Shown here: positions 1-64,000 of the stretch, in pieces
How the letters are laid out: every line of letters starts with the position of its first letter
Position numbering within the stretch: position 1 is the stretch's first letter
IMG/VR virus record: IMGVR_UViG_3300045988_173968
DNA length: 64,000 nt
Direction: 5' to 3' (one strand)
DNA from: a virus
Translations under genes and position numbers: made by a program
The notes under the pieces: model-generated
What the model saw: only the letters and a program-made list of their open reading frames with translations
What the model was told of the DNA's origin: nothing
Databases searched by the model: none

Positions 1-66
1 CATGGTATACTCATAATAGTCGGTAAGCAGGGTCAGGTTGCGTTCACGGGTGATATAATCGCTCAT
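1..66 (-). CDS. 5' fragment (22 codons) of a nicotinate phosphoribosyltransferase-like gene that leaves the window; probable host flank
   Basis: ATG at 66-64 follows an AGGAGG. MSDYITRERNLTLLTDYYEYTM resembles the NAPRTase N-terminus (LLTDxYxxTM) as I recall it. Too short for certainty. Confidence 0.35.
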   Translation of the reverse strand, partial: MSDYITRERNLTLLTDYYEYTM

Positions 67-276
67 AAGTAATCCTCCTTTTGGAATAGATTTTTGTTTC
101 CGATGCATCTCTTTGTAGAGCTTCATTTCCCTTTATTCAAGCGGTTTTCTTCGCTTTTAGGCGAGCTTATTTCAGCTTGATTTGCCTAAATTCTATTGAG
201 AGATAGCATCCATTTTTTGCAATATTTTTTTCATCAATTTTTCACAGGTCTATATAGCTTTATGTCTTTATCGCGC

Positions 277-312
277 AAAAAGTTGTCAAAAAAGTTGTCA
301 AAAAAGTTGTCA
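277..312. repeat. Perfect 3 x 12-bp tandem repeat AAAAAGTTGTCA next to the integrase 3' end (candidate arm-type or att-proximal site)
   Basis: Read directly from the sequence: three identical adjacent 12-mers followed by AAA. The function is inferred. Confidence 0.8.
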
Positions 313-348
313 AAATTTCGCCCAATCTATATCGTTAAAAGCCCTTTT

Positions 349-1539
349 TCAACACACTAACGGTGTTCCTTCGCGCAGTCTTTCTACAGCCTCGAGCATC
401 TGTTTTTCTGCTTTTTCGTAGACCGTATGTGAGTAGACATTAAGGGTAATGCTCGCATCGGAATGACCCATCAAATATTGAAGTTCCTTTATCTCTACGC
501 CAGCATGTAGCATATTTGTGCAGAATGTATGACGGAAGATGTGTGGTGTAACTTCAAATAGTGGTTCATCAGGATGGGCTCTTCGATAGGCCAGCAAGGC
601 TCTCCTTATGAGCTTGTTGAAGTCGTCTCCTCCTCGTACAAGTCCTTCCTTCGTCCTGACGATAAAACCAGTATAACCGTCGATATATTGTTCGAATCCC
701 ATCTTACGCGCTTTTTCCACCAGCTGCTTCATGCTTTTTTCAACCTCAGTCGTCATGGGTATAAATCTTTTTCCTGAAGATGTCTTTGGTGGCCCAATAC
801 AGAACTCTGAATGAGTATTGCCTCTTAACAACTGGTGATCCACCTTGATTCTCCTATTTTCGAAATCCAAATCACCATATGTCAATCCACAAAACTCAGA
901 AATACGCATCCCCGTATTCAAAAGCACAAGACATTCATCATAGTATCTTGAATAATAAACGCTGTTTTTTATAAACTCCATCCATGATTTCTGCTGTTGT
1001 TTTGTCAATGCTTTTCTGTCGTGCTCTGGCCTTGCTACAATATCCGTACAGCTAAATGTCACTGGGTTTTTACGCACAACATCGTCATTTACGAGCATCT
1101 CGTATCCGCCTTTTAGAACTCTCCACACTTCTCTGAGCATCGCATAGGTTGCTCCATTGTTTCGAGCCGAAACAAACCATTCGAGTAAAGTGGATGGCTT
1201 GACAAATGCAGCTCTCATCGCGCCAAGTGATTCTCTTGATAGGCGATTTCTCGCTGTCCTATAACAGCATATGGTACTTCTTTTGCATGCGCCTCGCTTT
1301 ATCTCGAGCCATTTATCAATCATTTCAAGGATTGTGATGTCTCTTGCGTCATAGTCAATCCCGTCTCGAATGTCTTGTTCAATCTGCGCCTCTTTTTCTC
1401 GAAGCTCCTGCAAGGTTTCGGCATAAACATAGCCTCTTTTCCCTTTGCATGTTGTGTAACGATACTGGTATCTTCCGTCTTTTCTTTCATCTTCTCCTTT
1501 CCTCAATACTCGTCCTTTACTATCTTTTCTGCGTTCCAT
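349..1539 (-). CDS. int: Tyrosine integrase (Tn916/phage-integrase family)
   Basis: 396 aa. C-terminal catalytic region HIFRHTFCTN...LMGHSDASITLNVYSH has the R..H-x-x-R..H..Y pattern. TGA stop and no in-frame TAG. Confidence 0.9.
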   Translation of the reverse strand: MERRKDSKGRVLRKGEDERKDGRYQYRYTTCKGKRGYVYAETLQELREKEAQIEQDIRDGIDYDARDITILEMIDKWLEIKRGACKRSTICCYRTARNRLSRESLGAMRAAFVKPSTLLEWFVSARNNGATYAMLREVWRVLKGGYEMLVNDDVVRKNPVTFSCTDIVARPEHDRKALTKQQQKSWMEFIKNSVYYSRYYDECLVLLNTGMRISEFCGLTYGDLDFENRRIKVDHQLLRGNTHSEFCIGPPKTSSGKRFIPMTTEVEKSMKQLVEKARKMGFEQYIDGYTGFIVRTKEGLVRGGDDFNKLIRRALLAYRRAHPDEPLFEVTPHIFRHTFCTNMLHAGVEIKELQYLMGHSDASITLNVYSHTVYEKAEKQMLEAVERLREGTPLVC

Positions 1540-1561
1540 AGTTGGCTCCTTTCCCTTAACG

Positions 1562-1599
1562 GAGCCCCAATATGGGAATATTATACTACATTGGGGCTC
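1562..1599. other. 10-bp inverted repeat (GAGCCCCAAT...ATTGGGGCTC) between xis and int
   Basis: Perfect 10-bp arms with an 18-nt loop in the xis-int spacer. Role unknown (attenuator or binding site). Confidence 0.4.
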
Positions 1600-1616
1600 G
1601 TTTGTCCATCATGAGG

Positions 1617-1814
1617 TCATATTGAATATGCCTGAGCCAACCATTTTTCGCAGGGAACTCTCTTTATCAATCTCTTACTTCCCACAAACAGGACGAAGTT
1701 GCAATTCGGTTCATTGGTTATTTCCCGCAGCTTGCATATCCCAATCCCAAAGTAAGCCGCGGCTTCTTCAAGGGTCAGGTTTGACTTCTCCTAAATTGGC
1801 ACTGTACAATTCAT
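1617..1814 (-). CDS. xis: Excisionase (Tn916 Xis-like HTH) with an in-frame TAG at codon 8
   Basis: MNCTVPI[TAG]EKSNLTLEEAAAYFGIGICKLREI...LIKRVPCEKWL resembles Tn916 Xis ([22 protein letters not shown]) as recalled. TAG at 1793-1791, TGA stop. Not in the ORF track because TAG splits it. Confidence 0.7.
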
Positions 1815-1815
1815 A

Positions 1816-2259
1816 TTACTTCCTCCCTGTCGATCCAAACCCACCTCGAGATTCTTTATTAAGTCTTGTACATTCCTCAAAATCAATCGCAGGTTGGTGC
1901 TTCATAATTCTGAACTGTGCAACTCTGTCATTCATCTCAATTCGGCAGTCTCTCGTTGCATAGACTGGCAGTTTCCACTCGTCCTCGTCTCCGCAATATG
2001 ATTCATCTACAACTCCAACGGAGTTGGTCTGAATGATTCCATAGTTGCGGAATGTAGAACTGCGGGGTGCAATGTGCGCTTCATAGCCTTCCGGCAACGC
2101 CATGGCTATACCCAGCGGAATGAGCCTAAAATCGCCCGCCTTCATCTCAACCGTTTCCGCAGAACGCAGGTCAATCCAATCGCTTTTGCCATCTATGTAT
2201 TTGAGGTCATCAATATCCTTTGATAAATACTTGATTTTAATTGTTACCTTGTCTTCCAT
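1816..2259 (-). CDS. dut: dUTP diphosphatase (dUTPase)
   Basis: Motifs AGDFRLIPLG, PRSS, GVVDESYCGD and the C-terminal RGGFGSTG. Start taken at MEDKV (2259), just after the nrdG stop. Confidence 0.85.
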   Translation of the reverse strand: MEDKVTIKIKYLSKDIDDLKYIDGKSDWIDLRSAETVEMKAGDFRLIPLGIAMALPEGYEAHIAPRSSTFRNYGIIQTNSVGVVDESYCGDEDEWKLPVYATRDCRIEMNDRVAQFRIMKHQPAIDFEECTRLNKESRGGFGSTGRK

Positions 2260-2264
2260 CTTTT

Positions 2265-2759
2265 TTAGCCTTCTTTCCATAATACTAACTTGTTCTCTCT
2301 TATCGACACTTTTACATCTATCACATTCTGATTGCTGGAACCTACCCAATGCTTATCCGGTGACTTGAGTTCGTCTATGTATTCTCCGTCCACCAGGACA
2401 TCGATATTCTCAATACCCGGTTTTCGCTTCACAGTATCCCAACTGGAACCAGTGTAAACCCAAATGTTCTTGTTCGGGAATGCTTTTTTAACGGCATCAA
2501 TGAGACGCATTGTATCCCAAATATTTGCAAGGGACAGAGGGTCGCCGCCAGTCAATGTAATACCAGAACACCAGTCTTGCGATAGCGTATCACATATCAT
2601 GTTCTATTCTTTCTCTCCAAACTCTGAGCCGACATTAGCGTCCCATGTTTCCGGATTGAAACAATTTTTGCAATGATGTTCACAGCCGGAGACCCAGATC
2701 ACACATCTGAGCCCCGAGCCGTTATTCATGTTGCAGTTGTCAATCTTGATGTAATTCAT
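2265..2759 (-). CDS. nrdG: Anaerobic ribonucleotide reductase activating protein (radical SAM), read through one in-frame TAG
   Basis: The N-terminal segment carries CEHHCKNC (CxxxCxxC). TAG at 2606-2604 is in the same frame as track ORF 2265-2600 (GITLTGGDPL). The ATG overlaps the nrdD stop (TAATG). Confidence 0.8.
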
Positions 2760-4888
2760 TACATTGACTTCCTTTCAGCGAACTCTGCCAACTTATGGTC
2801 AGCATACATCGTTCTTCCCTTAACTTTGCTGTAACCTAAATATCCATTCATTCTTTCTATTCGTGTAATATTCGTGCTGCCACACTTGGGACATTCATCT
2901 TTGTCAATAAAGGAAGCTCCACAGTCTTCACAATAATCGAGTTGCATATTGATACCCTCGTAGAAACCCATCTTCATAGCTCGTCTGATGAGAGTTTTCA
3001 TTGCCTCCGTGTTGTAGTCGGTTGTATATCTGCAATACTGAATATTACCACCATTACAAAGATGGAACATTGGATATTCAATGTCTTGCTTTTGGATTGG
3101 GCTTATGTCTTCCCAAACTCCACAATGGAATGAGTTACTTGTGTATGGCCTATCAGAGACGCCTTTGATAATGCCATATTTTTTACGGAACTGTTCTATT
3201 TGGAGCCCGCAGAGACTTTCTGCAGGAGTACCGTACAAAGCATAGAGTATTCCATCTTCCTTTTTATATCTGTCGGCGTAAGTGTTAATGAATTTTAGTG
3301 TGTCAATTGCGAATGTATTATCCTCTGCAATGGATTTGCCACAGTACAATACACTGGCTTCATTCAGCGCTGTAATGCCAAAACTCATTGTCATCGGGCG
3401 CAGGAAGTCTTCACCAAGCTCCTGCTCTGGATCTAAACGACCGTTCAAGAATCCACCCTGACAAAAAGCCAGAGGATTGGTTCCTGCTTTCTTATGCGAC
3501 AGGTAACTGAATGTTCTCTTATGGATCGCTCTGCAAAGGTCGAGATAATAAGTGAGAACCTCGTAATAATCTTTGTTCTCCTGCTGAGCCTTTGCAACAA
3601 TCATTGGAAAGTGCAACGAGATTGCTCCCAAGTTGCAGCGTCCCTCATATACGGGTTTATCGTTCTCATCGGCGGGTTCCATACCGCCTCGTTCATACCA
3701 TGGACTTAAATTTGCCCGGCAACCCATTCTTGAAATAGTTACTCCATGTTTTTTATAGATGCTTGGAGCATACCCGTCGCCTGTACAACTGATGTAGTCA
3801 GGATACATGGCGGCTTTGCTACATTCGATTGCCTCATCAAACAGCCATTCGAGATCACCGCCTTCACCATGCAGGTTCTCATCATAGAAGAAACTCAGCT
3901 TAGGGAAAAGAACCGGGTGTTTGAAACCTGGCTTTCCCTGCCCGTCTCTTCTTACTGCCATACAGACTGATGAGAGCATTGTTTCAAATTTACTCGTTCC
4001 GAGTCCAAAAGAAATACTGGTAAAGGGATAATCTCCGCGGCTTGAAGCCACAGAATTGAATTTCATTTCCCAGCCTTGAAAACCCTGTTCAGCGTCTCTG
4101 GCCACCTTTCCAAACGCCCAGTTTTCAGCTGCCTTGCCGTCTTTGTGTGTGAGCGAAACATATTCATTGTAATATTTCTTGAAACTCATCTCGGCGTAAG
4201 GAGCGAGAAGCTTGTCGATCTCACTTATCGTAAACCCACCATACTGGCACGATGCTGCGTTCATTGCAATATCGCCTACAAGATCAAATGCCACATCAAG
4301 TGTTTTGGGCTCCTGGTAATCAAGGTTCCCCATGAAGAATCCGCCTTTGAGTACAGCTCCCATGTCAAAGAGGCAGCAATTGACACTATCCAGCCTGCTC
4401 CCTCTATCATGGATATAGATGTACCCTTCATTCATCGCCTGCCGTTCTTCGCTTGTAAGGAAAAACTTTTTATATAGTTCGCTATTCAGTTCGTTATACA
4501 CAATGGCTTTTTGGGTCGTCACCAATGCGGAATCAGCGTTGGCATTGCTTCTATCTCCTACGAAGCTAAGTGACAGTTTTTTGTTGTACACTCTATCAAG
4601 CATAGAAGCAAAAGAGGATTTGTTATCTCGATATTCTCTGTATGATTTAGCCACGGATGGGTTAACTGTATCAAGAGCACATTCTACTACATTGTGAACA
4701 ATGCTTACCGGCACCGGTTGCTCATACTCGGACATTCTTCGCTTCGCAAAAGCGACCACTTTGTCTTCTTCCTTATCGGTAAGGGTAACACAGACCCGCT
4801 CAGCACTCTTGCGAATTGCGTTCTTAATCTTTTGCGGTTCGAAATCTACAGTGTTACCGTTCTTCTTGAGCACAGAAAGCTTCTTCAT
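2759..4888 (-). CDS. nrdD: Anaerobic ribonucleoside-triphosphate reductase (class III)
   Basis: 709 aa. N-terminal ATP-cone (VLKKNGNTVDFEPQKI), a C-terminal Zn-ribbon (CEDCG...CPKCG) and the glycyl-radical motif RMNGYLGY. Confidence 0.9.
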   Translation of the reverse strand: MKKLSVLKKNGNTVDFEPQKIKNAIRKSAERVCVTLTDKEEDKVVAFAKRRMSEYEQPVPVSIVHNVVECALDTVNPSVAKSYREYRDNKSSFASMLDRVYNKKLSLSFVGDRSNANADSALVTTQKAIVYNELNSELYKKFFLTSEERQAMNEGYIYIHDRGSRLDSVNCCLFDMGAVLKGGFFMGNLDYQEPKTLDVAFDLVGDIAMNAASCQYGGFTISEIDKLLAPYAEMSFKKYYNEYVSLTHKDGKAAENWAFGKVARDAEQGFQGWEMKFNSVASSRGDYPFTSISFGLGTSKFETMLSSVCMAVRRDGQGKPGFKHPVLFPKLSFFYDENLHGEGGDLEWLFDEAIECSKAAMYPDYISCTGDGYAPSIYKKHGVTISRMGCRANLSPWYERGGMEPADENDKPVYEGRCNLGAISLHFPMIVAKAQQENKDYYEVLTYYLDLCRAIHKRTFSYLSHKKAGTNPLAFCQGGFLNGRLDPEQELGEDFLRPMTMSFGITALNEASVLYCGKSIAEDNTFAIDTLKFINTYADRYKKEDGILYALYGTPAESLCGLQIEQFRKKYGIIKGVSDRPYTSNSFHCGVWEDISPIQKQDIEYPMFHLCNGGNIQYCRYTTDYNTEAMKTLIRRAMKMGFYEGINMQLDYCEDCGASFIDKDECPKCGSTNITRIERMNGYLGYSKVKGRTMYADHKLAEFAERKSM

Positions 4889-5160
4889 TCTCCATACCCC
4901 CTCTCGATAAGGGTCATGATTGCGTAGTTGGCAAGGTCAAGCAGTGTGTCGTCTATTGACTCGTCATTAACCGCTGCGCTGCCATTTCGGACAAGATTCT
5001 TTACCCGCTGAAGCTTATCTTCGAGACGGATGCATGGCATCGTCATTCCATATTCAATGAATGACCTACCAAACGAGTCTCCATAATCTTTGTTTTTGCG
5101 CTCATATATGCCGTTGAGTTCTTTACAAATTCTTTCGTGTTTTCTAACTTTGTCTTCCAT
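4885..5160 (-). CDS. DUF1599-like small protein (often found beside thyX in phages)
   Basis: KNKDYGDSF...IRLEDKLQRVKNL...ESIDDTLLDLANYAIM pattern recalled for DUF1599. Start at MEDKV with an AAAGGGG RBS. Confidence 0.5.
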   Translation of the reverse strand: MEDKVRKHERICKELNGIYERKNKDYGDSFGRSFIEYGMTMPCIRLEDKLQRVKNLVRNGSAAVNDESIDDTLLDLANYAIMTLIERGYGE

Positions 5161-5165
5161 GAATA

Positions 5166-5882
5166 TTACCCCTTTCTCGGACTGCCGCAACTCATTTTAC
5201 CTTCTGGACAAGCGCCGGAGACACACGGTGCTCCTGCATGAGAGAACAAGATCGGAGCAACTTCTTTGCAAAGCCGAAGCATTTCATCCGCCAACGCCCT
5301 GATCTCATCCTGGGCACGATTGCAACATCTCTTATTGAAGAAATGCATCAGCTCTCTGGCATTCATTGTAACAATCAGCTTCGTTTCGCAGGCATTTGGA
5401 AGTACAGCTCTTGCGTTTTCTATAGCTATCTTCTCAGCCTTTTTTCGTTCCATTCCATTCGTCACCAAGTCAGCCGTAATTGCCGCTGTAAGCGTTTTGT
5501 ATGCCTCGAACGACTCATTTACCGCTTCATCGAAAAGCTCCTTATACATCGAATTTGAGGCTATAATGGGCGGCGTAATGTACTCAAAAGTGTCTCCAAG
5601 GTTCACATACCTCTGGCTCTGTACACTGAATGAAGCAATGCGGTGACGAGTGATCTGTGCCAATAAGGATCGGGATACGCCATCTACGGCGAATGTAAAT
5701 GATGCATGTTCAAGAGGACTCTCATGGCCGAGATCGGCAAGCATCTTAATAAACTTGTCAACATTTTCTTCGGTTAGCTTCTCGTAGATGCCACATGCAT
5801 CCGTTTTTGAGTAGCATAGCTTTGCTGCAGTTGTTATTAGTTTTTCTGGCTCAGGAGTATGTGCAAGCAACTGAACATTCAT
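5166..5882 (-). CDS. thyX: Flavin-dependent thymidylate synthase ThyX
   Basis: The ThyX signature RHRIASFSVQSQRY (RHRxxSxxxxSxR) and the typical LEHASFTF. Confidence 0.9.
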   Translation of the reverse strand: MNVQLLAHTPEPEKLITTAAKLCYSKTDACGIYEKLTEENVDKFIKMLADLGHESPLEHASFTFAVDGVSRSLLAQITRHRIASFSVQSQRYVNLGDTFEYITPPIIASNSMYKELFDEAVNESFEAYKTLTAAITADLVTNGMERKKAEKIAIENARAVLPNACETKLIVTMNARELMHFFNKRCCNRAQDEIRALADEMLRLCKEVAPILFSHAGAPCVSGACPEGKMSCGSPRKG

Positions 5883-6211
5883 TTAACTACCTCCAAATCA
5901 AGAACGCTAAACAACCACTTAATCTCGGAATGGTCTTCTTTAAGGCACACAATAAGAGGTCTGTCTTTGAACCTCTCATCATACTCAACCGTAAGTTCTT
6001 TGCCCTTATTTTCTTCAACGAAGTCTTTGTATCTCTGAGAAAGGTCATTCCACTTCACAGAGCCATGGATTCTATCATATCGAAGCCGCACCTTCGTTCC
6101 TTCCGGAATAGATGTTTCCGCCTTTTGACGGTCAACATCCATCAGCATCTGCTCAAGAAGCTTTCGTGCTTTTTTATTTTTAACAAGAGCTCGTTTCTGC
6201 TCTCTATTCAT
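5879..6211 (-). CDS. Hypothetical protein
   Basis: Track ORF. Start moved to MNREQK (6211), immediately after the Pol III stop. No family recognised. Confidence 0.5.
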   Translation of the reverse strand: MNREQKRALVKNKKARKLLEQMLMDVDRQKAETSIPEGTKVRLRYDRIHGSVKWNDLSQRYKDFVEENKGKELTVEYDERFKDRPLIVCLKEDHSEIKWLFSVLDLEVVK

Positions 6212-6212
6212 A

Positions 6213-9200
6213 TCATTCAACCCTTTCGTACTTAATGAGATACCAATATCCGCTTTGATTCTTTTGGACATCAGAAGCGTATATAATGTCTCCCTTGCTG
6301 ATTTTGTTCTTGTTATATGTAGCTGTTCTGATTGTTAATCTCGCATTCTTCCCTGTTCCCATTGAACGAGTAAAGCAGGCATAGCCCCATACATCACCGG
6401 AAGTTTTAGACTTTAATGGCACCAAATCGGTTACTATCAGCTTCCGTCTGTCTTCCGGTACTCCTGTCTTAATGTCGATATATCCAAGTATATCGAGCTG
6501 GTTTTGCATTTTAACTTTAAGGTTAATTTCAGAGATATTGAGGCTTTTGATATAGTCCTCGCATTCATGGAGAATAGCTGTCATATCCGTAATTGTGTAG
6601 GTTTTCAGCTCTTCGTTTTTCGCATTACGATCTGTTGCATGTCTGGCAACGATATGCTCCAACTCTGAACCAGCAAGCTTATCTTTGCGGATCGTCTTCA
6701 TTGTTCCCTGTTTAAAGAAATCAAACATCCGCATTATCCGAGACAGCTCTGCGCTATTCCCGAATTGCTGGAAATAATCAATTTGGATAAGCGGTGTTAC
6801 TTTTGCTTCCTTGATAGATCTCTCATTGAGCCAGCTCAGCACATCAACGAAATATTTAAAATCATTTTTGCTACACTGATATAATTCACGAGCGAGTGTC
6901 TTGCCAAAGCCTTTGACCGATGTAAGCGACTTGGTTATGATGCGTTTCTCCACATCTGCAATGGGAGCCCTGTTATCTTGTCCGTATCTATATGGCAAGA
7001 ACTTAATACCGAAGTATTCCTCAGCCTCTCTCTTAGCGTCTTGAGCCCTGTCTTTGTCGCCCTTTTCTTCCATCTGGTTTATGAAAACCTCGTAGAACTC
7101 AACCGGATGATGAGCTTTGAGCCAAGCGCCGTACAAGCTATCCAATGACACACAATAGGAGTGAGAGTTCGATGTAACGATGCCGGTTGCCGTGACAAAA
7201 TTGTGTGCCGGGTCTGACATTTCAACATCGTATGTAAGTTCTTCGCCCAACTTTTCAATAGTGGCAATCTTTTTGAGTAACGGCTGCGGGGATGCTTTAT
7301 CAATTTTGATTTGATAAACCATTTCGGGTGACATCCAGTAAAGCTCATCGCCAACAGATAATTCGTAGAGCTGCTTGTCGCCGCTTGGTGTCGGGAACTT
7401 GTGATTACCCGTACATTTAATGAACATGCCGTGACCATTTTCGAGCGTCACCTTATAAACTGGTTGTTTTCCTGCTGGACGAATGTCAACAATTTTGTTC
7501 TTCGCCAGCCCAGCTTTCCCAAAAGAGTAGCCGTATCCATAACCACGCCGAGCATATTCCATGTGGAGCGGATGTTCCTGGTCATGCATGGCTTTGTACA
7601 TTGTCTCTACGGTTTCCATGCGAGAGTCATACTTCATAATGAATGTGTCACCGGATACACAAGCGTTGAATGAATAACGGCTGGAGTCTTCGATAATTGT
7701 CCACAGGTCGCCCGCCAGCTTCTCTGCTTCTTTTCCTGGCTTCTTTTCGTCCCGAATGATCGCCGCCGCAAAGCCAGAGATGAATTTGTCTTTATATGAT
7801 AAGACCTTTTCTACTCTCTTTTTTGCTATATTTTTGATTGCCGTGTAACACTCCGACATAGGAATTCCTGCGTAATGTAGTGCTGCCATTTCCATCTCCT
7901 GATACAGGACGAAGCTGTTTGGCATTTCCTCTGTCTGGATTAGTTCGTCGAAAGATTTGACCCCGTACTTAAACGGCTGGCGGCTTTCGAATGTCTTGTA
8001 CATGCTTGCAAATCCAGGTCTTATTGCTGCCACAAATGCGCAAAGCTCCGAAATGTTGGTCGGGTGATACTTCGCAACGCGAGCTGTTGTGCCTGTTTTT
8101 TCGACCTGATTGATACCGATAGTTGCACCCTTGGCGTAAACATCCCATGCCGGATCATTCGGAGGACACATTTCTAAGAGCTCCGTTACGCTCGGAGGCT
8201 CCATTCCTATTCTGTCGAAGACCTTATACATCAGGTCTACAACCTTTACTGTAAGTAAATCATTCTTAAGAAAGTGATATTCTTCTGCCCAATGGCCGTC
8301 CATCAGGCAACAGAGATTGTCCTTGATCCTCACCAAGCCAATCTCCTCTCGAATACTTCCTTGATACAGGAGGTAGGAGCAAGGTGCAATACTCCAGCTT
8401 GATATCAAGCCTCGAAAATCATTGCTCTTATCGAATACCTCCCAATATTGTTTGTCGATGTATTTATGTACATCAATGTCTTCTTTTTCATCTTCATCTG
8501 CGTGTTTAAGAGCAGTTTCATATCTCTTTATCTGCTCAGACACTTCGTTGGCAAGCTCAAACGGGACACCCTGTGATTTTGCGTACAGTTTCCATGCGGC
8601 AGATGCCTTTGCTGTGCCGTATGCAATCATCGGATACGCATGGTCATCACCAAGAACCTGTTTTTGAGCCAAGGCAAATGGCTCCTGATTGTCTACATTA
8701 AAGTCAATATCGGGCAGAGATCCACTCTGCAATATTCTTTCTGTAGACATAAATCGTTCTGGGTACATCTTGACTGTAGCCGCAATGCGGTCTACTTCCG
8801 TAAAGCCAAGAAGCATATTCGTAACAAAGCTAACTGCACTGCCACGACCACTTTTCGTCAAATGACCGCCGTTTTTCTTGCCTTGCTTAATTACTTCGTG
8901 GTTAATGATAAAGTAGTCCGCCGTCTTAGTGTCAATTACGGTTTGAACTTCCTTTGCAATTTCATCAATGTAATGTTTCCGCTTTTCTGGAGGAATGCCT
9001 TTCGAATAAGCCTTAAATCCGTTCCTAATGAGCTGCTTATAGATTTCATCTCGTTCCTCTTGAGGTTTATCCAAATACAGAGACGGCATCTTGATATCTT
9101 TGTTGAATATCGGCGAGTCATACTCCTCAACTTGCAAAAACACATTCGTGTTCTCAATTGCTTCTCTTATCTCGCCGTCAGACAACACACACTGTTCTGC

Positions 9201-9917
9201 AAACCGTCGGTACGCTTCATCACCACCAGGATAGTCAAGATACCACCCTTCTTCTTGCGGATAAGTAAGACCTTTTGAAACAAGATAGTCTGTCCGGTCT
9301 TGCGCCTGTTTAGGATAGATATAATGACTATCACATCCCATGATAAGTGGTATCCCACTTTCTCTATGGATACGGATGATTCTTTTGTTCAGTTCCCGCT
9401 GCGACTCCGTATTGTGGTACTGAACCTCCAAATAGAAGTTGCGCCTAAAATGTCCGAACAATGCAGCAACAAAATTCTCGACATCTTCGTAATCCCAAAA
9501 CTTAATGCAAGCAGAAGTCACCCACACATCATCGGGTGGCAAAGAGAGAATCAGTTCTTTATCTAATCTTGCCTGTCCGTAGAAGCCTGTATCATTCGCT
9601 TCGGACATGACATTATTTAACGCTCTACGACCTTTCTCGTTCTTTGCTCCGATGAATATATGGCAGTTAGTACGGTCTTTCTCAAATCTGTCGTTGACCT
9701 AATAGGCTTCAACCGATTCAAGGAATTTGAGACCATATTTTTTAGCCACCTCGTAAGCCTCGATGTATCTCCCTTGGTATCCGTGTTCACACGAGGACAG
9801 AATGCCGTGGCCAAGCTCCACCGCTCTTTTGGCATAGTCCTCGTAGTTTACGGTACTATCGGAGATCCGAGGGTTTGTAAACCAAGAATGTTTGTGATAA
9901 TTCTGATAAACAAACAA
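6213..9917 (-). CDS. dnaE: DNA polymerase III alpha (DnaE-like) with N-terminal PHP domain, one in-frame TAG and a mini-intein
   Basis: Track ORFs 9699-9917 (PHP: NYHKHS...SCEHGY) and 6213-9608 are in one frame joined by TAG 9701-9699 (..SVEAY[TAG]VNDRF..). Shows IRPGFASMY and the FN/SHS motif split by the intein. TTG start. Confidence 0.85.
7167..7661 (-). other. Mini-intein (about 165 aa) inserted in the DnaE YSFN|SHS motif
   Basis: Starts CVSGDTFI (block A), has CTGNHKF (block B TxxH), and ends HNFVTATGIVTSN|S (blocks F/G). The flanks rejoin to SFNA-SHSYC. Confidence 0.7.
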
Positions 9918-9930
9918 TCATATGACCTCC

Positions 9931-11868
9931 TCACTTTCCGAATATCTCTTCTTCCGTATCAACAACTGGATACGGCACATGGTCTATGTATTCTGTAGTA
10001 TCCCAAGCGTAATTGTGCTCAAACTCTTCCGGCTTCGTAAAGAACCGCCGAGACGGCACATCGTAATATAAACCGCACTCGAGATTTGCTCGACCTCTTA
10101 AGCGGTCTTTCTGAACGCTAACGACCACATCGTATGGGCATGATGGCTTAACCCACCCGTCACCCTTTGCGTTTGGAATACCAGCCTTTTCTTTCTTTCC
10201 TATTCGTCTAAGGCTAATAGCTCTGTGCGCCAAATTGATTAAATTTGCCGTACCACTCAACTCATACAAGCCCACATTTTCCGTAAGGTCTTGCATCTTT
10301 CTCGGATGGCAAACCAATATAGTACAAACATTATATTTCATGCTAAATTGAATTAGCCAGTTGACGAGTTCGGTTTGTTTCTGCCACTTGTTGTCGTCGT
10401 TTGCACCGAGGTCAATAGTCGTCATGTTGTCAAGTAGAAACAGCTTGCTGCCGTACTTACGAACCGAATCTATCATCGAATCTTGTATCGATTTTACATC
10501 GTTGCTCCAATCGTCTTTATACAGCATGAGCTTTCCGCGATAGAAGTCGGATATTTTCTTCTTTGCCTCCGGCTTAACTCGGTAGTATGTAGCACCTTCT
10601 GGGCTAACATATTCCACGAGGTGGCGTCTCCCAGCCAATAGGTACATAAGCCAGTTGCGGCTCATCCACGCCGGCAGTTCCTTTGAATACACCCAGCAGT
10701 TTTTCTCTTGGTCGAGTGCTTGACAAATTAACTGGTAAAGAAAGGAAGTTTTGCCGGAGCCAGGTGTCCCTGAAATAATAGTAAAGCTTCCATAGAACAG
10801 CCTCATCAATTCTTTGTCCAAAGCATCAATGCCAAACCGAATGCCATCTATATCTGTTAGATCAACATCTTCTACATCAGCAAAATCGACGAGCGATGGA
10901 ACTGGGCTATCCTGAGCGTTGACAATAGCTTCTAAGACCTTATCTTTGCCGAAGAAGTAAAGCATCTCATTTATATCTTTTACGGAGTGTTTTTTGCCTT
11001 CTTCATCTTCGTAATATTCTGGGATATTGACAATCTTGCATCTCCAACTACCCAAACGAGGCACTACTTCTTTGACAAATTTTAAACCTGATTCATCGTT
11101 GTCGTGAGCAATAATGATTTCTTTGAACTGCTCCAACCAATCCTAGCATTCCGGAATCCAATGAGTGTTTCCGTCGCCGAGAGGAATTGAAACGGCATTG
11201 ATAAACCCCGCCTCAACCGCTGCAGCACAATCAAGCTCTCCACTTGTAATAAGCAACGGCTGATCGACATTGATGCGGTTCATATTAAACAATATTGGAG
11301 TTGTGTCCGCACCTTGTTGGCACCAGTTCTTATTTTCACCGTGTACTATTTTTCTCGTCGGACGGTATTTAACCATCGTAAGAGTATCGTTAAGGTCGTA
11401 GTAGTTAAATGCGATGTTTCCTTTAGAATCTTGGCGAATATCAAGATAGTCTACGGTTTCTTTGCTGATTTTTCGTTTTGCCAAATAAGCATACACAGCA
11501 TCCTTTACCTCGTTCTGCTCTGGTTTTGGATAGTTATACGACCGTTTTGTTCGAACGCCTAATTCGCCAAACCCGTAAGCTACGCCGGCAAGCTCAAACA
11601 ATTTTTGAACCGCTTGCATATATGTAAGACCCTGATGCATGAAAGCATCAATAACATCATAGTTTCTCCCGCAAGCTCCAAAGCAATGGCAGCTGTTTGT
11701 TTTAGATGAAAATATAAAGGATGGCGTATTCTCCGCATGGATTGGGCAACAGCAACGCTTATGCACCGAATCGAAATCCTTAACCCCAAAGCCATCCATA
11801 ATCAATTCAAAATTTCTGTCTCCAAGCTTTTCTTTTGCCTTTTCAATCAGTTCTCTCGGTACATTCAA
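9931..11868 (-). CDS. Bifunctional primase-helicase (Zn-finger primase, Toprim, P-loop helicase), read through one TAG
   Basis: CCCPIHAENTPSF..CHCFGACG zinc finger. The Toprim domain is split by TAG 11145-11143 (..HWIPEC[TAG]DWLEQF..AHDNDESG). Walker A GTPGSGKTS and Walker B LFLLDN. Confidence 0.8.
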
Positions 11869-12731
11869 TCATCACTCACCTCGTCTTTTGCTGCGTATGG
11901 GCAGTTTTTCGAAAATCCACAAAGGTTTTTGCAGTAAAACTCGTCTCGTTCCGCAGGATATTCCTCACAGTCACGAATATTTTTTACCGTAGTCCTTACC
12001 CAACTTTCTGCTTCCTCGTATGCGTCTTTATCAAATGGGAGCTCTACTGTTTTCTGTTTCCTAAACATTCCAAAGCAAAGCTTATCCGGGTATTTACCGT
12101 ATGTATTCTTGATGTTCCTTGCATAGAGATAAAGCTGTCTAGCGTATTTCTTCAGCTCTTCTTTATCCTTAAATTTTGCTTTACTCTTCCAATCCTAAAC
12201 TGTAATCTCTCCGGTGTTTTTGTCCTCAAGAATCAAGTCAATAAAGCCCTTGATGCGGAAGTCATCAAAATCATCCGTAAACTCATGCTCGGCATCAATG
12301 ATTTTCATGTTCTTAAAGCCGTCAAAATTCTCAAAGAAGCGAACACCATCGTTGAAGTATGACTCTTTCAGATCCACATATGCATTCCATGGGAAATCCT
12401 TAGTGATCTCTTTTTCAAATCTCTCTTTGAAAGAATCAACAAGCTCCCACTCAGCGAGATCACCCCGCTCATACTCTTCAAGGATTCCATGAACCATTGT
12501 GCCATATTGCGAGAATGCATTTTCCTCATTCACATATTTTGTAAAGAACGGGCAGTGTGTTCTCTCAATTGGAGACGACAACGGATCAAAGTCTGCCAAC
12601 GCATGCTCACAACACTGTTCTTCCCTATTAAAGGAGGAACACGCCTCACAACACTTGATGTAGTTGAGCAGATATCCATACTTGCATCCATTAAATGAGG
12701 ACAATTTTGAAAATGAATAGTTTTCTTTCAA
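11865..12731 (-). CDS. PD-(D/E)XK (Cas4/RecB-like) nuclease with a C-terminal Cys cluster, read through one TAG
   Basis: Track ORFs 12195-12731 and 11865-12068 share a frame. TAG 12197-12195 sits inside the motif GFIDLILEDK..ITV[TAG]DWKS. C-terminal CKNLCGFSKNCPY. Confidence 0.7.
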
Positions 12732-12796
12732 GCATTACTTCCTCCTTAACTAATGTGTCGTAATCGGCGGGGCAAAAGCCCCGCCTTTTTCATTCA

Positions 12797-13222
12797 TTAG
12801 AAGGGAAGCTCATTATCATCATCATCTTCCTGCACCGCAGGAGCAGGCTTAGCAGCCTTCGCAGGAGCAGTGTTGTCGCTGGTTGACTCACTCTTTGCCT
12901 TTGCCTCAGCAAAGCCGACTTCCTCTGCAACGATATCAGTTACGGTGCGCTTCTCACCATCTTTTTCGTAGGTGTTATTCTGGAGGCGACCCCAGATGTT
13001 AATTGCGTTGCCCTTCTTGAAATATTTTTCAATGAACTCAGCAGATGTGCCGAAGGCACTCACCCGAAAGAAGTCTGCTTCTGGATGCTCCTGTCCCTTA
13101 ACCAGACGGCGATTAACCGCCACTCTGAAATTTGCAACTTTATTGCCATTCTCGCCAATAACCTTTACTTCCGGGTCAGCGGTCAGCCGTGCGCCGCCCA
13201 GAAACACCTTATTATTCCACAT
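12797..13222 (-). CDS. ssb: Single-stranded DNA-binding protein
   Basis: OB-fold pattern (RLTADPEV..FRVAVNRR..DFFRVSAFG) and the acidic tip DDDDNELPF. Confidence 0.9.
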   Translation of the reverse strand: MWNNKVFLGGARLTADPEVKVIGENGNKVANFRVAVNRRLVKGQEHPEADFFRVSAFGTSAEFIEKYFKKGNAINIWGRLQNNTYEKDGEKRTVTDIVAEEVGFAEAKAKSESTSDNTAPAKAAKPAPAVQEDDDDNELPF

Positions 13223-14132
13223 CGTTATGTACCTCCGTCATATCACACATTGCCTTGTAAGTCTTTCTCGCCGTATCGATATCTGTAATCTTCTTATAGT
13301 TTGCTGTTCCGCAAGCTTCCATGATTGCAGCGCCGACATCAGCCTTTGGAATACCAGAAGCAATGAGCTCTTTTGCCTTAACATCAATCATCTCGATTGC
13401 CTTAGCAAGCTTATCTTCTGCACTAACCTCTGCTTTTACCGGCTTTGCCTTTGGCTCAACTTTCTCGCCGGAGTTTGCCCAGTCATAGATTTTCTCTCCA
13501 TCTTTCTCCGTAAGGACTTCATAGCGTCCCTCAAAAATGTGAGTGTTGTCCTTCATTGCATCCGCAACATGAGTGTCCTGAGCAAGGTTGAAAGTGACCG
13601 TGAAGTTGTACTCCGTATTGTCTCTCTGTTTGAAACCAATGCCAACTTTCTTCGGAGTCTGCTTACCATTCTTCTCTTCAAGGACATATTCGTCCTTGCC
13701 TCGAACGGTTGCAATAATATGGATTGGCGTCTGAAGAATCGTCTCCATAAATGCATCATGACGCGGTGTGATTTTTGCCCAGTTGGTATAACTATTGCCT
13801 GGCATTTTATTATGCGTTTCAAGACAATAATCCCACTCATGCGTTGCCGAGTCGATAATCAGAACACTGTATCCGCCATCCACCGCCTCGTTAATTGCTT
13901 CGATGTAACTCTCTGGCGTATGTACATCAAGCTGCAGATCATCGAAATCAAATTCATCTGCATAGTAGCGGATACGACCGTTCTCTGTATCAATCGCAGC
14001 TACTCGACCTCCTGCCTTATTGGCAATACCTTTTGCGAGTCTCAGCGCCGTATAGGTCTTACCGCTGCCGCTGGGGCCAGCAAGCAGAAGCTTAGTCCAC
14101 ACTTGCTCTCTTTTTGCTTTTTGGAAAGCCAT
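13212..14132 (-). CDS. Sak4-like / RecA-fold AAA ATPase (phage recombination mediator)
   Basis: Walker A LLAGPSGSGKT and Walker B VLIIDSATHEW. Sits next to ssb. Confidence 0.6.
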   Translation of the reverse strand: MAFQKAKREQVWTKLLLAGPSGSGKTYTALRLAKGIANKAGGRVAAIDTENGRIRYYADEFDFDDLQLDVHTPESYIEAINEAVDGGYSVLIIDSATHEWDYCLETHNKMPGNSYTNWAKITPRHDAFMETILQTPIHIIATVRGKDEYVLEEKNGKQTPKKVGIGFKQRDNTEYNFTVTFNLAQDTHVADAMKDNTHIFEGRYEVLTEKDGEKIYDWANSGEKVEPKAKPVKAEVSAEDKLAKAIEMIDVKAKELIASGIPKADVGAAIMEACGTANYKKITDIDTARKTYKAMCDMTEVHNDVE

Positions 14133-14147
14133 AAAATCAACTCCTTT

Positions 14148-14576
14148 TTATTTTTGACTGGATGAACCAGTTTCCTCTGGAACTAAAAACTCAAGAAAAT
14201 ATGTAGATCTGTTAGTTCTATTTTCATCAAAGTTCTGATATTTGTTATCCCTTAAATCTGGTGAATCGTCCATTGGGATAACATAGTCGCAAATGGGATC
14301 TTGTTCTTTAATTTTGAAGATTGAATTCTTTGGTCGAATTACGATATCAGTTACAATCCTTCTCTCCCTCAAGTAGTCAATCAGACGGACTTTAAGTATT
14401 GACTTCTTTTTTATCCCATTTGGCTTAATTGCGAGAACACCATGTTCGAGAAATGAGGATTTGTTACCAAGTGGCTTTGATTTACCATCATAAAAGATAG
14501 CCTCTCTGCCGCCTTTCAATGTAACAGAATCAAGATTCTCAAATTGAATCTCGATCAGCGAATGATCCCAAATCAT
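14148..14576 (-). CDS. Hypothetical protein
   Basis: Track ORF. Start moved to the ATG at 14576, which has a GAGGAGG RBS. No family recognised. Confidence 0.5.
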   Translation of the reverse strand: MIWDHSLIEIQFENLDSVTLKGGREAIFYDGKSKPLGNKSSFLEHGVLAIKPNGIKKKSILKVRLIDYLRERRIVTDIVIRPKNSIFKIKEQDPICDYVIPMDDSPDLRDNKYQNFDENRTNRSTYFLEFLVPEETGSSSQK

Positions 14577-14577
14577 G

Positions 14578-14808
14578 TTAATCGACCTCCTCAAGCTTTT
14601 CTATCAAGGTTTCAGGGTTCTTCGATTTTGCTATCTGTTTTAACTTGTCCGTCTTATCGTCGTACTCCAAAAGAAAATACATTGACCTGTCATATTGTTT
14701 CGTTGCGAGGAGCTTCATTTTTCCCATTGCCTCCTCATAGCGCGCAGCCAGAATAACCGAATCCTTAAAGAGCTTAACTTTTTTGACAACTTCGAAGTAG
14801 TTGCTCAT
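14578..14808 (-). CDS. Hypothetical protein
   Basis: Track ORF with ATGA overlap to the upstream gene and a TAA stop. Confidence 0.5.
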   Translation of the reverse strand: MSNYFEVVKKVKLFKDSVILAARYEEAMGKMKLLATKQYDRSMYFLLEYDDKTDKLKQIAKSKNPETLIEKLEEVD

Positions 14809-15104
14809 GAAAGCAATTCGATAACGGCTTCCAGGAAATCTCCAAAGCTAATTGCATCAGCAGCCTCGCATTCATCAACGCACTTGCAAGTGGAACTACT
14901 GGAACCGTACTTTTCTTCGTATTCTTTCTTGAGCTCCACAAGCTTCTTTTCCGCTTCCTCGATGTCTTTCTTCGCCTGGGTCTTAGCTTCTTCCAGCTCC
15001 TTTGCAACGCGGGCTTCCTCGGCGTGCTTTTTCTCACACTCCATAGCTTCCTTTTCATTCGGATAAGCCTTACCACAGGTGTCGCAATAGTAATTTACAT
15101 GCAT
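14805..15104 (-). CDS. Hypothetical Zn-ribbon / coiled-coil protein
   Basis: CDTCG..CEKKH followed by a K/E-rich helix. Start at MHVNYY, which has an RBS. Confidence 0.5.
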   Translation of the reverse strand: MHVNYYCDTCGKAYPNEKEAMECEKKHAEEARVAKELEEAKTQAKKDIEEAEKKLVELKKEYEEKYGSSSSTCKCVDECEAADAISFGDFLEAVIELLS

Positions 15105-15114
15105 AGTTTTTACC

Positions 15115-15291
15115 TCACTTTTCAATTATTTCAAAGATATGGCCTTCATCTCGTTTAGTGAAAACATATCTATCCCTGATTTTGTACTGGAGCTCGTCCT
15201 CCCAAGTAACTTCGTAGGCGGCTCCTCCCCTGAATACAAACTTCATTTCCGGATCTACAACCGTTGTTAAAAATCTCAGGTACTTTTTCAT
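15115..15291 (-). CDS. Hypothetical small protein (58 aa)
   Basis: MKKYLRFLTTVVDPEMKF.. Its ATG overlaps the glyA stop (ATGA). Below the track's size cutoff. Confidence 0.4.
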   Translation of the reverse strand: MKKYLRFLTTVVDPEMKFVFRGGAAYEVTWEDELQYKIRDRYVFTKRDEGHIFEIIEK

Positions 15292-16523
15292 GTTGAAAGT
15301 CCTCTGATTACTTCATCAATTTTGTGGGCAACTGCAATGAAATTCTCTTTTTCCCAACCCTTCGAAGTCATTGCAGCTGTACCGATTCGTACTCCACTTG
15401 TCTGCATAGGACTTCGTTTCTCATTCTGAACACAATTCTTATTCAGAGTAATTCCATTAGCATCAAGAGCGTCCTGAACCATACGACCTGAAACATTTGG
15501 ATGGGTTTTTGAGAAGTCAAGCAAGAATAAGTGATTGTCTGTTCCTCCGGTCACAACCTCATAGCCCATTTTAATGAACTCGTCGCACATAGCCTTACAA
15601 TTAGCAACAACTTTACCGATGTACTCTTTATACTCCGGCTTAAGACATTCTTCCGCTCCGCACGCTTTGCCATAAATCATGTTCATCAGTGAGCCTCCTT
15701 GTGTGCCAGGGAAAACTGCACTATCAACCTTTTTTGCATGCTCCGGCTTGCAAAAAATAAGCCCGCCTCTTGCCGACCGAAGTGTTTTCTGTGTTGTCGT
15801 AGTGATTACATCAGCAAAGCCAAAGGGTGTTGGATGATGCCCCGTTGCTATCAAACCCGCGATGTGAGCCATGTCTACCATGAAGAATGGGTTTTCATCA
15901 CCACACTCTTCGTCAATTATGTTTCTGATGCGCTCAAAATCAATAATTCTCGGATACGCTGATGCGCCGGCAAGAACAAGGTTCGGGTGGAACTCCTTGA
16001 TTTTTTGGCGAATATCGTCGTAGTCGATGAAGCCGTTTTCATCCACACCATACTCTACAATTTTGTACAGTTTCCCGCTGAAGTTTGCCGGTAATCCATG
16101 AGTTAAGTGACCACCGTTGGATAAACTCATCGAAAGGATCGTGTCCCCTGGTTTAATAAATGCTGCATATGCTGCTTCGTTCGCCTGGCTTCCACTGTGC
16201 GGCTGTACATTCACATGGTAGTTCGTGTTGAATAACCTTTGAAAAAGATATCTCGTGTAGAGCTCAAGCATGTCAACACAATCACAGCCACCGTAATATC
16301 TTCCGGTATTTCCAGTGTGGGTGTAGTCCGGGAACATGTCTTTGAAGCGCTCAACACTTTTCTTTTCCGGATAACCTTCGGCGTACTTATTCATGAACTC
16401 TGTCCCGCACGCCTTAATAACTCTTTCATCCGGAAAATTTTCCGAAGCAATTAGCTCCACAACTTCAAGTTGCCGCATTCGCTCGGCTTGAACAACTGCT
16501 TCTAAAAAGTTTTCTTTTGAAAT
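15288..16523 (-). CDS. glyA: Serine hydroxymethyltransferase (start uncertain: ATT at 16523, ATG at 16478, or ATG at 16586 through a TAG)
   Basis: ELIASENF, GYPEK..RYYGGC, HLTHG and TTTTQKTLRSARGG motifs. The conserved N-terminal helix (FLEAVVQAERMRQ) lies upstream of the track ATG. AAGGAGG sits 7 nt before an ATT codon. Confidence 0.85.
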   Translation of the reverse strand: MSKENFLEAVVQAERMRQLEVVELIASENFPDERVIKACGTEFMNKYAEGYPEKKSVERFKDMFPDYTHTGNTGRYYGGCDCVDMLELYTRYLFQRLFNTNYHVNVQPHSGSQANEAAYAAFIKPGDTILSMSLSNGGHLTHGLPANFSGKLYKIVEYGVDENGFIDYDDIRQKIKEFHPNLVLAGASAYPRIIDFERIRNIIDEECGDENPFFMVDMAHIAGLIATGHHPTPFGFADVITTTTQKTLRSARGGLIFCKPEHAKKVDSAVFPGTQGGSLMNMIYGKACGAEECLKPEYKEYIGKVVANCKAMCDEFIKMGYEVVTGGTDNHLFLLDFSKTHPNVSGRMVQDALDANGITLNKNCVQNEKRSPMQTSGVRIGTAAMTSKGWEKENFIAVAHKIDEVIRGLST

Positions 16524-16794
16524 AAAATTTCCTCCTTTACTACTTAATTGAAGATTCCCGTCCAGCTATCGTGTGTCAAAAATCATATGTATTTATCTCC
16601 TTTCATCGGATTAGAACAACAATCTATGTTCCAGAAAATTCGCCTGAGTTGAGTGGGCGAATTTTCGTCGAAGGCGGCCTGTCAAGTGAAAAATAAAATT
16701 TCGTGAAATTTTATTTTTCTAATTTATTTTGGCCAGCAATGCTTTACTTTTGATTAAACCAAAAAGCACTCAAACAATATGTAATAAGTAATGA

Positions 16795-17022
16795 CAACAT
16801 AGATTTGAGGGGAAATTCCCCTCTGTGGGTGGGCCAGGGTCGCATCGACCAGCCCGGTTGGACACTTGGCAGGCGTAGCATTCTCCTGCGTCCCTTTTGG
16901 CTCATAGAGCGTGCGGTTGCTACGAAATCTACCACCTCAAGTGCTGGTTTACTGCTTTTTAGTGTCGTGCAGTTCGACTCTCTCTAAATTGGAAATTTCC
17001 TTTTGGGCATGTTACTGCCCAA
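16795..17022 (-). ncRNA. Unclassified structured noncoding stretch immediately 3' of the CUA tRNA candidate
   Basis: No credible ORF. Helices seen by eye: TTGGGCA/TGCCCAA (17003-17022), CGTAGCA/TGCTACG, GGTGG/CCACC, and palindrome GAGGGGAAATTCCCCTC (16807-16823). Class unknown. Confidence 0.3.
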
Positions 17023-17100
17023 TGGCACGGGCCCCCGGACTCGAACCGGAATTGCATGGATTTAGAGGCCAGCATGTTTACCAATTACTTGCAGACCCGC
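17023..17100 (-). tRNA. Candidate amber-suppressor tRNA (anticodon CUA) with a non-canonical anticodon stem
   Basis: 7-bp acceptor stem (two G-U pairs), discriminator G plus encoded CCA, T-arm TCCGG-TTCGAGT-CCGGG, and a canonical 7-nt loop CU-CUA-AA. Only 3 Watson-Crick pairs in the anticodon stem and a weak D stem. Confidence 0.55.
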
Positions 17101-17122
17101 TTATGTAATAAAATCTGTCCGC

Positions 17123-17212
17123 TCAAAACAGCCAAAACCTTGCGAACACCGCAAAGTAAACAACTATCGTAATTGCGCCAGAGATCAGCGCAATCTTTAC
17201 ATGTTCGTTCAT
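17123..17212 (-). CDS. Small hydrophobic peptide (29 aa)
   Basis: MNEHVKIALISGAITIVVYFAVFARFWLF. ATGA overlap with the upstream gene. Confidence 0.3.
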   Translation of the reverse strand: MNEHVKIALISGAITIVVYFAVFARFWLF

Positions 17213-17493
17213 AAAATACACTCCTTTACTATTCTTTTATATCTTTCTGGATCTGACCTCTCCAGTTCAGCAAACGAAATCATATTGTCTTCTTTTTCAG
17301 GCTTGTACCTACCGGAGGCATCAAAAAAAGAGCCACTTATCCTTGCGGTAAAGTGACCCTCGACTTCATCATAAAAGATCTCTGCGTCCGGGAATCTTCC
17401 TTTTAAAATATATGCGAACTAATAGCAATTTCCAGCGAACCAGTGTTCGTCTGGTCTGAACCTCCGGCGAATAAATTCTTCTACCATAACCAT
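17209..17493 (-). CDS. Hypothetical protein read through one TAG
   Basis: MVMVEEFIRRRFRPDEHWFAGNCY[TAG]FAYILKGRFPDAEIFYDEVEGHF.. TAG at 17421-17419. RBS AGGAAG. TGA stop. Confidence 0.5.
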
Positions 17494-17515
17494 TCCTTTC
17501 TTCCTAGATGAGGCA

Positions 17516-18463
17516 CTATTTTGCCTCGTCTGGATAAAATGTTCTGATGTAGTTTGCGTAGTCGTATTTGGCGTATTTTCTTTTAGCCCATGCTCTTTTG
17601 TAATCCATTGAATCCCAATTTTGCTTGGAAGCAAAAATATTATAGCTGAGAATACCTGTCTCGTCTTCAATCTGCTTCGTTTCCCAGCATATCCCAGATA
17701 AATTGAGTGCGTTTGCAGATAGTTCAAAGCCTGTTTTTGATACACGTTTCCATACGGAGTTCATAAAATTCTTGAACTTTTCCTTATCTAGCGTATTCCA
17801 TGTTCTAATAAGCATTCCATTATCACATCTTTTTTGGGAGTTACAAACTTCTCCTTCTTTTCTATAAATATTGAAAAATTTTGCGTCCCTTGTTTTCAAA
17901 ACAAACGGAATTATACTCGGAGGAATTATGTGTGTCTCGCCGCCAGCAGTTAAGCTATTTTCTCCAACATCCTGAATCTTAATATTTAGAATATCATCCG
18001 TTGAAAATCCTTCGAAATATAGCCAAAGGATAGTTGCATATTGACACTCTGGCGTGCCCATGTGAATCGTAGGAAACCATTCAATGAACTTTCTTGAAAG
18101 TTCATAAGGTGATTTTACAAGCATTTTCCCTACATCTTTTTCATACAGTCGAAGCACCACGGCATCGCTACTTATAATGGATTTCTCTATATAACCTTTA
18201 CTTGTGCCATAAGCAAAATATTTCAACAGCGCTTTGTTTATTTCGCTTTGATATTGCGCCAAAACAGGTATTTTTTTATTCGCTTCCAGCAATTCATTTG
18301 TGGTAAAGAAAATAAGATCCTTGCCAAGCTGCTCTTCCGATGGGAAGAACTTTTTCAGCAATATTTCGCTTTTTTTAGCCTCTTTCGTATTAAGAGATGA
18401 ATAGAATTCCTGTTTTAACTCCATTTTGCTAATCCTCCTTGAGATTATGTAAGAGTATAGCAT
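17516..18463 (-). CDS. Hypothetical protein (315 aa), one of only three ORFs ending at TAG
   Basis: Track ORF. Ends at TAG 17518-17516. Read-through would add about 49 codons and overlap the next gene. Confidence 0.55.
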   Translation of the reverse strand: MLYSYIISRRISKMELKQEFYSSLNTKEAKKSEILLKKFFPSEEQLGKDLIFFTTNELLEANKKIPVLAQYQSEINKALLKYFAYGTSKGYIEKSIISSDAVVLRLYEKDVGKMLVKSPYELSRKFIEWFPTIHMGTPECQYATILWLYFEGFSTDDILNIKIQDVGENSLTAGGETHIIPPSIIPFVLKTRDAKFFNIYRKEGEVCNSQKRCDNGMLIRTWNTLDKEKFKNFMNSVWKRVSKTGFELSANALNLSGICWETKQIEDETGILSYNIFASKQNWDSMDYKRAWAKRKYAKYDYANYIRTFYPDEAK

Positions 18464-18511
18464 AAATTTGAGTTAAACTCAACTTATCTCCACTAAACAC
18501 TTTGCTTTCTC

Positions 18512-18895
18512 CTATACGGCAATTAAATCTTCTAAATTGAGAAACGAAATAGAGCTTGATGCCAATGTGTTTGCTTTAGCGATCTCTCTCATGTATTTAC
18601 CTGGTAATGAAGTAATATATTTCCCAAGCTTGTTTTTAGGGAAAGAGATGGGGTTTTCGCAAAGAGCTATGCTATCTCTTGGGAGCCCAGTCTCTCCTTT
18701 AGGTAAGAGAACATGAGTTGGCATTTTTGACTTTTTCAAAGCGGTTGTCAGTGGAATAAGAACAACATTCGGACTAAACTTATTTCCAAGGTCATTTTGC
18801 AAAACTATATGTGGTCTATTTCCCCCTTGTACTGTCCCATTGGTTTGTATATCCGCGAAAAAAACATCGCCAATTTTGATATTATCCTTTTCCAT
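18512..18895 (-). CDS. MazF/PemK-family toxin-like endoribonuclease with no obvious antitoxin
   Basis: GDVFFADI..GGNRPHIVLQND..VVLIPLTT matches the PemK/MazF fold pattern. Ends at TAG (18514-18512), and a TGA follows 11 codons later. Confidence 0.65.
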   Translation of the reverse strand: MEKDNIKIGDVFFADIQTNGTVQGGNRPHIVLQNDLGNKFSPNVVLIPLTTALKKSKMPTHVLLPKGETGLPRDSIALCENPISFPKNKLGKYITSLPGKYMREIAKANTLASSSISFLNLEDLIAV

Positions 18896-18943
18896 AAGAA
18901 CTAAACTCCTTTAATTTCTTGGTTTCTTTTTCTTCATGGCTTA

Positions 18944-18971
18944 ATAATATCATAAAAAAAAGTATTTGCAA
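18944..18971 (-). promoter_or_regulatory. Sigma70-like promoter upstream of the MazF-like gene
   Basis: Minus strand reads TTGCAA, 16 nt, TG-n-TATTAT (extended -10). Confidence 0.4.
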
Positions 18972-18980
18972 TACATAATA

Positions 18981-19010
18981 AAGAAACAGACCGTATTTAA
19001 ATACGGTCTG
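18981..19010 (-). terminator. Rho-independent terminator
   Basis: Palindrome CAGACCGTATTTAAATACGGTCTG followed by TTTCTTTATT on the minus strand. It overlaps the stop of 18997-19278. Confidence 0.6.
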
Positions 19011-19278
19011 TTCTCAATGTAGCAAATTTCCCATGCTTCCCATATAAACAATGTATATCTTCTCCCTGTGAAACCGCTTTCGATATATTAAATATCATAA
19101 AAACAGTCTTCATATTATCATCAAGTAAGCACAGATGGTTTTTGCTTTTTCCAACGATTTTAAAACCATAAACATCAAAAATTGCCGCATAACCAGCGTT
19201 ATAATCTTCAATGGTAATCGTCGTCTTCTTCCCTTTTGGTATGTATTCTTCTATTTCTTTCTCTCTAATCAATACCAT
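18997..19278 (-). CDS. Hypothetical protein
   Basis: Track ORF with a TAA stop. No family recognised. Confidence 0.5.
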   Translation of the reverse strand: MVLIREKEIEEYIPKGKKTTITIEDYNAGYAAIFDVYGFKIVGKSKNHLCLLDDNMKTVFMIFNISKAVSQGEDIHCLYGKHGKFATLRTDRI

Positions 19279-19297
19279 TCCCTCCCAAATGGCGATT

Positions 19298-20464
19298 TTA
19301 AACTATTCTCTGCGGCCAATAGAGCAGATTGCTTATCGGGAAATCTCTCCAGGTATATGGAACCTCAAAATCATTGGTTCCATCAAAATAAAACCGTTTG
19401 CACTCCCCCGTCTCCGTTGGCACAAACATCGCCCATTCATATGGCGGAATAACCTCCGTTTTACACATCGTCGGTTTCCACCCTTCTCTTCGCGCGATGT
19501 ACCTAATAGCCATCTCCCTTACTCTTTCGGGTTTATCCGGATAATCCATCGGAGCGAAATCCCACATGGTAATTAGGCGATTACGGCTATTAAGCACAAA
19601 GTCCTTTGTAAAGATTTCTTTGTATTTGCCGCGCAAATATCCTTTTCTCACAATAGCATATTTTTCGTCTAATAACTGATCATACAGACCCCGCAACTCC
19701 TCTTCTCTCTCCGGCCAGGGTTCTGCATATTTGTCGTCATTTATATAGTCCGAAAAATCCCCGTTGTAAGAAGCAAATGTTTCGATCTGCGGAGAAAATG
19801 TGTCCTCTTTGATGAGGTATGGCCTTGTATACCAATCCCGTCTATTGTCTTTATAAATTTTAGCGGTTTCTTTGTCCCTAAAATTATAGATTTCTTCCAT
19901 CGGGTTGTATGAAAATCTATAGGACTGATACATTATTGGCTGCCAGTTCTCATATTTAGCAATTGCGAATTTTGCTTTACCCAAAAAATGAAAGAAATGA
20001 TTTGGGCAGCAAGATTCATGCTCAAGGTATAGATACTTCTCAGCCTTTCCACCCATCCTAAAATCCGCGTCAGGCCCAAAAACCGAACGATATACTCTTT
20101 GAAGTTCTGCTGGGGAACGAATGGCATGAATATAATTGTCTCGAATCGGAAAGCAATAATTCTCACTTAGCCACGCTCTCGGGTTCGCTCCTACAGGTGT
20201 CCATCTTTCACGGGATGCAACAAGATTCATAGCTGCATTTAATAGAAAGTCATCAATAGCAACTGTATATTTCCCGTCTGTGTATTTAATAGCAGTTGCA
20301 ATTAAGACATCCTTATTCTCCTCAAGGAATCGCTCTCTCTCAGACGGTTGCATATTGCTTGGTGGAATTGTGGATAGTTTTTTAATCTTGCTTTGCTTTT
20401 CAGCTTTTTCTAAGATTGCGGCGCTTAGACCCATTGCCAAGAAAATATCTGAATAATCGCTCAT
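19298..20464 (-). CDS. Hypothetical protein (about 388 aa)
   Basis: Track ORF. Start moved to MSDYSD, which has a GGGAGGAG RBS. No family recognised. Confidence 0.55.
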   Translation of the reverse strand: MSDYSDIFLAMGLSAAILEKAEKQSKIKKLSTIPPSNMQPSERERFLEENKDVLIATAIKYTDGKYTVAIDDFLLNAAMNLVASRERWTPVGANPRAWLSENYCFPIRDNYIHAIRSPAELQRVYRSVFGPDADFRMGGKAEKYLYLEHESCCPNHFFHFLGKAKFAIAKYENWQPIMYQSYRFSYNPMEEIYNFRDKETAKIYKDNRRDWYTRPYLIKEDTFSPQIETFASYNGDFSDYINDDKYAEPWPEREEELRGLYDQLLDEKYAIVRKGYLRGKYKEIFTKDFVLNSRNRLITMWDFAPMDYPDKPERVREMAIRYIARREGWKPTMCKTEVIPPYEWAMFVPTETGECKRFYFDGTNDFEVPYTWRDFPISNLLYWPQRIV

Positions 20465-20533
20465 TGTCTCCTCCCAGAACATTCGTTCTTTATGCCTTTA
20501 ATTGTACTGCTAATTACCGTCTATGTCAACTGG

Positions 20534-20722
20534 TCAATCACACCAAAAAATATCTTCAATTTTCATATTAAGAGCTTTTGCGATCCGGCACATAGTTTTC
20601 AGAGTCGGGTCGCTTTGCCCATTTTCAATTTCGTTGATTTGTGTTTTGCTTACACCAGCAAGCTTTGCAAGTCCTCTGAGACTAACCCCTTTTTCTTCTC
20701 TAATTTCATGTAACTTGTTCAC
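20534..20722 (-). CDS. XRE/Cro-type helix-turn-helix regulator
   Basis: KGVSLRGLAKLAGVSKTQINEIENGQSDPTLKTMCRIAKAL is a classic HTH_3 pattern. Confidence 0.8.
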   Translation of the reverse strand: MNKLHEIREEKGVSLRGLAKLAGVSKTQINEIENGQSDPTLKTMCRIAKALNMKIEDIFWCD

Positions 20723-20798
20723 AATATCACCTCTTAGGATACCATACCCAATTTAGGTGACATCATTCTCTAATACGCTAATATTATTTTAGCATAAC

Positions 20799-20822
20799 AA
20801 TTGTCCGATTTCCCGGACAATT
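20799..20822. promoter_or_regulatory. Palindromic operator-like site AATTGTCCG-N6-CGGACAATT
   Basis: Perfect 9-bp inverted repeat in the AT-rich spacer upstream of the HTH gene. Confidence 0.4.
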
Positions 20823-20874
20823 AAGCTTCAATATGTAAAAATTTAATATAATTTATTGTTGCTAATAGCTAATT

Positions 20875-21102
20875 TTATACTGTTTTAGACAATTCCAACA
20901 ATATAAGATAGTTGCCAAACGATGGTTTTTGCCTTCCATATTTATATGCTTCAATTGTATTTTGATTTATACATGTCATTTCACTGATAGTCGATGGATA
21001 GTATAATCTATAAAGTTTACTCAAGTCCAAAATAACATCCTGCACATCTTTGGAATCATATTCTTTTTTCATTTCTACAAGATCCTTAAAGTTACAGTTC
21101 AT
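20875..21102 (-). CDS. Hypothetical protein
   Basis: Track ORF with a TAA stop. Confidence 0.45.
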   Translation of the reverse strand: MNCNFKDLVEMKKEYDSKDVQDVILDLSKLYRLYYPSTISEMTCINQNTIEAYKYGRQKPSFGNYLILLELSKTV

Positions 21103-21331
21103 CGCTATAAACCTCCTTTAATTTATATTGTGCTGTCTCAATGTGGTCAATGGCCGCCGCCATCAACTCGTAAGCGTCCTCCATCTCCATATATCTGTCA
21201 GAGTTCTAAAGATTTTCTGGCATGTTACTGATTGCGTCCTCTTCCTCGCCACATACCCGAGAAAGCTGTTGCTTAACATCAAGCAATCGGTCATTGATTT
21301 TCTCAAGTCTTGTCCGTCTTGACTTATTCAT
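21092..21331 (-). CDS. Hypothetical protein (79 aa) read through one TAG
   Basis: MNKSRRTRLEKINDRL..AISNMPENL[TAG]NSDRYMEMEDAYELMAAAIDHIE.. TAG at 21208-21206. RBS GGAGG. Absent from the track because it is split. Confidence 0.5.
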
Positions 21332-21382
21332 AAAATACCTCCAAAAAAAATGCACCCTTTTGGGTGCAAAATTAAACTTATT

Positions 21383-21817
21383 TTATTCTGGCGTTCCATT
21401 AAGAATATCTCTGGCGGATTCTTCATCGATGTGAAAAGTAAAGACCTCTGCTATTTCGATGTCGATATAGGTAGAACTCTCATTCTCAGCTGCGATCCAT
21501 ACGCTATCTGCCAAAGAAATAATATCCTTGAATGTCCCAAACAGCTTGTTCTCATCATCAAAGCAAAGAAGACACCCCCGGATTATTATTCCAGCGCTTA
21601 AATTAGGTAAACCAAAAACATACTCAAATTCATAATCAGGCTCTGCCTCTTCAATCTTCTTCGCCAACTTAACCATCTTCATATATTGAAGGTATTTGTC
21701 CGGATGGAAGATGTAAGCACCTTTTTTCTTCGCCTCATCGTCTATCCGTTTAATCTCGCCCATTACGGCATCAAACTCGCCGCTTTCCATTGCGGCCTCA
21801 AGTTCAAAGTTGTCCAA
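21383..21817 (-). CDS. Hypothetical protein
   Basis: Track ORF with a TAA stop. Confidence 0.5.
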   Translation of the reverse strand: MDNFELEAAMESGEFDAVMGEIKRIDDEAKKKGAYIFHPDKYLQYMKMVKLAKKIEEAEPDYEFEYVFGLPNLSAGIIIRGCLLCFDDENKLFGTFKDIISLADSVWIAAENESSTYIDIEIAEVFTFHIDEESARDILNGTPE

Positions 21818-21862
21818 ATCATCACGCTCCTTTATTTTATAATACCATAATCACGAAACATT

Positions 21863-22204
21863 TCAATAAGAAATGGGATTTCTTTTTGTCGCCCCGCATT
21901 TTTTGCATTGTAAAGTGAACCCTGCCGTATCTGCACCAACATACTCCCATTCGTGAATACAACCAAAATTCGTAGTGCCTGTATCTGTAGCAATGCAATC
22001 ACAGTGCGAGACCCATGGAGCATTTGCCCTGCCACACCTGGGGCATATCCAGCCATTCATAGGGAAGAGACCATTTATATTGCCGTAGGAACCTTCTGTA
22101 CTTCCGGAAGTAGCTATTTTAGTGTTTGCAGCACAATTATCGCACTCACCGTCACAATATTGCCATGAACTCCCACACTTTCGCAATTCTTTATCTTTAC
22201 CCAT
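21863..22204 (-). CDS. Hypothetical Cys-rich protein
   Basis: Track ORF with several CxxC pairs (CDGECDNC, CPRCG, CKKCG). Confidence 0.5.
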   Translation of the reverse strand: MGKDKELRKCGSSWQYCDGECDNCAANTKIATSGSTEGSYGNINGLFPMNGWICPRCGRANAPWVSHCDCIATDTGTTNFGCIHEWEYVGADTAGFTLQCKKCGATKRNPISY

Positions 22205-22216
22205 AACATCACTCCT

Positions 22217-22690
22217 TCAAAAAAACCTAATTTCCAACGCCGTTATTTCTCCATTTTGTTTATACGCAAAAACTCCGTATTCTCCGTCCCCATAACCAGA
22301 AGAGCTATAAAAACCATCCTCTGTCATCCATGCGTCTCCACTGCTGGTTTGCTCACAAAACCCATGCCATTCATCATCGCTGTAATCTGGCTTGTTGTGA
22401 GAAAAGCCGGCCATTCCAGCATCAACACCTATAGTCCCTATTTCTTTCATATCATTTTGCCTCGGAATATAACCATTGTGATAGATGCCAATTATTCCGA
22501 CGATTTTATATTCGAATGGTGTTTTATCCTCGTATTCACCTTTATCTGTGTGACACCAAATATAGCAATCATATTCTCCCTGTTTGATTTTCACATCGTT
22601 CATTCTACACCAAACATCTCTATCGTAGCATGGATCTGTGACATCGACGCTGCCGTGGAAATTCATAGTGCCAATTTTCTTTCTACGCAT
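22217..22690 (-). CDS. Hypothetical protein
   Basis: Track ORF with an AGGAGG RBS and a TGA stop. Confidence 0.5.
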   Translation of the reverse strand: MRRKKIGTMNFHGSVDVTDPCYDRDVWCRMNDVKIKQGEYDCYIWCHTDKGEYEDKTPFEYKIVGIIGIYHNGYIPRQNDMKEIGTIGVDAGMAGFSHNKPDYSDDEWHGFCEQTSSGDAWMTEDGFYSSSGYGDGEYGVFAYKQNGEITALEIRFF

Positions 22691-22755
22691 GATGATCCTC
22701 CTTTAGTTCTGTTGTTTTATTTCGTCAGCCTGGGTTAGACAGCCAAGATTGGTAC

Positions 22756-22784
22756 TTCCAAATTTGTTTTGAATCGTCTATAAT
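22756..22784 (+). promoter_or_regulatory. Sigma70-like promoter for the plus-strand small ORF
   Basis: TTCCAA, 17 nt, TATAAT. Confidence 0.4.
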
Positions 22785-22834
22785 AAATTTGCCATCGGGA
22801 AACCGGTGAGATTAAAAAGAAGGGGAATAATCCT

Positions 22835-23029
22835 ATGAAACAATTGATTCGTCGATTGGTAGTAGGGTTTACTGCCCTGTAGCTGGCATCATTCGCATTA
22901 GAAACGATTGCCGGCTATGGCATGATGGCAGTAAACCCTGCACTTGCATTGGTGATTTCAATCACCCGCTTGGTTTCCGAATTTACTTTGGCGATCCTGG
23001 CAATGGTTGAACATCTCTTTATGATGTAA
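22835..23029 (+). CDS. Small hydrophobic protein (64 aa) with an in-frame TAG
   Basis: MKQLIRRLVVGFTAL[TAG]LASFALETIAGYGMMAVNPALALVISITRLV.. TAG at 22880-22882. Followed by two hairpins, the second with a T-run. Confidence 0.4.
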
Positions 23030-23169
23030 GTGCCCTGCCCACCCCTGATGTCAACCCGTCAGGGGTGACTCTTTGTGTCCTGCCCGTCCCTGGCGTGTCC
23101 AAATCACATCGGGGACGACCTTTTTTCTTGGCTGCCTAAGCCAGACTGACGAATTACTGATCTAACTAA

Positions 23170-23679
23170 TTAGAAATGGCAATCAAACAAAACAACCGCC
23201 CAGTCCTCCGGCTTCTTCCTTATTTCATTGATAAGCTCATCGTTTATGATTGAATCACATTCTTCAGTATTAAAGAACGCTGAGTCAAAATCATATGCCC
23301 CAACGAGCAAACTGGAGATGCACTTTAGATGATAAGAAATCAATCCACCTTCTCCGAAACTTGACCTTGGACTATTCTTTATGATGTCCTCAATATTCAT
23401 GCTTGGACAATATTTCTTCAGGCTTTCAACATGGTGACGAAGTATATTCTCTTGCTGGTCTCTTACGACAAGAAGCTCGTCAATAATTTTATCCGGTTCG
23501 TCCCTACCCAGAATTACATTGCATGGATACTCGCTTTCCCATCTTCCAGCTGTGTCTGTTTCCCGCCAGTCGTATGCGTTATAATAATCTTCGGTTTCAC
23601 TTTTTGCAACGCTTCTAATCTCTTCAATGGTCTCATCCTTATCTTCGAGTTTAACTAGAATTCTGTGTAAAGCATGCAT
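23170..23679 (-). CDS. Hypothetical protein
   Basis: Track ORF with a TAA stop. Confidence 0.5.
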   Translation of the reverse strand: MHALHRILVKLEDKDETIEEIRSVAKSETEDYYNAYDWRETDTAGRWESEYPCNVILGRDEPDKIIDELLVVRDQQENILRHHVESLKKYCPSMNIEDIIKNSPRSSFGEGGLISYHLKCISSLLVGAYDFDSAFFNTEECDSIINDELINEIRKKPEDWAVVLFDCHF

Positions 23680-23694
23680 AATAAGACTTCCTCC

Positions 23695-23979
23695 TTATTG
23701 TTTATCCTTCCACTCATTAAATGTCAAAGGTACAAGATTTGTCTCGGGTTCCCACCCACTGAGCTGGTCGAAAGCAAACCGAGCGAGGTATACCAAATAC
23801 CGTTCCTCCGGCGCTACTGCGTCCTCGTCTGCGATACAGGCGTCATCCAATCGGATTCCGCTCTTGACCAGCCCCTTTGTTTTCTTTTCAACATAGTCGA
23901 TGGGGCCATCAGTCTCGTCAAAAGTTCTGTCTTCGTCAATGGAAAGATATGCTATTACTGTCCGCACATTCATTTTCAC
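23695..23979 (-). CDS. Hypothetical protein
   Basis: Track ORF with a TAA stop. Confidence 0.5.
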   Translation of the reverse strand: MKMNVRTVIAYLSIDEDRTFDETDGPIDYVEKKTKGLVKSGIRLDDACIADEDAVAPEERYLVYLARFAFDQLSGWEPETNLVPLTFNEWKDKQ

Positions 23980-23990
23980 TTTCTCCTATA

Positions 23991-24491
23991 TCAGCCGCAG
24001 CCGCACACATAAAGATCGTCATTGATCATCTTCTCGATCTCCGCCTCCGACAGGTCGGTAAGGCACTGAACTGCCTTGATGATCCGGCGATGAACCTCTT
24101 CTGCACTGTCCGGCTCGTTCTCCGTTCTGTGCCACGGCATAGAGGGAGGGTAATAGAAATACTCATTCCCGTCTCCGTCATCACAGAATGTGAGAGTGTC
24201 CGTATCATCACAGTGAGCCAGGAGGTCTCCGATGCGCCCGTCGAAGAAACTGTAGAGAATGTCTCTCAAGCTGACAGAGCCGGTTCCGTATGGTCTGTCC
24301 CACGCACAGGTCAGGCCCTCGAGATCAAGCTCTTCAAAGTTGCCCGTCCGTACCAGCTCGGCGATCTCCTCATTGCCCGGTAGCTGCTTATGCAGGAACC
24401 GAACCACTTTTTCCTTCGAGAGGTGCGGCTCAAGGCTGCTTGCGCAAAGACCGATCCCCTCTATCATCCAATAACACATACTCATTCTCAA
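23991..24491 (-). CDS. Hypothetical protein
   Basis: Track ORF with a TGA stop. Confidence 0.5.
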   Translation of the reverse strand: MRMSMCYWMIEGIGLCASSLEPHLSKEKVVRFLHKQLPGNEEIAELVRTGNFEELDLEGLTCAWDRPYGTGSVSLRDILYSFFDGRIGDLLAHCDDTDTLTFCDDGDGNEYFYYPPSMPWHRTENEPDSAEEVHRRIIKAVQCLTDLSEAEIEKMINDDLYVCGCG

Positions 24492-24655
24492 TCACTCCAA
24501 TCGTCCAACTCATCACAATCCGTTGCTTCAAAATCATCCGACCATTCGATATCTTCTTTCCCATATCCTTCGACTTTTTGATACGCATCCTGCTCGGAGT
24601 CTGCCTCGATTGTCACCCACCCGTAACGGGCAAATAATACTTGATACTTTGCCAT
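24488..24655 (-). CDS. Hypothetical acidic small protein (55 aa)
   Basis: MAKYQVLFARYGWVTIEADSEQDAYQKVEGYGKEDIEW.. Overlaps the downstream start. Confidence 0.4.
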   Translation of the reverse strand: MAKYQVLFARYGWVTIEADSEQDAYQKVEGYGKEDIEWSDDFEATDCDELDDWSD

Positions 24656-24668
24656 GTGAGTACCTCCT

Positions 24669-24887
24669 TTATCGTGTTTTCAGACCAATGTTATTTCTAA
24701 CAAGGTATTGCGCAATCTCTTCTGGATTGTCGTTTCCATTGTAATTAAAAAGAAGACCAGCGATGATTTCCGCATCGTCGTTTTGCGTTCGTTCAACCGC
24801 AAACCAGAAATAATCTCTAACAATACACTCACGGCGTTTAGCAACAGAACAATTCGAATCATTTTTGCAAAAATCACACTTATGCAT
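24669..24887 (-). CDS. Hypothetical protein
   Basis: Track ORF with a TAA stop. Confidence 0.45.
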   Translation of the reverse strand: MHKCDFCKNDSNCSVAKRRECIVRDYFWFAVERTQNDDAEIIAGLLFNYNGNDNPEEIAQYLVRNNIGLKTR

Positions 24888-25146
24888 GTTCTTGTCCTCC
24901 TATTGCTTCTAAACAAATTCTGCTTCTTACACACATGTCGTAGGCTTTTAGCGCAGCTATCAGAAATAGTTTTGTGTCTTCTCCCCATCCGATAATTTCA
25001 CATTGACGCTTTGCTTCCTCGCCGCTTTTCTGCAAAGCATGATCCAAGCAATTTACAAAGCTACAAGCACGATTTAAACTTGGGTAGAAAAAGCTGTTGT
25101 ACATCTCTGGTGTTTTCTGTAGCTCTGGATTATAGTCACCAATCAT
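24880..25146 (-). CDS. Hypothetical protein
   Basis: Track ORF that overlaps both neighbours. Confidence 0.45.
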   Translation of the reverse strand: MIGDYNPELQKTPEMYNSFFYPSLNRACSFVNCLDHALQKSGEEAKRQCEIIGWGEDTKLFLIAALKAYDMCVRSRICLEAIGGQEHA

Positions 25147-25328
25147 AAACCTACCTCTTCAAATAGCATTTGACGATATCTTTCAATCTCAAACTTTTTC
25201 GCATAGTCCTCGCTCATTTTATGAGCAAAAACAAAGACTTCAAATTTGTTAGGATATGCCGAATCACAACCCTCCTCCGCCACGAGTTTCGTACCATTGT
25301 GAAGATCAATAACTATCTTTTGAGCCAT
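25143..25328 (-). CDS. Hypothetical protein
   Basis: Track ORF with a TGA stop. Confidence 0.45.
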   Translation of the reverse strand: MAQKIVIDLHNGTKLVAEEGCDSAYPNKFEVFVFAHKMSEDYAKKFEIERYRQMLFEEVGL

Positions 25329-25531
25329 ATCAAATACCCCTTCTTTATTTATGATTCATCGAATTCTTCCCTTTTTCTTTTTTCGCAAAGAACTGTTTCC
25401 GCGCCTTCTTAGTCACACTACAATTGTGGCAAGCATTACGATCCTTACAGAACCAACAACCGTCTTGACCTGCCCACCACCAGTGTGGCATTGTCGGAGG
25501 TTTTCTCCATTTTTTCAAATGTCATTCCTCC

Positions 25532-26131
25532 TTAATGCTCCTTAAACACAACCTGTTCGCCCTTTTTTAATGACCAACAGCCACCAGAAATACAAGCACA
25601 TTCCGTACAATTACCGCCACACTTTTTTGCATCTTCTCGTGCAGTTGTTGTGCCGTCCCTATACAAAACATGTGCTTCAGGCAAATGAAAAGGGTTAACC
25701 ATTTTCAGGTCAACCCATGCGCTAAATATCATATGTAAATTAGGTGGAAGATCTCCAACATTATTAAGGTAGTAATTTACCAGTTCGTATTTCTTCGTGA
25801 AACAGAGGATTTCGCAATGCATATTCCTTACCGCAATCGAAACCATCTTAATGAGATAATCCCAGTCGGGTATATCCCCACTTACATGGAATCGAAAAAA
25901 CCTTGAAGTCATGATCGCTGCCTCTACTTCTCTCCAGTAGGTTTGCGGATCTTCTTCCAATATGGTAAGATTTCTGATGTACGAGTTTCTTACACTTGGT
26001 CGAAGTCGTTCAATCTTTTTGGCATAGCACTTCTTGTTACAACCACACTTGATGCAAGTTAGCCCAGATGGAAGTGAGACACTTTTTATCTCGCCAAGTT
26101 TGCTGTTTCCTTTGCTGATGCATACACCCAT
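25532..26131 (-). CDS. GP88-like phage protein (Cys-rich)
   Basis: N-terminal SLPSGLTCIKCGCNKKCYAKK and C-terminal CGGNCTECACISGGCW resemble the GP88 family as recalled. Confidence 0.4.
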   Translation of the reverse strand: MGVCISKGNSKLGEIKSVSLPSGLTCIKCGCNKKCYAKKIERLRPSVRNSYIRNLTILEEDPQTYWREVEAAIMTSRFFRFHVSGDIPDWDYLIKMVSIAVRNMHCEILCFTKKYELVNYYLNNVGDLPPNLHMIFSAWVDLKMVNPFHLPEAHVLYRDGTTTAREDAKKCGGNCTECACISGGCWSLKKGEQVVFKEH

Positions 26132-26148
26132 ATATCAAATCATCCCTT

Positions 26149-26343
26149 TCAAGCACTATAACGCTCAACCAGTAGCTCAAGTGTATAAATCTTTCTAATG
26201 ATCTCGGCTTTGTAAGTTGCAGGAATGGTTGTATCAGCACTGATATCTCTATACAAAGATATCAAATGATCCAGGTAGCTTACCTCGCAAGTTCTTTTAT
26301 ACTGGCACGGTCTATCGGCGCAGCAAGTATTTATATTTGCCAT
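26149..26343 (-). CDS. Hypothetical protein
   Basis: Track ORF with a TGA stop. Confidence 0.45.
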   Translation of the reverse strand: MANINTCCADRPCQYKRTCEVSYLDHLISLYRDISADTTIPATYKAEIIRKIYTLELLVERYSA

Positions 26344-26358
26344 GAGTTAATTCCTCCC

Positions 26359-26511
26359 TTACTTAAAAGTTTCCAATACAACTCGGCTAAGTTCATCTAT
26401 TACATCTTGAATAGAAGATCTATCTTCCTCAGATATTCCATGAACCTGTTCTAAATCCGCATTCAACTGTTTGATTAAAATCATGAAACGATACGATGCC
26501 CATGAATACAT
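26359..26511 (-). CDS. Hypothetical small protein (50 aa)
   Basis: MYSWASYRFMILIKQLNADLEQVHGISEEDRSSIQDV.. Fills the gap and ends just before the next RBS. Confidence 0.35.
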   Translation of the reverse strand: MYSWASYRFMILIKQLNADLEQVHGISEEDRSSIQDVIDELSRVVLETFK

Positions 26512-26530
26512 AAAGCTCTCCTTCTTAATA

Positions 26531-26554
26531 GAAAAGCAGCTCTTTCGGGCTGCT
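26531..26554 (-). terminator. Rho-independent terminator after 26566-27570
   Basis: AGCAGC-N8-GCTGCT followed by TTTT on the minus strand. Confidence 0.5.
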
Positions 26555-26565
26555 CTTCGATACTG

Positions 26566-27570
26566 TTATTTAATTTCCTTGAATGAAAATGAATTGTTTG
26601 TAGTAGGTAATGCGGGTGCTTCGCTCTTTACTTGCTCCACATTTATGCATACTGGCTTCCTAAAAAGCGCCGTAATATTGTTTTCAAAGTCCCTGTCCAT
26701 ATTATAAGCTCCCACATACCAGTGTTTATATTTCAATTTCTCTTGCAGCTCATCAAAGAAATTGGTGATGATATTAGGAGTATAAAATCCAGGAGCTAAA
26801 GAAAGATGAATATTGTTGGGGGCATAATAGGTCGCAACATAATCTACTTCCCAATTGTGCTTTGCAAGATTTTCTCTAGCGTGCTCTATTGTTTCTTCTG
26901 TTATATTTGAACCTTCAAATTCGATTGGAGTATTGATCTCTTTAAAGCACTCAATAGGAAAGCCTCCGCCAAATGTAAAGATTTTAACATCTTCAACTTC
27001 AATGACTTCCCCTTTGTCTATGAGAAAATCTTTTCCGAATTTTTTGTCCGAATAGTCAAGCTCCAACACTTTGGCATTTGCACCATTCCAAATTGTCTGT
27101 GAACCTTTTATGCCATCAGTTTGAACATTCCCGACATTAGCTACGAACGAACGATGAATTATACTTAGGCTATCGCTTAAACTAAGCCCACACGACAGAA
27201 CGAAAAGAGTGCTGTCATCATAATATGTATCATACTGCCCATACTTCTCATTAAAATCGCTATCATGCCAAGAAGAATAACCATCCCCAATAATCCAAAT
27301 ATCCGTTTTTTTCTTTCCCATAACAATATTGGTGGGAGAATAAGACAAGTATTTTTTCAAAAGAGATAATGGTGTATATTCAAAAGATGTCTTTCTAACT
27401 CGTTCAAAAATTTTCGGATCAAACGAGTCGTAAACCTTGCTCCATATCTTTAGTTTCTCAATTATCGGCATTGCTTCTTCCGCCGTAAGAAAGTTGATTC
27501 CGCCATCCAAAGATATCTTAGAATCATAAAATACCTCCGGTTCCTTCTCTTTTTTCTTAAACAACCTCAC
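26566..27570 (-). CDS. Hypothetical protein (334 aa)
   Basis: Track ORF with a TAA stop. No family recognised. Confidence 0.55.
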   Translation of the reverse strand: MRLFKKKEKEPEVFYDSKISLDGGINFLTAEEAMPIIEKLKIWSKVYDSFDPKIFERVRKTSFEYTPLSLLKKYLSYSPTNIVMGKKKTDIWIIGDGYSSWHDSDFNEKYGQYDTYYDDSTLFVLSCGLSLSDSLSIIHRSFVANVGNVQTDGIKGSQTIWNGANAKVLELDYSDKKFGKDFLIDKGEVIEVEDVKIFTFGGGFPIECFKEINTPIEFEGSNITEETIEHARENLAKHNWEVDYVATYYAPNNIHLSLAPGFYTPNIITNFFDELQEKLKYKHWYVGAYNMDRDFENNITALFRKPVCINVEQVKSEAPALPTTNNSFSFKEIK

Positions 27571-27650
27571 AACAACACCTCCAATATTTAAACTCTACCA
27601 TATTTTCACTTATTGAGCAACCCCATCATACCATAACAGATGTCCAATAA

Positions 27651-27857
27651 TCATCTCTCAGGAACCGCTGGAATAGGAATTCCATACTCAATAGCTGTAT
27701 CAAGCCACACCTTCTCGTTTTCTTCCAGCTCAGCAATTGCCTCCTCAGTTGTAGCGCCTTGCCCAACACAGCCTCTCAAGCTCTTGCTCATTGCAACATA
27801 GAACTCAGAACTGGTTTTATCATTGCTTATTTTTTCAACTTCATAATCGTAAATCAT
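27651..27857 (-). CDS. HicB-like (UPF0150) antitoxin-fold protein
   Basis: MIYDYEVEK..FYVAMSKSLRGCVGQGATTEEAIAELEENEKVWLDTAIEYGIPIP. Start at the ATG with an AAAGGAG RBS. No HicA partner seen. Confidence 0.5.
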   Translation of the reverse strand: MIYDYEVEKISNDKTSSEFYVAMSKSLRGCVGQGATTEEAIAELEENEKVWLDTAIEYGIPIPAVPER

Positions 27858-28083
27858 ATTTACTCCTTTATTCATGTTCTCGTTGATAAGCCTTCTTTTC
27901 TGAGATGCTGATGTTCTCAATGAGAAGAAAAGCATCTCAGAAAACTTGAAGGATTTCAAAGACCAGTATGAGCTGGGGCTCGTGGTTGGCAAGATTCGAG
28001 CCACAGCGATAGTACCGGTGTTGTCATATTCTTGATAAAACCTAAGAACCTTTTATATGTAAAAGAATTGCAACATGAATTAT

Positions 28084-28431
28084 TTACTTCTGGAACAACG
28101 CCAGAATATCGTTATAGACCTGAACAACAACATCTTTTGCAGCGTCTACGGCATCGTATGTTACATTTTTAGCTATAATCATCTTCATCACCGTTGCCGA
28201 AGATGGCAAGAGAATGAAAAGCACTGCACCGATGATGACAATAGTTAATCCTGTTTTCAGTTTCCTTTCTGCAGATTTTACTTCTTCCTTGCTGTCCGCT
28301 TCATCAAGAGACCATGAGCCGTAGCAAAGCAAAATAAATCCGATTATAATGCCAAAGATAAGCGCTCCCCACTTCAAGGTACTGGCACCGTCAATCAGAT
28401 AAAACGCCAAAGGGTTAATTACAGGTTCCAT
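28084..28431 (-). CDS. Membrane protein (3 predicted TM helices)
   Basis: Hydrophobic segments. Start at MEPVINP, adjacent to the upstream stop. Confidence 0.5.
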   Translation of the reverse strand: MEPVINPLAFYLIDGASTLKWGALIFGIIIGFILLCYGSWSLDEADSKEEVKSAERKLKTGLTIVIIGAVLFILLPSSATVMKMIIAKNVTYDAVDAAKDVVVQVYNDILALFQK

Positions 28432-28432
28432 T

Positions 28433-28801
28433 TTACTTCCTCCTATAAACAGTTTTATCGGCATAGATAGCTTCTTTACCATCTTCGCGCCAAACATCAC
28501 AATATTCAACAATAAACGAGTTCATCGCCCACCATACATGAGATATAAACGGCCCATTGAAGTCCATCTCCAGATTATTAAAGAGATAAATCTTTTTCTG
28601 CCCTGTCTTGAGATCCTCAAACTCATACCAAAAATCTACATGAAGCCCAGATTCGTCATCATACTGATAAAACTGAAATTTCTTCTGTCGCATAATAAAC
28701 CTGCCACGCCACAGATCGTCCTCCGCAATAGAATCATTTATGCTTTTGGCAACACGATTTGCTGACCGTATGTATTTTTTGATTTTAAGGCTTGTAATCA
28801 T
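28433..28801 (-). CDS. Hypothetical protein
   Basis: Track ORF with a TAA stop. Confidence 0.5.
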   Translation of the reverse strand: MITSLKIKKYIRSANRVAKSINDSIAEDDLWRGRFIMRQKKFQFYQYDDESGLHVDFWYEFEDLKTGQKKIYLFNNLEMDFNGPFISHVWWAMNSFIVEYCDVWREDGKEAIYADKTVYRRK

Positions 28802-28974
28802 TTAAGCACCACCCCGAAGCAAGTTGTAAGAACCTCGAGAATCGTCAGCAATACCATCGCTCCAGAAAAGCCAGCATTGATAACAGCCCAACGATAGCTA
28901 CTGTTGTCGTAATAGTTCTTTGTAAGAAGAACAGCCATAGTCGTCCACATCACTTGCAAAACAATCGTAATCAT
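28798..28974 (-). CDS. Small membrane protein (58 aa)
   Basis: MITIVLQVMWTTMAVLLTK..AGFSGAMVLLTILEVLTTCFGVVLK. ATGA overlaps at both ends. Confidence 0.4.
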   Translation of the reverse strand: MITIVLQVMWTTMAVLLTKNYYDNSSYRWAVINAGFSGAMVLLTILEVLTTCFGVVLK

Positions 28975-29162
28975 TTTTCACTCATCCTTTCTTCCTTGAA
29001 TATCCACTCGGTTTCATCTATGTATTTCATGCGGCACCAATAATCAAGACACCGATTATGCCGAAAATACTTTCCGCATTTTCGGCATTGGAATAAACTA
29101 TATCCTCTCACATATTTATATCTGCCTACAAATTGCATATCATGCCTGCAAAATATCCTCAC
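28971..29162 (-). CDS. Hypothetical Zn-ribbon protein
   Basis: CRHD..CRKCGKYFRHNRC. GTG start. Confidence 0.45.
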   Translation of the reverse strand: MRIFCRHDMQFVGRYKYVRGYSLFQCRKCGKYFRHNRCLDYWCRMKYIDETEWIFKEERMSEK

Positions 29163-29416
29163 AAATATTCCTCCAACTCAAATCCCTTGTGGCAAAATCC
29201 AGTTACATCGGAGATATAGCCAGAGATGGCTTCCTCATCTTCGATGTCATTGAGAATCGTGATTTCGTTTGGTAACTCAACGCCGTCGTCATCCTCCGGG
29301 CCAATATACCACTGAATGTTGACCGCCTTTCTCTGCGGGCATTCCGCTTCGCGCCACTCTCCCTCACACGCCCAGATTTCCGAACCGAAACCACGGTCAA
29401 ACTCCCATTCATAGAA
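29159..29416 (-). CDS. 85-codon acidic ORF with no canonical start, in frame with and directly after the TAA of the upstream gene
   Basis: FYEWEFDRGFGSEIWACEGEW...ISDVTGFCHKGFELEEYL has protein-like composition. The only nearby ATG (29412) is in another frame. Confidence 0.35.
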   Translation of the reverse strand, partial: FYEWEFDRGFGSEIWACEGEWREAECPQRKAVNIQWYIGPEDDDGVELPNEITILNDIEDEEAISGYISDVTGFCHKGFELEEYL

Positions 29417-30196
29417 TTAACCTTTTATATCTTTCCAGTAGCAGTAGAGACACCCGTGGGGGCATCTCGTCTTATGTTTCAGCAGTTCAGTTTTCCCTGC
29501 ATAACACATACAGCCCTTTCGTTGATAGCCAGCCCCGTTTGATTCTGCATCCTCAGAAAATCCAAGCAGATTGAGGTCGTAGTCTGAAATGCAGCCACAG
29601 GCAATCGGCTCCGTAAGACCAGGTTCTGCACAGGACTCAATTCGGAGAACTTTGCCGTTATCCAGCCCTTTCCAGAACTGCTTTGCTTGCCGCAGCATAT
29701 CGTCCACTTTTGAAAGCTGTGCTTGGGACGGAGCGAAACCGTTATCGCCATAGGGAAGCGGCAATCCAGCCTTTTTGAACCGGCTTCTTGCGTGTGGATA
29801 CATATCAATAACGCTCACTCTGTAGCGCTGAAATCCCATTTCCATAAAGGAAATCATTGTACGGTATGCAACTGAAAGTCCTTTCTCCGTGGGGATGATG
29901 GGGTCGATGCGAATGACGATTTTCTCCATCGGAAACCCAGCTTTGACCAGCTCCATAATTGCGGCAAACTCCTCGTATGGAGTAGGCACATTAGGTTCCA
30001 AAACTGAATGTCCATATCCAGTAATTGTTGTATGAACAACGAGCTTGTCCTTGTGTTCAAGAGCAGCATCGAAGAACTCTGGTGAAACGCACTTCGTAAT
30101 TAGGACAGCGGCATCAACATTGTCTAATTTCTCCTCCCAAGACAAGTCAACCCCTGCGTCGCCTGCCTCTGTAACTCCTATCTTATATAACGCCAT
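29417..30196 (-). CDS. DUF1848-family protein
   Basis: LEPNVP, RIDPIIP, SCAEP, QRKGCMC and the C-terminal CPHGCLYCYW match the recalled DUF1848 pattern. Confidence 0.55.
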   Translation of the reverse strand: MALYKIGVTEAGDAGVDLSWEEKLDNVDAAVLITKCVSPEFFDAALEHKDKLVVHTTITGYGHSVLEPNVPTPYEEFAAIMELVKAGFPMEKIVIRIDPIIPTEKGLSVAYRTMISFMEMGFQRYRVSVIDMYPHARSRFKKAGLPLPYGDNGFAPSQAQLSKVDDMLRQAKQFWKGLDNGKVLRIESCAEPGLTEPIACGCISDYDLNLLGFSEDAESNGAGYQRKGCMCYAGKTELLKHKTRCPHGCLYCYWKDIKG

Positions 30197-30202
30197 ATCA
30201 AA

Positions 30203-30541
30203 TTAACCTTTCATATCTTCTGAGTGAGTCACAAGATATTCCCACCAAATGCATTTACTCATGGAGCCGGTGCCAACAAGAGAAAGGCAAAATGTCTTGT
30301 TTTTACATTGATGACAAGCCGGTTTCAAAGCCTCGCTTACATCTTCAAAATCGCATACGAACCACGATTCATCCGAATCAAGGGTTATAAAAATTGAATA
30401 ACCGCCATCTTGCTTCCGGTATAATTCTATTGCCCAGATATCATTCTGCAATGCAACCGTGTCTGAGCTGCCGATAAACCCGATGCGTTCACGAGTTGCA
30501 AGCCATTCATCACGCTCATCTAATCTTGTTATCTCATGCAT
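30203..30541 (-). CDS. Hypothetical protein
   Basis: Track ORF with a TAA stop. Confidence 0.5.
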   Translation of the reverse strand: MHEITRLDERDEWLATRERIGFIGSSDTVALQNDIWAIELYRKQDGGYSIFITLDSDESWFVCDFEDVSEALKPACHQCKNKTFCLSLVGTGSMSKCIWWEYLVTHSEDMKG

Positions 30542-30681
30542 AAAATCACCCTTTCATGTTCTCCAACATTCCTGTTCTTTGTCCCACCGCTCAATTATTC
30601 TCGGCCTGTCAATGCTCGTTAAATACCACCTGTTCTTTCTCGTTCGGTTCTAACGCGCTGCACTCAACGGGTTCGTAGAAC

Positions 30682-30879
30682 TCATTTACCATAATGTCCG
30701 CACCATGCCTCCTTATAATTATTTTTCTGAAGCTCGTGTACTACATAGCCGATGTATCTCCGACAATCAGCTCCAAAGCTGGCAACACTCACCAGCGTTG
30801 AAACCTTAATATTGCTGTAATGGCGTTCACAGTCCTTGAATGGGCAACTAGTGTTATCACAGTATGTACGGTCTCCCAT
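30682..30879 (-). CDS. Hypothetical Cys-rich protein
   Basis: Track ORF with a TGA stop. Confidence 0.45.
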   Translation of the reverse strand: MGDRTYCDNTSCPFKDCERHYSNIKVSTLVSVASFGADCRRYIGYVVHELQKNNYKEAWCGHYGK

Positions 30880-30889
30880 ATTTCCTCCT

Positions 30890-31525
30890 TTACATCACAC
30901 GAAAATCTTCATATTTGATTTTCACAATGATGCGCTTGCCTGTGCGGTCTCGAAGCTCAACAGCCGGACGCCCAACAACGCCTTCCATAAATGCTGTGCC
31001 CATCGTGGACTTTGGATGTCCCTCAACAAAAGCAATTGCTTCGTCGATAGTACCCTCCAATACGATTGGAACTACATCAATACCAAGCATAGTTGCCGTC
31101 TGTTCTACCCACTGGCGTTCCTGATAGTTCTCTCCGACCAAAACATCAAAAAGGATAAAAGACACATCCTCCCGATAATTTCCGCCTTTTTGGATCTTCG
31201 GGCCATATCCCTCGCCAAACAGAATGACCTGTTTCTCGCCGTATGTCTGTTCAAACAGTTGCTCGACCTCCGGAGTCGAAAATGTATTGTTAAGGTACTC
31301 TAAGAGGAACTGCGGGATCGTAGCCTTGTCTGTTCTGCCAGCGAAGCTAATGTAGTGCCCATCCCAAATGACGCGAATATTGGTGCCGTCGAACTTCTCT
31401 GTGAACTGCCACTTGCTGTCCTTGAGATACTCCACGGCTTCGTTCCGCCAGTTGCCACGAATCAGCTTCTTTGTTCCGGTAGTGTCTCTGTTAAACACTG
31501 TTTCAATTTTGTTATACTCAACCAT
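30890..31525 (-). CDS. ATP-dependent RNA ligase-like nucleotidyltransferase
   Basis: Motif I TEKFDGTN (KxDGxN), FGEGYG, FILFDV, EGVVGRP, and motif V IIVKIK. Confidence 0.65.
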   Translation of the reverse strand: MVEYNKIETVFNRDTTGTKKLIRGNWRNEAVEYLKDSKWQFTEKFDGTNIRVIWDGHYISFAGRTDKATIPQFLLEYLNNTFSTPEVEQLFEQTYGEKQVILFGEGYGPKIQKGGNYREDVSFILFDVLVGENYQERQWVEQTATMLGIDVVPIVLEGTIDEAIAFVEGHPKSTMGTAFMEGVVGRPAVELRDRTGKRIIVKIKYEDFRVM

Positions 31526-31832
31526 TCTTATCCCCTCCTAAAACCTTCAATAAATCATCTTCAAAATTCTCAATTTCTACTGTTCTGAGGTCTTCAACAT
31601 CAATTAGATCGTCCTCAGTGAAGTCGTAGTATTCTAACTCCAAAGGGTCATCCATGTAAACAACTTCCCCAGAAACAATGGCATATGCATAACTGTCATA
31701 GATCCAACTCCAATTTCTTATACCCTCTTCTTTTAAGGCATCAATCAATTCAAGCCGCAAATCCAGACCCGATTTATTATGTTCGTTAAATCCGCGGATC
31801 GGATGCTTCTCCATTATTCTTACATCAAGCAT
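31518..31832 (-). CDS. GG-tail family small protein (tail ..FEDDLLKVLGG-DKNG)
   Basis: Shares an N-terminal fold with the next two ORFs (MLxVxLMxxxPxRG) and carries the C-terminal tail motif. Confidence 0.6.
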   Translation of the reverse strand: MLDVRIMEKHPIRGFNEHNKSGLDLRLELIDALKEEGIRNWSWIYDSYAYAIVSGEVVYMDDPLELEYYDFTEDDLIDVEDLRTVEIENFEDDLLKVLGGDKNG

Positions 31833-31834
31833 GC

Positions 31835-32113
31835 TTAACCTCCTAATAGAGTCATCAGCTCACTCTCAAATTGACAATCTTCATAATTTTCTACAAAGAG
31901 ATCCTCGAAAGTGATGTAGTCGAGATGATAACGACAAGCATCCACTACAATAAGGTTTTTCGGATTTATAAAATACATGAATTGAGAATTAAAATTCCAG
32001 TAAGTTGGGTTTATTACGCCTGCCTCTTTCAAAGCCTTTTGAAGCTCTTTAGCGTCATCTCTTTTTAATGGCCCACGAAGTGGTTTAACCCGCATCAAGT
32101 CAACATTTAGCAT
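31835..32113 (-). CDS. GG-tail family small protein (ends ..FESELMTLLGG)
   Basis: TAA stop directly after GG. Paralog of its neighbours. Confidence 0.6.
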   Translation of the reverse strand: MLNVDLMRVKPLRGPLKRDDAKELQKALKEAGVINPTYWNFNSQFMYFINPKNLIVVDACRYHLDYITFEDLFVENYEDCQFESELMTLLGG

Positions 32114-32115
32114 GT

Positions 32116-32391
32116 TTACACCCCCAATAGATTAAATAGTTCCTTTGAGAAATCCGGTATAGCGGGCTCAAAAAGATCGAGATACGAAATAAAATCACTC
32201 CGGTTTAATTCTGAACCACATCTAATATCAAGTCGATTGCCATTTATTTTGTATACAGATTTGTAGCTATCCATATGCCATCCGTCGAAATTGATTCCCG
32301 CATCTTTCATTGCTTCAAGTATTGCTTCTCTGTATATGCCTTGTGGACAGGTAATCCAGTTATTCCGCATCAAGTCAAGGTTTGCTTCCAT
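32116..32391 (-). CDS. GG-tail family small protein, degenerate tail (..FSKELFNLLGV)
   Basis: Paralog of 31835-32113. A truncated further copy (VLDIYLLRSHYFRGPL..) lies at about 32392-32466. Confidence 0.55.
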   Translation of the reverse strand: MEANLDLMRNNWITCPQGIYREAILEAMKDAGINFDGWHMDSYKSVYKINGNRLDIRCGSELNRSDFISYLDLFEPAIPDFSKELFNLLGV

Positions 32392-32479
32392 TTAAATCAA
32401 CTCCCATTGTTGTTCTTCCGTTAATGGCCCACGAAAATAATGGCTCCTAAGCAAATAAATGTCCAACACAATTAACTCC

Positions 32480-32766
32480 TCCTATTTATTGCAACCTGAG
32501 ATATCTGTTCCAAGTTTGGATCGCCTCTTCGTCGTCTTAAGTTGGGCTTCTGGCCCAATTAAGTCGGATTTGACTTAAGTTTGACTAGCCGAGGTGTGAA
32601 CTCCTGTACTGTTTATCGGACTTTGACCTAGTATATGACCTCGGGCAGCAAGCTGCCGGCTTCTCGCCTTCGCTAATCAGACTCCCTGGCGTCCTTCTTG
32701 CCCTCACAATGCGTTACAGCCGGTTATACCGAGCTGCTTTAGCAGTCGCTAAAAATATCGTTGCAA
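32480..32766 (-). ncRNA. Noncoding module X (about 287 nt) bounded by an 8-bp inverted repeat (ATTGCAAC...GTTGCAAT); retron-msr/msd-like
   Basis: No ORF. Its ends are shared with 36179-36479 (AAAAATATCGTTGCAA and TTGCAACCTGAGAT on the plus strand). Its interior motif GGTATAACCG..ACGCAT..CAAGA.G.ACGCC is shared with 35909-36175. A G follows the 5' repeat. Confidence 0.45.
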
Positions 32767-32775
32767 TTTTTTTAA

Positions 32776-32976
32776 TTATTTATTTTCTGAGAAAAGCTCG
32801 TCCACCGTGGAATCAAGAGCAGAAGCAATTTTCTGATAGTTCTCCAATCTGGAGCGAGTAAAGTTCTTTTCGATTTTGGAAACGGTAGCGGTACAGAGCC
32901 CAACCTTGTCGGCAAGGTCTTTCATGCCGTAGCCTTTCTCCATGCGCTTCTTCATCATTTCATAATTGTGTTTCAT
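32776..32976 (-). CDS. XRE-type helix-turn-helix regulator
   Basis: GYGMKDLADKVGLCTATVSKIEKN..LENYQKIASAL. Start at MKHNYE, which has an AAGGAGG RBS. Confidence 0.75.
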   Translation of the reverse strand: MKHNYEMMKKRMEKGYGMKDLADKVGLCTATVSKIEKNFTRSRLENYQKIASALDSTVDELFSENK

Positions 32977-33088
32977 AGTTAATACCTCCTTAAATGTTGA
33001 CAAGTTAGCAAAAATATACTACTATGGTCGTAGCACATTCTTTCTGTTTCATGGTGTGCCGCCGCCCTTCATGGGCGGCTCCTTTCTT

Positions 33089-33562
33089 TTATTCGTCCTC
33101 TTCGGTGTAATCTACCCAATAGATAGGGAGATTGATCCAATCTTCCTCACCGTCTGCCTTAGCATAAAAGAAGCCGCCCTCGCCAGATTCTCTAACTGTG
33201 GCAACTTCTTCCTCGGTAGCTTCGCGCCAATTTCCTTCGCCAAACTCGGCATTAAGTTCATTCTCGAGACACTCTTCAGAACAATATGTAACGCAATCGT
33301 CTTCGTTGTAGTATCCCTCGTTAATTTTTTCTCCACAGCAAGCGCAGGTCGTCTTAAAAACTGGGATTGCCAGGAATGCGTCAATTTTCTTTATGGCTTT
33401 GTTCAAATCAACTCCAGTGCTCTTGATTTGAATTGTCTTACCATCTTCCGCAAGGTATGCTTCCATACCCTCGCCTATCTCATCGGCGGAATAAATAGTT
33501 TCTTTATCTTCCATACCATTGAGTTTAAGATCAATGATCAGTCTGAGTTTTCTTGAAAACAT
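33089..33562 (-). CDS. Hypothetical protein with a Zn-ribbon
   Basis: Track ORF with CACCGE..YCSEEC. A GC hairpin lies after the stop. Confidence 0.5.
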   Translation of the reverse strand: MFSRKLRLIIDLKLNGMEDKETIYSADEIGEGMEAYLAEDGKTIQIKSTGVDLNKAIKKIDAFLAIPVFKTTCACCGEKINEGYYNEDDCVTYCSEECLENELNAEFGEGNWREATEEEVATVRESGEGGFFYAKADGEEDWINLPIYWVDYTEEDE

Positions 33563-33574
33563 TTCACATCCTCC

Positions 33575-33892
33575 TTAATTATCTAAAAGTGTTTGAAGCT
33601 CGTTTGAAAAATCATAGCCACCTGACGGATTTGACATTTCGATCAATTCCTCGATAGTGATAACTGGGTATGGCGAAAAAGTAATAAAAGTGCAAAACAT
33701 CTCAAGAAAGCCTCCGACTGCTTCTTTTATAAAATAACAATCGCCATCCCAACACATATAACATTGCAAAGATTTTTCGCCATCGTAAGCATCTACGGCA
33801 TGCTGCATTGTTGCCGCCCATTTGCCTATATCCCCGTGGAAGAACACCGCATATTCCTTGAGCAGATCCAGGTTAATATAGGGGTAATCCAT
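33575..33892 (-). CDS. GG-tail family relative, degenerate tail (..DFSNELQTLLDN)
   Basis: Paralog of 33905-34210 (both contain IEELIEMS / FVEMSSP followed by the tail). Confidence 0.5.
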   Translation of the reverse strand: MDYPYINLDLLKEYAVFFHGDIGKWAATMQHAVDAYDGEKSLQCYMCWDGDCYFIKEAVGGFLEMFCTFITFSPYPVITIEELIEMSNPSGGYDFSNELQTLLDN

Positions 33893-33904
33893 ACCATTCC
33901 CTCC

Positions 33905-34210
33905 TTATATTCCAAGCAACGCTGCAAGCTGTTCGGAGAAATCTTCCTGCGGAGAAGACATCTCAACGAATTCGTCCCATGTTATTACTGGTCTGTCTTC
34001 TTCAAAATTACACAAGTTTCTGCATAACATCGTATTATGCACGATATAATACACCGCTTTATCACAATTCCATTTCATGCCGCAACTCAAGAGACCCGTA
34101 TAACAACGAACAGAGTATTTCATCGTATCGACCATGGTTCTACTCCAATGGTCAATCTTCAGAGCATATGTCCTCAACAAATCCAAATCAACATAAAGAT
34201 ATTCCGGCAT
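33905..34210 (-). CDS. GG-tail family relative, degenerate tail (..DFSEQLAALLGI)
   Basis: Paralog of 33575-33892. Confidence 0.5.
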   Translation of the reverse strand: MPEYLYVDLDLLRTYALKIDHWSRTMVDTMKYSVRCYTGLLSCGMKWNCDKAVYYIVHNTMLCRNLCNFEEDRPVITWDEFVEMSSPQEDFSEQLAALLGI

Positions 34211-34212
34211 AC

Positions 34213-34455
34213 TTATACCCCCTGAATTCCAAGAATCACATATCCGTCTTTAACAAAATCCGGGTCGGACAACGCATAGCAGATACGCATTGTCACAGAC
34301 TTTCCGGTATATTCACCGTTATACTCTTTCAGAATCAGAATATCTCCCACACGGAAGTCTCTGTCGTACTTACGAACCTCAAAAGTCTTAACTCCGTTCA
34401 CTACATCTCTGTAGTACGGTGGCCAGATTTTTAATTCATGTATCTTCGGATTCAT
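34213..34455 (-). CDS. ASCH/PUA-like (DUF3850-like) domain protein
   Basis: MNPKIHELKIWPPYYRDVVNGVKTFEVRKYDRDFRVGDILILKEY matches the recalled ASCH/DUF3850 pattern. ATGA overlap with the upstream gene. Confidence 0.55.
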   Translation of the reverse strand: MNPKIHELKIWPPYYRDVVNGVKTFEVRKYDRDFRVGDILILKEYNGEYTGKSVTMRICYALSDPDFVKDGYVILGIQGV

Positions 34456-34721
34456 ACGGCTGCACCTCCTAACAGTGTCATAAGCTCTTCTTCGAAAGTG
34501 AAAGGCTCCTCTACTTGAACTTTTTCGAGGAATGCAGGAACAGCCCATTCGATTCTTTCCCTACCAGAGTTTTCATGAATACAGATGCGATACTCGCGGT
34601 CGCTGAAACCAATAACCTCAATAAACTCAACACAACTACTGCGCCGATATTTATCAAGTCTCCAGGGCAATCTTTGATGGTTTACGATTTGCACAACATC
34701 TCCAACTTGAAACTTTCTCAT
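34452..34721 (-). CDS. GG-tail family small protein (..FEEELMTLLGG-AAV), SH3/KOW-like N-terminus
   Basis: N-terminus is MRKFQVGDVVQIV. C-terminal tail motif with a 3-residue extension. Confidence 0.6.
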   Translation of the reverse strand: MRKFQVGDVVQIVNHQRLPWRLDKYRRSSCVEFIEVIGFSDREYRICIHENSGRERIEWAVPAFLEKVQVEEPFTFEEELMTLLGGAAV

Positions 34722-34733
34722 ATACTCCCCTCC

Positions 34734-35882
34734 TTACGCAGCAACATCGTCTGCCATCATCTTGATGACATCGCAATGATACTTTTTGTTGTACCAAGAG
34801 ATCACATAATCAAAATACTCAGGTTCCACATTGCTATAATAAGAAAGCTTGCCACGCAGAGTCATTACTTCTTCCGGCGGCCAGCCCTTACCATCTTTTC
34901 TTGCAACTATGTAGTTATTCAGCATTGCCTTGAACACCTTTTTATTCTCGTGTCCAACAGTGATTTTGTTGTCTTTGTTGATCATCAAACCAAGACACCA
35001 GTTTCGACCTGCTCTGCTGCCGTAATGTGTTTTTTCTTTCTTAATGGTGTATGGCGCATCGAACTTCTTAAATACATCGTTCATCATCTCGATGACGCCC
35101 ATGAACAAGAAACCTTTCTTGGAAGAAACCGTAGCATCATCGGCGTAACGAGTGTAGACAAAATCGTTAGTCTCGCTGGCTCTCAATCGTCGAGAGATTT
35201 CATGGTCGATGGGAATCATAATGACATTAGTAAGAAGCGGAGAAATCGGAGTTCCCTGCGGCAGTCCACCATCGAGGAAACAGAGAGAGATAGCATCTCG
35301 TAGCGCTTTCTCGCCATCCTCATATTTAACAACCTCGCAGAAAGGATAAATCACGGATAACATCCGCATTGTGAATTCCAGCGTAGTCGAACCAAAGAAA
35401 TTGCTCAAGTCCGTCTTGAGGTACCAATTACTGTTGTTTCTTTGATGTACTTTCAGCGCATCAGTAGTGCTTCTGCCCTTGATGTACGCAAAAGCAGCCG
35501 TATGATATAGAACCTTAAAATCATTCTCGAAGATTGCCTTGAGACTATACAGAGCTTGTTTCAGTTCGTCATCCGGCGCATCGATCTGACGCCAACCGCC
35601 GGATTTCTTTGGAATTTTGAAAGAATTATAATGTTCTCGCATGTTGTTCGCATCAAATTTCGGCTGGTAAGTACGATTAAAACTCTTCAGCTTCCCGATA
35701 AGATACGGTGCTCGCGCCATTTCTTTTAGCTCCTGGGGGAGCTTTTTGTATTCGTAGGTTCTTGTGGATGTCCCGAAGTCCACTCCGTTAATATACGGGC
35801 TGAGATTTTTCACACCAAAGAGAACATCCTCAAGGGTAAGTTGCTTCTTTGCTCTTGTCATAAATGTGGTTACATATGGCAT
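34734..35882 (-). CDS. Reverse transcriptase (retron-like or defence-RT-like, 382 aa)
   Basis: FKIPKKSGGWRQIDAP, YLKTDLSNFFGS, LPQGTPISPLLTN, YTRYADDATVS (YADD) and LGLMINKDNK. No maturase or endonuclease domains. Confidence 0.85.
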   Translation of the reverse strand: MPYVTTFMTRAKKQLTLEDVLFGVKNLSPYINGVDFGTSTRTYEYKKLPQELKEMARAPYLIGKLKSFNRTYQPKFDANNMREHYNSFKIPKKSGGWRQIDAPDDELKQALYSLKAIFENDFKVLYHTAAFAYIKGRSTTDALKVHQRNNSNWYLKTDLSNFFGSTTLEFTMRMLSVIYPFCEVVKYEDGEKALRDAISLCFLDGGLPQGTPISPLLTNVIMIPIDHEISRRLRASETNDFVYTRYADDATVSSKKGFLFMGVIEMMNDVFKKFDAPYTIKKEKTHYGSRAGRNWCLGLMINKDNKITVGHENKKVFKAMLNNYIVARKDGKGWPPEEVMTLRGKLSYYSNVEPEYFDYVISWYNKKYHCDVIKMMADDVAA

Positions 35883-35908
35883 ATAAAAACTCCTTTCTTT
35901 TGTGTCGA

Positions 35909-36175
35909 TAAAACAGTCTAAAACACTTTCCTGATGACGCTGGAGGCGCCTGAAGACTCGCTGTTCTGCTAGTTACGGCTTCTAGTGACGGCGTTCTAGA
36001 TGAAATAAGGCCATCTTGAGTGCAGCTTTCTAATGGTTTGAACCATTATTTGCCAGAAAAGATGATTCGAGCTCGCCAGTCGCTCCTGGATCAGCTCCGG
36101 CGTGCCTCTTGTCTGTGACTATGCGTACCATTCGGTTATACCAAAATGCGCTCAATGAGCTATAACACTGTTTTA
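35909..36175 (-). ncRNA. RT-proximal noncoding module Y2 bounded by a 9-bp inverted repeat (TAAAACAGT...ACTGTTTTA); best msr-msd or DRT-ncRNA candidate
   Basis: The 5' repeat is followed by G. The 3' repeat ends about 25 nt before the RT ATG. The interior is homologous to module X over about 55 nt. Confidence 0.5.
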
Positions 36176-36178
36176 CTT

Positions 36179-36479
36179 TTGCAACCTGAGATGTGTGCGA
36201 TGATCAGCTACTGAGCTCTGGAGACCGGCTCCTCGAGTTTACTGCTGTATTATGTTTGTCTTTACCGTGCGTTGGTTTCTGGATAAGCGGTGGATGTTAG
36301 CAGTTTTGCTTTCGCAGTTAACCTATATCTGTCTTGGTTAACGATGATGTTCCACTTCACCTCGCCTACGCCAGGTACCTGCAGGCTTCCTTCGTGGTAT
36401 CCCGTTCCTTTTCGCTGGCAATTCAGTACATTCGCTTAAAACGAAATGCTTTGTTTTGAAAACAAAAATATCGTTGCAA
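36179..36479 (-). ncRNA. Noncoding module Y1 (about 301 nt) bounded by a 9-bp inverted repeat (TTTTGCAAC...GTTGCAAAA)
   Basis: No ORF. Shares both termini with module X. Internal hairpins are visible (TTGTTTT/AAAACAA, GTTAACC/GGTTAAC, GGAG/CTCC). Confidence 0.4.
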
Positions 36480-36488
36480 AAAAATCAT

Positions 36489-37172
36489 TTAATAGGTATC
36501 AATGGCAAAATTAAAAGCGTCCACCAGAATAATCTTCTTAAGGACACCTTTATTTACAAAGTTTACGAAGTTGGAAACCCCAAAAGAAACGATAGTCCAA
36601 ATCGTTCCCGCAACTGAAAGAGATACATTGCAGGCAGATACAGGAGTTGCCGCTCTTGCTTCCTCCTCGGTAAACTCCATAGAGCGAAGCAGATTGTCCT
36701 GCATCTTAGGATCAGACCAGTTGGCTGCGTAGTGTTGAGCATCAGTAAGCCGTGTCCGGAAATCAAAGACAGCTTTGATGTTCATGTTTGTTGCGTTTTC
36801 CTTGACGATTCTCCGCCGAAGCTCAATGCTATCTACGCAGAGGAAAACATAGCCGCTCAGACGCTGCTTGTCATATCCCTTATCGAAGATTTTCAGCTCT
36901 GAATCGATATCTGGATTGATTTTATGAAGCATTTCGGCAACCGCCGCAGTCTTGGGCTTGCCAATATCCTCAGTCGTAAACATCTGATTGGCAAGGTTAT
37001 GTGCCTCAACGACATCGAAGTCGTAAAGAGAAATGTTCGTCAGCCCCAATCGGGCCAAACAAACCGCCAAAGTAGAACCGACGCTGCCACAGCCGATAAT
37101 ATGGATGCGGGTCTTCGCACACTTGTCTGGATTAAAGAACTCGAAGCTCTTTGACAAATCCATCATCTGCAT
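36489..37172 (-). CDS. ThiF/E1-like adenylyltransferase (Rossmann domain only, 227 aa)
   Basis: IHIIGCGSVGS (GxGxxG) followed by LYDFDVVEAHNLANQ. Overlaps the JAB gene by 41 nt. Confidence 0.75.
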   Translation of the reverse strand: MQMMDLSKSFEFFNPDKCAKTRIHIIGCGSVGSTLAVCLARLGLTNISLYDFDVVEAHNLANQMFTTEDIGKPKTAAVAEMLHKINPDIDSELKIFDKGYDKQRLSGYVFLCVDSIELRRRIVKENATNMNIKAVFDFRTRLTDAQHYAANWSDPKMQDNLLRSMEFTEEEARAATPVSACNVSLSVAGTIWTIVSFGVSNFVNFVNKGVLKKIILVDAFNFAIDTY

Positions 37173-38058
37173 ATTCCTCCTCTAAGTCAATATCTTCGGT
37201 AATTCCACCGCCTATAACCTCAGCTTTTACCGAGTTTTTGGTTTTGGAATAATCCTCACTTTCGTTTTTTTTATCCTGTTTCTTACCGTAGTTGCCATAC
37301 GGATAATCATAGTCGTCCCAAAAATCTTCCCATCGACTACCGCATCCTCCGTAACCACCATATCCGTAGTCATATGTGCCACTCTTTTTAGAGCTATTGT
37401 AAGCACCTGTACCATGATAGGTATATGTCTTTGCCTTTACGAGTTTTTTGGACTCCTCCAGGAACTCACCGTTATCGAACTCAATAGAGACATCTATATC
37501 TCCATTCTCATAAAGCACATTGTTAGCGAGGTCGTAAATCTTAGCATTGTGCTCGTTCTTTTTATTCCAAATCACAAACACCCAAAATGTATCAGGTGAG
37601 CTATTCCCTACCCTGGTTGCCTGGTCAGTGAGATCAGTACCACTCGGGCTTGTCCCCATATTTACATGGCTGTGACCTTGGAAACGGATACGGTTGTAGT
37701 CCTCATCGGGGATTTTCTCGAGAAAAGCTCTGTGCTCATCCTCATCCGTGTCCACATTCACACCAGTAACGACTTGCGGGTACACAAAAACATCTGAGAT
37801 TTTGAAGCCGGCATCACCCACTCTGTCTACATATCCATACCATGCTACCTCAGAGTCAAAATTGTTGACCAAAGTAATCATCTTGGAATAGGCTTCGGGG
37901 GTGAAAATAATCTTCGCTTTACCCGTCTTCTCGCTTTTGAACTCCTTGGTGTATGTAAACTTGCCACCCTCGAAGCTCTTAGCGGATGAGATCTTCTCCG
38001 TGAATTCTCGAATCATTTCCGCAATTGTCTCTTTGGGAATGTTAATCATTTTAGCCAT
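37132..38058 (-). CDS. JAB/JAMM (MPN+) metallopeptidase with a G/Y-rich C-terminal region
   Basis: E (SEVAWYGY) followed by GHSHVNMGTSPSGTD, which is HxH-x7-S-xx-D. The C-terminus ..DGFVKELRVL resembles the family tail without GG. Confidence 0.75.
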   Translation of the reverse strand: MAKMINIPKETIAEMIREFTEKISSAKSFEGGKFTYTKEFKSEKTGKAKIIFTPEAYSKMITLVNNFDSEVAWYGYVDRVGDAGFKISDVFVYPQVVTGVNVDTDEDEHRAFLEKIPDEDYNRIRFQGHSHVNMGTSPSGTDLTDQATRVGNSSPDTFWVFVIWNKKNEHNAKIYDLANNVLYENGDIDVSIEFDNGEFLEESKKLVKAKTYTYHGTGAYNSSKKSGTYDYGYGGYGGCGSRWEDFWDDYDYPYGNYGKKQDKKNESEDYSKTKNSVKAEVIGGGITEDIDLEEEYADDGFVKELRVL

Positions 38059-39403
38059 TCTTCAACACCTCCATAGCTTCTTTCACGGTATGCACCGAAC
38101 CATCCTCGAACTCAATGAAACGCTCATTAGAAGAGCAGATCTTTTCAATGAAATTGGCGCCAACCGTCGAGTCATCAAAGTTGATATTGTGAGTAGAACC
38201 AATAGCCTGTTCAACTGCCCCAAGGTAATTTCTCTCACCCATCATACGATCAATGATTCGAGCATTACCACCCATGCAATGGAAACCGCAGAGATGAGGG
38301 TGAGGCAGATAAGTCTTGAGCTCTGCCAGATTTGTCTCTCTTTTATCTGGTCTCAAGGTACCAGCAACATCCAAGACAAAATGTGCCCAGGTGCGAATCT
38401 TGAATTTCGGATTCTCCCCAAAGACGCTATCCAAGAACAGCTTCATATCATTTTTGGACTTGATGTTCTTCCGCTCGCCATAGTTGCCATAAAAATAGCT
38501 GTATTCGTTATTGAGGCAACGCTCGAAGCTATCCTCATCAAAAGAGTCCAAATAACCCTTGACATAAAAGGAGATAAGCTCTTCGTCCGCATCTTCCAGG
38601 ATGAGATCCTTGCACCGGAGAAAGAACTTGAGAAATTCCCCTTCGTTGCCATCATTACGGCGAATTTTTTCTTCAAGAGCCGCAATTTGCAGGGTGTTAA
38701 AATGGTCTTTGTCGTAAAGGTCATCGAGCTGCCGAAGAAGATTCTCTATGTTGCTCTTAATTCTCGTGTATTCACTTTTCATTCGCTCCAACGAACTCTT
38801 CTCGAATTTCACATCAATGTCACTGAGAGCAGAGCGGATGAACATCTCACGCAGGTCAAGACGGTCATACAGTTTCTGAGATGAATCAGCAAACATATTT
38901 TCATCATTGCGAGAAATCGATTTCACGAGATCAAGCTCGTCGTTGTCGAGAGGCTTGCCCGCAAAGGTCGCAGGGAAGAGCTTCTGCACAATGCAAGCCA
39001 ACATACGACCAAATGACGAATCGAGCTTTTCGCTGTAGATGATGGAACGATTATTGTTTTCATCAATAAATGCCCAACCGACATCTTTTTGTTTGGAAAC
39101 GAAAAGACTTACCGGCTCATTCTGCTTGTAGCCAGCCGCAATAATGTCGGATTTATTCTCGCCAAGCCAAGACAAAGCGTTTTCACCGGAAATCAAATAG
39201 ACCGTGTTCCGCTCAGTTGGAATTGCATAATTGCTTTTTGCAATTTGGAGGTTGTATGTATTTTCCTTATCTCTGGGGTAGACCAGTGCTCTCAAGACAT
39301 GAGAATAACACTCCTCTCCGCCGATTGGTGTTACTGGGATATTGGTGCAAATCGTAGAAAACTTGTTGTCCGTAAATGTTGTGTTGCGAATACTTCGAAT
39401 CAT
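38051..39403 (-). CDS. Hypothetical 450-aa protein, first gene of the JAB/E1 operon
   Basis: Overlaps the JAB start by 8 nt. Has a central coiled-coil-like region and the C-terminal motif HPHLCGFHCMGGN. No family recognised. Confidence 0.6.
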   Translation of the reverse strand: MIRSIRNTTFTDNKFSTICTNIPVTPIGGEECYSHVLRALVYPRDKENTYNLQIAKSNYAIPTERNTVYLISGENALSWLGENKSDIIAAGYKQNEPVSLFVSKQKDVGWAFIDENNNRSIIYSEKLDSSFGRMLACIVQKLFPATFAGKPLDNDELDLVKSISRNDENMFADSSQKLYDRLDLREMFIRSALSDIDVKFEKSSLERMKSEYTRIKSNIENLLRQLDDLYDKDHFNTLQIAALEEKIRRNDGNEGEFLKFFLRCKDLILEDADEELISFYVKGYLDSFDEDSFERCLNNEYSYFYGNYGERKNIKSKNDMKLFLDSVFGENPKFKIRTWAHFVLDVAGTLRPDKRETNLAELKTYLPHPHLCGFHCMGGNARIIDRMMGERNYLGAVEQAIGSTHNINFDDSTVGANFIEKICSSNERFIEFEDGSVHTVKEAMEVLKNG

Positions 39404-39436
39404 TTTACATTTCTCCTTTATATTTTATTTTATGAA

Positions 39437-39512
39437 TGGAGCTGGCGGACGGACTTGAACCCCCGACCTGATGCTTACAAAACATCTGCTCTACCAACTG
39501 AGCTACGCCAGC
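39437..39512 (-). tRNA. tRNA-Thr (anticodon UGU)
   Basis: GCTGGCG acceptor, GCTC-AGTTGGTA-GAGC D arm, anticodon loop TT-TGT-AA, GGTTCAAGTCC T arm, and CCA encoded. Confidence 0.85.
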
Positions 39513-39531
39513 AATGGTAACTAATTTGTGA

Positions 39532-40053
39532 TTAGGTTCCTTTGCGTGAAAGACGGCACGCAACAAATAAACCAATTGACATCACTATGGTATCCATCAC
39601 CGCTGCGACCATATTTTTCGGAATCTTTACTGCAAGGGGGATAGAAAAGAGCAAGCATTCGACAGCTGTTTTAACAACGCCGACGCCAAGTAAAACTGCC
39701 ACACCGGTTATTGCAATGTTTGACCCACACAAACTATCATTTTTCTGGTAGGCTTTCCCACAAATGATCCCAATCAGAACATTGCCAAGCATCCAACCAA
39801 GTGGAAACCAACCCGAAGAAAGCAAGCTTACGACAGTACACCCCGCACCGCCTACAATCGCGCCGCCAAGCATCCCGAACCTCATACAGCAAACCGCAAG
39901 CACTATATACCCAAGGTCAAGCGAAATATGGCCAATGCCAATCGGTATTTTGAGCACCATACTTACGACAACATACAGTGCAATACAAAGTGCAATTTGG
40001 CATATCCACATAGTGTTTTTTCTTATAGAATTTTCTTTAGTTGGTTTATTCAT
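39532..40053 (-). CDS. Polytopic membrane protein, ECF-transporter S-component-like
   Basis: 173 aa with about 5-6 hydrophobic helices. Size and topology resemble vitamin or queuosine-precursor S components. Weak call. Confidence 0.4.
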   Translation of the reverse strand: MNKPTKENSIRKNTMWICQIALCIALYVVVSMVLKIPIGIGHISLDLGYIVLAVCCMRFGMLGGAIVGGAGCTVVSLLSSGWFPLGWMLGNVLIGIICGKAYQKNDSLCGSNIAITGVAVLLGVGVVKTAVECLLFSIPLAVKIPKNMVAAVMDTIVMSIGLFVACRLSRKGT

Positions 40054-40399
40054 CAGTCGATTCTCCTTTCAACTTTTTACTGTCTACATATACCTCTATT
40101 GCCCTGTGATGCGCAAACTGCTCAAGAAGTTCGTCAAAAGATACACCATTCACTTTTGCGTCCACTTTCATTGCAGAAAATTGATCTTTATATTTCTTAA
40201 CCATGCTCTCTAAAGCGAGAAAATGTTCTTTGTCTTTCGGATAAAAAGCGATATCCTCAATGCAAACTTTGCTGATATCTTTTTCGTGGTAAATCGCTCT
40301 CAAACAATTTTTACATGGTTCATCCTCCGGCGATAATGAGAAGTTAATGCAATCACCGCAATAGACGGTAACTCCATTCACCTTAATTGGCTTTACCAT
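40046..40399 (-). CDS. Hypothetical protein
   Basis: Track ORF with a CGDC..CKNC Zn-ribbon. Confidence 0.5.
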   Translation of the reverse strand: MVKPIKVNGVTVYCGDCINFSLSPEDEPCKNCLRAIYHEKDISKVCIEDIAFYPKDKEHFLALESMVKKYKDQFSAMKVDAKVNGVSFDELLEQFAHHRAIEVYVDSKKLKGESTDE

Positions 40400-40423
40400 T
40401 AAAAATACCCCCTAAATTTTTAT

Positions 40424-40498
40424 TGGAGCTGAAGCCCAGACTTGAACTGGGAACCTGCGCTTTACGAGTGCGCCACTCTACCTTTGAGTTACTTCAGC
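40424..40498 (-). tRNA. tRNA-Thr (anticodon CGU)
   Basis: GCTGAAG acceptor, ACTC-AAAGGTA-GAGT D arm, loop CT-CGT-AA (A-A mismatch at the last stem pair), GGTTCAAGTC T arm, and CCA encoded. Confidence 0.75.
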
Positions 40499-40532
40499 AT
40501 ATTGCCCCTCCGAAGAGGGGCATGAGGTATTA

Positions 40533-40760
40533 TCAGGCGTTGGAGGTCTTCGCAATGCAGGACAGGCGGCAGGACTCAGTAATGCCGTAGGAGGCAAAGG
40601 ACTTGTCCATCTCACCGGCACGCAACGGAGTACCATCCAGCGCGGGGGTGGCGGTAGAATAATCTACATTGTTCTCATCGAGAACCTCTCGAATGGTCTT
40701 CTCAGCGTCTACGAGCAGAGTCTTACGATCCATGTTGTTAGTCAGAGTAATGCTTACCAT
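40533..40760 (-). CDS. Hypothetical 75-aa protein (possible beta-grasp-like fold; speculative)
   Basis: Track ORF with higher GC than its neighbours. A GC hairpin (40504-40521) follows the stop. Confidence 0.5.
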   Translation of the reverse strand: MVSITLTNNMDRKTLLVDAEKTIREVLDENNVDYSTATPALDGTPLRAGEMDKSFASYGITESCRLSCIAKTSNA

Positions 40761-40859
40761 AATTTTTTCTCCTTTGTTATGTAAATTTAATTTTTAGGGA
40801 CATAGTTGCGCCCCGCAGCGGTTAGCCACGGGGCTTGATTGTACTGTGCTGTTTACGGC

Positions 40860-41255
40860 TTACTGGACATCGATGGCAGCCTGAACGGAAGCAACCTCAG
40901 CCTCGATCTCGGTGAGAGTAGTACCAAGAGTCTCCTCCAGAGCATTCATCTTCAGGATGATGGCACCGAACTTGTCCTCAGCGTAGGTTTTAGCCTCGGC
41001 GGCAGACATACCGGTGGGGATCATCTCGGTGTAGGTCGCGTAGCCATTCTCGTCGTGAGAAGCGCTTACGAACACAACGCCATTCTTATTGGCGCTGGCA
41101 GTCTTAGTGCCAACATCAATGCTGAAAACGGGGTTCTTTTCTTTGTCGCGCAGAACCAGAGCATCGGGACGATACTTCTTAGTCTTACGCAGGGTCTCCA
41201 GCTTCAGGCCGGAAGTGAGTACGAGTGCGTCTCCATGGATAGTGATCTTAGTCAT
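40860..41255 (-). CDS. Hypothetical protein
   Basis: Start at MTKITIHG with an AAAGGAG RBS. Higher GC. No family recognised. Confidence 0.5.
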   Translation of the reverse strand: MTKITIHGDALVLTSGLKLETLRKTKKYRPDALVLRDKEKNPVFSIDVGTKTASANKNGVVFVSASHDENGYATYTEMIPTGMSAAEAKTYAEDKFGAIILKMNALEETLGTTLTEIEAEVASVQAAIDVQ

Positions 41256-41317
41256 AGTTTGACTCCTTTCGCCCATTTTGGGCATTAAAATTATTTATGT
41301 ATAACCCTGTCTGGGTT

Positions 41318-41605
41318 TTACAACGAAAGTATGTTCGAGAGCTGGTCAAAAAAATCTTCGTATGCAATTTCAGGCTCTATGCAGTCAACATAAAAACGGC
41401 GGTTGATTTCCTTCGCTCCAGGGATATCACAACTCCATAAGCCTTCAAGATTGTGATTATCGAACATGATCGAAACACAATTCGACTTACATACTTCAAC
41501 AACCTCACCAGCCTCTCCAATGAAATGACTTTCATCTAATCCGCTGTGTGGGTTTTTCTTAACAACAACCACTCTGTCGCCTACTTTGAATTTTGCCATT
41601 ATCAT
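41318..41605 (-). CDS. GG-tail family relative, degenerate tail (..EDFFDQLSNILSL), SH3/KOW-like N-terminus
   Basis: N-terminus is MAKFKVGDRVVVV. The tail helix is retained but GG is lost. Confidence 0.5.
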   Translation of the reverse strand: MIMAKFKVGDRVVVVKKNPHSGLDESHFIGEAGEVVEVCKSNCVSIMFDNHNLEGLWSCDIPGAKEINRRFYVDCIEPEIAYEDFFDQLSNILSL

Positions 41606-41829
41606 TCACCTCCAAATAATTTTAGTAATTCTTTCTCGAATGTTGGTTGTTCTTCCTCTGGCAAAAGGATAAGTTCATCCTTTGCAATTTCGTCTGCGGT
41701 CGGCATATAACAGTCTGCAGAATATGCAAATGTCCCTTCACACCTATTCTTACACGCCAAGTAATCGCAATTGTCAGGGTTGGCTGTTTCATTCTGACGG
41801 AATAGACAAAATTCATAAAAACAGTCCAT
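41602..41829 (-). CDS. GG-tail family small protein (..FEKELLKLFGG-E), Cys-rich N-terminus
   Basis: Tail motif with a 1-residue extension. Confidence 0.55.
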   Translation of the reverse strand: MDCFYEFCLFRQNETANPDNCDYLACKNRCEGTFAYSADCYMPTADEIAKDELILLPEEEQPTFEKELLKLFGGE

Positions 41830-41960
41830 TACTCAAGCTCCTCTTTCATTTTTTCATACAATTCGCTAAACCGCTTGCTCCACTTCCTTAGCCCGAAGAA
41901 AAAGCATACGCCCAGCACAATCCACAGACCGCTGGCGATGTTTATTAATAGATTATCCAT
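41829..41960 (-). CDS. Small membrane protein (43 aa)
   Basis: MDNLLINIASGLWIVLGVCFFFGLRKW.. Start and stop overlap both neighbours. Confidence 0.35.
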   Translation of the reverse strand: MDNLLINIASGLWIVLGVCFFFGLRKWSKRFSELYEKMKEELE

Positions 41961-42307
41961 CATTCTACCTCCTGCATCCAAAATTTACGACGGCAATCAG
42001 AGCATATCCGGTTTGAACAATTTCCGTATCTATCCCGACAATCAGCAGAAATGAGTTTTGGGCATAGCATCAAGCGCCCACATTTGTCAATTTCCGCCTC
42101 TGGATACTGTTCAAGAAACACGCTCTGCCTCGTCTTGCGTGGATGTGCAGCAGACCATTCCTCGACTATAGCAATCTGATCCGTAGCGTCCAGCGTTGAT
42201 ATGGTGGAAACCCCACAACCACCATTAGAAGCTGGGCACCCAGTACATTTATCACCAAAACTCTCGCACATCCTGTTGCGTTCCTCAATAAATTTTACAA
42301 CATCCAT
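41960..42307 (-). CDS. Hypothetical Cys-rich protein
   Basis: Track ORF. Start moved to MDVVKF, which has a GGAGG RBS. Confidence 0.5.
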   Translation of the reverse strand: MDVVKFIEERNRMCESFGDKCTGCPASNGGCGVSTISTLDATDQIAIVEEWSAAHPRKTRQSVFLEQYPEAEIDKCGRLMLCPKLISADCRDRYGNCSNRICSDCRRKFWMQEVE

Positions 42308-42445
42308 TGAATTTTCCTCCATTTGCACCCGTCGCACGCGCCATTATGTGCGTGTTTGTACTTCCCGCAGTATTGTCATAACTCGTTGATAAGCGCCTTG
42401 CGGTCTGACGCCAGCTACATTGAACTTTATCTCCCATAGAAAATT

Positions 42446-42751
42446 TCATTCGGTACTCCCTCCCAATAATTTAAGAAGTTCGTCCTCAAAGGATTCTATT
42501 GGAGCAACTAACCGGATCTCATTTTCAAGAACCCAGCGGCAATTAGGATTATAAGCGTCAAGCTCCCAAGTGGACTCATAGGCATCCTCGAATGAGATGC
42601 AAAATTTTGCATTCAATATTCCATTAACATTTTCCGGTTCATTGAAATTAACATCAATAACAGTTCCAACAGCGCCAATTAAATCGTCACACGCATAATC
42701 GTCGTATGCAATATTCTCAACAATTTCTACATTATCGCCTACTGAAAACAT
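42446..42751 (-). CDS. GG-tail family small protein (..FEDELLKLLGG-STE), SH3-like N-terminus
   Basis: N-terminus is MFSVGDNVEIV. Tail motif with a 3-residue extension. Confidence 0.6.
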   Translation of the reverse strand: MFSVGDNVEIVENIAYDDYACDDLIGAVGTVIDVNFNEPENVNGILNAKFCISFEDAYESTWELDAYNPNCRWVLENEIRLVAPIESFEDELLKLLGGSTE

Positions 42752-42849
42752 CTTCTTACCTCCTTTTCAAAAGTGGGGTTCTTCCCAGTCATGCACCCCT
42801 CGACTGCTTATTTGAAAGGAAAGGAGAAACACCATGAACAAGATGGTGT

Positions 42850-42899
42850 TGGGGGAAGGCTTGGGATTTGAACCCAACAATGCCTTTCGGCAACCTTCC
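42850..42899 (-). ncRNA. tRNA-like minihelix: acceptor stem, T arm and CCA, but no D or anticodon arms
   Basis: GGAAGGT / TGCC-GAAA-GGCA / TTG / TTGGG-TTCAAAT-CCCAA / GCCTTCC-C-CCA. An upstream GCCTTCC (about 42975-42981) could pair alternatively with the 5' strand. Confidence 0.4.
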
Positions 42900-43016
42900 G
42901 TATAGAGGCGGCTGTTGCACGCTGCGCACACGCATCGAAACCGCTAATCAGGGACTGTGCAAGCACCATCCCTTGGAAGGCAAACCCTTTGACGCAACAT
43001 TTAATTCTCACTTACT

Positions 43017-43103
43017 TGGCGGAGAGGATGGGATTCGAACCCATGGCTCTGACGAGTCACCGGTTTTCAAGACCGGCTCCTTAAACCGCTCGGACACCTC
43101 TCC
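43017..43103 (-). tRNA. tRNA-Ser (anticodon UGA), long variable arm
   Basis: GGAGAGG acceptor, loop CT-TGA-AA, long variable arm, GGGTTCGAATCCC T arm, and CCA encoded. Confidence 0.85.
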
Positions 43104-43560
43104 AGGTCTAGCTGGTTTTCTTGTTTCTCTCAAACCAGCAAAGCATCTATCTACGCAAGTTCAAACCGTAGCCATTGGATGAACTTTTTCTCGACCCGCA
43201 GGGTTAGATGCTTTACCCCGCTTGAACATTTTCGCAGTCCCTAGCGCCTCACCACAAAGTCTTTACTCTGTGGAGAGGTCTGAGCGTTAGGCAAGCTGTG
43301 TACACTATTGGCCAATTTATGCCATGCAATTAGCACTCGCCCTGCGGAATCGTACCGCACCCTCATAAACCGTACAGTATTAAGAATGGCCATTCCTACC
43401 CTCGGTGGTTTATGATTCGAACCTCGCTTTGCTGTACTGATGTAGTAATACGACTCGTGCCATCCAGCAGTTCACACGAGAAGTGTGGGTTGAAGATTTT
43501 TAATCGACCTTTTAGCTAGCTCTCACTTCTTGGATTAGCGCGACCCACAAATTGATATTT
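43104..43560 (-). ncRNA. Roughly 457-nt ORF-free structured spacer inside the tRNA array (large ncRNA candidate, class unknown)
   Basis: Only short, implausible ORFs. Many local helices. Short stretches recall RNase P or tRNA motifs (GGGTGCGGTA, GGTTCGAATC) but no complete known core could be built. Confidence 0.35.
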
Positions 43561-43629
43561 TGGTTTCGGGTGGACTTGAACCACCGACGCACTGGCTCCC
43601 AGCTGCTCTACCTCCTGAGCTACGAAACC
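43561..43629 (-). pseudogene. tRNA-like gene with a truncated anticodon arm (13 nt instead of 17)
   Basis: Normal acceptor (GGTTTCG), D arm (GCTC-AGGAGGTA-GAGC) and T arm (GGTGG-TTCAAGT-CCACC). The anticodon region is GCTGG-GAG-CCAGT, a 3-nt loop. No CCA encoded. Confidence 0.5.
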
Positions 43630-43744
43630 ATATTTAATTGGACAGTCTTTCTGAATCTAGTGTGCGCATTGCGCCTTCATCTCTCTCCGCAACTGTCCGG
43701 GATGCGTCAAATCCATCCGCGTGGCTGTCCCGGGAACAGCTAAT

Positions 43745-43820
43745 TGGTACGCCATCAGGGATTCGAACCCCGAACTAGCCGGATATAAGCCGGATACTCT
43801 GACCGTTGAGTTAATGGCGC
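43745..43820 (-). tRNA. tRNA-Ile (anticodon UAU)
   Basis: ACTC-AACGGTCA-GAGT D arm, loop CT-TAT-AT, GGGGTTCGAATCCC T arm, CCA encoded, and a G1-U72 wobble. Confidence 0.75.
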
Positions 43821-43846
43821 ATTTAAGCAGGCAAGCCTTGGCACCT

Positions 43847-44359
43847 CTAAACGAGGTGCCGCCTGTTGGTTCGATATGTATTGATTTCTTCTTGAAGCTC
43901 GTCCATGATGTCGGTAAGGATCTCCACATAGTTTTCATCTTGGCAGTAGCGATAAGCCACATCTTCAAGTTTCGAACCTGTGTACTTCCAGGAATCTGGA
44001 TTGTTGTATTCCAACAGCCCTTCCGCAATGAACCAGATACATTCTTCAACGGAGTCGAACGACCGGAAACTGCCATCATATTGACGCCAACCTCCGATGT
44101 TATTTTTCTCCTTGAAGTAGGTTGATGTTCCCCATCCGCTCTCCAATCCGAATTTTGCAAGTAAGTACAGCGGGTTTATTCCGTAATACTTCCCTGTTTC
44201 GAGGATTGTCCAAGCATATGGGGACAGCCCTTCTCGAAGATTTGTCAGTACATACTCGAATTCTTCCAATGTGTAGTCCGTTTCATCGGTAAAGACTTCG
44301 TACCCATACGCCGGAACTACTATCAGAAGCGCTAAGAGGATTGCAATGATTTTACGCAT
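43847..44359 (-). CDS. Secreted glucosaminidase (GH73/LytD-FlgJ-like) domain protein
   Basis: N-terminal signal peptide MRKIIAILLALLIVVPAYG. INPLYLLAKFGLESGWGTS..NNIGGW. Ends at TAG (43849-43847), and a TAA follows 8 codons later. Confidence 0.65.
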   Translation of the reverse strand: MRKIIAILLALLIVVPAYGYEVFTDETDYTLEEFEYVLTNLREGLSPYAWTILETGKYYGINPLYLLAKFGLESGWGTSTYFKEKNNIGGWRQYDGSFRSFDSVEECIWFIAEGLLEYNNPDSWKYTGSKLEDVAYRYCQDENYVEILTDIMDELQEEINTYRTNRRHLV

Positions 44360-44391
44360 TTAATACCTCCTGAATTTTTGCCCTTGCGGGC

Positions 44392-44468
44392 TGGTCGGGA
44401 TGACAGGATTTGAACCTGCGACCTCGTACTCCCAAGGCACGCGCTCTACCAAGCTGAGCCACATCCCG
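44392..44468 (-). tRNA. tRNA-Pro (anticodon UGG)
   Basis: CGGGATG acceptor, GCTC-AGCTTGGTA-GAGC D arm, CGTGC-CTTGGGA-GTACG anticodon arm, GCAGG-TTCAAAT-CCTGT T arm, and CCA encoded. Confidence 0.9.
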
Positions 44469-44639
44469 ATAAAGAAAGAGCCTGCGGTTTTTCTACGCCA
44501 CAGGCTCTTCCACAGAAAGGGGGCGATGCACATCCCTGCATCTGGGGCTCTTTTTCCGGCTTGCATTTCGCAAGTCGCCTCTCGCACGAGCAGTGCTAAG
44601 GTTATCTCGAAAGGAGGTGCGGGGGAATGACGACCCCCG

Positions 44640-44726
44640 TGGTGCCGCTGGCGGGATTTGAACCCGCACGATGTTTCCATCGAGGGATTTTAAGTCCCTT
44701 TCGTCTGCCAATTCCGTCACAGCGGC
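44640..44726 (-). tRNA. tRNA-Leu (anticodon UAA), long variable arm
   Basis: GCCGCTG acceptor, AGGGA-CTTAAAA-TCCCT anticodon arm, variable arm GATGGAAACATC, GCGGG-TTCAAAT-CCCGC T arm, and CCA encoded. Confidence 0.85.
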
Positions 44727-44729
44727 ATT

Positions 44730-45194
44730 TTAATCATCTCTTCTTGCGCACTTCCCATCAACAAAGTGATAATCTCCAGCATATGCACAATCAGCACAAT
44801 CGTTTGTCTCGTCACCGCCGAGAGGGCAAAGAAGATTCATAAGCTCATCCTCGAAATAGAATTTTTGTTTTAACTCCGGTCGATATTTCATAATGAAATC
44901 ATCAACAGGGATTACATACCATCCATCGTAAAGTTCAGTTTTCTGATAATATTCCAAGTAACAAAACGAACCCCACTTAAGGCTTCCATTTTGCATCACA
45001 AGGATAGCAACTGTATCACTGCTCATTCGACCGAATTGCTTCCCTATTGCCTCAATGTCACTCTTTGGGAAAACTCTGACTTCATGATCTTCAGACCAGT
45101 CATCTGGGCTCAAAACTCCGTCGAAGATTTCTACAAATTCCTCAACCGTAGTCTCTCGATTAAAGTAGACGAGGAGCTTCTTTTCAATTTCCAT
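44730..45194 (-). CDS. GG-tail family protein with an interrupted tail and a Cys-rich extension (..FEDELMNLLCPLGG-DETNDCADC..)
   Basis: N-terminal domain is paralogous to 45196-45558. Carries a 29-residue extension after GG. Confidence 0.6.
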   Translation of the reverse strand: MEIEKKLLVYFNRETTVEEFVEIFDGVLSPDDWSEDHEVRVFPKSDIEAIGKQFGRMSSDTVAILVMQNGSLKWGSFCYLEYYQKTELYDGWYVIPVDDFIMKYRPELKQKFYFEDELMNLLCPLGGDETNDCADCAYAGDYHFVDGKCARRDD

Positions 45195-45195
45195 T

Positions 45196-45558
45196 TCATC
45201 CTCCTATCAGTGCCATTAGTTCATCCTCAAAGATTATTGGTTCCCGTAGGTCGGGGCGAAAAACATCAATGAATTCATCGATAGTATAGACAGGCGCTCT
45301 TTCATAGCCGTGCTCCTTATACCAAGACAGAGAGCAATAACCTTCCCATTTGATGGGATCATCATCTGAAACAATAAGAGATATAGTATCATCCTCTCTT
45401 CCAGAATCAAGAATATTTCGAGCCACTACGGAATGTATATCGACTGCGAAGAACTTTTTCGTGCCATTTCTATCATAAACTTCTGACATCGCATCGAAGA
45501 ATTCCGATTCTGTCATCTGTCTATCGAAGTGAACGAGAATTAACCCAGTTTTATCCAT
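45196..45558 (-). CDS. GG-tail family protein (ends ..FEDELMALIGG)
   Basis: TGA stop directly after GG. Paralog of its neighbours. Confidence 0.6.
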   Translation of the reverse strand: MDKTGLILVHFDRQMTESEFFDAMSEVYDRNGTKKFFAVDIHSVVARNILDSGREDDTISLIVSDDDPIKWEGYCSLSWYKEHGYERAPVYTIDEFIDVFRPDLREPIIFEDELMALIGG

Positions 45559-45559
45559 T

Positions 45560-45880
45560 TTACCCTCCTAATAGTTGCATCAGCTCGTCCTCGAATGGCT
45601 CAGACTCTTTAATGCCAAGAAGCTCAAGGAACTGATCAAGGTTGATTTCAGTGTAACCTGATATATAATGGCTTCCCTGTGGAGTATGATAAAATTCATA
45701 GTTGGCATATCCAAGACATTTGAAATTACCATTAAACCGAAGCCCTACGCCTCTTTTAAACTTTGCTACAACATAATCATTACTACTAAAGAGAGATCTG
45801 TCTATTTTTACACCAGCAAACATTATTTCGTCTATAAGGTTCTCGTCGAGAGCCTCGTGCAAGACCAAAAGATATTTCAT
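45560..45880 (-). CDS. GG-tail family protein (ends ..FEDELMQLLGG)
   Basis: TAA stop directly after GG. Start at MKYLLVL, which has a GGAGGGG RBS. Confidence 0.6.
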   Translation of the reverse strand: MKYLLVLHEALDENLIDEIMFAGVKIDRSLFSSNDYVVAKFKRGVGLRFNGNFKCLGYANYEFYHTPQGSHYISGYTEINLDQFLELLGIKESEPFEDELMQLLGG

Positions 45881-46071
45881 CCCAACCCCTCCATGATAAT
45901 CCGCCTGCAAATCTGATCGACTTCAATTTCGGAATTGCAAGCGTACAGTTTCTCTTTGTCTTTCTTTTTGAGTTTAATGCGGAAGTCCTTGATCATTTCG
46001 AGCTTTTTTTCTATGTACTTCTCCTTATCGGAAGTGATTTTTATGACCTTGAAATGCACCTTTAATTGCAC
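45877..46071 (-). CDS. Hypothetical K/E-rich small protein
   Basis: Track ORF. The start codon is uncertain. Confidence 0.4.
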   Translation of the reverse strand: MQLKVHFKVIKITSDKEKYIEKKLEMIKDFRIKLKKKDKEKLYACNSEIEVDQICRRIIMEGLG

Positions 46072-46280
46072 CTCCTATGCAGGTAATGATGATTGTTGCC
46101 ATTAAGACAATCAGCGGAGAAGCCGCGATTAGAATTACATCAGTCATCGGCATACCCCATTTCCTCAAGGTCTTTGCGGGCTTCTTTGGTATCATCGGCG
46201 CTGAAAAGGAACACGCCGTCGCCGTACACTTCCACATGCCCTTGAACATATTTCATTGTGATGCTCATCGCAAAGCCTCC

Positions 46281-46580
46281 TTATTCAAATGTGTAGCCCC
46301 ATCCCGCAAGATTGAGAAATCCATCGTGAGGATTTTCAAATACATCAAGCTTAACCGGCTGTTGACACAGGAATGTGCCTGCATGATTAACAAATACTCT
46401 CTTTTCGAGTGTGCAGAAGTCGCCCTCATCTCCATGCCGTATATCATACGCATACCAGCCATCTGGAACTGTGTTTTTATCTACACGGCAGTTTGTGAAG
46501 AAGCCTCTTACCTCACGCTCTGTGTCCGGCGCTACTACAAAGGCTTGGTTTTCCTCCAGCGCCTCTTGAAATGTGATCAT
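46281..46580 (-). CDS. LPD28/YodL-like domain protein (family common on Firmicutes conjugative elements)
   Basis: VPDGWYAYDIRHGDEGDFCTLEKRVFVNHAGT matches the recalled pattern. Confidence 0.4.
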   Translation of the reverse strand: MITFQEALEENQAFVVAPDTEREVRGFFTNCRVDKNTVPDGWYAYDIRHGDEGDFCTLEKRVFVNHAGTFLCQQPVKLDVFENPHDGFLNLAGWGYTFE

Positions 46581-46583
46581 TTT

Positions 46584-46778
46584 TTAGTCCTCCCAGTTGT
46601 CCAAGAATGTTTCCCCGTCAATGAAATACCACTCATCGGCAACAAGAATATCTTCTTCATCGACGCCGTTTTCTATGAGAGATCGAACTCGAGCTGTCGC
46701 TTTTTCGGTGAATTCCACCCGTTCTACCCGGAGGTGGTTATCCTCCGGGTCTGGGTAGATGATGTAGTAGGTGTACAT
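46584..46778 (-). CDS. Hypothetical protein
   Basis: Track ORF with a TAA stop. Confidence 0.45.
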   Translation of the reverse strand: MYTYYIIYPDPEDNHLRVERVEFTEKATARVRSLIENGVDEEDILVADEWYFIDGETFLDNWED

Positions 46779-47005
46779 TACGCTTTCATCACCGCCTTAA
46801 ACATGTAAGGGGTGCGCTCTCCGAGCAGACCACGATAGTCGCTCTCCTTATAGACACCATTCTCCCATTTTTCCTCACGCTGCTTGCGCTCGGCTTCGGT
46901 GAAAGGGGTCATGTTCAGACCGTAGCAGAACTTGCTGTTGTTGCCGGCAGCTTTTTCTGCCTTTTCCTTAAGGATAATTTCTGCGTTGCGGGTTCTCTTT
47001 TCCAT
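46778..47005 (-). CDS. Hypothetical protein
   Basis: Track ORF. Start at MEKRTR (TAATG overlap with the upstream stop). Confidence 0.45.
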   Translation of the reverse strand: MEKRTRNAEIILKEKAEKAAGNNSKFCYGLNMTPFTEAERKQREEKWENGVYKESDYRGLLGERTPYMFKAVMKA

Positions 47006-47328
47006 TATGCGTACCTCCATGTGTTCAAAAAATGTGTGTATTTCTCGATGAGATCATCGGGAATGCTTACGAAATCTTCTTCGCCCAGCCCACAGATAAA
47101 GACCGAACCGAAGATGATGTCCTTTACTGCTCCGGCTTCATCAGCCATCATCAGGCAGGCTTTGCTGCCATCGAATTTTCCCTCCTCATTGCAGATGAGT
47201 GCAACGGGGTCGTCAAACGGGAATATTGCCTCTATGGGGCCTTTTACGATTTCCTGCATAGATTTGAGGCTGCCGTCGACCTCAACGATCTGGGGCTTTC
47301 TATGCGGCTCTAACGCAAGAATTTTCAC
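47005..47328 (-). CDS. DUF3846-like protein
   Basis: MKILALEPHRKPQIVEVDGSLKSMQEIVKGPIEAIFPFDDPVALICNEEGK..GSVFICGLGEEDF matches the recalled DUF3846 pattern. Confidence 0.5.
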   Translation of the reverse strand: MKILALEPHRKPQIVEVDGSLKSMQEIVKGPIEAIFPFDDPVALICNEEGKFDGSKACLMMADEAGAVKDIIFGSVFICGLGEEDFVSIPDDLIEKYTHFLNTWRYA

Positions 47329-47332
47329 CCTA

Positions 47333-47581
47333 TCACTCCTCCTCTCGGAGATACAGGACTTCTCCGGTACTGTTGTCCGTGAGGGCGTTCAATCCTTTAA
47401 TCGGGACAATGACTTTACAGCCGGCAAGGTTGATGTATGCGGCGTTTACCTTGCCCTCGTCGGATTTCTTGATGAGCATGAGCATCGGCTCACTCAGCAC
47501 AACCACACAGCCGTGGTAACAAGCTGTGATGCCATTGGGAAGAATGTGGATACCGGTCTGTACGAATTCATTGATTGTCAT
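47333..47581 (-). CDS. Hypothetical protein
   Basis: Track ORF with a TGA stop. Confidence 0.45.
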   Translation of the reverse strand: MTINEFVQTGIHILPNGITACYHGCVVVLSEPMLMLIKKSDEGKVNAAYINLAGCKVIVPIKGLNALTDNSTGEVLYLREEE

Positions 47582-47678
47582 TTTTGCTTACTCCTTTCAG
47601 TCTCTGCGCTCAAGGCGCTTTTCGCTTATTATTTTCTCGCTTATTCGGGCTTCGCCCTCATTGCGTTCGAGATGTATC

Positions 47679-47702
47679 AAAAAAGCACCCTTTGTGGGTG
47701 CT
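47679..47702 (-). terminator. Rho-independent terminator after 47720-47971
   Basis: AGCACCC-N5-GGGTGCT followed by TTTTTT on the minus strand. Confidence 0.6.
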
Positions 47703-47719
47703 AATTTTGCATTTGATTT

Positions 47720-47971
47720 TTACGCCTCAACGACAGTCCAGCTTTTGCCGGAAGCCGTATCGACCACTTTTTTGATTTTTCTTGCGTTAAACACGGATAC
47801 CGCCCCATCATCAAAAGTGAACGCAACCGCATTTGCGGAGCTGCTGAAGCTGAACCGCTTTACGGTTGAAAATTCTTTTGTCTTTTTAGTACAGTCGGTC
47901 AGGACGATACCTTTTGCCATAGGCGCATCAAGTCCTCCAAGGATTGCGCCGTAATCAGTTTTTAGGAACAT
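47720..47971 (-). CDS. Hypothetical protein
   Basis: Track ORF with an AGGAGGAG RBS. Confidence 0.5.
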   Translation of the reverse strand: MFLKTDYGAILGGLDAPMAKGIVLTDCTKKTKEFSTVKRFSFSSSANAVAFTFDDGAVSVFNARKIKKVVDTASGKSWTVVEA

Positions 47972-47995
47972 TTTTGCTCACTCCTCCTAAATGCT

Positions 47996-48115
47996 TCAGC
48001 CAAAAGCGGCGAACATTACGAACACAAATCCCCAGAAGAAAGCCCCTCCGAGGATCACTCCAAGGACGATTTTTACCCAGTCCATCAGGGTAAAATCCTT
48101 TGTTGCTTCAAGCAT
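47996..48115 (-). CDS. Small membrane protein (39 aa)
   Basis: MLEATKDFTLMDWVKIVLGVILGGAFFWGFVFVMFAAFG with a GGAGG RBS. Confidence 0.4.
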   Translation of the reverse strand: MLEATKDFTLMDWVKIVLGVILGGAFFWGFVFVMFAAFG

Positions 48116-48291
48116 GATTTTTACCTCCATACAGACTATTGCTCCAAACAGGCTTAATAGCATTTTTGCCATCTGGAATGCTTGCTTTCAGCCGCTTTTA
48201 CGCCTAAACAATTGGCATAAAAGCGTTGCCCGATACCCGGCACGAGGAGCCATCAAGCATGGGTATCTTTTCGCTCATTAAGGGATAAAGC

Positions 48292-48323
48292 AAAGCCCCG
48301 ACAGCATAAGCCATCGGGGCTTT
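48292..48323 (-). terminator. Terminator hairpin after 48336-49274 (probably bidirectional)
   Basis: GCCCCG-N14-CGGGGC flanked by an A-run and a T-run. Confidence 0.55.
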
Positions 48324-48335
48324 TCCCATTCGTTT

Positions 48336-49274
48336 TTACGCGGCAGCTTTAGCGGACTTCTTGCCTTTGCCGCCTTTGCCCTTTTTGGGAGCGGGCGCGG
48401 GGGTAGCGGCAGCCTCAGCCTTTGCAACAGCAGCCTTTTCCTCAGCAACCTTAGCAGCAGCCTCAGCCTTAGCAGCCTTTTCATCGGCATTTTTCTTAGA
48501 CCATTCATCAGCGGTGAGACCCTTAATCTCATCGAGCTTTTTCTGGGCATCATCGACTTTCTTCTGGAATTGGGCGATTTTGGCATCGCAGATATCGGAG
48601 AGAGCCTTAAACTCTGCCTTTACAGCTTCAGAGGAATTTTTTGCAGCACGAACCTCATAGGCGGATTTGTTGGCTTTTTCCGCTTCAATGTTGGCATTAT
48701 TCTTGCGAATAGTGCCTACGAGCTTATTCAGGGCACGGAGAAACTCACGCTCATTATCAGTCATAACCTCGGCTTGGTTCATACGGATACCGAGAATGGT
48801 TTCAACCTTATTGCGGAAAATGCCCTCGGGTACGGTTGCCCAGACCTTTTGCGCAACAAAATTTTCGTCCATATCGGTGTTCACAGCATTCGCCTGAAAT
48901 CTCTGAACGACGGTCATCAGATCCTCAATGTCGCGGGGGTGGACGATAATGCGTCTCTGATCCTTTTCTGCTTCACCCCAGTCCAAAATCTGACGCCACA
49001 GGTCAAAAACCTTGTTGCGACGCTCTTTCAGAGCCTTTTCATGCTCCATGGGATTGGTCATGAAGTCCTTAGACTTGCCATAGCGAACATAGTCGCAGAG
49101 TGCCTCATACAGGACAGAAATGCTATCCTTGTAGATGGCAAACTGACTTTCAGTCACATTGTTCAGAATAGCCGCCTCAGACTTGATTGCACCACGGTTT
49201 CCATTGTCATAGGCGCTCAGCAGAGCATCGTGCATCCAGTTAATGCAGTGAACTTTCTTTTCAGTGTTAGCCAT
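48336..49274 (-). CDS. Hypothetical protein with an A/K/E-rich, histone-H1-like C-terminal tail
   Basis: Start at MANTEKK, which has a GAAAGAGG RBS. The C-terminus is AKAEAAAKVAEEKAAVAKAEAAATPAPAPKKGKGGKGKK. Confidence 0.55.
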   Translation of the reverse strand: MANTEKKVHCINWMHDALLSAYDNGNRGAIKSEAAILNNVTESQFAIYKDSISVLYEALCDYVRYGKSKDFMTNPMEHEKALKERRNKVFDLWRQILDWGEAEKDQRRIIVHPRDIEDLMTVVQRFQANAVNTDMDENFVAQKVWATVPEGIFRNKVETILGIRMNQAEVMTDNEREFLRALNKLVGTIRKNNANIEAEKANKSAYEVRAAKNSSEAVKAEFKALSDICDAKIAQFQKKVDDAQKKLDEIKGLTADEWSKKNADEKAAKAEAAAKVAEEKAAVAKAEAAATPAPAPKKGKGGKGKKSAKAAA

Positions 49275-49462
49275 AATAATACCTCTTTCATCAAAATGCG
49301 TGCTATTGCACATTTTCTTATGCTCGAACACTCATGAGCATACCAATGCCCCCAATGGCAAGCATCAGGGGCACGCCGTATGCTCACGAATAAGCCCTCA
49401 GAGGTATTCACGATTAGAGCCATCAGGACAATCATTTTCGCTTGCTCACCGTGTTCGCGGCG

Positions 49463-49660
49463 CTCAAGCCATTAGCGCAGGTTCGGATCAACTTAATGCC
49501 ATATGGTCTGCAAGATTGTTCATCAGGTTCCAACCAATCCTACCCATCAAGCCATTCTCAAGCACGAGATTTTTCACTCGCTCGATACTCTCGCATCGCT
49601 CAAGTGTTCATTGATAAAGAGGTGGTTTTCTCCATCTCGCCTCAGCATTTCCTCAAGCCG
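49463..49660. repeat. Dispersed iteron-like repeats CTCAAG(C/T)(C/A/G) (5 copies; TCAAGCCATT occurs twice) in an ORF-poor region
   Basis: Copies start at about 49463, 49547, 49557, 49599 and 49652. The region lies at the strand-switch point. Confidence 0.4.
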
Positions 49661-50103
49661 AGTTTAGGTTATGCAGGCATAAACCTCTGGGCATTTTCAC
49701 CATCTGCTCCAGCGACGGCCTCGAGCTTAAACCACTTCCCAGCGGGTTTCATAGGTCACGCGGTTGTGGCGCTTTTGGCTTGTTTTTTGTTTCCCCCGCC
49801 GCCCGCCGCTTGCTTTCGTTTCGCGGCGGGGCGGGGCGGGGGGCTTTCGCTGTGGGGGCTTGCGCCCCGCACCTACTATGTATTTGAAACGCACATAACC
49901 GACATACTAATTTTGCTATATTTATATAACAGTTTTGTTATATACGCACCGCCCCATATACGCGCGGGCGGAAAAGTGCCTGCAATCGCTTGCAAGGCGG
50001 CAAATTTGCGCCGTGCGCGGTTTTTGTGCGCGGCGCGTAAAATTTTACGATTGAAACAGAAAGCCGCCGTAAAACGCATTCACGGCGGCGCGGCGAAAGG
50101 CAT

Positions 50104-50133
50104 AAAAAAAGCCCCCCGCAAAAAGCGGGGGGC
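50104..50133 (-). terminator. Strong rho-independent terminator after the Ala-rich gene
   Basis: GCCCCCCGC-AAAAA-GCGGGGGGC followed by a T7 run on the minus strand. Confidence 0.7.
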
Positions 50134-50144
50134 GGGGGGTAAAA

Positions 50145-51029
50145 TTAGAGGGTAAAGGCGGCGCGGGCGGCGGTGAAAATTCTTTCAATCATCTTTTGTT
50201 CCGCGCCTGAAAGCGCTTTCATATTGCGGGCGGCCCCATTGTATGCGGCCCATGCTTTTTCGCGGGGGATTTTACCCTTGCAATAGCTTTCAATCCATTC
50301 CACGACGGCGGCGCACTCCGCGGCTGTTTCCGTATTATCGCGGGCTTTCAGATTGACAATATAGATATTGCTATCGTCATCATCGGCGGCGGGTGCATAG
50401 TCCATTTTAACGGCCTGAGCGCGGGCGGCGTTGATATTGCGCCATACTGCTTTCATTCCCTCTTTCAGTATATCGGCGTCGGGGGCGGCGGTGAGCATTG
50501 CGACAATGGCGTCTTGTACCATATCGCAACAGATACCGCCCGCCATATACGCGGCTATGCTTCCGTCATTCCATGCGGCGGCGGCGGTGCTTTCGCGGTT
50601 TGCGCGGGCGGCTTTCGCTATCTTGCTTTCAGCTTTCATGCGTACTTTCGCGCGGCTATCGGCTTTCGCGGCTTTCACGGCGGGGGCACTGTTTTTGGGG
50701 GCGCGGATTGCCTTGCAAGCCTTTTCCGCTTTCGCTTTCGCGTTTACGGCGGCGGTATTCATGCGGCGCACTTTATACCGCGCGGCTTTCGTTCCATAAT
50801 GGGCGGCGGCCGTTTCCATGCGTTTCACATAGGCGGCGGCGCGGCATAATTCATTGTAGTACTCACGCATTGTTTCCGCGCCATTGCTTTCGGCTTTCCC
50901 GCCGCGATACAAATATCGAACGGCGTACATTGTCGCTTTCAGCCCATAGTAGTAGGGGCGGGCATTGATGGCGGCGGGGGTAACAGTTTCGCGGGCGGTG
51001 CTTTCGGTTTTGTTCATGTTCTCTTTCAT
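50145..51029 (-). CDS. Ala-rich hypothetical protein in a GC-rich island
   Basis: Track ORF. Start at MKENMNK, which has an AAAGGAA RBS. Composition differs sharply from the rest of the window. Confidence 0.5.
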   Translation of the reverse strand: MKENMNKTESTARETVTPAAINARPYYYGLKATMYAVRYLYRGGKAESNGAETMREYYNELCRAAAYVKRMETAAAHYGTKAARYKVRRMNTAAVNAKAKAEKACKAIRAPKNSAPAVKAAKADSRAKVRMKAESKIAKAARANRESTAAAAWNDGSIAAYMAGGICCDMVQDAIVAMLTAAPDADILKEGMKAVWRNINAARAQAVKMDYAPAADDDDSNIYIVNLKARDNTETAAECAAVVEWIESYCKGKIPREKAWAAYNGAARNMKALSGAEQKMIERIFTAARAAFTL

Positions 51030-51488
51030 GGTATTCCTTTCTTTCGTGCCTTTCGCCTTTTGGGGCTGTTTGGCATTGTGCATGGTTATTTGGTATCCGC
51101 CCCCATGCGGGCGGTATTTTGGGCGGGGGATTATCCCCCTTGCCTATTGTATCAGTTTTCCGCACCCATTGCAATACCCTTTTTGCAGATATTCACACGC
51201 CCCATTTTCACATTTTGGGGTATGGGGGGGTATTTTTCACCGCATACCCCGCCGCTTTTGCCCAGCCAGATGCTAGCTGTTCATTCCCGTTCAGTCAATT
51301 CACTAATCCCCTCACCCATAGCGAAAAAGCCCAGTTTCAACGCAAAAACAGCCACTACACCAATTAAACCTTACAGAGAAAAAATACCACTTTTCAGTGG
51401 CAAACTTCAAAAAATCCCGTTTCACCGGTAACAACCGTATATTTATACGGCAAATTCTCCAAACGCCATATACAAATACCTTTTTTGA

Positions 51489-51497
51489 TGATATAAT
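51489..51497 (+). promoter_or_regulatory. Extended -10 promoter element (TG-a-TATAAT) upstream of the recombinase
   Basis: TGATATAAT lies about 35 nt upstream of the ATG at 51532. Confidence 0.35.
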
Positions 51498-51531
51498 ATA
51501 CTCAGAAACTAAGGTTCAAGGAGGTACATAT

Positions 51532-52326
51532 ATGGAGAGAATTGCAAAGGTTGAGTTAGAGGAAATCGAAGAGAAGGAGCTTGCGGAGAGCAAAGCAGCT
51601 GAGCCTATTAAGGACAAGGAAGACATTCGCCGTATATCGGAGTATCTGGTAGAGCAAGGCCGGTACAGAGACAACATGCTGTTTATTGTAGGGATCAATG
51701 TAGGACTGAGAGTTAGCGACCTGATAGAGCTACGGTTCAGTGACTTTATTGATGCCGATGGCAAGTACAAGACAGAGTTTGATGTATTTGAGCATAAGAC
51801 TCGCAAGAGCCGCAAGAACCCAAAGAATAGACGGATAGGTATTAACGAAGCAGTGGTTTGGGCTATTGATGAATACCTGAACAATGAAGCCCGCAAGGGC
51901 AATAAAATAAAACTAAATGAATATTTATTTCCGGCGACCAGGAGCGACACAGAGACTGGGCATATAAACCGGAAAACTGTGGACATGATGATTAAGGGAG
52001 TTATTAAGGATTTAGGTATTCAGGTTAAGGCAAGCACACACACCTTACGCAAGACATTCGGGTATCAGATGATGGAAGCAGCTCCGGTTGGCAAAAAGGA
52101 AGCTACTCTGTTACTGCTTCAGGAGATTTACGGGCATTCCGACAGCCGTACAACTAGACGATACATTGGCATTACTCAGGATGATATTACGGATGCGTAC
52201 TTGGGATTAAACCTTGGATTAGGCCCAAGACTGCAAAAGTGGTATGAAGGCCACCCCGCCAATGAACAAGGTGATCAAGTGAAATTTATTGATTTTTGTT
52301 CAGGAAAAAATGTGATTAACGGATAA
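51532..52326 (+). CDS. Tyrosine recombinase (small XerC/D-like site-specific recombinase)
   Basis: GLRVSDLIELRFSDF (catalytic R), HTLRKTFGYQM (H-x-x-R) and IYGHSDSRTTRRYIG (H..Y). Start at MERIAKV, which has a GGAGG RBS. Confidence 0.8.
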   Translation: MERIAKVELEEIEEKELAESKAAEPIKDKEDIRRISEYLVEQGRYRDNMLFIVGINVGLRVSDLIELRFSDFIDADGKYKTEFDVFEHKTRKSRKNPKNRRIGINEAVVWAIDEYLNNEARKGNKIKLNEYLFPATRSDTETGHINRKTVDMMIKGVIKDLGIQVKASTHTLRKTFGYQMMEAAPVGKKEATLLLLQEIYGHSDSRTTRRYIGITQDDITDAYLGLNLGLGPRLQKWYEGHPANEQGDQVKFIDFCSGKNVING

Positions 52327-52598
52327 TAGCCCATATTTTTTGCATTCTAACTGCAAAATTTGCAAACTGGTTGCAAAAAATTTTTAGAAAACCGCTTGAT
52401 CAATAGGCTTTACGGTACCTGTCCCTTAAAAGGAAATTATAAAGGCTAACAGTTTAACGAAAAATGGGCAAGGGTACATACGCAGGAAGAGGACGCTACC
52501 ATACCACTTGCCCCCAAGCCCCCATTGTATGTGCATGGTGGATACTGTACGCCAATGGAGGACAGTCATTATTATCTTTCGAGGACATATGTTTGTCC

Positions 52599-53846
52599 AT
52601 GAAATACACTTTTGGAAAGAAGGAATGTTTATTGAAGACAGTAAAAGTCTGCGACTCTATCATGGGCTCAGGCAAGACGAGTGCAGCGATACGGATGATG
52701 AACGAGGAAAGGGATAAGAGATTCATCTTTATTACTCCGTTCCTTGCTGAAGCTGACCGCATCGCAGAGGAATGCGAAAGCAGAGGTTTTACGGTTCCTG
52801 TTAAGGTTAAGGGCAGGAAACAGGAATGTCTGCACCAACTGTTGCGGGAAAAGAGGAATGTGTCCACCACTCACGCACTGTTTCTGGACAGTACGGAGGA
52901 GACTATCCGGTTAATTGAAGAAGGCGGATACACATTAGTTCTCGACGAGGTACTTGAACTGTTCGAGAGCAAGGACATCTCGGAGGACGATGTGAACCTG
53001 TTGCAGATTGGCGGAGTAATTGAGATTAAGGAGAACGGTTCTGTTGTCTGGCTAAACGAAGAGTATGATGGTGTGTTTGCGGACTATAAGGAGATGGCAC
53101 TGACTGGCGAACTTTATTACATCAATGATCGGCTGATGTTTTACTCCTATCCTGCTGATGTACTTAAGGCGTTTGAGGAAGTGTATGTGCTAACTTACAT
53201 GTTCGCCGCCCAGACACAAAGATACTACTTTGACATGCGCGGTATTGGTTATGAGTACATCGGAACAAAGAAGCTGCCGGACGGGGGGTACATTTTCACC
53301 GAACGGGCGGAGGTACCTGAGTACGCTAGACACCTTAAGGAAAAGATACATATTGTGGACAGTGAGAAGATGAACAGTGTAGGTAATGGGAAGTATGCCT
53401 TGTCTATGAGATAGTTCCAAGAGAGAGCCGAGCCGGAAGCCGTCGAGCAGATTAAAAAGAACCTACTAAATTATTTTCAAGCAATTAGTGGTTCCAAGGC
53501 ATCTGACCGCTTGTGGGCAACATACAACGTTTCCAAGGATAAGTTGCAGGGGCGTTATGGTCAAAGCTTTCTCTCCTTCAACTCTCGTGCGACAAATAGC
53601 TACAGAGACAAGACCTGTCTGGCGTATCTAGTAAATGTATTTATGAATCCATTTGAGTACAACTTCTTTACGGCGCAGGGCGTCCAGCCAGACCAAGATG
53701 GGTATGCACTGTCTGTTATGGCTCAGTGGATCTGGCGGTCGGCTATCCGCGAGGGCAAAGACATTGAGATTTACATACCGTCCAAGCGAATGCGAGACCT
53801 GTTGATTGCATGGTGCGATAGACTGGAGAAGGGAGAGATGCGGTAA
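52599..53846 (+). CDS. P-loop NTPase (helicase- or ATPase-like) read through one TAG
   Basis: Walker A IMGSGKTS and Walker B TLVLDEV. TAG at 53412-53414 joins track ORFs 52464-53414 and 53511-53846 in one frame. Start uncertain. Confidence 0.55.
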
Positions 53847-53847
53847 T

Positions 53848-54240
53848 ATGGAGCCTGCTTATAAGATATTGGCCGTTGAGTTTGATGAAACCATCTTCCG
53901 GCGAGACCTGAAGACATGGAAGTACGAAGCCAACTGGGAAGTCGTACAGTACATACGGCAAAAAGCCAAAGAGGGCTGGGACATCGTTCTGATAACAAAC
54001 CGTTTCAATAAGTGGACACTGAATGAGGCAATTAAGCTGTGTGAAAATGTTGATATACGGTTTTCTGAGATCAACGATAACCCATGGTGGGTGTATGCCA
54101 TTAAGGGACAGCCAAATAAGATTTACTGGAATGAGCTAATTGACCGCTGGGGTTTCCATGAGGCGAAAGGTTGCGAGATTCCCGAAGGATTTGACGAGAA
54201 CTGGGGGTTAGAAGATGAGACGAAAAATATTAGCAGTTGA
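53848..54240 (+). CDS. HAD-like phosphatase-fold protein (paralog 1)
   Basis: ILAVEFDETIF (DxDxT-like). Paralog of the next gene. Confidence 0.45.
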   Translation: MEPAYKILAVEFDETIFRRDLKTWKYEANWEVVQYIRQKAKEGWDIVLITNRFNKWTLNEAIKLCENVDIRFSEINDNPWWVYAIKGQPNKIYWNELIDRWGFHEAKGCEIPEGFDENWGLEDETKNISS

Positions 54241-54562
54241 TTTTGATGACACTTTGTTTTGGACAGATTACTACAGTTATGAATACGAGCCGAACTGGCC
54301 GGTGATCAATTATGTCCGTAAGCGCCAGAAAGAAGGGTGGATCATCATCCTGTGGACTTGTCGGTATAGAGAGGAAGCTGTGGCAGAAGCAGTAGCAAAG
54401 TGTGAAGAGTACGGGATTAAACCTGACTATGTAAATGAAAACGCCGCCCAAACGATTGAGCGGTATGGCGACCCAAGAAAAATTTTGTGTGACGAGCTGA
54501 TTGATGATACGGTTCGGCACACGGTAAAGGAGATTTATAAGAATGTAGGGAATCTATTATGA
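54215..54562 (+). CDS. HAD-like phosphatase-fold protein (paralog 2)
   Basis: ILAVDFDDTLF (DxDxT). Confidence 0.5.
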   Translation: MRRKILAVDFDDTLFWTDYYSYEYEPNWPVINYVRKRQKEGWIIILWTCRYREEAVAEAVAKCEEYGIKPDYVNENAAQTIERYGDPRKILCDELIDDTVRHTVKEIYKNVGNLL

Positions 54563-54593
54563 AAGCAATGACGGTACCTCTCGGAAGATTGGG

Positions 54594-54755
54594 ATGGTGA
54601 GTAAGTTTGATGACTATTGGGATATAGTCAAAAAGGACTTCGCTGTACGAGGGATAACTCCGTACTATTACCGCTACTGGGGCGATGAGAACGAGATGAC
54701 TGTTGATTTCGGGAGCTGGTCAACATTCATTAAGGTGCGGAAGGAGGAACCGTGA
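54594..54755 (+). CDS. Hypothetical small protein (53 aa)
   Basis: MVSKFDDYWDIVKKDFAVRGITPYYYRYWG.. Its stop overlaps the next start. Confidence 0.35.
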   Translation: MVSKFDDYWDIVKKDFAVRGITPYYYRYWGDENEMTVDFGSWSTFIKVRKEEP

Positions 54756-55324
54756 TGAACTACTATATTGCTGACACCCACTTTGGGCACCGCAATATCA
54801 TCAACTTTGATGGTCGCCCTTTCCACGACATTACTGAAATGAAGCTTGCGTTGATTGCTCGCTGGAATAAACGAGTTACCAGCGAGGATACCGTATTTAT
54901 CCTTGGCGACTTTTGCTGGGGTAAGGCCCCGGAGTGGATAGAACTGCTTTCTGCTTTGAACGGCAATAAGGTTCTCATTCGTGGCAACCACGACCTGCGA
55001 AATATGCCGGCTGAGCTTCGTCATATGTTTGCCGATGTGAAGGACTACAAGGAGGTAAAGGACGGGGATAGACTGGTCATTATGTGCCACTACCCTATCC
55101 CCTGCTATAAAAAGGACTATGACCCGAATGTATACATGCTCCACGGACATGTCCACGAAACGCAGGAGTGGGCTCACACTCACACCATTGTGAGCTTTAT
55201 GAAAGAATCCAATCCGGGAAAGTATCAAGGTAATGTGTACAATGTCGGAGCAATGATGGATTACATGGACTACACTCCAAGAATTCTGGACGAAATCATT
55301 GCCGGAGGAAGCAAATATTATTAA
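54755..55324 (+). CDS. Calcineurin-like metallophosphoesterase
   Basis: IADTHFGH, ILGDFCW, IRGNHD, CHYP and LHGHVH. Confidence 0.8.
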   Translation: MNYYIADTHFGHRNIINFDGRPFHDITEMKLALIARWNKRVTSEDTVFILGDFCWGKAPEWIELLSALNGNKVLIRGNHDLRNMPAELRHMFADVKDYKEVKDGDRLVIMCHYPIPCYKKDYDPNVYMLHGHVHETQEWAHTHTIVSFMKESNPGKYQGNVYNVGAMMDYMDYTPRILDEIIAGGSKYY

Positions 55325-55342
55325 GAAAGGACTACATAAATT

Positions 55343-55603
55343 ATGAAGTACCGAAAGCTCCCTGTTGTAATCGAAGCATTTAAGCTCGGATCTCAGCCAA
55401 CTCCCCCATGGTTCCTTAACGCTGTACGGGATGGTCGCGTACAGATGCACTACGATGAGAAATTGTGGTGTGAGGTAAATACGCTGGAAGGTATTATGAC
55501 AGCTTCCCAGTGTGAAGACTACATAGTGCAAGGCATAGACGGCGAACTCTATCCTTGCAAAGCAAACATATTTGAGAAAACATATGAGGAGGTCGTTGAA
55601 TGA
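55343..55603 (+). CDS. PGDYG-like domain phage protein
   Basis: [28 protein letters not shown] matches the recalled pattern. Confidence 0.45.
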
Positions 55604-56103
55604 GTGTAGTTTGTGCGAGAAAGTATGAAGATAAAATAATTATGGCTGCTGACTCGATTCTTTGCCAAGGCGATATGAAACGCACAAAAGGGGATGTCGT
55701 AAAGCTTCGCTCTATCAATGGAATGGGGATTGGCGGATGTGGGATGGCGCAGGAGATTAGCCTTATGTTTCGGTTTGCTGATACTCACCTCCCATCTTCC
55801 GCTACAGAAGCTGGAATGCAGGATTTTATCGTTGAGTTTTCCAAATAGAAGCATGGTTACGATGGAGATTATAGTGTCGAAAATGTATATCTGATTACAT
55901 ACAAGGGCCATTTATTCTGTGTTGAAGATTTTCTCGTTTATGAGGTGAAAGAATACGAAGCTATCGGAGCCGGAATGTATTACGGTTTGACTGCTTTGTA
56001 TCTTGGACACACGCCAAGAGAAGCCGTAAAAGTATCGTGTGACCTGTGCTGCTATGTGGCAGAGCCAATTATTGAGGTAGAGTTCCCGAGAGAGGAGGAA
56101 TGA
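55600..56103 (+). CDS. Hypothetical protein (possible Ntn-hydrolase or proteasome-like fold) read through one TAG
   Basis: Track ORF 55600-55848 continues in frame after TAG 55846-55848 (..EFSK[TAG][18 protein letters not shown]..) to a TGA at 56101. Confidence 0.45.
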
Positions 56104-56205
56104 CCAAGTGGATAACGATTACATCGTCGATGTGAATACTCGGGACGGCAGCCGATTTATGGCTGAGTAGAATGAGTACATAGAAGAATGGGAGGGTGAG
56201 CAACA

Positions 56206-59013
56206 GTGAGCTTAACTGACCAGATAAATATCTATGCCGTAGATTCTGACGCATTCTACAACGAGGAAGAACGGGATATCAGTATTCAGCTCAATAATCT
56301 GCGCACCAGAAAGAAGAATTTGAAAGAGGAGTTACGAATTGCTGAGCAGTTTCTGGGTGGTTCCCTTCCGGAGAAGTCATAGGCTACCCGATATCGTGAG
56401 ATATACCGGTTGCGTAAGGAAATTGAGATTGACCCGCCTACACAGGATGTGGTTGAGATTCTCAATGAGCAAATTGCTACCTTGACCCCTATTATCACGG
56501 GGCTCAAAAACGAGCTTAAGGATAAACTGGAGAGCCATTCCGGAATTCGCGCCCTTGACCCTCGTGCGCTCTCCCCTAAAAATGTTATATCGGTGTTTGA
56601 ATCCGCCATGACAAGAGTGTTTGGCTTCGAGAAGGATCAGTTATACGATGATGTAATTGTTGTTCGGGCGTATTACTACGAGGTGCTGAAAGACATCATG
56701 CGGGATGGATTTCTTCACAATGGTGAGCGGTATGTGGTGTTTACGGCATCCGCAGGACAGATCCGAACCAAAAGAACCGTCTTTGTTAAGGAATCTCTGC
56801 TTGAGAAGCATCGTCTGACACTCATGTGTGGGCTTACGGTTGACCATATCAATGAGCTGGGCGGTGTCAATGTCAATAAGTATCTGGCTTATTTGGCTTT
56901 GAGTAACTCTGCCACTGATATTTGGGAAGGGTTCGATATTGATAAGTCCATCGTTGTAGAAGACTTTGAGACGCTCGTAAATGGCACCGTAGACTACATT
57001 GATGGTACTACATATGAAATCACTCGCAAGGAAATGGGCGTTCCCATAACGCACACAGATGGCTGTGGAATGATGCTGCCGAGCATCAGTTGGAAGAACA
57101 TGATGGTGCGGCTCCCATGGGTAAAGGGATTGCTCGCCTCTTTCGACTTCAAGAAGTTCATTCGAGAGGCTAATGAGAGAGAACCGGAGATAAACCATGG
57201 TCTCGTCAGAGATATCTACGGCAAAGAATGGGATATTCTGCGAGACGATATCCGTTGTATTTTCACTAAGAGTCAGTTCAAAATGTAGAAATATTACGAC
57301 AATTGGCAGGATTATGTCGATAAATTTAAACATTATGGGTGTCTGGCGTGTAAGTGCAACGAAGAAGAGAGCTTCATCCCCAACGCCAAACTGAACTACC
57401 AGATGTTGCAGACTCTGACCGATATATCAGATGAGGAGTTGCGGGCTCTCGCTGAAAAGTCAGTCAAAAAGCTGGACAACATTGCAGCGGATAAGGATAC
57501 CATGCTCCGAGTATTTGGTGTTAAGGACAGCAACCGAGAGAAGAATCACTTTCAGAAATGTGTCGGTATCTATAATGAACTTCTCTGCCAGGAGTATTCC
57601 AAGGAAACCTTAAAACAGATAAAAAAGAGCCTCGTCAATGACTATCGGGCGGGAAAATTTGATGTTGATGGCAAATATCTGTTTATTATTCCGGATCTGT
57701 ACGCATTTTGCGAGCATCTGTTCCTTGGCATTGAAGTGCCGCAGGGGCTGCTTAAGGACGGTGAAGTGTCGGCAAGAGTGTTCGCCAAGCGGGAGAAGCT
57801 GGATTGCCTGCGGAGTCCACACCTCTACCGCGAGCATGGTGTTCGCCGTAATGTGGTCAACGAGGATACGAAGAAGTGGTTCCGTACTGATGCTCTTTAT
57901 ACAAGCTCTTATGATTTAATTAGCAAATTATTGCAATTCGATTGCGACGGAGATAAGAGCTTAGTGGTCGCTGACGAACTATTTGTCAGCATAGCAGAAC
58001 GAAACATGCATGGTATTGTCCCCCTCTATTACGAGATGGCGAAGGCGGGACAGATGCATATTGACAATATGAAGATCTACGATGGTTTGCAGGCTGCCTA
58101 CAGCGGTGGCAATATCGGTGAGATCAGCAATACTATTACGAAGATTTGGAACAGTGGCGAAATGACGCAGGATAAACTTGATGTGATTAAGTGGTTATGC
58201 TTCGAGAATAATGCAACAATTGATTACGCAAAAACATTGTAGAAGCCCATCCGCCCACATTATGTTGATAAAGCCATTAAATCCTGCGCCAACTATAAGC
58301 CACCCCAATTCTTTATTTACGCTAAAGATAAAACCCAGGAACAAGTAGAACCACGCAATGACAGCATCGTCAACAAGTTGTTTGACATTATCCCCGATAA
58401 GAGAATGCGTTTTACGGCTGCCAACCTCGGGAAGTTCGATTATAAGGTACTGATGCGAAATCCCATCGTTTCTATTGACCCTCGTGTCATTGAGAAATTC
58501 AAAGATCTTGACGCCAGAAAGAACTTGTCTTTGTCTTACGGTTCCAACGAGGAGAACTATGCATTCTTCCGTACAACCGTTAGATGTGAGCTGTATGCTA
58601 TTAACCCGAATGTGAACGCCGTCTGTGATATGCTTGTGGCTCACTTCTTCCGGGACAAGAAAAGTAAGAGCCTTAATACATTCTGGCTGTGCTATGGTGA
58701 CATAGTGTTCCAGAATATTCGAAACAACATCGAGAAAGATTACATACAGTGCAGTTGCTGCGGCAAACGGTTCTGGAGAACCTCTTATAAGAACCAGATT
58801 TGCGAGGCATGCATTGAGAAGATGTCTAATCCAAATCTGCCAAAACCAATTAGATACAAGGTAAAGGTCTGCATTGATTGTGGTAAAGAGTTCAAGACAG
58901 TTTCTACCGCAAGACGAGCTTGTCGTTGCACCGAGTGTAGCAAAATACGGAAGAGGAAAAATACAGCTAAGCGCGTATCACTCTTCCGGAGCAAAGAAAG
59001 TAACGCTTTATAA
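56206..59013 (+). CDS. YonO-like single-subunit two-barrel RNA polymerase (935 aa) read through three TAGs
   Basis: Three track ORFs (56410-57288, 57403-58242, 58378-59013) plus a 5' segment share one frame, joined by TAGs at 56380, 57286 and 58240. Metal-binding motif QFDCDGDK (DxDGD). C-terminal Zn ribbons. GTG start. Confidence 0.6.
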
Positions 59014-59234
59014 AAAAAGCGAGAAGTCCATAAAACCGCTTAAAATAAGGCTTTTTTGTCTCCGTTATTATTTAAAAATGCCGAAAAGTGCCTATTTCAA
59101 CGCATTTATCGGCATTTTCATTAAATTACAATACGGGAGGCTAATGGGCGAATTGTATGAATGTGAAGCCGCTTGTTCCCCACACTCTGGGCGGAGCAGC
59201 AACTCCGCCCGGTCAGCCACACCCGCCCACCGTT

Positions 59235-59300
59235 GGCGGCAATACAAATGAACGGCTCGATAAATACCGTCCGCTTACCACCACCGGCGGCAATACAAAT
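59235..59300. repeat. Two 15-bp direct repeats GGCGGCAATACAAAT (59235-59249 and 59286-59300) in the 470-nt spacer after the RNAP gene
   Basis: Read directly from the sequence. Each is preceded by CCACCG. Function unknown. Confidence 0.6.
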
Positions 59301-59484
59301 TGGTGGTTTAAAACAGAACAGGACTTCCTGGCACGCGCTGCAAGGCAGTGAAACACAGGGAGACATTTTGCTTAAAAGGGAGCGGTGCGCGTACACTGCT
59401 CCCCTATTCTTTATCTGCTATGGGATGGCTGACCAATAAACAGCCAAGGCTATATGCCGTAATATTTAAGGAGATTAAATTAAA

Positions 59485-59688
59485 GTGTTTAAGATCGGAA
59501 AAGATGAAGTAAAGGCGGTGCAGAAGCTTGCACCAAAAAACAAACTCAAGGTGTTGTCTCGCCGCAAGAATTCCAGAGGGCATACATACCTCGTTCTTGA
59601 TGATGATTATGATACCCTGCGCGTTCTCTCAAGCCTTCGTGGCAAGTCTATCCGAGACATCCTGGCGGACGAGTACCGCTACATTTAA
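59485..59688 (+). CDS. Hypothetical protein
   Basis: Track ORF with a GTG start and an AAGGAG RBS. Confidence 0.45.
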   Translation: MFKIGKDEVKAVQKLAPKNKLKVLSRRKNSRGHTYLVLDDDYDTLRVLSSLRGKSIRDILADEYRYI

Positions 59689-59699
59689 GGAGGTCTGGC

Positions 59700-60983
59700 A
59701 TGATAGATTTCAAGAGAAAGGAAAACGAAACAGAAAATCAGTACCTGTGGCGGGTTGGCGTAGCTATTGAAAATGGTTCTGCTGGACTGACATAGGATGA
59801 GGCTGCTCCGCTTATCAATAAGGAATGGCGCGAAGATGAATCTGAATATCGTACATCTTCTGCTTACCGTAAGCCGGTGCAGTATGCCCTCCGTTTTATG
59901 GAGGACGGTGTGTTTGATGGCAAGAAGGATGGATTGTCCGAAGAACTAATCGAACAGAAATACGAGCTGACCAAGGAGCGTATGCGTCTGCGTGATGAGC
60001 GTCGAGCAATCAACGACCGCCTGCGGTCTGCCGCTCGCTTAGATCACCGTCTGGATTACCTCGGTGAACTTATTGAGAGCAATGGCCATGCGTCTTTTGG
60101 CAATATCCAGTTGCCGGAGCAGAGAACTATCAATCGCCGTAAGGCTGACATTATTGTTTCTTTGGCTGATTTGCACATCGGCGCATCATACTATAATTAT
60201 AATGGTGTGTATGACAGCGAGATGGCAAAGAAACGGCTTGTAGAATACTTGTCGTATGTCAAGGAAATAAAGGATACACACGACCCAGAGAATTGCCACA
60301 TCGTAATTCTCGGTGATTGCATTTCCGGCAATATACATAAGAATCTATCCGTTACGAATGGCGAGAGTGTTGTAGCACAGATTCAGCTCATGTGCGACTA
60401 TGTGAGCGAGTTCTGCGGCAGAGTTGGCGAGATGTTCGGTCAGACTGGCGGCAATGTAACTATTCATTGTGTTGCTGGAAACCATACTCGTCTCGATAAG
60501 AAGGAAGATGCTCTTCACGACGAGCGCCTGGATGATTTACTTCTTTGGTATCTGAGCAGATTCTTTGCAAAGGTTCCCAATGTGTCCGTTTCCGAAGAGC
60601 GCCTCGATAACGGGATTGACCAATTCATTATTCGTGGTCGTAGCTATGTCGCAGTGCATGGCGATTTCGACGGCTTCAACGAAGCTGGCGTATCCAAACT
60701 GGCGATGTTCCTTGGGTACAAACCAAATGTTGTACTGTATGGGCACAGGCACTTCCCTGCCATGACAGAATGTTCCGATGTGGTAATGGTGCAGAGCGGC
60801 AGCTTGGGCGGTAGCGGGGATCAGTTCACACTGGAGCATCGGATGCGTTCAATGCCTGCTCAGTCCGTTCTCGTTGTTAATAGCGATGGCGTTGTTGCTC
60901 ATTATCCTGTTAAGCTTGGTATTATTCCCTGTCTCTCCTACGACCTGGAAAAGTATCCTGCGGAGGAGGATGATATCCTGTGA
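59700..60983 (+). CDS. Protein with an N-terminal HTH-like region and a C-terminal Mre11/SbcD-like metallophosphoesterase domain, read through one TAG
   Basis: ATG at 59700 with a TAAGGAGG RBS. TAG at 59793-59795 (..SAGLT[TAG]DEAAPLINKEW..) is in frame with track ORF 59877-60983 (LADLHIG, ILGDCISG, VAGNHTR, YGHRH). Confidence 0.6.
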
Positions 60984-61303
60984 ACAAACATAAATTCATA
61001 CGCTATGTATCCGACGAAACAAGGATTCGCGTGAACGAGTGCGATTATATGGTCAACGCTATTCTCCGGTGTATTAAGGATGTGTTAGCAACCGGCGAAG
61101 ATCTCTACTTAAATGACTTTGGCAAATTCATTGTCGAGCGTCGAGACCCAAGGAAGTGCATTCTGCCAGATGGCGCTGAGTGTATGGCACCTGGCAAGAT
61201 CATTATTAAGTTTCGACCTTCGGTTTCTTTGAAGGAAGAAATGGAATATGTCCCTAATCCTGAAAATCTTCGCAAGAACGGTGGCGGAGACGCAGCTAAA
61301 TAA
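60980..61303 (+). CDS. HU/IHF-family DNA-binding protein
   Basis: LNDFGKFIVERRDPRKCILPDG..APGKIIIKFRPSVSLK matches the HU beta-arm pattern. Confidence 0.7.
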   Translation: MNKHKFIRYVSDETRIRVNECDYMVNAILRCIKDVLATGEDLYLNDFGKFIVERRDPRKCILPDGAECMAPGKIIIKFRPSVSLKEEMEYVPNPENLRKNGGGDAAK

Positions 61304-61390
61304 ATGTCTGGTGAACTTGTATTAAAGGTGTACCCTACCTTAGTGGGAGCTAAAAAAGCGGTGTTGCTCAGCCGAAATTGGGCAGAGTGA

Positions 61391-61418
61391 GGGAGCGTCC
61401 GAAATGGCGCTCCCTTTT
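61391..61418 (+). terminator. Rho-independent terminator after the HU-like gene
   Basis: GGGAGCG-N10-CGCTCCC followed by TTTT. Confidence 0.65.
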
Positions 61419-61446
61419 CATATGAGCGATTAAGAGGAGTGATTAA

Positions 61447-62574
61447 ATGACCGCACCTACAAAGAGGAGCCTTAAGCCAGCGATTGGTGCGGCTAAGGAA
61501 CCTGCTTTTGAAAAGCGAAATGAAAAGTACGAATGTGTTTGCTGCCACGAAGAAAAGAAGCCTACTGATTTCTACAAATCCCCTACTGCGGCGTTTTGGG
61601 ACTACCCCGGCAGCATTACACTTGTGTGCAAGCAATGCGTCCGTAAGCAGTTTGATCGTGATGTGGATCAATACGGTCTTGACAATGCAATTATGTTTAC
61701 CTGCTATCGTCTTGACCAGCCATATATCAAGTCAACTGCAGAGGATGTTAAGGTCAACACAAACCCGTTTGATATTGGTGTTTACCTTGGCTCTGTTTCT
61801 CGTGCTGCCTATACCGGCAAATCTTTCGCGTGGTCTCTCCTTTCCGGAGAAATTAACCGTGACGATGACAATAGTGTCAAGGAAGAGAGAGAAGATAAAT
61901 GGTCTAAGCGAGACCGCCAGAATATGAACTATGTCATATCGATTATTGGGTATGACCCGTTTGATGACGCTGGCCTTAGTAATATGGACAGAAAGTATTG
62001 CTACAATGTCCTTTCATCTTACCTTAATACACCTTATATTACGGACGATTCTCACAAGATGCAGTCCGTTATCCAGCTTACCAATACATTGTTGCAGGTT
62101 CGCAAGATTGACGAAGCAATCAACAGAGAGCAGCTGAAGGCAAACACTAATACCGATACTCTCACCAATATGGTCATGGCGAGAAAGAACCTGCAGACCA
62201 TTGTAAATGCCATTGTAAAAGACAACAATATTGCCTCGCAGTATTCCAAGGAAAAGACCGGCGGGGAAAATACCTTGACCGGCAAGATGCGGGAGCTAAC
62301 CAATAATGGCTATGAAGCAATGAAGGTTAATCTATTTGATATTAAAACCTCTGAGGCTATGAAGCAAATCGCTGATCTTAGTAACTCGAGCATCATGGAA
62401 CAGCTCTCTCTAGATGCCAACGACTATACCGAAATGCTGAAAGAGCAACGCACCATGCTGACTGACCTGCGAGAAAAGGCGGATGCGCTTGAGGAGGAAA
62501 ATAGACAGCTCAAGAATAATCTTGAAAATCTGATTTCGGAATCATCAGCTAAGAGAAAGCGTGGTGGTTCATAA
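61447..62574 (+). CDS. Hypothetical protein immediately upstream of the large terminase (possible small terminase)
   Basis: Position, TAATG coupling to terL, an N-terminal Zn-ribbon (CVCC..CKQC) and a C-terminal coiled coil. Confidence 0.4.
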   Translation: MTAPTKRSLKPAIGAAKEPAFEKRNEKYECVCCHEEKKPTDFYKSPTAAFWDYPGSITLVCKQCVRKQFDRDVDQYGLDNAIMFTCYRLDQPYIKSTAEDVKVNTNPFDIGVYLGSVSRAAYTGKSFAWSLLSGEINRDDDNSVKEEREDKWSKRDRQNMNYVISIIGYDPFDDAGLSNMDRKYCYNVLSSYLNTPYITDDSHKMQSVIQLTNTLLQVRKIDEAINREQLKANTNTDTLTNMVMARKNLQTIVNAIVKDNNIASQYSKEKTGGENTLTGKMRELTNNGYEAMKVNLFDIKTSEAMKQIADLSNSSIMEQLSLDANDYTEMLKEQRTMLTDLREKADALEEENRQLKNNLENLISESSAKRKRGGS

Positions 62575-64000
62575 TGGAAATTTATGTGCCAACTACACCA
62601 TCCGAATGGTCTCAGCGCAAGGTCGAGGAATATGAAAAGGCGGCAAAAGTAATCAATTAGGGGCGAGAAAACCCTGTTCGCTTTGCGGAGGAAGTGTTCG
62701 GCATTGCCATGATCGACTATCAGAAGTGGTCTTTCATGGAGAGCTGGTGGCGGCCATATGTTCTTTGGCTCTGTAGCCGTTCAGCCGGTAAGACAACCGA
62801 GGCTGCAATCTTCTTGCAAACGAAGTGCTTCCTTATACCGAACTATACGGTCTGGATCTTTACAAACAGCGCCGGTCAGTCTATTGAGTGCTTCAAGAAA
62901 ATCGAGGATATCGCCTTGCAGAAGATTCCTTCATTTAGAACCTGTACGGACATCTTCGCTTCCGAAATCGAGAGAAACTCCAATTCCCCTACTGGGTTTA
63001 TTCATGACCCTGCGGGTCATCACTTCTCTCTGTTTAATAATTCTGGTGTGACTACCCTGTCTTCAAACCTTAACGCCATTCGTGGTAAGCGTGGTTCTAT
63101 ATTCTACGACGAGACTGGTTGGATGGGCAAAGAAGAATTTGCAACCACTGAACCATTCGCTTCACAGGACGCGAGTTGGGGTATCGGCGTCTCTAAAGGC
63201 CCTAAGTATTACGAGCCGCAGGCGATGCCTTTGCAGAGACTGTACGCTAGTTCCGCAAGTGATGTGACATATCCGTTTTACGAGAAGTATCGTGATTTCT
63301 CTAAGAAAATGATTCTTGGGCATCCTGACTACTTCGTTTGCGATATCAACGCTAACACTATTTTAGATTTCTCTACTCTTAATGGCGAACAGATCCCTTC
63401 TCACTTACAGCGAGAAGAAATCATCCGAAAGATGGACGAAGACCCGGATATGGCAGAGCGCGAATACTTCAACAAATTCTCAAAAGGCGGCGCTCAAAAC
63501 AGTGTTGTCCGTATGGAGACAATGATCCGGAACTCTTTTGTTTATCCTCCGGTTATGTGCAACGATACTGGTAAGCGTAAATTCATCTTTACATATGACC
63601 CTGCTCGCAACTTCGATGGAAGTGTCCTTTCTATTTTTGAGCTTATTGAGGACGAAAAAGTTGGATTGAAGTTGCGGTATGTGCGGTGTATTTCCTTTGT
63701 CGATACAGAAACGCGCAAGAAAACTCCATTGCCGATGAACGAGCAGGTCAAAATAATCAAAAAACTGCTCGTTGATTACAACGGGCCGAACGCTGCTGAC
63801 TGGGAAAATATCGAGGTTTATATCGATGCCGGTGCCGGTGGTGGCGGTATCTCTGCCGTGGCTGATAACCTTATGGAGGATTGGGAAGACAGTTCCGGGC
63901 AGGTGCATCGTGGCATGGTTGATCCGGAACATAAACAGTATGAGACTTCCAGGGCAAATTATCCTAATGCTCTTCCCTGCATTCATCTGATTGAACCTGC
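62574..64000 (+). CDS. terL: Terminase large subunit (3' end outside the window) read through one TAG
   Basis: Walker A CSRSAGKTT, Walker B SIFYDETGW, and a nuclease region YIDAGAGGGG. TAG at 62658-62660 (..AKVIN[TAG]GRENPVRF..). Absent from the ORF track because it is split and open-ended. Confidence 0.75.

Follow-up and report, generated by a model that had tools for sequence, protein, structure and literature searches.

A 64-kb stretch of DNA from a large gut phage, analyzed as a whole and referred to here as the window, encodes 12 small, acidic proteins that share a C-terminal tail. The core of this tail is under selection at the protein level, and we tentatively propose, with a probability of roughly 45%, that it serves as a lineage-specific docking or targeting peptide for a common putative partner. 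A preliminary description of this DNA had placed the tail next to E1-like and JAB genes and interpreted it as a ubiquitin-like end, with docking as an alternative. The E1/JAB link and the docking alternative stand, whereas the ubiquitin-like reading is unsupported.

Twelve proteins with one C-terminal tail

Between positions 31518 and 45910 of the minus strand, the C-terminus of exactly 12 ORFs reads F-(E/S)-x-(E/D/Q)-L-x-x-(L/I/V)-(L/I/F), and all 12 ORFs and C-termini quoted in the preliminary description, which had counted about 12 such proteins, are present at the coordinates given there. The pattern F-x-x-[EDQ]-L-x-x-[LIVM]-[LIFVM] occurs 12 times among window ORFs of at least 60 aa, each time in a tail gene. 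It falls inside the final 17 residues in 11 of the 12 tail ORFs, compared to a mean of 0.14 and a maximum of 3 in 2000 within-ORF shuffles. Only three loose matches were found outside the tail genes, each in a tiny plus-strand ORF. Since synonymous codons vary between copies and the tail-coding segments are only 65–78% identical as DNA, the tail is conserved as protein and not as a DNA repeat.

The proteins have a pI of 4.0–5.4. Their tails consist of an acidic linker, often with proline, that follows the N-terminal head, and a helix-like amphipathic segment of about nine residues whose hydrophobic positions are F(-9), L(-5), L(-2) and L(-1), numbered from the last Leu. In each of the 12 tails, the hydrophobic moment is larger for a helix than for a beta-strand. 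The tail proteins scanned (not all copies against all libraries) gave no significant match to Pfam, PHROG, NCBIfam or PDB sequences, in line with the earlier statement that no described family carries this tail.

At least five head classes, unrelated by BLASTP, bear the tail, where at least four had been noticed before; all genes given here by their coordinates lie on the minus strand. Class A comprises proteins of 104 aa (31518..31832, ending ...NFEDDLLKVLGG-DKNG), 92 aa (31835..32113, ...QFESELMTLLGG) and 91 aa (32116..32391, ...DFSKELFNLLGV), and class B proteins of 105 aa (33575..33892, ...DFSNELQTLLDN, without Gly) and 101 aa (33905..34210, ...DFSEQLAALLGI). Class C, called SH3-like on weak Pfam SH3 matches only (SH3_12, E = 0.0037, for 41318), contains proteins of 89 aa (34452..34721, ...TFEEELMTLLGG-AAV), 95 aa (41318..41605, ...DFFDQLSNILSL) and 101 aa (42446..42751, ...SFEDELLKLLGG-STE). 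Class D contains proteins of 120 aa (45196..45558, ...IFEDELMALIGG), 116 aa (45560..45910, ...PFEDELMQLLGG) and 154 aa (44730..45194), the last with the tail FEDELMNLL-CPLGG followed by a 28-aa Cys-rich extension. In relatives, the 45196 homologue is followed only by a short ORF, MKIERNLLVHF, and no FEDELMNLL copy turned up in the motif scan; we read this as a truncated remnant. Class E is a single 75-aa protein with a Cys-rich head (41602..41829, ...TFEKELLKLFGG-E).

The class E gene is a natural head swap in which the tail was retained. Its last ~85 nt are near-identical to those of an SH3-headed gene of strain L026, which is intact and reads MKFSVGDKVQ...FEEELLKLLGGE, and everything upstream is unrelated; the last ~28 codons were thus kept while a Cys-rich and an SH3-like head were exchanged. 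In the window strain the SH3-headed gene is interrupted by other genes: comparison with the L026 gene identifies its 5' remnant (MKFSMGDKVQ...) at 42285..42449, and its original 3' tail now lies in 41602-41829.

Tail forms in related phages

Our comparison took in 80 related loci from IMG/VR and 36 from metagenome-assembled genomes, 116 in all, as well as a single phage record from GenBank. Related loci carry 3–13 small ORFs each with a common tail of lineage-specific form, for example EC.C.SLL, C(K/R)SLL, V.F.SLL, ALSSLL and (S/T)E(D/N)EL..LLS, each directly before the stop codon, EDFL.IL.. and ELD.FF..FGG. All of these fit one scheme, an acidic and a hydrophobic residue, two free positions and two hydrophobic residues. 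The exact form seen in the window was found in this phage species only, in searches of 1.84 billion representative proteins, a 5.8-billion-protein index and IMG/VR. In divergent lineages, the generic motif is only about 2.4-fold more frequent than in composition-shuffled controls (37 vs 15.4), and about 10 of the 80 IMG/VR loci, together with many metagenome-assembled-genome loci, lack a clear tail set in the 10 kb around the six-gene E1/JAB module described below.

The tail could be the best-kept remnant of an ancient paralogous family, or a structural C-terminal helix of each fold, with no function in common. Clear SH3-like paralogues make up nearly all of the tail-bearing ORFs of most related lineages, and classes A, B and D have in common a second, short helix-like segment, (I/V)-T-x-(D/E)-(D/E)-(F/L)-(I/V), ~10–15 residues upstream of the tail, so that they are perhaps distant paralogues and part of the apparent portability of the tail could reflect their common descent. 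However, the Cys-rich, SH3-like and alpha/beta heads have no similarity detectable by BLASTP outside the tail, acidic, proline-containing linkers part tail from head, and the recombinant with the Cys-rich head, its tail still in frame, persists in several contigs. Moreover, within a genome tails vary far less than heads, and they differ between lineages, which indicates concerted evolution and not decay. We therefore regard an absence of shared function as unlikely.

A role in packaging, with the tail binding a procapsid interior, scaffold or portal component so that the small proteins are packaged and injected, is rather improbable. Its logic is that of the capsid-targeting sequence of T4 internal proteins, of the cargo-loading peptides of encapsulins and of the C-terminal helix by which scaffolding proteins bind the coat. 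It would account for a terminal peptide common to unrelated small proteins of one hypervariable locus, for a lineage-specific form, as expected from co-evolution with a structural protein, and for the small size and acidity that many injected anti-defence proteins also show. Yet the tail genes lie on the replication/early-gene strand with tRNA, RNA ligase, NrdD and Pol III alpha genes rather than with structural genes, no capsid, scaffold or prohead-protease gene was found within the window, and the known capsid-targeting sequences of phages are N-terminal and cleaved.

Two further explanations have, in our estimate, a low probability each. In the first, a host or phage protease or adaptor of the Clp or Lon type would recognize the tail as a degron or timing tag and remove a class of early proteins together. 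The C-terminal position, the non-polar ends of most lineages (SLL at the stop codon, LL, IL) and the presence of one tail on many unrelated proteins are compatible with this. In the window lineage, however, GG, GG-DKNG, GG-STE or a 28-residue extension covers the hydrophobic end, so that no free non-polar C-terminus is needed. The conserved part also reaches at least nine residues inward and includes acidic residues, unlike the C-terminal degrons known so far. In the second, the tails would bind each other, as an amphipathic helix bundle or, in the SLL clade, as Cys strands bridged by metal or disulfides, and join different heads in one hetero-oligomer without a separate receptor. The tails are indeed amphipathic, alike within genomes and divergent between them, and the C-x-C pair of the largest clade could pair across chains; but nine residues are few for a stable bundle, and sister clades (L068, L067) have Phe, Val or Leu in place of the Cys residues.

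Terminal Gly-Gly and the Shine-Dalgarno sequences of downstream genes

Of the nine Gly-Gly pairs at or near a C-terminus, eight are encoded, as is the Gly-Val of 32116, by the Shine-Dalgarno sequence, (A)GGAGG or GGGGG, of the gene that follows. The residues that follow Gly-Gly (DKNG, AAV, E, STE) correspond to the spacer between this sequence and the ATG, with stop and start codons overlapping. In 31518, the GG codons lie in GGAGGGG, which serves the RNA-ligase gene as Shine-Dalgarno sequence; the ATG of that gene overlaps the DKNG codons. In 31835 (GGAGGT-TAAGC-ATG) the GG codons serve gene 31518, in 45560 (GGAGGG) gene 45196, and in 45196 (GGAGGA) gene 44730. Genes 34452 and 42446 have GGAGGT and GGAGGG, respectively, each followed by 8 nt and an ATG overlapping the stop codon, and GGGGGTG at the end of 32116 is likewise the ribosome-binding site of the next gene. 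Copies in which the Shine-Dalgarno sequence follows the stop codon have no Gly-Gly: 33575 ends LLDN with GGAGGA immediately 3' of the stop, and 33905 ends LLGI with GGAGGG in the same place. No Shine-Dalgarno sequence was found at the end of 41318, and 44730 is the sole copy whose Gly-Gly (GGC GGT) is not part of one.

Strain variants show the same relationship. Close relatives change GG to GE (GGAGAA; 45196 ends ...LIGE in L003 and L005) and GV to EV (GGGGGTG to GGAGGTG; 32116 ends LLEV in L004), losing Gly while the Shine-Dalgarno sequence is kept or improved. In related phages with the same E1/JAB genes, tails end at the stop codon in SLL, LLS, ILKM and similar, with no glycine. We conclude that the terminal Gly-Gly and the 1–4-residue extensions are the read-through Shine-Dalgarno sequence and spacer of a tightly coupled downstream gene and lie outside the functional peptide.

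The six-gene module and the proposed docking role

The ThiF and JAB genes belong to a six-gene module that is syntenic across the related loci examined (~115). The first gene encodes a 141-aa protein (40860..41285) without a match in Pfam, NCBIfam, PADLOC or PDB. It is followed by a 75-aa ubiquitin-like, beta-grasp protein (40533..40760, ending ...AKTSNA) whose AlphaFold2 model (pLDDT 64.5) gave a Foldseek list in which nearly all of the top 50 PDB matches were ubiquitin, ISG15, SUMO or ThiS, none of them significant (E >= 0.5, TM about 0.45). The 450-aa protein (38051..39403), the product of the fastest-evolving gene of the module, has a coiled coil at its center and an invariant His370/Cys376 pair (PNPHI....C); it had no PDB, Pfam or PADLOC match, and its AlphaFold2 model was unusable (pLDDT 41). 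The 308-aa JAB/JAMM peptidase (37132..38058), with weak Prok-JAB and PADLOC JAB matches, aligns with an intact H-x-H-x7-S-x2-D motif, GHSHVNMGTSPSGTD. The 227-aa ThiF/E1-like adenylyltransferase (36489..37172; PF00899, E = 9e-24) also matches NCBIfam ThiF, the Cap2 E1 region and PADLOC E1-E2 models. The last gene encodes a 382-aa retron-type reverse transcriptase (RT; 34734..35882) that matches NF038233, retron St85 RT, at E = 2.8e-54, under the curated cut-off, and PADLOC RT_II-A at E = 1.1e-51. Upstream of it, a 606-nt spacer with no plausible ORF (35883..36488, minus strand) could harbor a candidate retron-type non-coding RNA; its folding z-score is only -1.13, and it contains repeats of 18–32 nt that recur in the non-coding stretch 32400-32770 and where the RNA-ligase gene starts.

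Relatives of the 75-aa protein have an invariant K-x-(D/S)-N-A end followed by 0–4 variable residues or, in L029, L030 and L127, by the 141-aa protein fused in frame. With this end and its extensions, the 75-aa protein is a more plausible E1/JAB substrate than the tail proteins and probably the true one, and it parallels BubAB, which is processed by JAB (PMC11601596). The signature sought among the tails by the preliminary description, a conserved end with variable extensions, is that of the 75-aa protein.

That the final Gly-Gly of the tail is adenylated or conjugated by the ThiF-like E1, and extended copies are trimmed by the JAB, is thus very improbable, even though the tail genes surround a genuine ThiF and a JAB whose JAMM motif is intact, the 44730 Gly-Gly is followed by 28 residues, and in CBASS the E1 of Cap2 reportedly acts on the non-ubiquitin-like C-terminal tail of the CD-NTase: Shine-Dalgarno sequences and spacers account for Gly-Gly and extension lengths, copies without Gly-Gly, strain variants and same-module relatives argue against it, and the module has a ubiquitin-like protein of its own. 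Since the final Gly-Gly is a translated ribosome-binding site, a shared docking or address peptide is more likely than a ubiquitin-like end.

The association with the module, first noted as tail genes on both sides of the E1/JAB operon, is real and recurs across lineages. Tail ORFs of related phages flank the module and in some lineages enter it: L079 has five between ThiF and RT, L029 and L032 have one each at that position, and in L129 and L133 one separates JAB from ThiF. This could be mere synteny in one phage family, an accessory 'hyperplastic' region beside a conserved block, and no candidate partner stood out when module-protein similarity was compared with tail type. Nevertheless, we favor docking, in which the tail would be a short linear peptide module on a fast-diversifying set of small acidic proteins. 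As tail genes flank or enter the module in every lineage where they are found, its components (the 141-aa, ubiquitin-like and 450-aa proteins, JAB, ThiF and RT) would be the most plausible binding partners. Restriction of the exact tail form to one phage species fits co-evolution with a lineage-specific partner, and the common tail may thereby bring different heads to one putative shared partner.

A C-terminal peptide conserved on unrelated heads

All twelve small ORFs listed in the preliminary description as sharing a C-terminal tail are present on the minus strand of 31518-45910. They encode 75-154 aa, are named here by their start coordinates, and end in F-(E/S/F)-x-(E/D/Q)-L-x-x-(L/I/V)-(L/I/F). 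When ORFs of at least 60 aa were scanned in all six frames of the window, this pattern occurred 12 times, and 12 of 12 occurrences were in the tail genes. Placed within the last 17 residues, it was found in 11 ORFs, against 0.14 expected from within-ORF shuffles (maximum of 3 in 2000). All-against-all BLASTP separated the N-terminal bodies, or heads, into five classes, A (n = 3), B (n = 2), C (SH3-like, n = 3), D (n = 3) and E (Cys-rich, n = 1), and alignment between classes was confined to the tail, in agreement with the earlier count of at least four unrelated types. Each of the twelve proteins is acidic (pI 4.05-5.4) and carries before its tail an acidic linker that usually contains proline; in 12 of 12 tails the helical hydrophobic moment exceeds the strand moment. 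We conclude that the tail is a C-terminal peptide conserved at the protein level on unrelated heads.

The heads of the tail proteins scanned gave weak SH3-like Pfam matches or none. No significant match to Pfam or PHROGs was obtained among these proteins (NCBIfam was run on the neighboring genes alone), which upholds the earlier remark that no described family has this tail. A DNA-level repeat or a DGR-type template was rejected as the origin of the tail because synonymous codons vary, the DNA copies of the tail are 65-78% identical and the neighboring reverse transcriptase (RT) is of the retron type, not the DGR type.

Comparison with another strain, L026, revealed how the heads change. At the position of 41602-41829, L026 carries an SH3-like head (MKFSVGDKVQ...) joined to the same last ~28 codons (DELILLPKEEQPSFEEELLKLLGGE), and the two DNAs match almost completely over the stretch that begins about 85 nt before the stop codon but are unrelated 5' of it. 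The 5' end of the SH3 head is left in the window as a 54-codon remnant (42285-42449), and the Cys-rich head is found in frame with the tail, with sequence variation, in several other contigs. Given this recombinant head boundary and the persisting Cys-rich form, heads are therefore exchanged and the linker and tail are kept.

The terminal Gly-Gly as a by-product of translational coupling

The genes of the window use GGAGG ribosome-binding sites. In 31518, 31835, 34452, 41602, 42446, 45196 and 45560 the terminal Gly-Gly is written GGA GG(G/T/A), and GGG GTG encodes the Gly-Val of 32116; each of these codon pairs is the Shine-Dalgarno sequence for the gene that follows, whose ATG lies 4-9 nt further 3'. 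The spacer between Shine-Dalgarno sequence and start codon accounts for the extensions DKNG, AAV, E and STE, and that start codon overlaps or abuts the stop. Two copies that have no Gly-Gly (LLDN*, LLGI*) carry GGAGG directly 3' of their stop codon. Tails elsewhere in the phage family have the same geometry: ILGR* is encoded by CTT GGG AGG TGA, ILGVAV* holds GGGGGTG and FGGE* holds GGGGGT.

Strain variants settle the matter. In strain L004 the homologue of 32116 ends in LLEV* because GGGGGTG has become the better site GGAGGTG, and in two other relatives (L003 and L005) the homologue of 45196 ends in LIGE*, with codons GGAGAA. These changes from GG to GE and from GV to EV indicate that the purine-rich site, and not the glycines, is under selection. 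The sole pair outside a Shine-Dalgarno sequence is that of 44730 (GGC GGT), which is followed by a 28-residue Cys-rich extension; 3' of the 45196 homologue, sequenced relatives have only a short ORF, MKIERNLLVHF*, which we read as a truncated remnant of a 44730-type gene. The motif itself is C-terminal, seven copies stopping 0-4 residues past the Gly-Gly and one more ending in Gly-Val. Taken together, these results show that the Gly-Gly of the tail is a by-product of translational coupling. Its proposed identity as a ubiquitin-like end is thus contradicted by the codons, by the GE and EV variants and by the family tails without Gly, and the variable extensions, thought before to be precursors trimmed by a JAB peptidase, have lengths equal to the Shine-Dalgarno-to-start spacing. 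Where the genes of Firmicutes phages are tightly packed, a Gly-Gly at the C-terminus can be a GGAGG footprint, and its codons need inspection before it counts as a ubiquitin-like signature.

The tail also resembles the double-glycine leaders of bacteriocins and of NHLP/Nif11 peptides (L-S-x-x-E-L-x-x-I-x-G-G, cleaved by C39 peptidases): FEDELMxLLGG matches this consensus at E(-8), L(-7), L(-4), G(-2) and G(-1), and both are amphipathic helices. Such leaders, however, occupy the N-terminus and precede a core peptide, whereas the tail motif is C-terminal, has nothing or a Shine-Dalgarno spacer after it, and has a Gly-Gly that is unconserved in relatives; a leader function was therefore rejected. 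Pfam leader models had no match in the tail proteins scanned, and no gene for a C39 peptidase or an ABC exporter was seen among the window proteins scanned.

A ubiquitin-like/E1/JAB/RT module and the tails beside it

The window is part of a large phage genome, whose host probably belongs to the Clostridia. It encodes Pol III alpha, NrdD, SHMT, a DnaB-like helicase, RNA ligase, tyrosine integrases and 6-7 tRNAs, and most of its relatives fell into bins of Oscillospiraceae, Ruminococcus, Lachnospiraceae and related genomes. The DnaE-type Pol III alpha gene (6213-9608, minus) has an apparent intein, with an Intein_splicing match between the finger and HHH domains. A 292-aa ORF (56410-57288, plus) has a weak match to a eukaryotic-type RdRP domain (PF05183, E = 7e-7) and could represent a fragmentary YonO-like non-canonical RNA polymerase. 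Two adjacent Rfam matches on the minus strand score above the gathering threshold, a DUF3800-XI RNA (16809-16856) and a skipping-rope RNA (16861-16945), and the seventh tRNA (43561-43629, minus), which ARAGORN missed, scores 50.8 bits with the Rfam tRNA model. The three tyrosine-recombinase-like genes lie at 349-1539, 17516-18463 and 51397-52326; their types are a Tn916-type gene with Integrase_DNA, one with an MrpR-like core-binding domain and a Phage_integrase.

The tail genes are neighbors of a six-gene module (34734-41285, minus), which is also present in the related loci L007 and L023-L138 where the contig is long enough. In order of transcription it comprises a 141-aa protein, a putative 75-aa ubiquitin-like protein, a 450-aa protein, JAB, ThiF, a 606-nt spacer and a retron-type RT. 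The ThiF gene matches PF00899 (E = 9e-24), the H-x-H-x7-S-x2-D (JAMM) motif of JAB is intact, and the RT matches NF038233 (E = 2.8e-54) and PADLOC RT_II-A (E = 1.1e-51). Relatives were sought in IMG/VR and in metagenome-assembled genomes with an alignment of two JAB sequences, which gave 163 in the former (80 loci fetched) and 36 in the latter, plus GenBank MT835544.1, a distant relative and the only one among GenBank phages. The whole module was checked in ~116 fetched loci, and, apart from slight deviations as in L126, every contig of sufficient length had the same gene order. Between the 75-aa and 450-aa genes of the window are inserted an ECF-transporter S component gene (39532-40053, minus; PF07155, E = 1.3e-11), two tRNA-Thr and a 117-aa ORF; the insertion is confined to the species of the window and is missing in its strain L025.

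The 75-aa protein has a beta-beta-alpha-beta-alpha-beta pattern, as in the beta-grasp fold, and its profile gave weak matches in the PDB to SAMP2, a MoaD-like protein and the UBL domain of ubiquilin. Nearly all of the top 50 Foldseek matches of its single-sequence AlphaFold2 model (pLDDT 64.5) were ubiquitin, ISG15, SUMO, FAT10 or ThiS, none of them significant (E >= 0.5, TM about 0.45). Its C-terminus is an invariant K-x-(D/S)-N-A, after which the protein either stops or has R, LAA, TSK, GQ, TGMN or VVM; in three loci (L029, L030 and L127) the protein is fused in frame to the following 141-aa protein, and two others (L129 and L133) carry both the 141-aa and the ubiquitin-like gene in duplicate. 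An end that stays constant while its extensions vary, encoded beside E1 and JAB, is the signature of CysO/QbsE, of BilA in the Bil system and of BubAB (PMC11601596), and in this phage it is carried by the 75-aa protein (K-x-D/S-N-A plus 0-4 residues or a fusion), not by the tails. Judged by sequence, variable extensions and fusion would mark the precursor of a ubiquitin-like protein that JAB processes, so that the E1 and JAB would need no other substrate. BubAB is a Ubl-E2 pre-protein cleaved by the JAB domain of BubCD (PMC11601596), which the 75-aa/141-aa fusions parallel.

Like the Bil, Bub and CBASS Cap2/Cap3 operons, the module combines genes for a ubiquitin-like protein, E1 and JAB; the ubiquitin-like assignment is supported by the conserved end, by the weak sequence matches and by the ubiquitin-dominated, non-significant Foldseek list. 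No E2 (UBC-like) model matched in the module genes. A candidate, by analogy, for an E2-like component is the 141-aa protein, which has an invariant Ser25 and is fused after the ubiquitin-like protein as in BubAB; another is the 450-aa protein, with an invariant His/Cys pair (His370 and Cys376 in PNPHI....C). PDB profile searches with both proteins gave no match, and for the 450-aa protein AlphaFold2 gave no usable model (pLDDT 41), because only six homologues could serve as input. The literature searched describes no ubiquitin-like/E1/JAB set coupled to a retron-type RT. The module is a phage-borne set of this kind whose putative ubiquitin-like protein ends in Asn-Ala, not Gly, and which is invariably linked to such an RT.

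A structured RNA in the non-coding spacer between ThiF and RT (35883-36488, 5' of the RT) is unsupported by its folding energy (z = -1.13), and Rfam gave no match to it. The spacer shares direct repeats of 18-32 nt (families D2 and D15) with the non-coding stretch 32400-32770, between 32116-32391 and an HTH gene, and repeat family D18 with the start of the RNA-ligase gene (31494-31511). The non-coding stretches that share repeats may hold paralogous non-coding RNAs or regulatory sites.

Small ORFs of the fetched loci were then grouped by a script according to the likeness of their last 12 residues. Of the 80 IMG/VR loci, about 65 had tail groups, with 3-13 genes per locus, and these directly adjoin the module, upstream of its 141-aa gene and downstream of its RT; the proximity of tail genes to E1 and JAB, pointed out before for the window, persists across lineages. 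About ten IMG/VR loci and many loci from metagenome-assembled genomes had no clear tail set. The form of the tail is uniform within a genome and different between lineages. The largest clade, which includes MT835544.1, has W-T-D-(D/E)-M-F-E...E-C-x-C-x-S-L-L*; the group of L067 and L082 ends in ...C-(K/R)-S-L-L*, L068 in ...V-x-F-x-S-L-L* and L087 in ...D-I-x-x-A-L-S-S-L-(L/I)*. L129 and L133 come nearest to the tail of the window with (S/T)-E-(D/N/E)-E-L-x-x-(L/F)-(L/F)-(S/G)*, L032, L107, L126 and L077 have (S/T)-E-E-D-F-L-x-I-L.., and L079 has E-L-D-x-F-F-x-x-F-G-G.

The consensus of all forms is an acidic stretch, then a hydrophobic residue at -5 and at -2 and -1, with Cys or Phe at -5 in the clades ending in SLL. 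The Cys pair of E-C-x-C-x-S-L-L becomes a single Cys, or Phe or Val, in sister clades, so these Cys are hydrophobic positions and not obligatory metal ligands. In the SLL clade (L007 at 1940-2443, 9511-12280 and 14654-15506; most of L033-L102) the SH3-like tail proteins share W-(T/S)-D-(D/E)-M-F at the end of the head. In divergent lineages the generic motif is only ~2.4-fold more frequent than in shuffled C-termini (37 vs 15.4). The module itself contains tail-bearing genes in several lineages. L079 has five of them between ThiF and RT, L129 and L133 have one, encoding 190 aa, between JAB and ThiF, and in L029 and L032 one that encodes 250-288 aa separates ThiF from RT.

The exact tail form of the window was sought in three ways. 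A degenerate DNA pattern found it in IMG/VR in the same species only, plus two chance matches. A word-index search of 5.8 billion proteins with 42-aa tail segments, limited in reach because only 14 candidates were scored, returned same-species fragments only. An exhaustive HMMER search of 1.84 billion representatives yielded six same-species proteins and one low-complexity artefact; the HMM-type check suggested in the preliminary description thus gave no occurrence beyond the phage species. These searches suggest that the exact form is confined to that species. No such tails are described in the literature searched, and the tail would be a kind of shared terminal short linear motif, with no described family matching it or its carriers.

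A possible docking role for the tail

The reading that we favor, at slightly less than even odds (about 0.45), is that the tail docks its carriers, or addresses them, to one common, co-evolving partner. The neighborhood favors a partner that belongs to the module. A weak hint toward the 450-aa protein comes from its evolution, which is the fastest in the module (21-30% identity where ThiF keeps 46-64%), and a comparison of module-protein similarity with tail type gave no signal singling out a partner. Nearest to the tail in logic would be the capsid-targeting sequence of T4 and the docking motifs of ubiquitin-ligase adaptors.

The internal proteins of T4 (IPI, IPII, IPIII and the hyperplastic IP locus) are unrelated small proteins encoded in one variable locus that have in common a terminal address peptide of ~10 residues, and their heads are swapped between strains, as are those of the tail proteins. 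The likeness speaks for a rival in which the tail is a packaging address. The T4 capsid-targeting sequence, however, sits at the N-terminus, where the prohead protease cleaves it, and its target is the scaffold core, whereas the peptide of the window is C-terminal and its genes lie in a replication/early-gene region. No capsid or encapsulin gene that would point to encapsulin-type loading was identified in the window. Further rivals to docking are that the tail is a degron, that tails associate with one another, and that their carriers are merely paralogous.

Hub-binding C-terminal peptides dock unrelated proteins to one hub. Those of clamp and hub binders (the PIP box Q-x-x-L-x-x-F-F; T4 gp43, gp55 and gp33; HslU EDLSRFIL; the SSB tip) resemble the tail in having an acidic stretch, a hydrophobic residue, x-x and two hydrophobics. 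A PIP-box or beta-clamp motif was rejected: position 1 is E, D or S and never a conserved Q, and the last pair is LL, IL or LF. There is no clamp gene in the window, and we know of no precedent for a dozen small clamp binders.

Receptors of ubiquitin ligases (F-box, SOCS/BC-box, the PRANC/F-box-like element of poxvirus ankyrin proteins, the H-box that binds DDB1) join variable target-binding heads to one short docking element, which in the poxvirus proteins is C-terminal, like the tail. Their families are large and fast-diversifying, and are encoded beside ubiquitin-type conjugation machinery or used by it. The likeness to the tails is one of layout only, conjugation by the module being putative. 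By this analogy, and we consider it unlikely, the tails would be the docking element of an expandable family of adaptors (or substrates) for a conjugation machine made up of the D/S-N-A-ending ubiquitin-like protein, the ThiF E1, JAB and the 141-aa and 450-aa proteins and coupled to the retron-type RT, an F-box/PRANC logic that would have arisen independently in phages of gut Clostridia. The variable heads, SH3-like and others, would recognize different targets of the host or of rival phages, and the tail that they share would connect them to the phage ubiquitin-like conjugation machine.

We rank as least likely, and as highly improbable, the model of the preliminary description in which the E1-like enzyme adenylates the tail and JAB trims it: the Gly-Gly is Shine-Dalgarno-encoded and dispensable in natural variants, and the module encodes a ubiquitin-like substrate candidate of its own, the 75-aa protein.

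Should the tail prove to be a shared docking or address peptide, it would mark a class of otherwise unannotatable small phage proteins that act through one hub, with 3-13 such proteins per genome across well over 100 related gut phages, and the 9-residue peptide would be a handle for finding that hub.

Follow-up and report, generated by a model that had tools for sequence, protein, structure and literature searches.

Is the reverse transcriptase (RT) gene of this phage, with its set of noncoding modules bounded by inverted repeats, a retron-like system that draws on several template RNAs? The window that we analysed is the whole 64,000-nt stretch of IMG/VR virus record IMGVR_UViG_3300045988_173968, in which the RT and all modules lie on the minus strand (Table 1). 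An initial annotation had described the RT together with three modules (X, Y1, and Y2) and had compared the locus both to retron msr-msd RNAs and to DRT2-like systems.

Table 1. Positions of the RT, the modules, and the neighbouring genes in the window
Feature	Position	Strand	Description
tRNA gene array	39440-44726	-	Seven tRNA matches; directly upstream of the cassette
450-aa protein	38051-39403	-	Central coiled coil; first cassette gene
JAB/MPN+ metallopeptidase	37132-38058	-	308 aa, Tyr/Gly-rich tail; HSHx7SxxD motif
ThiF/E1-like adenylyltransferase	36489-37172	-	227 aa; Pfam ThiF 9e-24; PADLOC E1-E2 models
Module Y1	36177-36481	-	a1 36473-36481 UUUUGCAAC; a2 36177-36185 GUUGCAAAA
Module Y1, interior		-	Unpaired G 36472; P1; P2 36429-36448; variable centre; CAG before a2
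Module Y2 (variant a1 class)	35909-36175	-	a1 36167-36175 UAAAACAGU; a2 35909-35917 ACUGUUUUA
Module Y2, interior		-	G 36166; P2 36129-36148; UAG before a2
Retron-type RT	34734-35882	-	382 aa; YADD = residues 246-249
Cro/C1-type HTH protein	32776-33003	-	75 aa; Pfam HTH_3 7e-9; directly upstream of X
Module X	32488-32767	-	a1 32760-32767 AUUGCAAC; a2 32488-32495 GUUGCAAU
Module X, interior		-	G 32759; P2 32717-32736; CAG before a2
Candidate module Z (shorter)	16621-16805	-	a1 16796-16805; G 16795; a2 16621-16630

The RT has an N-terminal extension of ~78 aa and matched RVT_1 alone in Pfam (1e-20), in agreement with the original description of a YADD enzyme that lacks a maturase or endonuclease domain. 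All of its 25 best PADLOC matches were retron RTs, led by RT_II-A (1e-51), and the best PDB chains were Ec83 (5e-25), Ec78, and other retron RTs. Among NCBIfam models, retron_St85_RT scored 184.4 bits, Ec67 104, group II 75, and Drt2 37.4; the curated cut-offs are 235 bits for retron_St85_RT and 390 bits for Drt2, and the remaining retron models were far under theirs. Retron RTs are characterized by NAXXH in region X and a VTG triplet in region Y, of which the H and the G are the most conserved residues (PMC7736814). Aligned to the Ec83 RT, the phage enzyme reads ALKVH and CLG at these positions, and its family consensus is AVKRH and NLG. The N and A of the first motif and the V and T of the second are therefore missing, and H146 and G298, which correspond to the H and the G, are invariant across the family. 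The enzyme also carries an ordinary QGTPISP motif, and no non-retron class matched it better in PADLOC or NCBIfam. Judged by these profiles, the RT is closest to retron RTs (St85/Ec83/Ec78), yet it falls under the curated cut-offs, including that of its nearest family. Its earlier assignment as retron-like holds, since retron models score far higher than those for group II, DRT, and the other classes, and it did not group with any class that lacks an ncRNA.

We confirmed all three modules, with X ending at 32488 rather than at 32480, where it had been placed 8 nt too far. Y1 begins 7 nt past the ThiF stop codon, Y2 has its 3' end 26 nt ahead of the RT start codon, and X sits ~2 kb downstream of the RT directly after the HTH gene, a position kept in close relatives. 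The terminal blocks previously reported for X and Y1 are also present: 16 nt are identical (32751-32766 = 36464-36479), and a second block (32489-32507 versus 36179-36197) matches over 19 nt at 89%, including 14 identical nt. A 32-nt motif is common to X, Y1, and Y2, and a P2/linker motif is shared by Y2 and X. Hence, the modules are related as proposed; their suggested mosaic origin is another matter, as recombination was not demonstrated and the mosaic look is due to the conserved 5' domain and the shared a1/a2 class. The R1 model scored 48.8 bits for Y1 (E 3e-8), 47.9 bits for X (E 5e-8), and only 13.4 bits for Y2, which has an orthologue of the same plan upstream of an 84%-identical RT in relative L007. 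The folds of the minus-strand RNAs close via a1/a2, with z-scores of -4.2 (X), -2.5 (Y1), and -1.6 (Y2).

The window holds three modules, probably four. The candidate Z combines a perfect 10/10-bp a1/a2 pairing with a P2-like hairpin followed by two further hairpins, and scored 25.2 bits with the R1 model (E 0.002). We tentatively add it to the three modules already noted, and the total is probably four. Z is located directly 3' of Rfam matches to DUF3800-XI and skipping-rope.

Perfect 8-bp inverted repeats followed by a G and spaced 200-430 nt apart occur 69 times on the plus strand and 80 times on the minus strand of the window, versus 40-72 in shuffles. Such repeats by themselves are thus not beyond chance within the 64 kb, and we accepted the modules as real because comparison with relatives supports them. 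A model of the 5' domain gave 175 matches in relatives, every one of them on the RT strand; most stop ~25 nt short of the RT start codon or set in 6-40 nt past the RT stop. This single-strand distribution speaks against the idea that the repeats are promoter or terminator elements shared by unrelated transcripts. We also scanned 2.9 million viral contigs with the motif only: the RT lay alongside in 41 of 45 stretches, the other 4 being cut at chunk ends, and the motif was found beside this RT only. One to eight modules accompany each RT; they occur to either side of its gene, at distances of up to 18 kb. From these genomes, a large group of gut-bacterial viruses carries this RT with several conserved RNAs of predicted structure.

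The modules follow a common plan. Helix a1 comes first, followed by an unpaired G, the hairpins P1 and P2 (the latter bipartite), and a C-rich centre of 150-250 nt that evolves fast; (U/C)AG and helix a2 complete the module. Across 49 diverse relatives, 97.7% of P2 cells were paired and 7/8 pairs were compensatory, a result that none of 500 shuffles equalled; slid controls stayed at no more than 50%. P1 stems of at least 5 bp were present in 90% of modules (21% of shuffles) and were built from 48 different sequences. For the ends, we used 103 modules chosen by their 5' domain alone. A perfect a1/a2 complement of at least 7 nt was found in 80 of them, versus 3/103 in a control window; a G followed a1 in 76 of these 80, and AG preceded a2 in 66. 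With G.U allowed, the helix formed in 144/156 modules, several Watson-Crick pair types occurred at every position, and G.U outnumbered A.C by 54 to 20. The compensatory changes and the G.U excess indicate pairing at the RNA level. The retron-type architecture recognized in the initial annotation, a1/a2 with a G right after a1, extends to an a1-G...G-a2 frame with 5' hairpins and a variable centre, which shows conservation and covariation in hundreds of relatives.

The interior of the modules evolves unevenly. Divergence was 0-4% in the 5' domain (9% in one relative), 7-24% in the centres, and 5-10% at neutral fourfold sites, a pattern that resembles the msr/msd division of retron RNAs. The msr-like part would comprise the two hairpins P1 and P2, each backed by covariation. 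The centres, which exceed the usual length in retrons, fold as multi-branched structures and not as one long msd stem; a central hairpin of up to 12 bp is conserved in one module class, and the other classes showed no conserved central structure.

The cassette runs in the order tRNA array, 450-aa protein, JAB, ThiF/E1-like, Y1, Y2, RT. Its genes overlap, the ThiF/E1-like start with the JAB 3' end by 41 nt. The 450-aa/JAB/ThiF operon lies upstream of the RT in ~90% of relatives, and this synteny persists to RTs of 37-39% identity. Specifically, the ThiF/E1-like gene was found there in 69/74 IMG/VR and 57/62 MAG relatives, and the 450-aa protein was syntenic in 68/74 and 50/62, respectively. Five relatives (L007, L095, L108, L113, and L117) have the RT and modules without the E1/JAB genes in the available 5-6 kb upstream. 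In the JAB protein, E70, H129, H131, S139, and D142 are invariant across 27 homologues; its sole PDB match was RPN11, at a weak E of 0.02, and its PADLOC JAB matches were weak. The 450-aa protein had no match in Pfam, PHROG, or the PDB, and its AlphaFold model was unusable (pLDDT 37). PADLOC models identified no known retron effector (types I-XIII) among the neighbours, consistent with the earlier remark that the RT lies next to E1/JAB genes rather than such an effector; from the synteny, these genes are a conserved operon partner and not incidental. The tie of the HTH protein to the RT system is uncertain: L007 and L011 retain the order of HTH gene and module, distant relatives do not, and the weak PADLOC match to HTH_VI (6e-6) is no better than those to other HTH models (capH, 1e-7).

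We suggest that the whole is probably a phage-borne, multi-template, retron-like reverse-transcription system. The module ends would pair via a1/a2, and the RT would recognize the msr-like part, the conserved domain at the 5' end that contains P1 and P2. From the anatomy, the 2'-OH of the conserved unpaired G after a1 would start the cDNA, as in retrons; copying would begin at the conserved (U/C)A that adjoins, on the 5' side, the G preceding a2 and proceed into the C-rich, msd-like centre. Each module would yield its own branched RNA-DNA, with ~150-220 nt of G-rich, A-poor DNA, and a single RT could serve every module because the 5' domain is common to them. More speculatively, the system may play a part in conflicts between virus and host or between viruses, with the variable cDNAs as decoys or sensors and the E1-like, JAB, and 450-aa proteins as protein partners in the place held by bacterial retron effectors.

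Some of these features could also be read at the RNA level. The modules, as structured RNAs, may either bind the RT or serve by themselves as scaffolds, regulators, or decoys; in both cases they would never be reverse transcribed by branch priming, the RT using another primer or template such as the neighbouring tRNAs. Such RNAs would fit a constraint limited to the 5' domain and the ends, a centre that is not one long msd-type stem, the partial retention of retron RT hallmarks, and the tRNA arrays flanking the cassette both here and in most relatives. We nevertheless consider this unlikely: a pure scaffold would have no evident use for the invariant G that follows a1 or the AG that precedes a2, which mirror the priming geometry of Ec86, the motif was never seen without the RT, and the centres show no similarity to the window's tRNAs.

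The paired ends also invite comparison with DRT2, where the RT would copy the centre repeatedly in a rolling circle into a concatemeric cDNA encoding a new gene. An RNA of ~300 nt adjoins the RT and has both ends joined by a1/a2, and centres that are at least 95% stop-free in a frame are somewhat enriched in the sense direction (36/111, versus 19% in shuffles; antisense, 16/111 versus 17%). However, two thirds of the centres have stop codons in every frame, and their divergence at or above the neutral rate makes them a poor fit to coding sequence. With a Drt2 score of 37.4 bits against 184.4 for retron St85, we regard this mechanism as quite improbable, and the DRT2-like comparison of the initial annotation is not supported. 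Least probable, and already disfavoured, is that the modules are inverted-repeat DNA, either mobile (MITE-like) or regulatory (promoters or terminators in common use), or that they belong to a diversity-generating retroelement as its template repeats. Terminal inverted repeats in several copies per genome with an RT nearby would suit such elements, but the one-strand distribution of matches, arms that vary between copies, and covariation at the RNA level do not, nor does an RT with an ordinary QGTPISP that no non-retron class fits better. A blastn search of the 64-kb window with 7-nt words found none of the module centres a second time, and hence none of the near-identical variable repeats expected in a target gene of a diversity-generating retroelement.

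The nearest RTs to the phage enzyme are those of the bacterial retrons St85, Ec78, and Ec83 (types I-A and II-A; Mestre et al. 2020, PMC7736814). As in bacterial retrons, the modules have paired ends, a G after a1 and a G before a2 (the geometry of Ec86), one or two hairpins on the 5' side, and a centre that is variable and template-like, and RNA and RT share an operon with associated protein genes alongside. Unlike those retrons, which reside in bacterial defence islands, this is a conserved cassette of large phages, with one to eight RNAs per RT, both upstream and downstream of it and partly at a distance. The RNAs are longer (~285 nt from G to a2, versus 170 nt in Ec86) and have no single long msd stem, NAXXH and VTG are reduced to H and G in an RT below the family cut-off, and none of the E1-like, JAB, and 450-aa partners is a listed retron effector. 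Ec73 and Ec67 are retrons carried by temperate phage genomes, each with one RNA and a known effector, as host-defence cargo; here, the cassette belongs to the syntenic core of a whole phage group and has several RNAs and no known effector. With DRT2, which pairs an RT with a ~300-nt upstream ncRNA, the locus shares a long structured RNA beside an RT without extra domains and differs in its distant RT, its conserved branch-type G and a1/a2 frame, and its centres, most of which are not open frames.

Weinberg et al. 2017 (PMC5737381) described conserved RNA structures near RT genes, including Rfam 'RT-n', some of which were put forward as retron RNAs. No Rfam family fits X, Y1, or Y2: none matched any module in the window even at E<=10, or in 13 relatives at gathering thresholds. 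In the literature that we searched, we found no prior description of this RT and multi-RNA system. A comparable arrangement exists in cultured Staphylococcus jumbo phages (Machias, vB_StaM_SA1, and others), in which four to five tandem units of ~200 nt lie directly upstream of a retron-type RT whose role has been called unknown (PMC10638138). These units read a1-G...UUUG-a2, and their arms differ between units yet stay complementary. The RT is larger (~500 aa) and 25% identical to the one studied here, the 5' domain differs and gives no R1 match, and no ThiF or JAB match was found in the 5 kb upstream of the Machias RT. By these sequence criteria, the Staphylococcus phages are an independent parallel of the multi-unit RT arrangement.

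A phage group that carries an RT, several template-like RNAs, and an E1/JAB operon implies that retron-like DNA synthesis may serve viruses as well as bacterial defence. It is conceivable, albeit doubtful, that large phages use retron-type reverse transcription for attack or for their own ends, in that an RT and an array of fast-evolving templates make different branched cDNAs that work with the E1-like, JAB, and 450-aa proteins. If so, the cDNAs might, for example, be decoys or sensors directed at host immunity or at rival phages, or even partners in a nucleic-acid-linked step of ubiquitin-like conjugation, and the system would represent a new functional class of retroelement, in principle common to the Staphylococcus jumbo phages.

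All relevant genes of the window lie on the minus strand, where the reverse transcriptase (RT) shares a cassette with three RNA modules (X, Y1, and Y2) and with genes for a 450-aa protein, a JAB peptidase, and a ThiF/E1-like enzyme. The three protein genes overlap one another, Y1 starts 7 nt past the ThiF stop codon, and Y2 and the start codon of the RT are 26 nt apart, so that the cassette forms a single compact unit. The initial annotation had described three inverted-repeat pairs, each with a G after its first arm (a1), and sequence blocks shared between modules. All of these were found in the window, and the three modules stand where they had been drawn, except that X ends at 32488 rather than 32480. 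RT copies of 99% identity occur on IMG/VR viral contigs, and a 96% identical RT occurs on a 201-kb contig. The window is phage DNA. A megablast comparison of the window with GenBank phages returned no match, and a scan for promoters and terminators found sites no more commonly than in shuffled sequence.

Features of the window, with the RT cassette in the order in which it is read
Feature	Position	Strand	Placement or content
tRNA array	39440-44726	-	first in order
450-aa protein gene	38051-39403	-	after tRNA array
JAB/MPN+ peptidase, 308 aa	37132-38058	-	after 450-aa protein gene
ThiF/E1-like enzyme, 227 aa	36489-37172	-	after JAB gene
Module Y1	36177-36481	-	after ThiF gene
Module Y2	35909-36175	-	between Y1 and RT
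RT	34734-35882	-	after Y2
Five small genes, then HTH gene	32776-33003 (HTH gene)	-	between RT and X
Module X	32488-32767	-	after HTH gene
ncRNA cluster, ORF-free	16621-16945	-	skipping-rope RNA (Rfam) 16861-16945, DUF3800-XI RNA 16809-16856, then module Z
Serine hydroxymethyltransferase (SHMT)	15288-16478
Recombinase core-binding-domain protein (MrpR-type)	17516-18463
MazF-like toxin	18512-18895
ECF-transporter S component	39532-40053

The only Pfam domain of the RT is RVT_1, with the YADD motif at residues 246-249. Its nearest matches are retron RTs, as the initial annotation had proposed. PADLOC ranked RT_II-A best (1e-51), and its top 25 matches were all retron RTs; NCBIfam gave 184 bits to retron_St85_RT (cut-off 235, not reached), 75 to group II, and 37 to Drt2; and the best PDB match was the Ec83 RT (5e-25), with Ec78 and others next. 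According to PMC7736814, retron RTs are marked by NAXXH, in which H is most conserved, and VTG, in which G is most conserved. At these sites the window RT has ALKVH and CLG, and H146 and G298 are invariant in its family. The enzyme is therefore a divergent retron-clade RT outside every curated family. The family comprises 4789 protein matches, many of them ~380 aa long at ~50% identity, and was found in more than 533 viral stretches. GTDB genomes contributed 440 RT stretches, all from MAGs and mostly from gut Clostridia; the 80 GTDB loci listed included no isolate, apart from a Pseudomonas strain with a remote match (29%). In four MAG loci (L146, L147, L163, and L164), the RT match, running from position 6001 to ~7400, spans 1360-1410 nt versus ~1135 nt elsewhere, which suggests an insertion in the RT gene, possibly an intron or intein.

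Inverted repeats followed by a G are on their own a weak signal: 8-bp repeats of this kind at module spacing numbered 69-80 per strand in the window versus 40-72 in shuffles. The RNA folds of X, Y1, and Y2 close via a1 and its pairing partner a2 (z = -4.2, -2.5, and -1.6, respectively). A search with the pattern T[GA][TC]AA[TC]-G...complement gave 148 matches on the RT strand versus 13 on the opposite strand, and the modules follow a common plan: a1, an unpaired G, 3-5 nt, hairpin P1, GC, a bipartite hairpin P2, UAACAAnUUG, a variable centre, (U/C)AG, and a2. Among 49 diverse sequences, 97.7% of P2 cells are paired, with compensatory changes in seven of the eight pairs (103 cells); none of 500 shuffles was as good, and slid controls reached at most 50%. 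An anchored P1 stem of at least 5 bp is present in 90% of modules versus 21% of shuffles, in 48 distinct sequences. For the a1/a2 ends, modules were chosen by R1, a covariance model of the 5' domain only, and the 10 nt before the G were searched for a complement. In 80 of 103 modules versus 3 of 103 in a control window, a perfect complement of at least 7 nt lay 180-480 nt downstream; of these 80 modules, 76 have a G directly after a1 and 66 an AG before a2, and the median distance from the G to a2 is 285 nt. With G.U permitted, the helix forms in 144 of 156 modules and shows several Watson-Crick pair types at each position. G.U exceeds A.C (54 versus 20), which fits pairing of the RT strand as RNA. 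Searches of Rfam (4227 families) assigned no module to a family, whether in the window at gathering thresholds, in the 4.4-kb region at E<=10, or in 13 relatives. The window modules themselves, used as nhmmer queries, found close relatives only, and R1 was needed for distant ones. Recurrent module classes (upstream, downstream-1, and downstream-2), each with its own a1/a2 sequences, occur across phages.

R1 produced 108 matches in 54 IMG/VR loci and 67 in 45 independent MAG loci, all on the RT strand. They concentrate at two places, either ending ~25 nt before the RT start or starting 6-40 nt after the RT stop. Modules are frequently two in tandem and reach a maximum of eight per locus, as in L019, where small ORFs lie in between. 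When 2.9 million viral contigs were scanned with the P2 motif only, 45 stretches were recovered, and 41 of them have the RT as a neighbour on the same strand; the remaining four end at chunk edges, and for three of these the RT is on another chunk of the same contig. Because the R1 matches share the RT strand and the motif scan finds the RT alongside, RNA and RT are inseparable.

A probable fourth module in the window, Z, is short and has a perfect 10-bp a1/a2, a G, and a P2-like hairpin. No DUF3800 gene lies near its ncRNA cluster, which adjoins the SHMT gene and a recombinase-like gene. In eight relatives (L021, L026, L032, L040, L053, L055, L062, and L064), tRNA arrays follow just downstream of the cassette on the same strand, at positions 7-11 kb of these loci, as do a drum RNA in L040 (7682-7787) and a tmRNA in L026 (9341-9761); the cassette seems to be embedded in an RNA-gene region. 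L009 (5324-5936) and L010 (4864-5476) have a nucleotidyltransferase/HEPN toxin-antitoxin pair inserted after the ThiF-proximal module and ahead of the RT; the second module follows the RT.

The gene order 450-aa protein, JAB, ThiF, RT was recovered by tblastn in 68-69 of 74 IMG/VR relatives, the rest being contigs that end early. The 62 MAG loci, which include RTs at 37-39% identity, carry ThiF in 57 cases, JAB in 56, and the 450-aa gene in 50. Downstream of the RT, gene content is not conserved. The available sequence of five loci (L007, L095, L108, L113, and L117) has the RT and modules and is missing the ThiF, JAB, and 450-aa genes. One of these, L007 (1-6000), carries an 84% identical RT with a Y2-like and an X-like module beside housekeeping genes of bacterial type (sigma factor, CdaA, and YbbR), and may represent either the junction of a prophage or a chimera created by assembly. 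We assign the JAB protein because of its invariant E...HxH...S..D motif and a weak match to RPN11 (E 0.02), its sole PDB match; ThiF matches are confined to generic E1 adenylation domains. Many JAB tails (L019-L092) finish with Y(L/M)GG plus one residue (E, K, or R), LGG plus one residue being common, and resemble a ubiquitin-type tail awaiting trimming. The window JAB has a Tyr/Gly-rich stretch and a C-terminus unlike these tails. The 450-aa protein matched nothing in Pfam, PHROGs, NCBIfam, or PADLOC; PDB sequence and profile searches and Pfam searches on 27 homologues gave coiled-coil noise only; and an AlphaFold model built from six sequences, the only homologues found by protein-database searching, was unusable (pLDDT 37). 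Since synteny is conserved, we regard ThiF, JAB, and the 450-aa protein as candidate partners or effectors, by the operon logic that defines retron types.

We compared divergence among close relatives of the window. At fourfold-degenerate sites, RT and ThiF differ by 5-10% (33% in L011), whereas the 5' domains of the modules differ by 0-4% (9% in one relative) and the centres by 7-10% (X), 7-22% (Y1), and 18-24% (Y2), or 34-52% in L011. Measured against the fourfold sites, the 5' domain is thus a constrained, putative recognition domain and the centre changes at or above the neutral rate, which is the pattern of retron msr and msd. Centres are C-rich (28%) and U-poor (19%). One class retains a central palindromic hairpin, CCAUUGUGCCACAAUGG; no conserved central structure was found in the other classes, and an IMG/VR scan with the class-D1 central palindrome was unspecific. 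Module centres showed no complementarity to the rest of the window, tRNAs included, beyond one marginal 17-mer. The Y2 linker UACGCAUAGUCACAGAC (36111-36127) is complementary at 16 of 17 positions to the mRNA (34284-34300) of the DUF3850/ASCH gene located two genes past the RT (blastn E ~0.2), which could be chance or an antisense contact. In L092, the centre of the module at 4685-4991 holds a run of 22 A.

Known retrons are anti-phage defences of bacteria in which each RT has one RNA and is coupled to a toxic effector. The window family differs in the kind of replicon, in having several templates per RT (up to eight template-like RNAs), and in its new E1-like/JAB partner genes, with no known retron effector in the cassette. 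The Ec86 ncRNA served as a reference: 48 E. coli genomes contain its sequence at 100% identity, overlapped by or next to a gene whose annotation is retron St85 family effector. Its a1, UGCGCACCCUUA, is followed by G, and CUGAC and a further G precede a2, UAAGGGUGCGCA. This geometry, with a G after a1 and a G before a2, is likewise conserved in the window family.

Jumbo phages of Staphylococcus and Listeria also encode retron-type RTs (25-29% identity). In Staphylococcus phage Machias (MW349128; L173, 3500-4400), four tandem ~200-nt units lie within the 1.1 kb that precedes the RT, with a 34-nt motif occurring four times at a spacing of 196-211 nt; two units are bounded by arms, of 15 nt and 10 nt, each followed by G. 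In vB_StaM_SA1 (MW218148; L333, 800-1800), five tandem units read a1, G, ..., UUUG, a2; two have perfect 10-bp arms, and arm sequences are unlike between units. Both arrays, of four to five ~200-nt a1-G...UUUG-a2 units with a conserved hairpin, AUUAUAUGAAUACGUAUAAU, lie directly upstream of a ~500-aa retron-type RT and are unannotated. Their 5' domain is unlike that of the window modules, with no R1 match, and the two loci contain no Rfam family. The role of the Staphylococcus jumbo phage RT is called unknown in published work (PMC10638138), and the literature searched gave no description of a phage retron-like RT with several RNAs or with ThiF/JAB.

Taken together, the analysis demonstrates a retron-clade RT; a conserved, covarying family of RNAs whose ends pair and which have a fixed G, a pair of 5' hairpins, and a centre that varies; obligate same-strand adjacency of RNA and RT; several RNAs per RT; and a conserved E1-like/JAB/450-aa operon. 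In mechanism, the system is most likely a retron. The RT would bind P1/P2, and the 2'-OH of the G would prime cDNA from the base 5' of the pre-a2 G into the centre, such that every module would yield its own branched RNA-DNA molecule. More speculatively, the cDNAs and the three proteins might act in virus-host or virus-virus conflict.

Among the other readings, modules that serve purely as RNA scaffolds or regulators are the least improbable, although we consider them unlikely. Rolling-circle synthesis of the DRT2 type, a likeness raised by the initial annotation, is very improbable given the low Drt2 score and the fact that two thirds of the centres contain stop codons. We give almost no credence to modules that are MITEs, promoters, terminators, or parts of a DGR: the matches are biased to one strand, the helices covary, and no variable repeat was found. 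The DRT2, DGR, and MITE readings were rejected on this evidence.

A large group of uncultured phages of gut Clostridia shares this conserved cassette, which was seen in over 530 contigs from viruses and 440 from MAGs. It changes the picture of retrons, and its E1-like/JAB partner module is unprecedented. Cultivable Staphylococcus jumbo phages with parallel arrays make the question open to experiment now. If the RNAs are reverse transcribed, they would be natural multi-template retrons for genome engineering and could account for odd single-stranded DNA signals in viromes. Phages of this group would then make several different single-stranded DNAs during infection, which would bear on counter-defence and inter-virus conflict.

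Follow-up and report, generated by a model that had tools for sequence, protein, structure and literature searches.

The 64,000-nt stretch of viral DNA analysed here (the window; IMG/VR record IMGVR_UViG_3300045988_173968) carries on its minus strand three overlapping genes, encoding a 450-aa protein that we call X, a JAB/JAMM metallopeptidase and a 227-aa ThiF-type E1, whose overlaps of 8 nt and 41 nt match exactly those of a first-pass annotation made from the sequence (Table 1). Judging from the ThiF match of the E1, the conservation of the JAMM motif and the homologues of X, these are genuine genes rather than chance ORFs. That the pair of E1 and JAB is phage-borne, as had been claimed, is supported by relatives in IMG/VR, whose contigs are 97-98% identical in the X region, and by the phage genes of the window, which also encodes an integrase, NrdD, a DNA polymerase and a primase-helicase.

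Table 1. Features of the cassette and of the block inserted in it (positions in the window)
Feature	Position	Strand	Description
Protein A	40860-41285	minus	141 aa; first cassette gene; synteny in L007, L008, L009, L012 and L014
Ubl	40533-40760	minus	Ubiquitin-like beta-grasp protein, 75 aa; AlphaFold2 fold and synteny; ends ..CIAKTSNA
Insertion between Ubl and X	39437-40498	minus	tRNA-Thr(cgt), 117-aa ORF, ECF-type S-component (173 aa), tRNA-Thr(tgt)
Protein X	38051-39403	minus	450-aa ORF
JAB/JAMM metallopeptidase	37132-38058	minus	308-aa ORF
E1 (ThiF-type)	36489-37172	minus	227-aa ORF
ncRNA unit U1	36175-36488	minus	a1 36483-36473, conserved G, two hairpins, variable part, a2 36185-36175
ncRNA unit U2	35908-36176	minus	Directly before RT; a1 TAAAACAGT 36175-36167, G 36166, a2 ACTGTTTTA 35917-35909
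Retron-type RT	34734-35882	minus	382 aa, YADD present; Pfam RVT_1 E 1.3e-20
ncRNA unit U3	32485-32775	minus	2 kb downstream of RT; a1 32770-32760, a2 32495-32485

Examination of the gene neighbourhoods of homologues, which the first-pass annotation had recommended, covered 126 non-redundant related loci from IMG/VR and GTDB genomes, belonging to phages and prophages of gut Clostridia, and revealed a conserved order A - Ubl - X - JAB - E1 - ncRNA - retron RT. By HMM annotation, X and JAB were present in all of 102 loci, A in 101 and Ubl in 97, figures to be read knowing that every surveyed locus was retrieved via E1 or X. The RT follows E1, order and strand being unchanged, in 104 of the 107 loci having sufficient downstream sequence, and the cassette is kept although X falls to 22-30% identity; it occurs also on bacterial contigs of 200-430 kb. 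The trio thus provides the enzymes at the core of a conserved cassette of phages, A - Ubl - X - JAB - E1 - ncRNA(s) - RT. Its setting had been described as amid an RT and tRNAs, and the RT does adjoin the trio, as a conserved member of the cassette and not as a bystander. The RT and the apparent 606-nt gap preceding it had gone unrecognised as parts of this same arrangement, as had the genes for the Ubl and its partner A. Our search of the literature found no description of Ubl-tagging machinery joined to a retron.

The trio had been thought to lack a classical Ubl, a view that the 75-aa product of the gene directly preceding X in the relatives contradicts. Its AlphaFold2 model (pLDDT 89, pTM 0.75) has beta-beta-alpha-beta-beta topology, and the top Foldseek matches in the PDB are ubiquitin (6fnn_C, 6o82_B), ISG15, SUMO2, NEDD8 and TtuB, with probability 1.00 and TM-scores of 0.6-0.7. 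By its predicted ubiquitin-like fold, this protein is the cognate modifier of the cassette. Its C-terminus is conserved among orthologues as ..K-x-D-N-A, often followed by 1-4 residues, and certain orthologues end ..DGG+C; an Asn-Ala end instead of Gly-Gly is unusual among E1 substrates. Protein A had no match in Pfam, NCBIfam or PHROGs, and in 25 of 102 loci it is fused to the C-terminal side of Ubl, with the junction exactly at ..DNA|A. The conserved tail, the short extensions and the Ubl-A fusions make the Ubl look like a JAB-processed protein. In the window Ubl and X are separated by a block that includes a transporter S-component (Pfam ECF-ribofla_trS, E 1.3e-11); in a close relative (L006/L015, X 98% identical) the block is absent and Ubl lies 221 nt upstream of X, a comparison that marks these tRNA and transporter genes as a recent insertion outside the cassette proper.

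The JAMM site of the peptidase is intact (Glu70 and H129-S-H-x7-S-x2-D) and its G/Y-rich tail ends in FVKELRVL, both as noted in the first-pass annotation. The JAMM motif is conserved in all relatives; PADLOC JAB models recognise the protein with an E-value of about 6e-4, and Pfam Prok-JAB with merely 0.038. Because extensions and fused A domains follow the ..DNA tail of the Ubl and would need a cut at that point, we propose that JAB trims the Ubl C-terminus and also acts as a deconjugase.

The reading of the third protein as a Rossmann-type ThiF/E1-like enzyme of 227 aa holds: Pfam ThiF matches it with an E-value of 9e-24 as a single domain at residues 16-133, and the GCGSVGS motif is present at residue 27, along with D51, D53, K74 and D114. 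An invariant Cys181 lies in a PVSAC motif, and its placement relative to the crossover-loop Cys of ThiF/MoeB is ambiguous. BLASTP aligns the protein with E. coli MoeB (E 3e-14) across residues 8-122; the N-terminal Arg-finger helix of MoeB is missing, and no Zn CxxC site, second adenylation domain or inserted CYS domain was found in the 227 residues. The protein scores under the cut-off of all NCBIfam ThiF, MoeB and Cap2_3 models, the best match being PRK08644 (87.2 bits versus a cut-off of 159) and MoeB reaching 53.6 bits versus 266. The PADLOC E1-E2 match (E 2e-18) is limited to residues 16-94. These features predict a minimal single-domain ThiF/MoeB-like adenylation enzyme.

Protein X lies between Ubl and JAB, in the slot of an E2, and belongs to a large new family, with 1321 homologous clusters (50% identity) at E<=1e-3 and 175 at E<=1e-30. 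Searches of Pfam, NCBIfam, PHROGs, PADLOC and PDB sequences returned nothing for X itself, and 40 family members had no Pfam match at all, UQ_con and Prok-E2 included. The AlphaFold model is of high confidence (pLDDT 94.9); Foldseek found no neighbour for it in the PDB (best E 0.43, TM <0.15) and in BFVD a single match, an uncharacterised phage protein. The statement that the operon has no recognisable E2 therefore stands, and the suggested check for a cryptic E2 or UBC fold in the 450-aa protein, made here with Foldseek, Pfam and hhalign (P 0.2 versus four E2s), found none. A sequence motif had been placed at the C-terminus of X; it is indeed present, as LPHPHLCGFHCMGGN, but at residues 366-380, within the C-terminal domain and not at the terminus. 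In a 130-sequence alignment only His370 and Cys376 are invariant, in the motif P-N-P-H-x5-C-[LM]-G, whose P-N-x7-C-[LM] spacing equals that of the E2 signature HPN-x7-C-L and forms the sole segment that hhalign selects against E2s. DSSP assigns to residues 256-450 a helix, two strands, two inserted helices, two strands, a PN loop, Cys376 and helices, an order of modelled elements that resembles the UBC fold. The protein in the same position of distant JAB-E1 loci shares a PH-x(5-7)-C-[LM]-G-N motif (hhalign P 0.0098 and 0.0019). We therefore propose that X is a thioester carrier or ligase; since it has no detectable UBC fold, it could instead be the effector proper of the retron or a peptidase of the Cys/His type.

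The RT is matched by PADLOC RT_II-A (E 1.1e-51) over profile positions 23-297 of 304, and the top 25 matches listed are all retron RT families, which assigns it by sequence to the retron clade. Across loci, one to four ncRNA units accompany each RT. Their 5' block has 15 base pairs (97.8% paired, 8 double-sided changes), unequalled in 500 shuffles; each copy has its own a1, with the reverse complement 243-369 nt downstream in 26 of 37 copies, a1 and a2 covary between loci and a conserved G follows a1. No Rfam family matched. Three such units are predicted in the window. In all of them the minimum free energy fold is closed by a1/a2. U1 matches our covariance model R1 with 36.7 bits (E 8e-5) and has its a1/a2 complement at +303 nt. 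The a1/a2 complement of U2 is perfect over 9 nt, and its a2, 27 nt before the RT start, agrees in placement with a2 in ten other loci; its R1 match is weak (11 bits, E 0.048 in 331 nt), and in one related locus (L095) the ends of this unit are conserved and the middle has diverged. U3 is the best R1 match of the window (45.4 bits, E 1.5e-6); its a1/a2 pairing is weak when taken alone (8 of 11 positions, p about 0.7 versus shuffled a1).

On balance we think it rather probable that the cassette is a retron-linked Ubl conjugation module with a non-canonical E2 substitute, the module being the obligate partner of the retron. In this scheme the JAMM peptidase would cut after ..K-x-D-N-A, stripping 1-4 residues or freeing Ubl from Ubl-A, and the ThiF-like E1, probably as a homodimer, would adenylate the terminal Ala of the Ubl, as its retained adenylation residues suggest. 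The activated Ubl would then pass to Cys376 of X, possibly through Cys181 of the E1; X would serve as E2 or E2/E3, its variable N-terminal half selecting the targets to which Ubl is joined, and JAB could undo the attachment. The retron, RT and ncRNA units together, would most likely act as a sensor or regulator, as is usual for retrons, and keep the conjugation module in check or set it free; we infer this coupling from co-occurrence. A bolder version, which we put forward tentatively and regard as somewhat improbable, is that the cassette represents a new type of retron, with a full Ubl machine as its effector, a structurally novel non-UBC thioester carrier X, an Asn-Ala Ubl and multiple msDNA templates; at its boldest, Ubl would also be attached to RT-msDNA, or released from RT-msDNA upon infection, so that the tagging of proteins would be gated by reverse-transcribed DNA.

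Since these phages encode an integrase and occur as integrated copies in genomes of Clostridia, the most likely role, by analogy with Bil, would be to protect the lysogen or infected cell from competing phages by tagging their proteins. Host takeover or counter-defence is the main alternative. JAB would then strip host Ubl conjugates, such as those made by Bil or by Cap2 of CBASS, while Ubl, E1 and X would act as competitors or poisons of the host machinery and msDNA as a decoy for host nucleases or sensors. The cassette does lie in the early/accessory region of large phage genomes, amid tRNAs and small ORFs, in a placement that is fixed across diverged phages, and the ATP-binding part of the E1 is of Cap2-like type over the segment matched by PADLOC. 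However, a deconjugase alone would be enough for stripping, and the conservation of a full activation set (Ubl, E1 and X) argues for the making of conjugates beyond their removal. We consider counter-defence unlikely; its chemistry is the same as in the conjugation module favoured here, from which it differs solely in the beneficiary.

In a quite different use of similar enzymes, the E1 would make a thiocarboxylate of the Ubl, as in the ThiS/ThiF, MoaD/MoeB, TtuB and CysO systems, Cys376 of X would relay the sulfur to phage tRNAs, phage DNA or msDNA, and JAB would merely mature the carrier. ThiF and MoeB models are the best NCBIfam matches of the E1, TtuB is one of the structural matches of the Ubl, the maturation of sulfur carriers by a JAB is an established theme (Iyer et al. 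2006, PMC1779556), tRNA genes lie nearby and the Cys of X is invariant. Yet profiles do not assign the trio to a sulfur-carrier pathway, an assignment that the first-pass annotation had named as a refutation of its reading: the E1 is far under the ThiF and MoeB equivalog cut-offs (e.g. 87 versus 159 bits), X has no match to a PP-loop family, and the Ubl tail is ..SNA or ..DNA with no Gly-Gly end. Neither the cassette nor its conserved flanks showed a rhodanese, cysteine desulfurase, PP-loop ATPase, ThiG/ThiH or MoaE; instead of thiazole or molybdopterin synthase genes the neighbours are A, X, JAB and RT, and the invariant partner is the RT of a retron rather than a gene for a cofactor or for tRNA thiolation. 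Sulfur transfer is, in our estimate, quite improbable.

We give equally little credence to the idea that E1 and JAB process or conjugate small proteins with ..LLGG tails, which would serve as modifiers or substrates of an unconventional kind. The tail F-[ED]-x-E-L-[LM]-x-L-L-GG is common to at least 11 small proteins of the window, in several of which 1-4 residues follow GG, as in Ubl precursors; some Ubl orthologues end in ..DGG+C, so enzymes of the family probably accept Gly-Gly, and the E1 of type II CBASS acts on a non-Ubl protein tail (PMC11601596). The cassette has, however, a cognate Ubl with its own conserved tail, and the link to the GG-tail genes drawn in the first-pass annotation proves weak: more than 120 loci have the cassette, whereas the tail family is expanded only in this phage lineage. 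As to co-occurrence with homologues, the check proposed for it, 7 of 80 other loci scanned have only single look-alikes, and a distant cassette-bearing phage (L007) has a different shared tail, C.C.SLL. Moreover, 5 of 12 tails, that of JAB itself included, lack GG and end in GV, GI, DN, SL or VL; what these tails conserve is therefore their amphipathic helix, suggestive of a docking motif. That the retron and the JAB/E1 module are two independent neighbours in a variable island is very improbable given an RT so regularly placed after E1 at such divergence of X, even if 0-3 unrelated genes can interrupt the JAB-E1 or the E1-RT junction and the distant JAB-E1 loci, of other phyla, have no RT.

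Several described systems share parts of the retron-linked conjugation module. The archaeal ubiquitin/Rpn11 operon of Caldiarchaeum has a canonical E1, E2 and RING E3. Its CsUb:CsRpn11 complex (6fnn) is the top structural match of our Ubl, and it differs in its Gly-Gly end and in having no retron; a JAMM enzyme matures the ubiquitin precursor there as well (PMC6043591). The PRTRC operon (type 6d, Iyer et al. 2006) is a mobile-element cassette of similar layout, with the larger protein PRTRC E, the small Ubl PRTRC C, an uncharacterised protein of about 375 aa, an E2 or JAB and then ThiF, and a single one of our loci (L008) has ParA/ParB right upstream. In contrast, A, Ubl, X and JAB from the window, L008 and L009 had no PRTRC NCBIfam match, PRTRC_ThiF (TIGR03736) scored 33.8 bits where the cut-off is 144.75, X shows no relationship to either the PRTRC 375-aa protein (P 0.28) or Prok-E2_D (P 0.15), and PRTRC has no RT. 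Type II CBASS likewise pairs a JAB with an E1 whose Cap2-type models match the ATP-binding part of ours, but with no E2 domain in the matched segment; the cassette has no E1-E2 fusion and uses a dedicated beta-grasp Ubl instead of the tail of an enzyme, and the cassette proteins scanned had no match to a CD-NTase or CBASS effector.

With the 13 described types of retrons (Mestre et al. 2020) the cassette shares a retron-clade RT, an a1/a2-flanked ncRNA with a conserved G and same-strand accessory genes. It falls in none of these types: the accessory module consists of Ubl, JAB, E1, X and A, whereas ThiF, JAB and ubiquitin go unmentioned in that classification, and we found no literature linking them with retrons; several ncRNA units, none matched in Rfam, accompany one RT, and the whole is phage-carried. 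In type I Bub (6E/DUF6527) a Ubl fusion is cut by a JAB to free the Ubl C-terminus (BubAB by BubCD), a fusion of which Ubl-A, in 25 of 102 loci, may be the counterpart; its E1 is a minimal homodimeric ThiF/UBA5-like enzyme, to which ours, probably also a homodimer, is similar, and in both systems the chemistry would depart from that of a canonical E2. The differences are that no cassette protein has a Pfam match to the DUF6527 protease (PF20137, BubE), that JAB and E1 are separate proteins, that the Ubl is fused to A, which has no E2 signal, and not to an E2, that X has an invariant Cys where Bub uses Ser/Tyr oxyesters, and that Bub has no retron. Bil (types I and II) matches the cassette in its four roles and in their gene order (Ubl, E2-slot protein, JAB, E1), is likewise tied to the phage-bacterium conflict and likewise has no E3; its E2-slot protein is thought to choose targets directly (PMC11601596). 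The 75-aa protein corresponds to BilA and the JAMM-bearing peptidase to BilC, whereas X, with no UBC fold by Foldseek, Pfam or hhalign, departs from the E2 BilB, and the E1 is one 227-aa adenylation domain in place of the IAD-AAD-CYS of BilD. Unlike Bil, finally, the cassette has a Ubl ending in Asn-Ala and an additional protein A, is encoded by phages and is always paired with a retron.

Three overlapping genes, encoding a 450-aa protein (X), a JAMM peptidase (JAB) and a ThiF-type enzyme (E1), had been described by the first-pass annotation on this phage sequence, and all three were recovered as minus-strand ORFs with overlaps of 8 nt and 41 nt. The JAMM site of JAB is intact (Glu70 and H129-x-H-x7-S-x2-D) and Pfam places residues 16-133 of the 227-aa product in the ThiF family of adenylation domains (E 9e-24). 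JAB matched the PADLOC JAB models at E about 6e-4 and Pfam Prok-JAB at 0.038, and the best NCBIfam matches of E1 (ThiF, MoeB, CBASS-like Cap2_3 and PRTRC_ThiF) all fell far under their curated cut-offs. The trio is truly phage-borne, since IMG/VR contigs of 27-106 kb are 97-98% identical to it across X and the window also encodes integrase, NrdD, a DNA polymerase at 6213-9608 and primase-helicase. Phage GenBank returned zero DNA matches and a single unannotated record carrying X (MT835544), X was not found among PLSDB plasmids, a word-indexed protein search retrieved only close relatives of X and of the ubiquitin-like protein described below, and the signal of a promoter/terminator scan was no higher than in shuffles.

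Features of the window and of related loci (L numbers, each with coordinates of its own locus); R1 is the covariance model of the 5' block of the retron-type ncRNA, and U1 to U3 are the ncRNA units of the window
Feature	Position	Strand	Remarks
X	38051-39403	minus	450 aa
JAB	37132-38058	minus	308 aa
E1	36489-37172	minus	227 aa
Protein A	40860-41285	minus	equivalent of the 141-aa first gene of MT835544
Ubl	40533-40760	minus	75 aa; equivalent of the 78-aa second gene of MT835544
Reverse transcriptase (RT)	34734-35882	minus	YADD; PADLOC RT_II-A E 1.1e-51, RT_I-A 1.9e-44, nearly end to end
U1	36488-36175	minus	R1 36.7 bits, E 8e-5
U2	about 36176-35908	minus	a1 TAAAACAGT; a2 ACTGTTTTA 27 nt ahead of RT start; R1 only 11 bits
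U3	32775-32485	minus	R1 45.4 bits
Tail genes, region 31518-34721	31518-31832, 31835-32113, 32116-32391, 33575-33892, 33905-34210, 34452-34721	minus
Tail genes, region 41318-45910	41318-41605, 41602-41829, 42446-42751, 45196-45558, 45560-45910	minus
ECF-type riboflavin-transporter S component	39532-40053	minus	Pfam E 1.3e-11
ASCH/DUF3850-like ORF (by eye)	34213-34548	minus	111 aa
Putative XRE-type HTH protein	32776-33003	minus	75 aa
DUF3800-XI RNA	16809-16856	minus	Rfam gathering-score match, 44.7 bits
Skipping-rope RNA	16861-16945	minus	Rfam gathering-score match, 43 bits
Methyltransferase-like gene	15288-16478		396 aa
Seventh tRNA	43561-43629	minus	Rfam 50.8 bits; unreported by ARAGORN
L008, ParA and ParB	608-2372		5.8-kb MAG contig
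L012, two DUF6273 genes and RNase H gene	9905-11260 and 13545-13979		DUF6273 genes between E1 and RT; RNase H gene after RT
L168	3834-6633		X-type motif HPHVQEGKPCLGN; hhalign against X motif P 0.0098
L158	1897-6738		X-type motif NAPHVNSSGEACMGN; hhalign against X motif P 0.0019

MT835544, a 35-kb gut phage record whose X is 21% identical, presents the genes in the order 141-aa protein (A), 78-aa protein, X, JAB, E1 and retron-like RT, and metagenomic contigs with other X homologues repeat this order. An alignment of six E1 proteins was scanned against IMG/VR (290 E1 relatives, 80 loci kept on contigs of 15-151 kb) and against GTDB at one genome per species (292 candidate E1 relatives, 80 kept, about 50 of which carry the cassette), and the loci were annotated with HMMs of the six proteins. 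Among 126 non-redundant loci with a cassette-type E1, every one retrieved through E1 or X, those extending at least 5 kb upstream of E1 contained X and JAB in 102/102 cases, A in 101/102 and the ubiquitin-like gene in 97/102, and RT was present in 104 of the 107 with at least 3 kb downstream. The genes share one strand and run A, Ubl, X, JAB, E1, RT, with unrelated genes inserted now and then, and all cassette parts co-occur near-obligately. The bacterial records, with hosts taken from MAG labels, are nearly all gut Clostridia (Oscillospiraceae, Lachnospiraceae, Christensenellaceae, Ruminococcus and others), and some of their cassette contigs reach 200-430 kb, which points to prophages. Two candidate isolates bear the cassette, Clostridiales Family XIII bacterium PM5-7 (L134) and Ruminococcaceae bacterium OttesenSCG-928-L11 (L104). 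In L008, ParA and ParB genes directly upstream of the cassette hint that some carriers are plasmid-like or phage-plasmids.

The first-pass annotation had found no classical Ubl next to the trio. This is wrong, since the 75-aa protein upstream of X has a predicted ubiquitin-like fold: its AlphaFold2 model (14-sequence alignment; pLDDT 89, pTM 0.75) shows a beta-beta-alpha-beta-beta topology, and its nearest PDB folds (probability 1.00, TM 0.6-0.7) are Caldiarchaeum Ub (complexed with its Rpn11 homologue), S. pombe and human Ub, ISG15, SUMO2, NEDD8 and TtuB, so that a classical beta-grasp Ubl is predicted to be present. In the window, Ubl and X are separated by a tRNA-Thr, a 117-aa ORF, the ECF S component and a second tRNA-Thr. 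As this block is absent from a relative whose X is 98% identical (L006/L015), where the 75-aa gene lies 221 nt upstream of X, it appears to be a recent insertion, and the ECF S component looks like an auxiliary gene recently acquired by this phage. The seventh tRNA of the table belongs to the tRNA cluster (43017-44726).

Free Ubl proteins end in most loci with ..V-V-K-A-D-N-A (..K-T-S-N-A in the window), often trailed by one to four residues (A, AA, AI, LAA as in L007, TSK or H), and less commonly with ..DGG+C, ..DGA+R/RK or ..DSA+AI. Ubl and A form a single Ubl-A fusion in 25 of 102 loci, L022 among them, invariably through ..K-x-D-N-A | A-x-I-x-V-x-G. Since A precedes Ubl in unfused loci, the fusion represents a permutation, and such a permutation is independent sequence evidence of a functional tie between A and Ubl. 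A processing enzyme of the JAMM type would need just such extensions and fusions beyond a conserved terminal dipeptide; comparable cases are the cleavage of BubAB by BubCD (PMC11601596), the maturation of CsUb by CsRpn11 (PMC6043591) and the JAB roles predicted by Iyer et al. 2006 (PMC1779556).

X belongs to a large family. A full HMMER scan of 1.84 billion representatives yielded 1321 clusters (E<=1e-3), of which 175 reached E<=1e-30, and almost all members measure 440-500 aa. Across an alignment of 130 sequences His370 and Cys376 alone are invariant; Met1, Phe2, Pro367, Asn368 (His in the window), Gly378 and Asn408 come close. In the very confident AlphaFold2 model (pLDDT 94.9) an alpha/beta domain at the N-terminus is followed by a helical region, in which one helix spans 55 residues (196-250); a second alpha/beta domain, at the C-terminus (256-450), bears the His/Cys motif. 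X had zero matches in Pfam, NCBIfam, PHROGs, PADLOC and PDB sequences (phmmer), Pfam searches of 40 family members gave only noise, and the 130-sequence profile retrieved only coiled-coil noise from PDB sequences. Foldseek of the model found no neighbour in the PDB (best E 0.43, TM <0.15) and a single match in BFVD, an uncharacterised Siphoviridae protein (E 4e-24). The view that the operon has no recognisable E2 therefore holds at the level of the model, the search for a cryptic UBC, ligase or peptidase fold in PDB and BFVD having come back empty. Comparison by hhalign of the C-terminal domain with four eukaryotic E2s (approximate reference sequences, P 0.2), and of X with the PRTRC 375-aa protein and Prok-E2_D (P 0.28 and 0.15), gave no assignment to these families either.

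Weaker observations nonetheless suggest an E2-like role of X. It always sits between Ubl and JAB, the slot taken by the E2 BilB in Bil operons (PMC11601596). In its consensus Y-x-P-N-P-H-I-x-x-Y-x-C-L-G, P-N-x7-C-L is spaced as in the E2 signature Y-H-P-N-I-x3-G-x-I-C-L, this stretch being the sole segment that hhalign aligned, non-significantly (P 0.2), between the X C-terminal domain and E2s, and the element order of residues 256-450 parallels UBC (helix, two strands, two-helix insert, two strands, PN loop, Cys, several helices). We regard it as a nearly even proposition that X carries activated Ubl on Cys376; X may instead be a hydrolase of the Cys/His kind or some other effector.

In E1 the residues for adenylation (D51, D53, K74 and D114) are all in place, and its residues 8-122 align to E. 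coli MoeB (E 3e-14, with an approximate MoeB sequence). It has no CxxC zinc site, second adenylation domain or inserted Cys domain, and resembles the minimal homodimeric E1s ThiF, MoeB, UBA5 (all three from approximate sequences) and the Bub E1. Cys181, in a PVSAC motif, is invariant among the aligned E1s and lies eight residues ahead of the conserved Pro of the family, the same spacing as in ThiF (Cys184-Pro192) and MoeB (Cys187-Pro195); MAFFT, however, positions it differently from ThiF Cys184, and the HMM alignment stops short of it. Its equivalence to ThiF Cys184, on which C-x7-P spacing and MAFFT disagree, is putative.

Melainabacteria, Bacteroidota and CPR genomes hold E1 relatives (about 32% identity) in JAB-E1 pairs without RT. 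Besides JAB and a minimal E1, these loci (L150-L176) encode a ThiS-like Ubl with an extension after ..KVEGG and a 397-649-aa protein, and they were not recognised by the NCBIfam PRTRC models. The protein just upstream of JAB-E1 bears an X-type PH-x(5-7)-C-[LM]-G-N motif, in L168 next to the Ubl ending in ..KVEGG; this Cys/His domain therefore seems to be the regular partner of the JAB-E1 lineage. By eye, the surroundings of L168 (444-aa ATPase, DNA methylase, DUF932-like protein) resemble a conjugative element.

The distance from E1 to RT is usually 270-600 nt, or about 1.1-1.5 kb with an inserted gene. Alignment of the 350 nt upstream of RT from ten loci revealed two conserved blocks: a 5' block (AAACTGTAATG and a hairpin followed by GCTTCTTACTGTTAGTGGAAGT-AACAACTTGAG) and a 3' block (AGATTACAGTT), which ends up 10-25 nt ahead of the ribosome-binding site. 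AACTGTAAT on the 5' side is reverse-complementary to ATTACAGTT on the 3' side, and the pair covaries across loci (GCATGTAAT/ATTACATGC, GACTGTAAT/ATTACAGTC and AACTGAAAT/ATTTCAGTT, for example). The two hairpins contain 15 pairs, 97.8% paired, with 8 changed on both sides, and 0 of 500 shuffles were as good. Retron ncRNAs are built of a1/a2 inverted repeats, a conserved G after a1 (the candidate branch point), msr hairpins and a variable msd, and this, as far as sequence tells, is the layout of the conserved RNA. A block confined to the site before RT, as was at first supposed, proved wrong: R1 matched 72 times across 67 sources, on the gene strand without exception and frequently with several matches to a locus. 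Every copy has an a1 of its own, and for 26 of the 37 copies examined the reverse complement of a1 was located 243-369 nt downstream. One to four ncRNA units therefore accompany the RT in these phages, in tandem or kilobases from the single RT, as in L084 (10911, 12377, 12638, 19240), L080 and L009; retrons usually have one ncRNA.

In the window, the 606-nt E1-RT gap, for which Rfam had no match, consists of two tandem units, and a third lies further downstream. In U2 the G after a1, at 36166, is the candidate branch point. The folds of all three are closed by a1/a2, the match in U3 being weak by itself (8 of 11 positions), and comparison with L095 (X 79% identical) shows conserved unit ends and diverged middles. 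An a1/a2 assignment of 36421-36406 with 36065-36050 was not conserved in L095 and was dropped for the two-unit model. The putative XRE-type gene adjoins U3, immediately before it, and the ASCH/DUF3850-like ORF lies downstream of RT. In L012 an RNase H gene follows RT; RNase H trims retron msDNA. Elsewhere in the window, the adjacent DUF3800-XI and skipping-rope RNAs lie upstream of the methyltransferase-like gene; DUF3800 being an effector domain of type VII retrons, this pair may be another RT-related or regulatory RNA.

Taken together, we consider Ubl conjugation chemistry coupled to a retron a moderately probable reading of the cassette. JAB would mature Ubl and free it from Ubl-A, E1 would adenylate its terminal Ala, and Cys376 of X would take Ubl over and pass it to targets picked by the fast-evolving N-terminal half of X; JAB could also reverse the tag, and the RT-msDNA complex may sense or regulate, like other retrons. 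The phages are temperate, as indicated by the integrase and by the cassettes on long bacterial contigs, and we therefore favour, by analogy with Bil, that the cassette would exclude competing phages by tagging their proteins. The main alternative, counter-defence or host takeover, is unlikely, and a sulfur-carrier role, in spite of the ThiF- and MoeB-like E1, ranks lower still and is rather improbable.

Equally improbable is the earlier proposal that E1 and JAB process or conjugate the proteins with GG tails. At least 11 small proteins of the window have the C-terminal tail F-[ED]-x-E-L-[LM]-x-L-L in common, followed by GG (plus zero to four residues; ..LLGG in the product of 42446-42751, for example), GV, GI, DN or SL; their N-terminal parts are mutually unrelated, several starting with an SH3-like KFxVGDxV, and JAB itself ends in ..GFVKELRVL. 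Some Ubl orthologues do end in GG, for which reason this reading is kept as a rival. The supposed link to the cassette is weak, however, as the family is lineage-specific, single look-alikes occurring in only 7 of the 80 other loci scanned and the small proteins of MT835544 sharing another tail (C.C.SLL). Because GG is absent from 5 of 12 tails, that of JAB counted, the conserved feature is the amphipathic helix; the tail would suit a docking peptide, probably for a common partner, better than an E1 substrate.

Bacterial Ubl conjugation (CBASS Cap2, Bil, Bub) and retrons, both highly active topics in phage-bacterium conflict, have so far been handled as separate, bacterium-owned systems. The cassette joins them in the phages and prophages of gut Clostridia that make up a large clade, giving a testable case of a retron controlling, or controlled by, protein tagging, and a large family of hypothetical phage proteins gains context. 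X is a candidate E2 substitute with a new fold, bearing on the evolution of E2 function; Ubl combines an Asn-Ala terminus with a Ub-fusion style precursor; and retrons with several template RNAs are of interest for retron-based DNA production tools.

Among known systems, the cassette would work like Bil, whose gene order it equals, but has neither a UBC E2 nor a multidomain E1. It shares the fusion-precursor logic and the minimal E1 with type I Bub and differs from it in having no DUF6527. Its layout is similar to PRTRC, an identity also suggested by the ParB gene of L008, yet every PRTRC HMM failed. ThiF, JAB and ubiquitin are absent from the 13-type retron classification, and none of the papers searched in full text linked a retron or RT to ThiF, JAB or Ubl. 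By its RT and ncRNA the cassette is retron-like, and its accessory module is undescribed. We see in it both a new retron type and a new Ubl system of bacteria and phages, in which the E2 position is taken by a new protein family, X.
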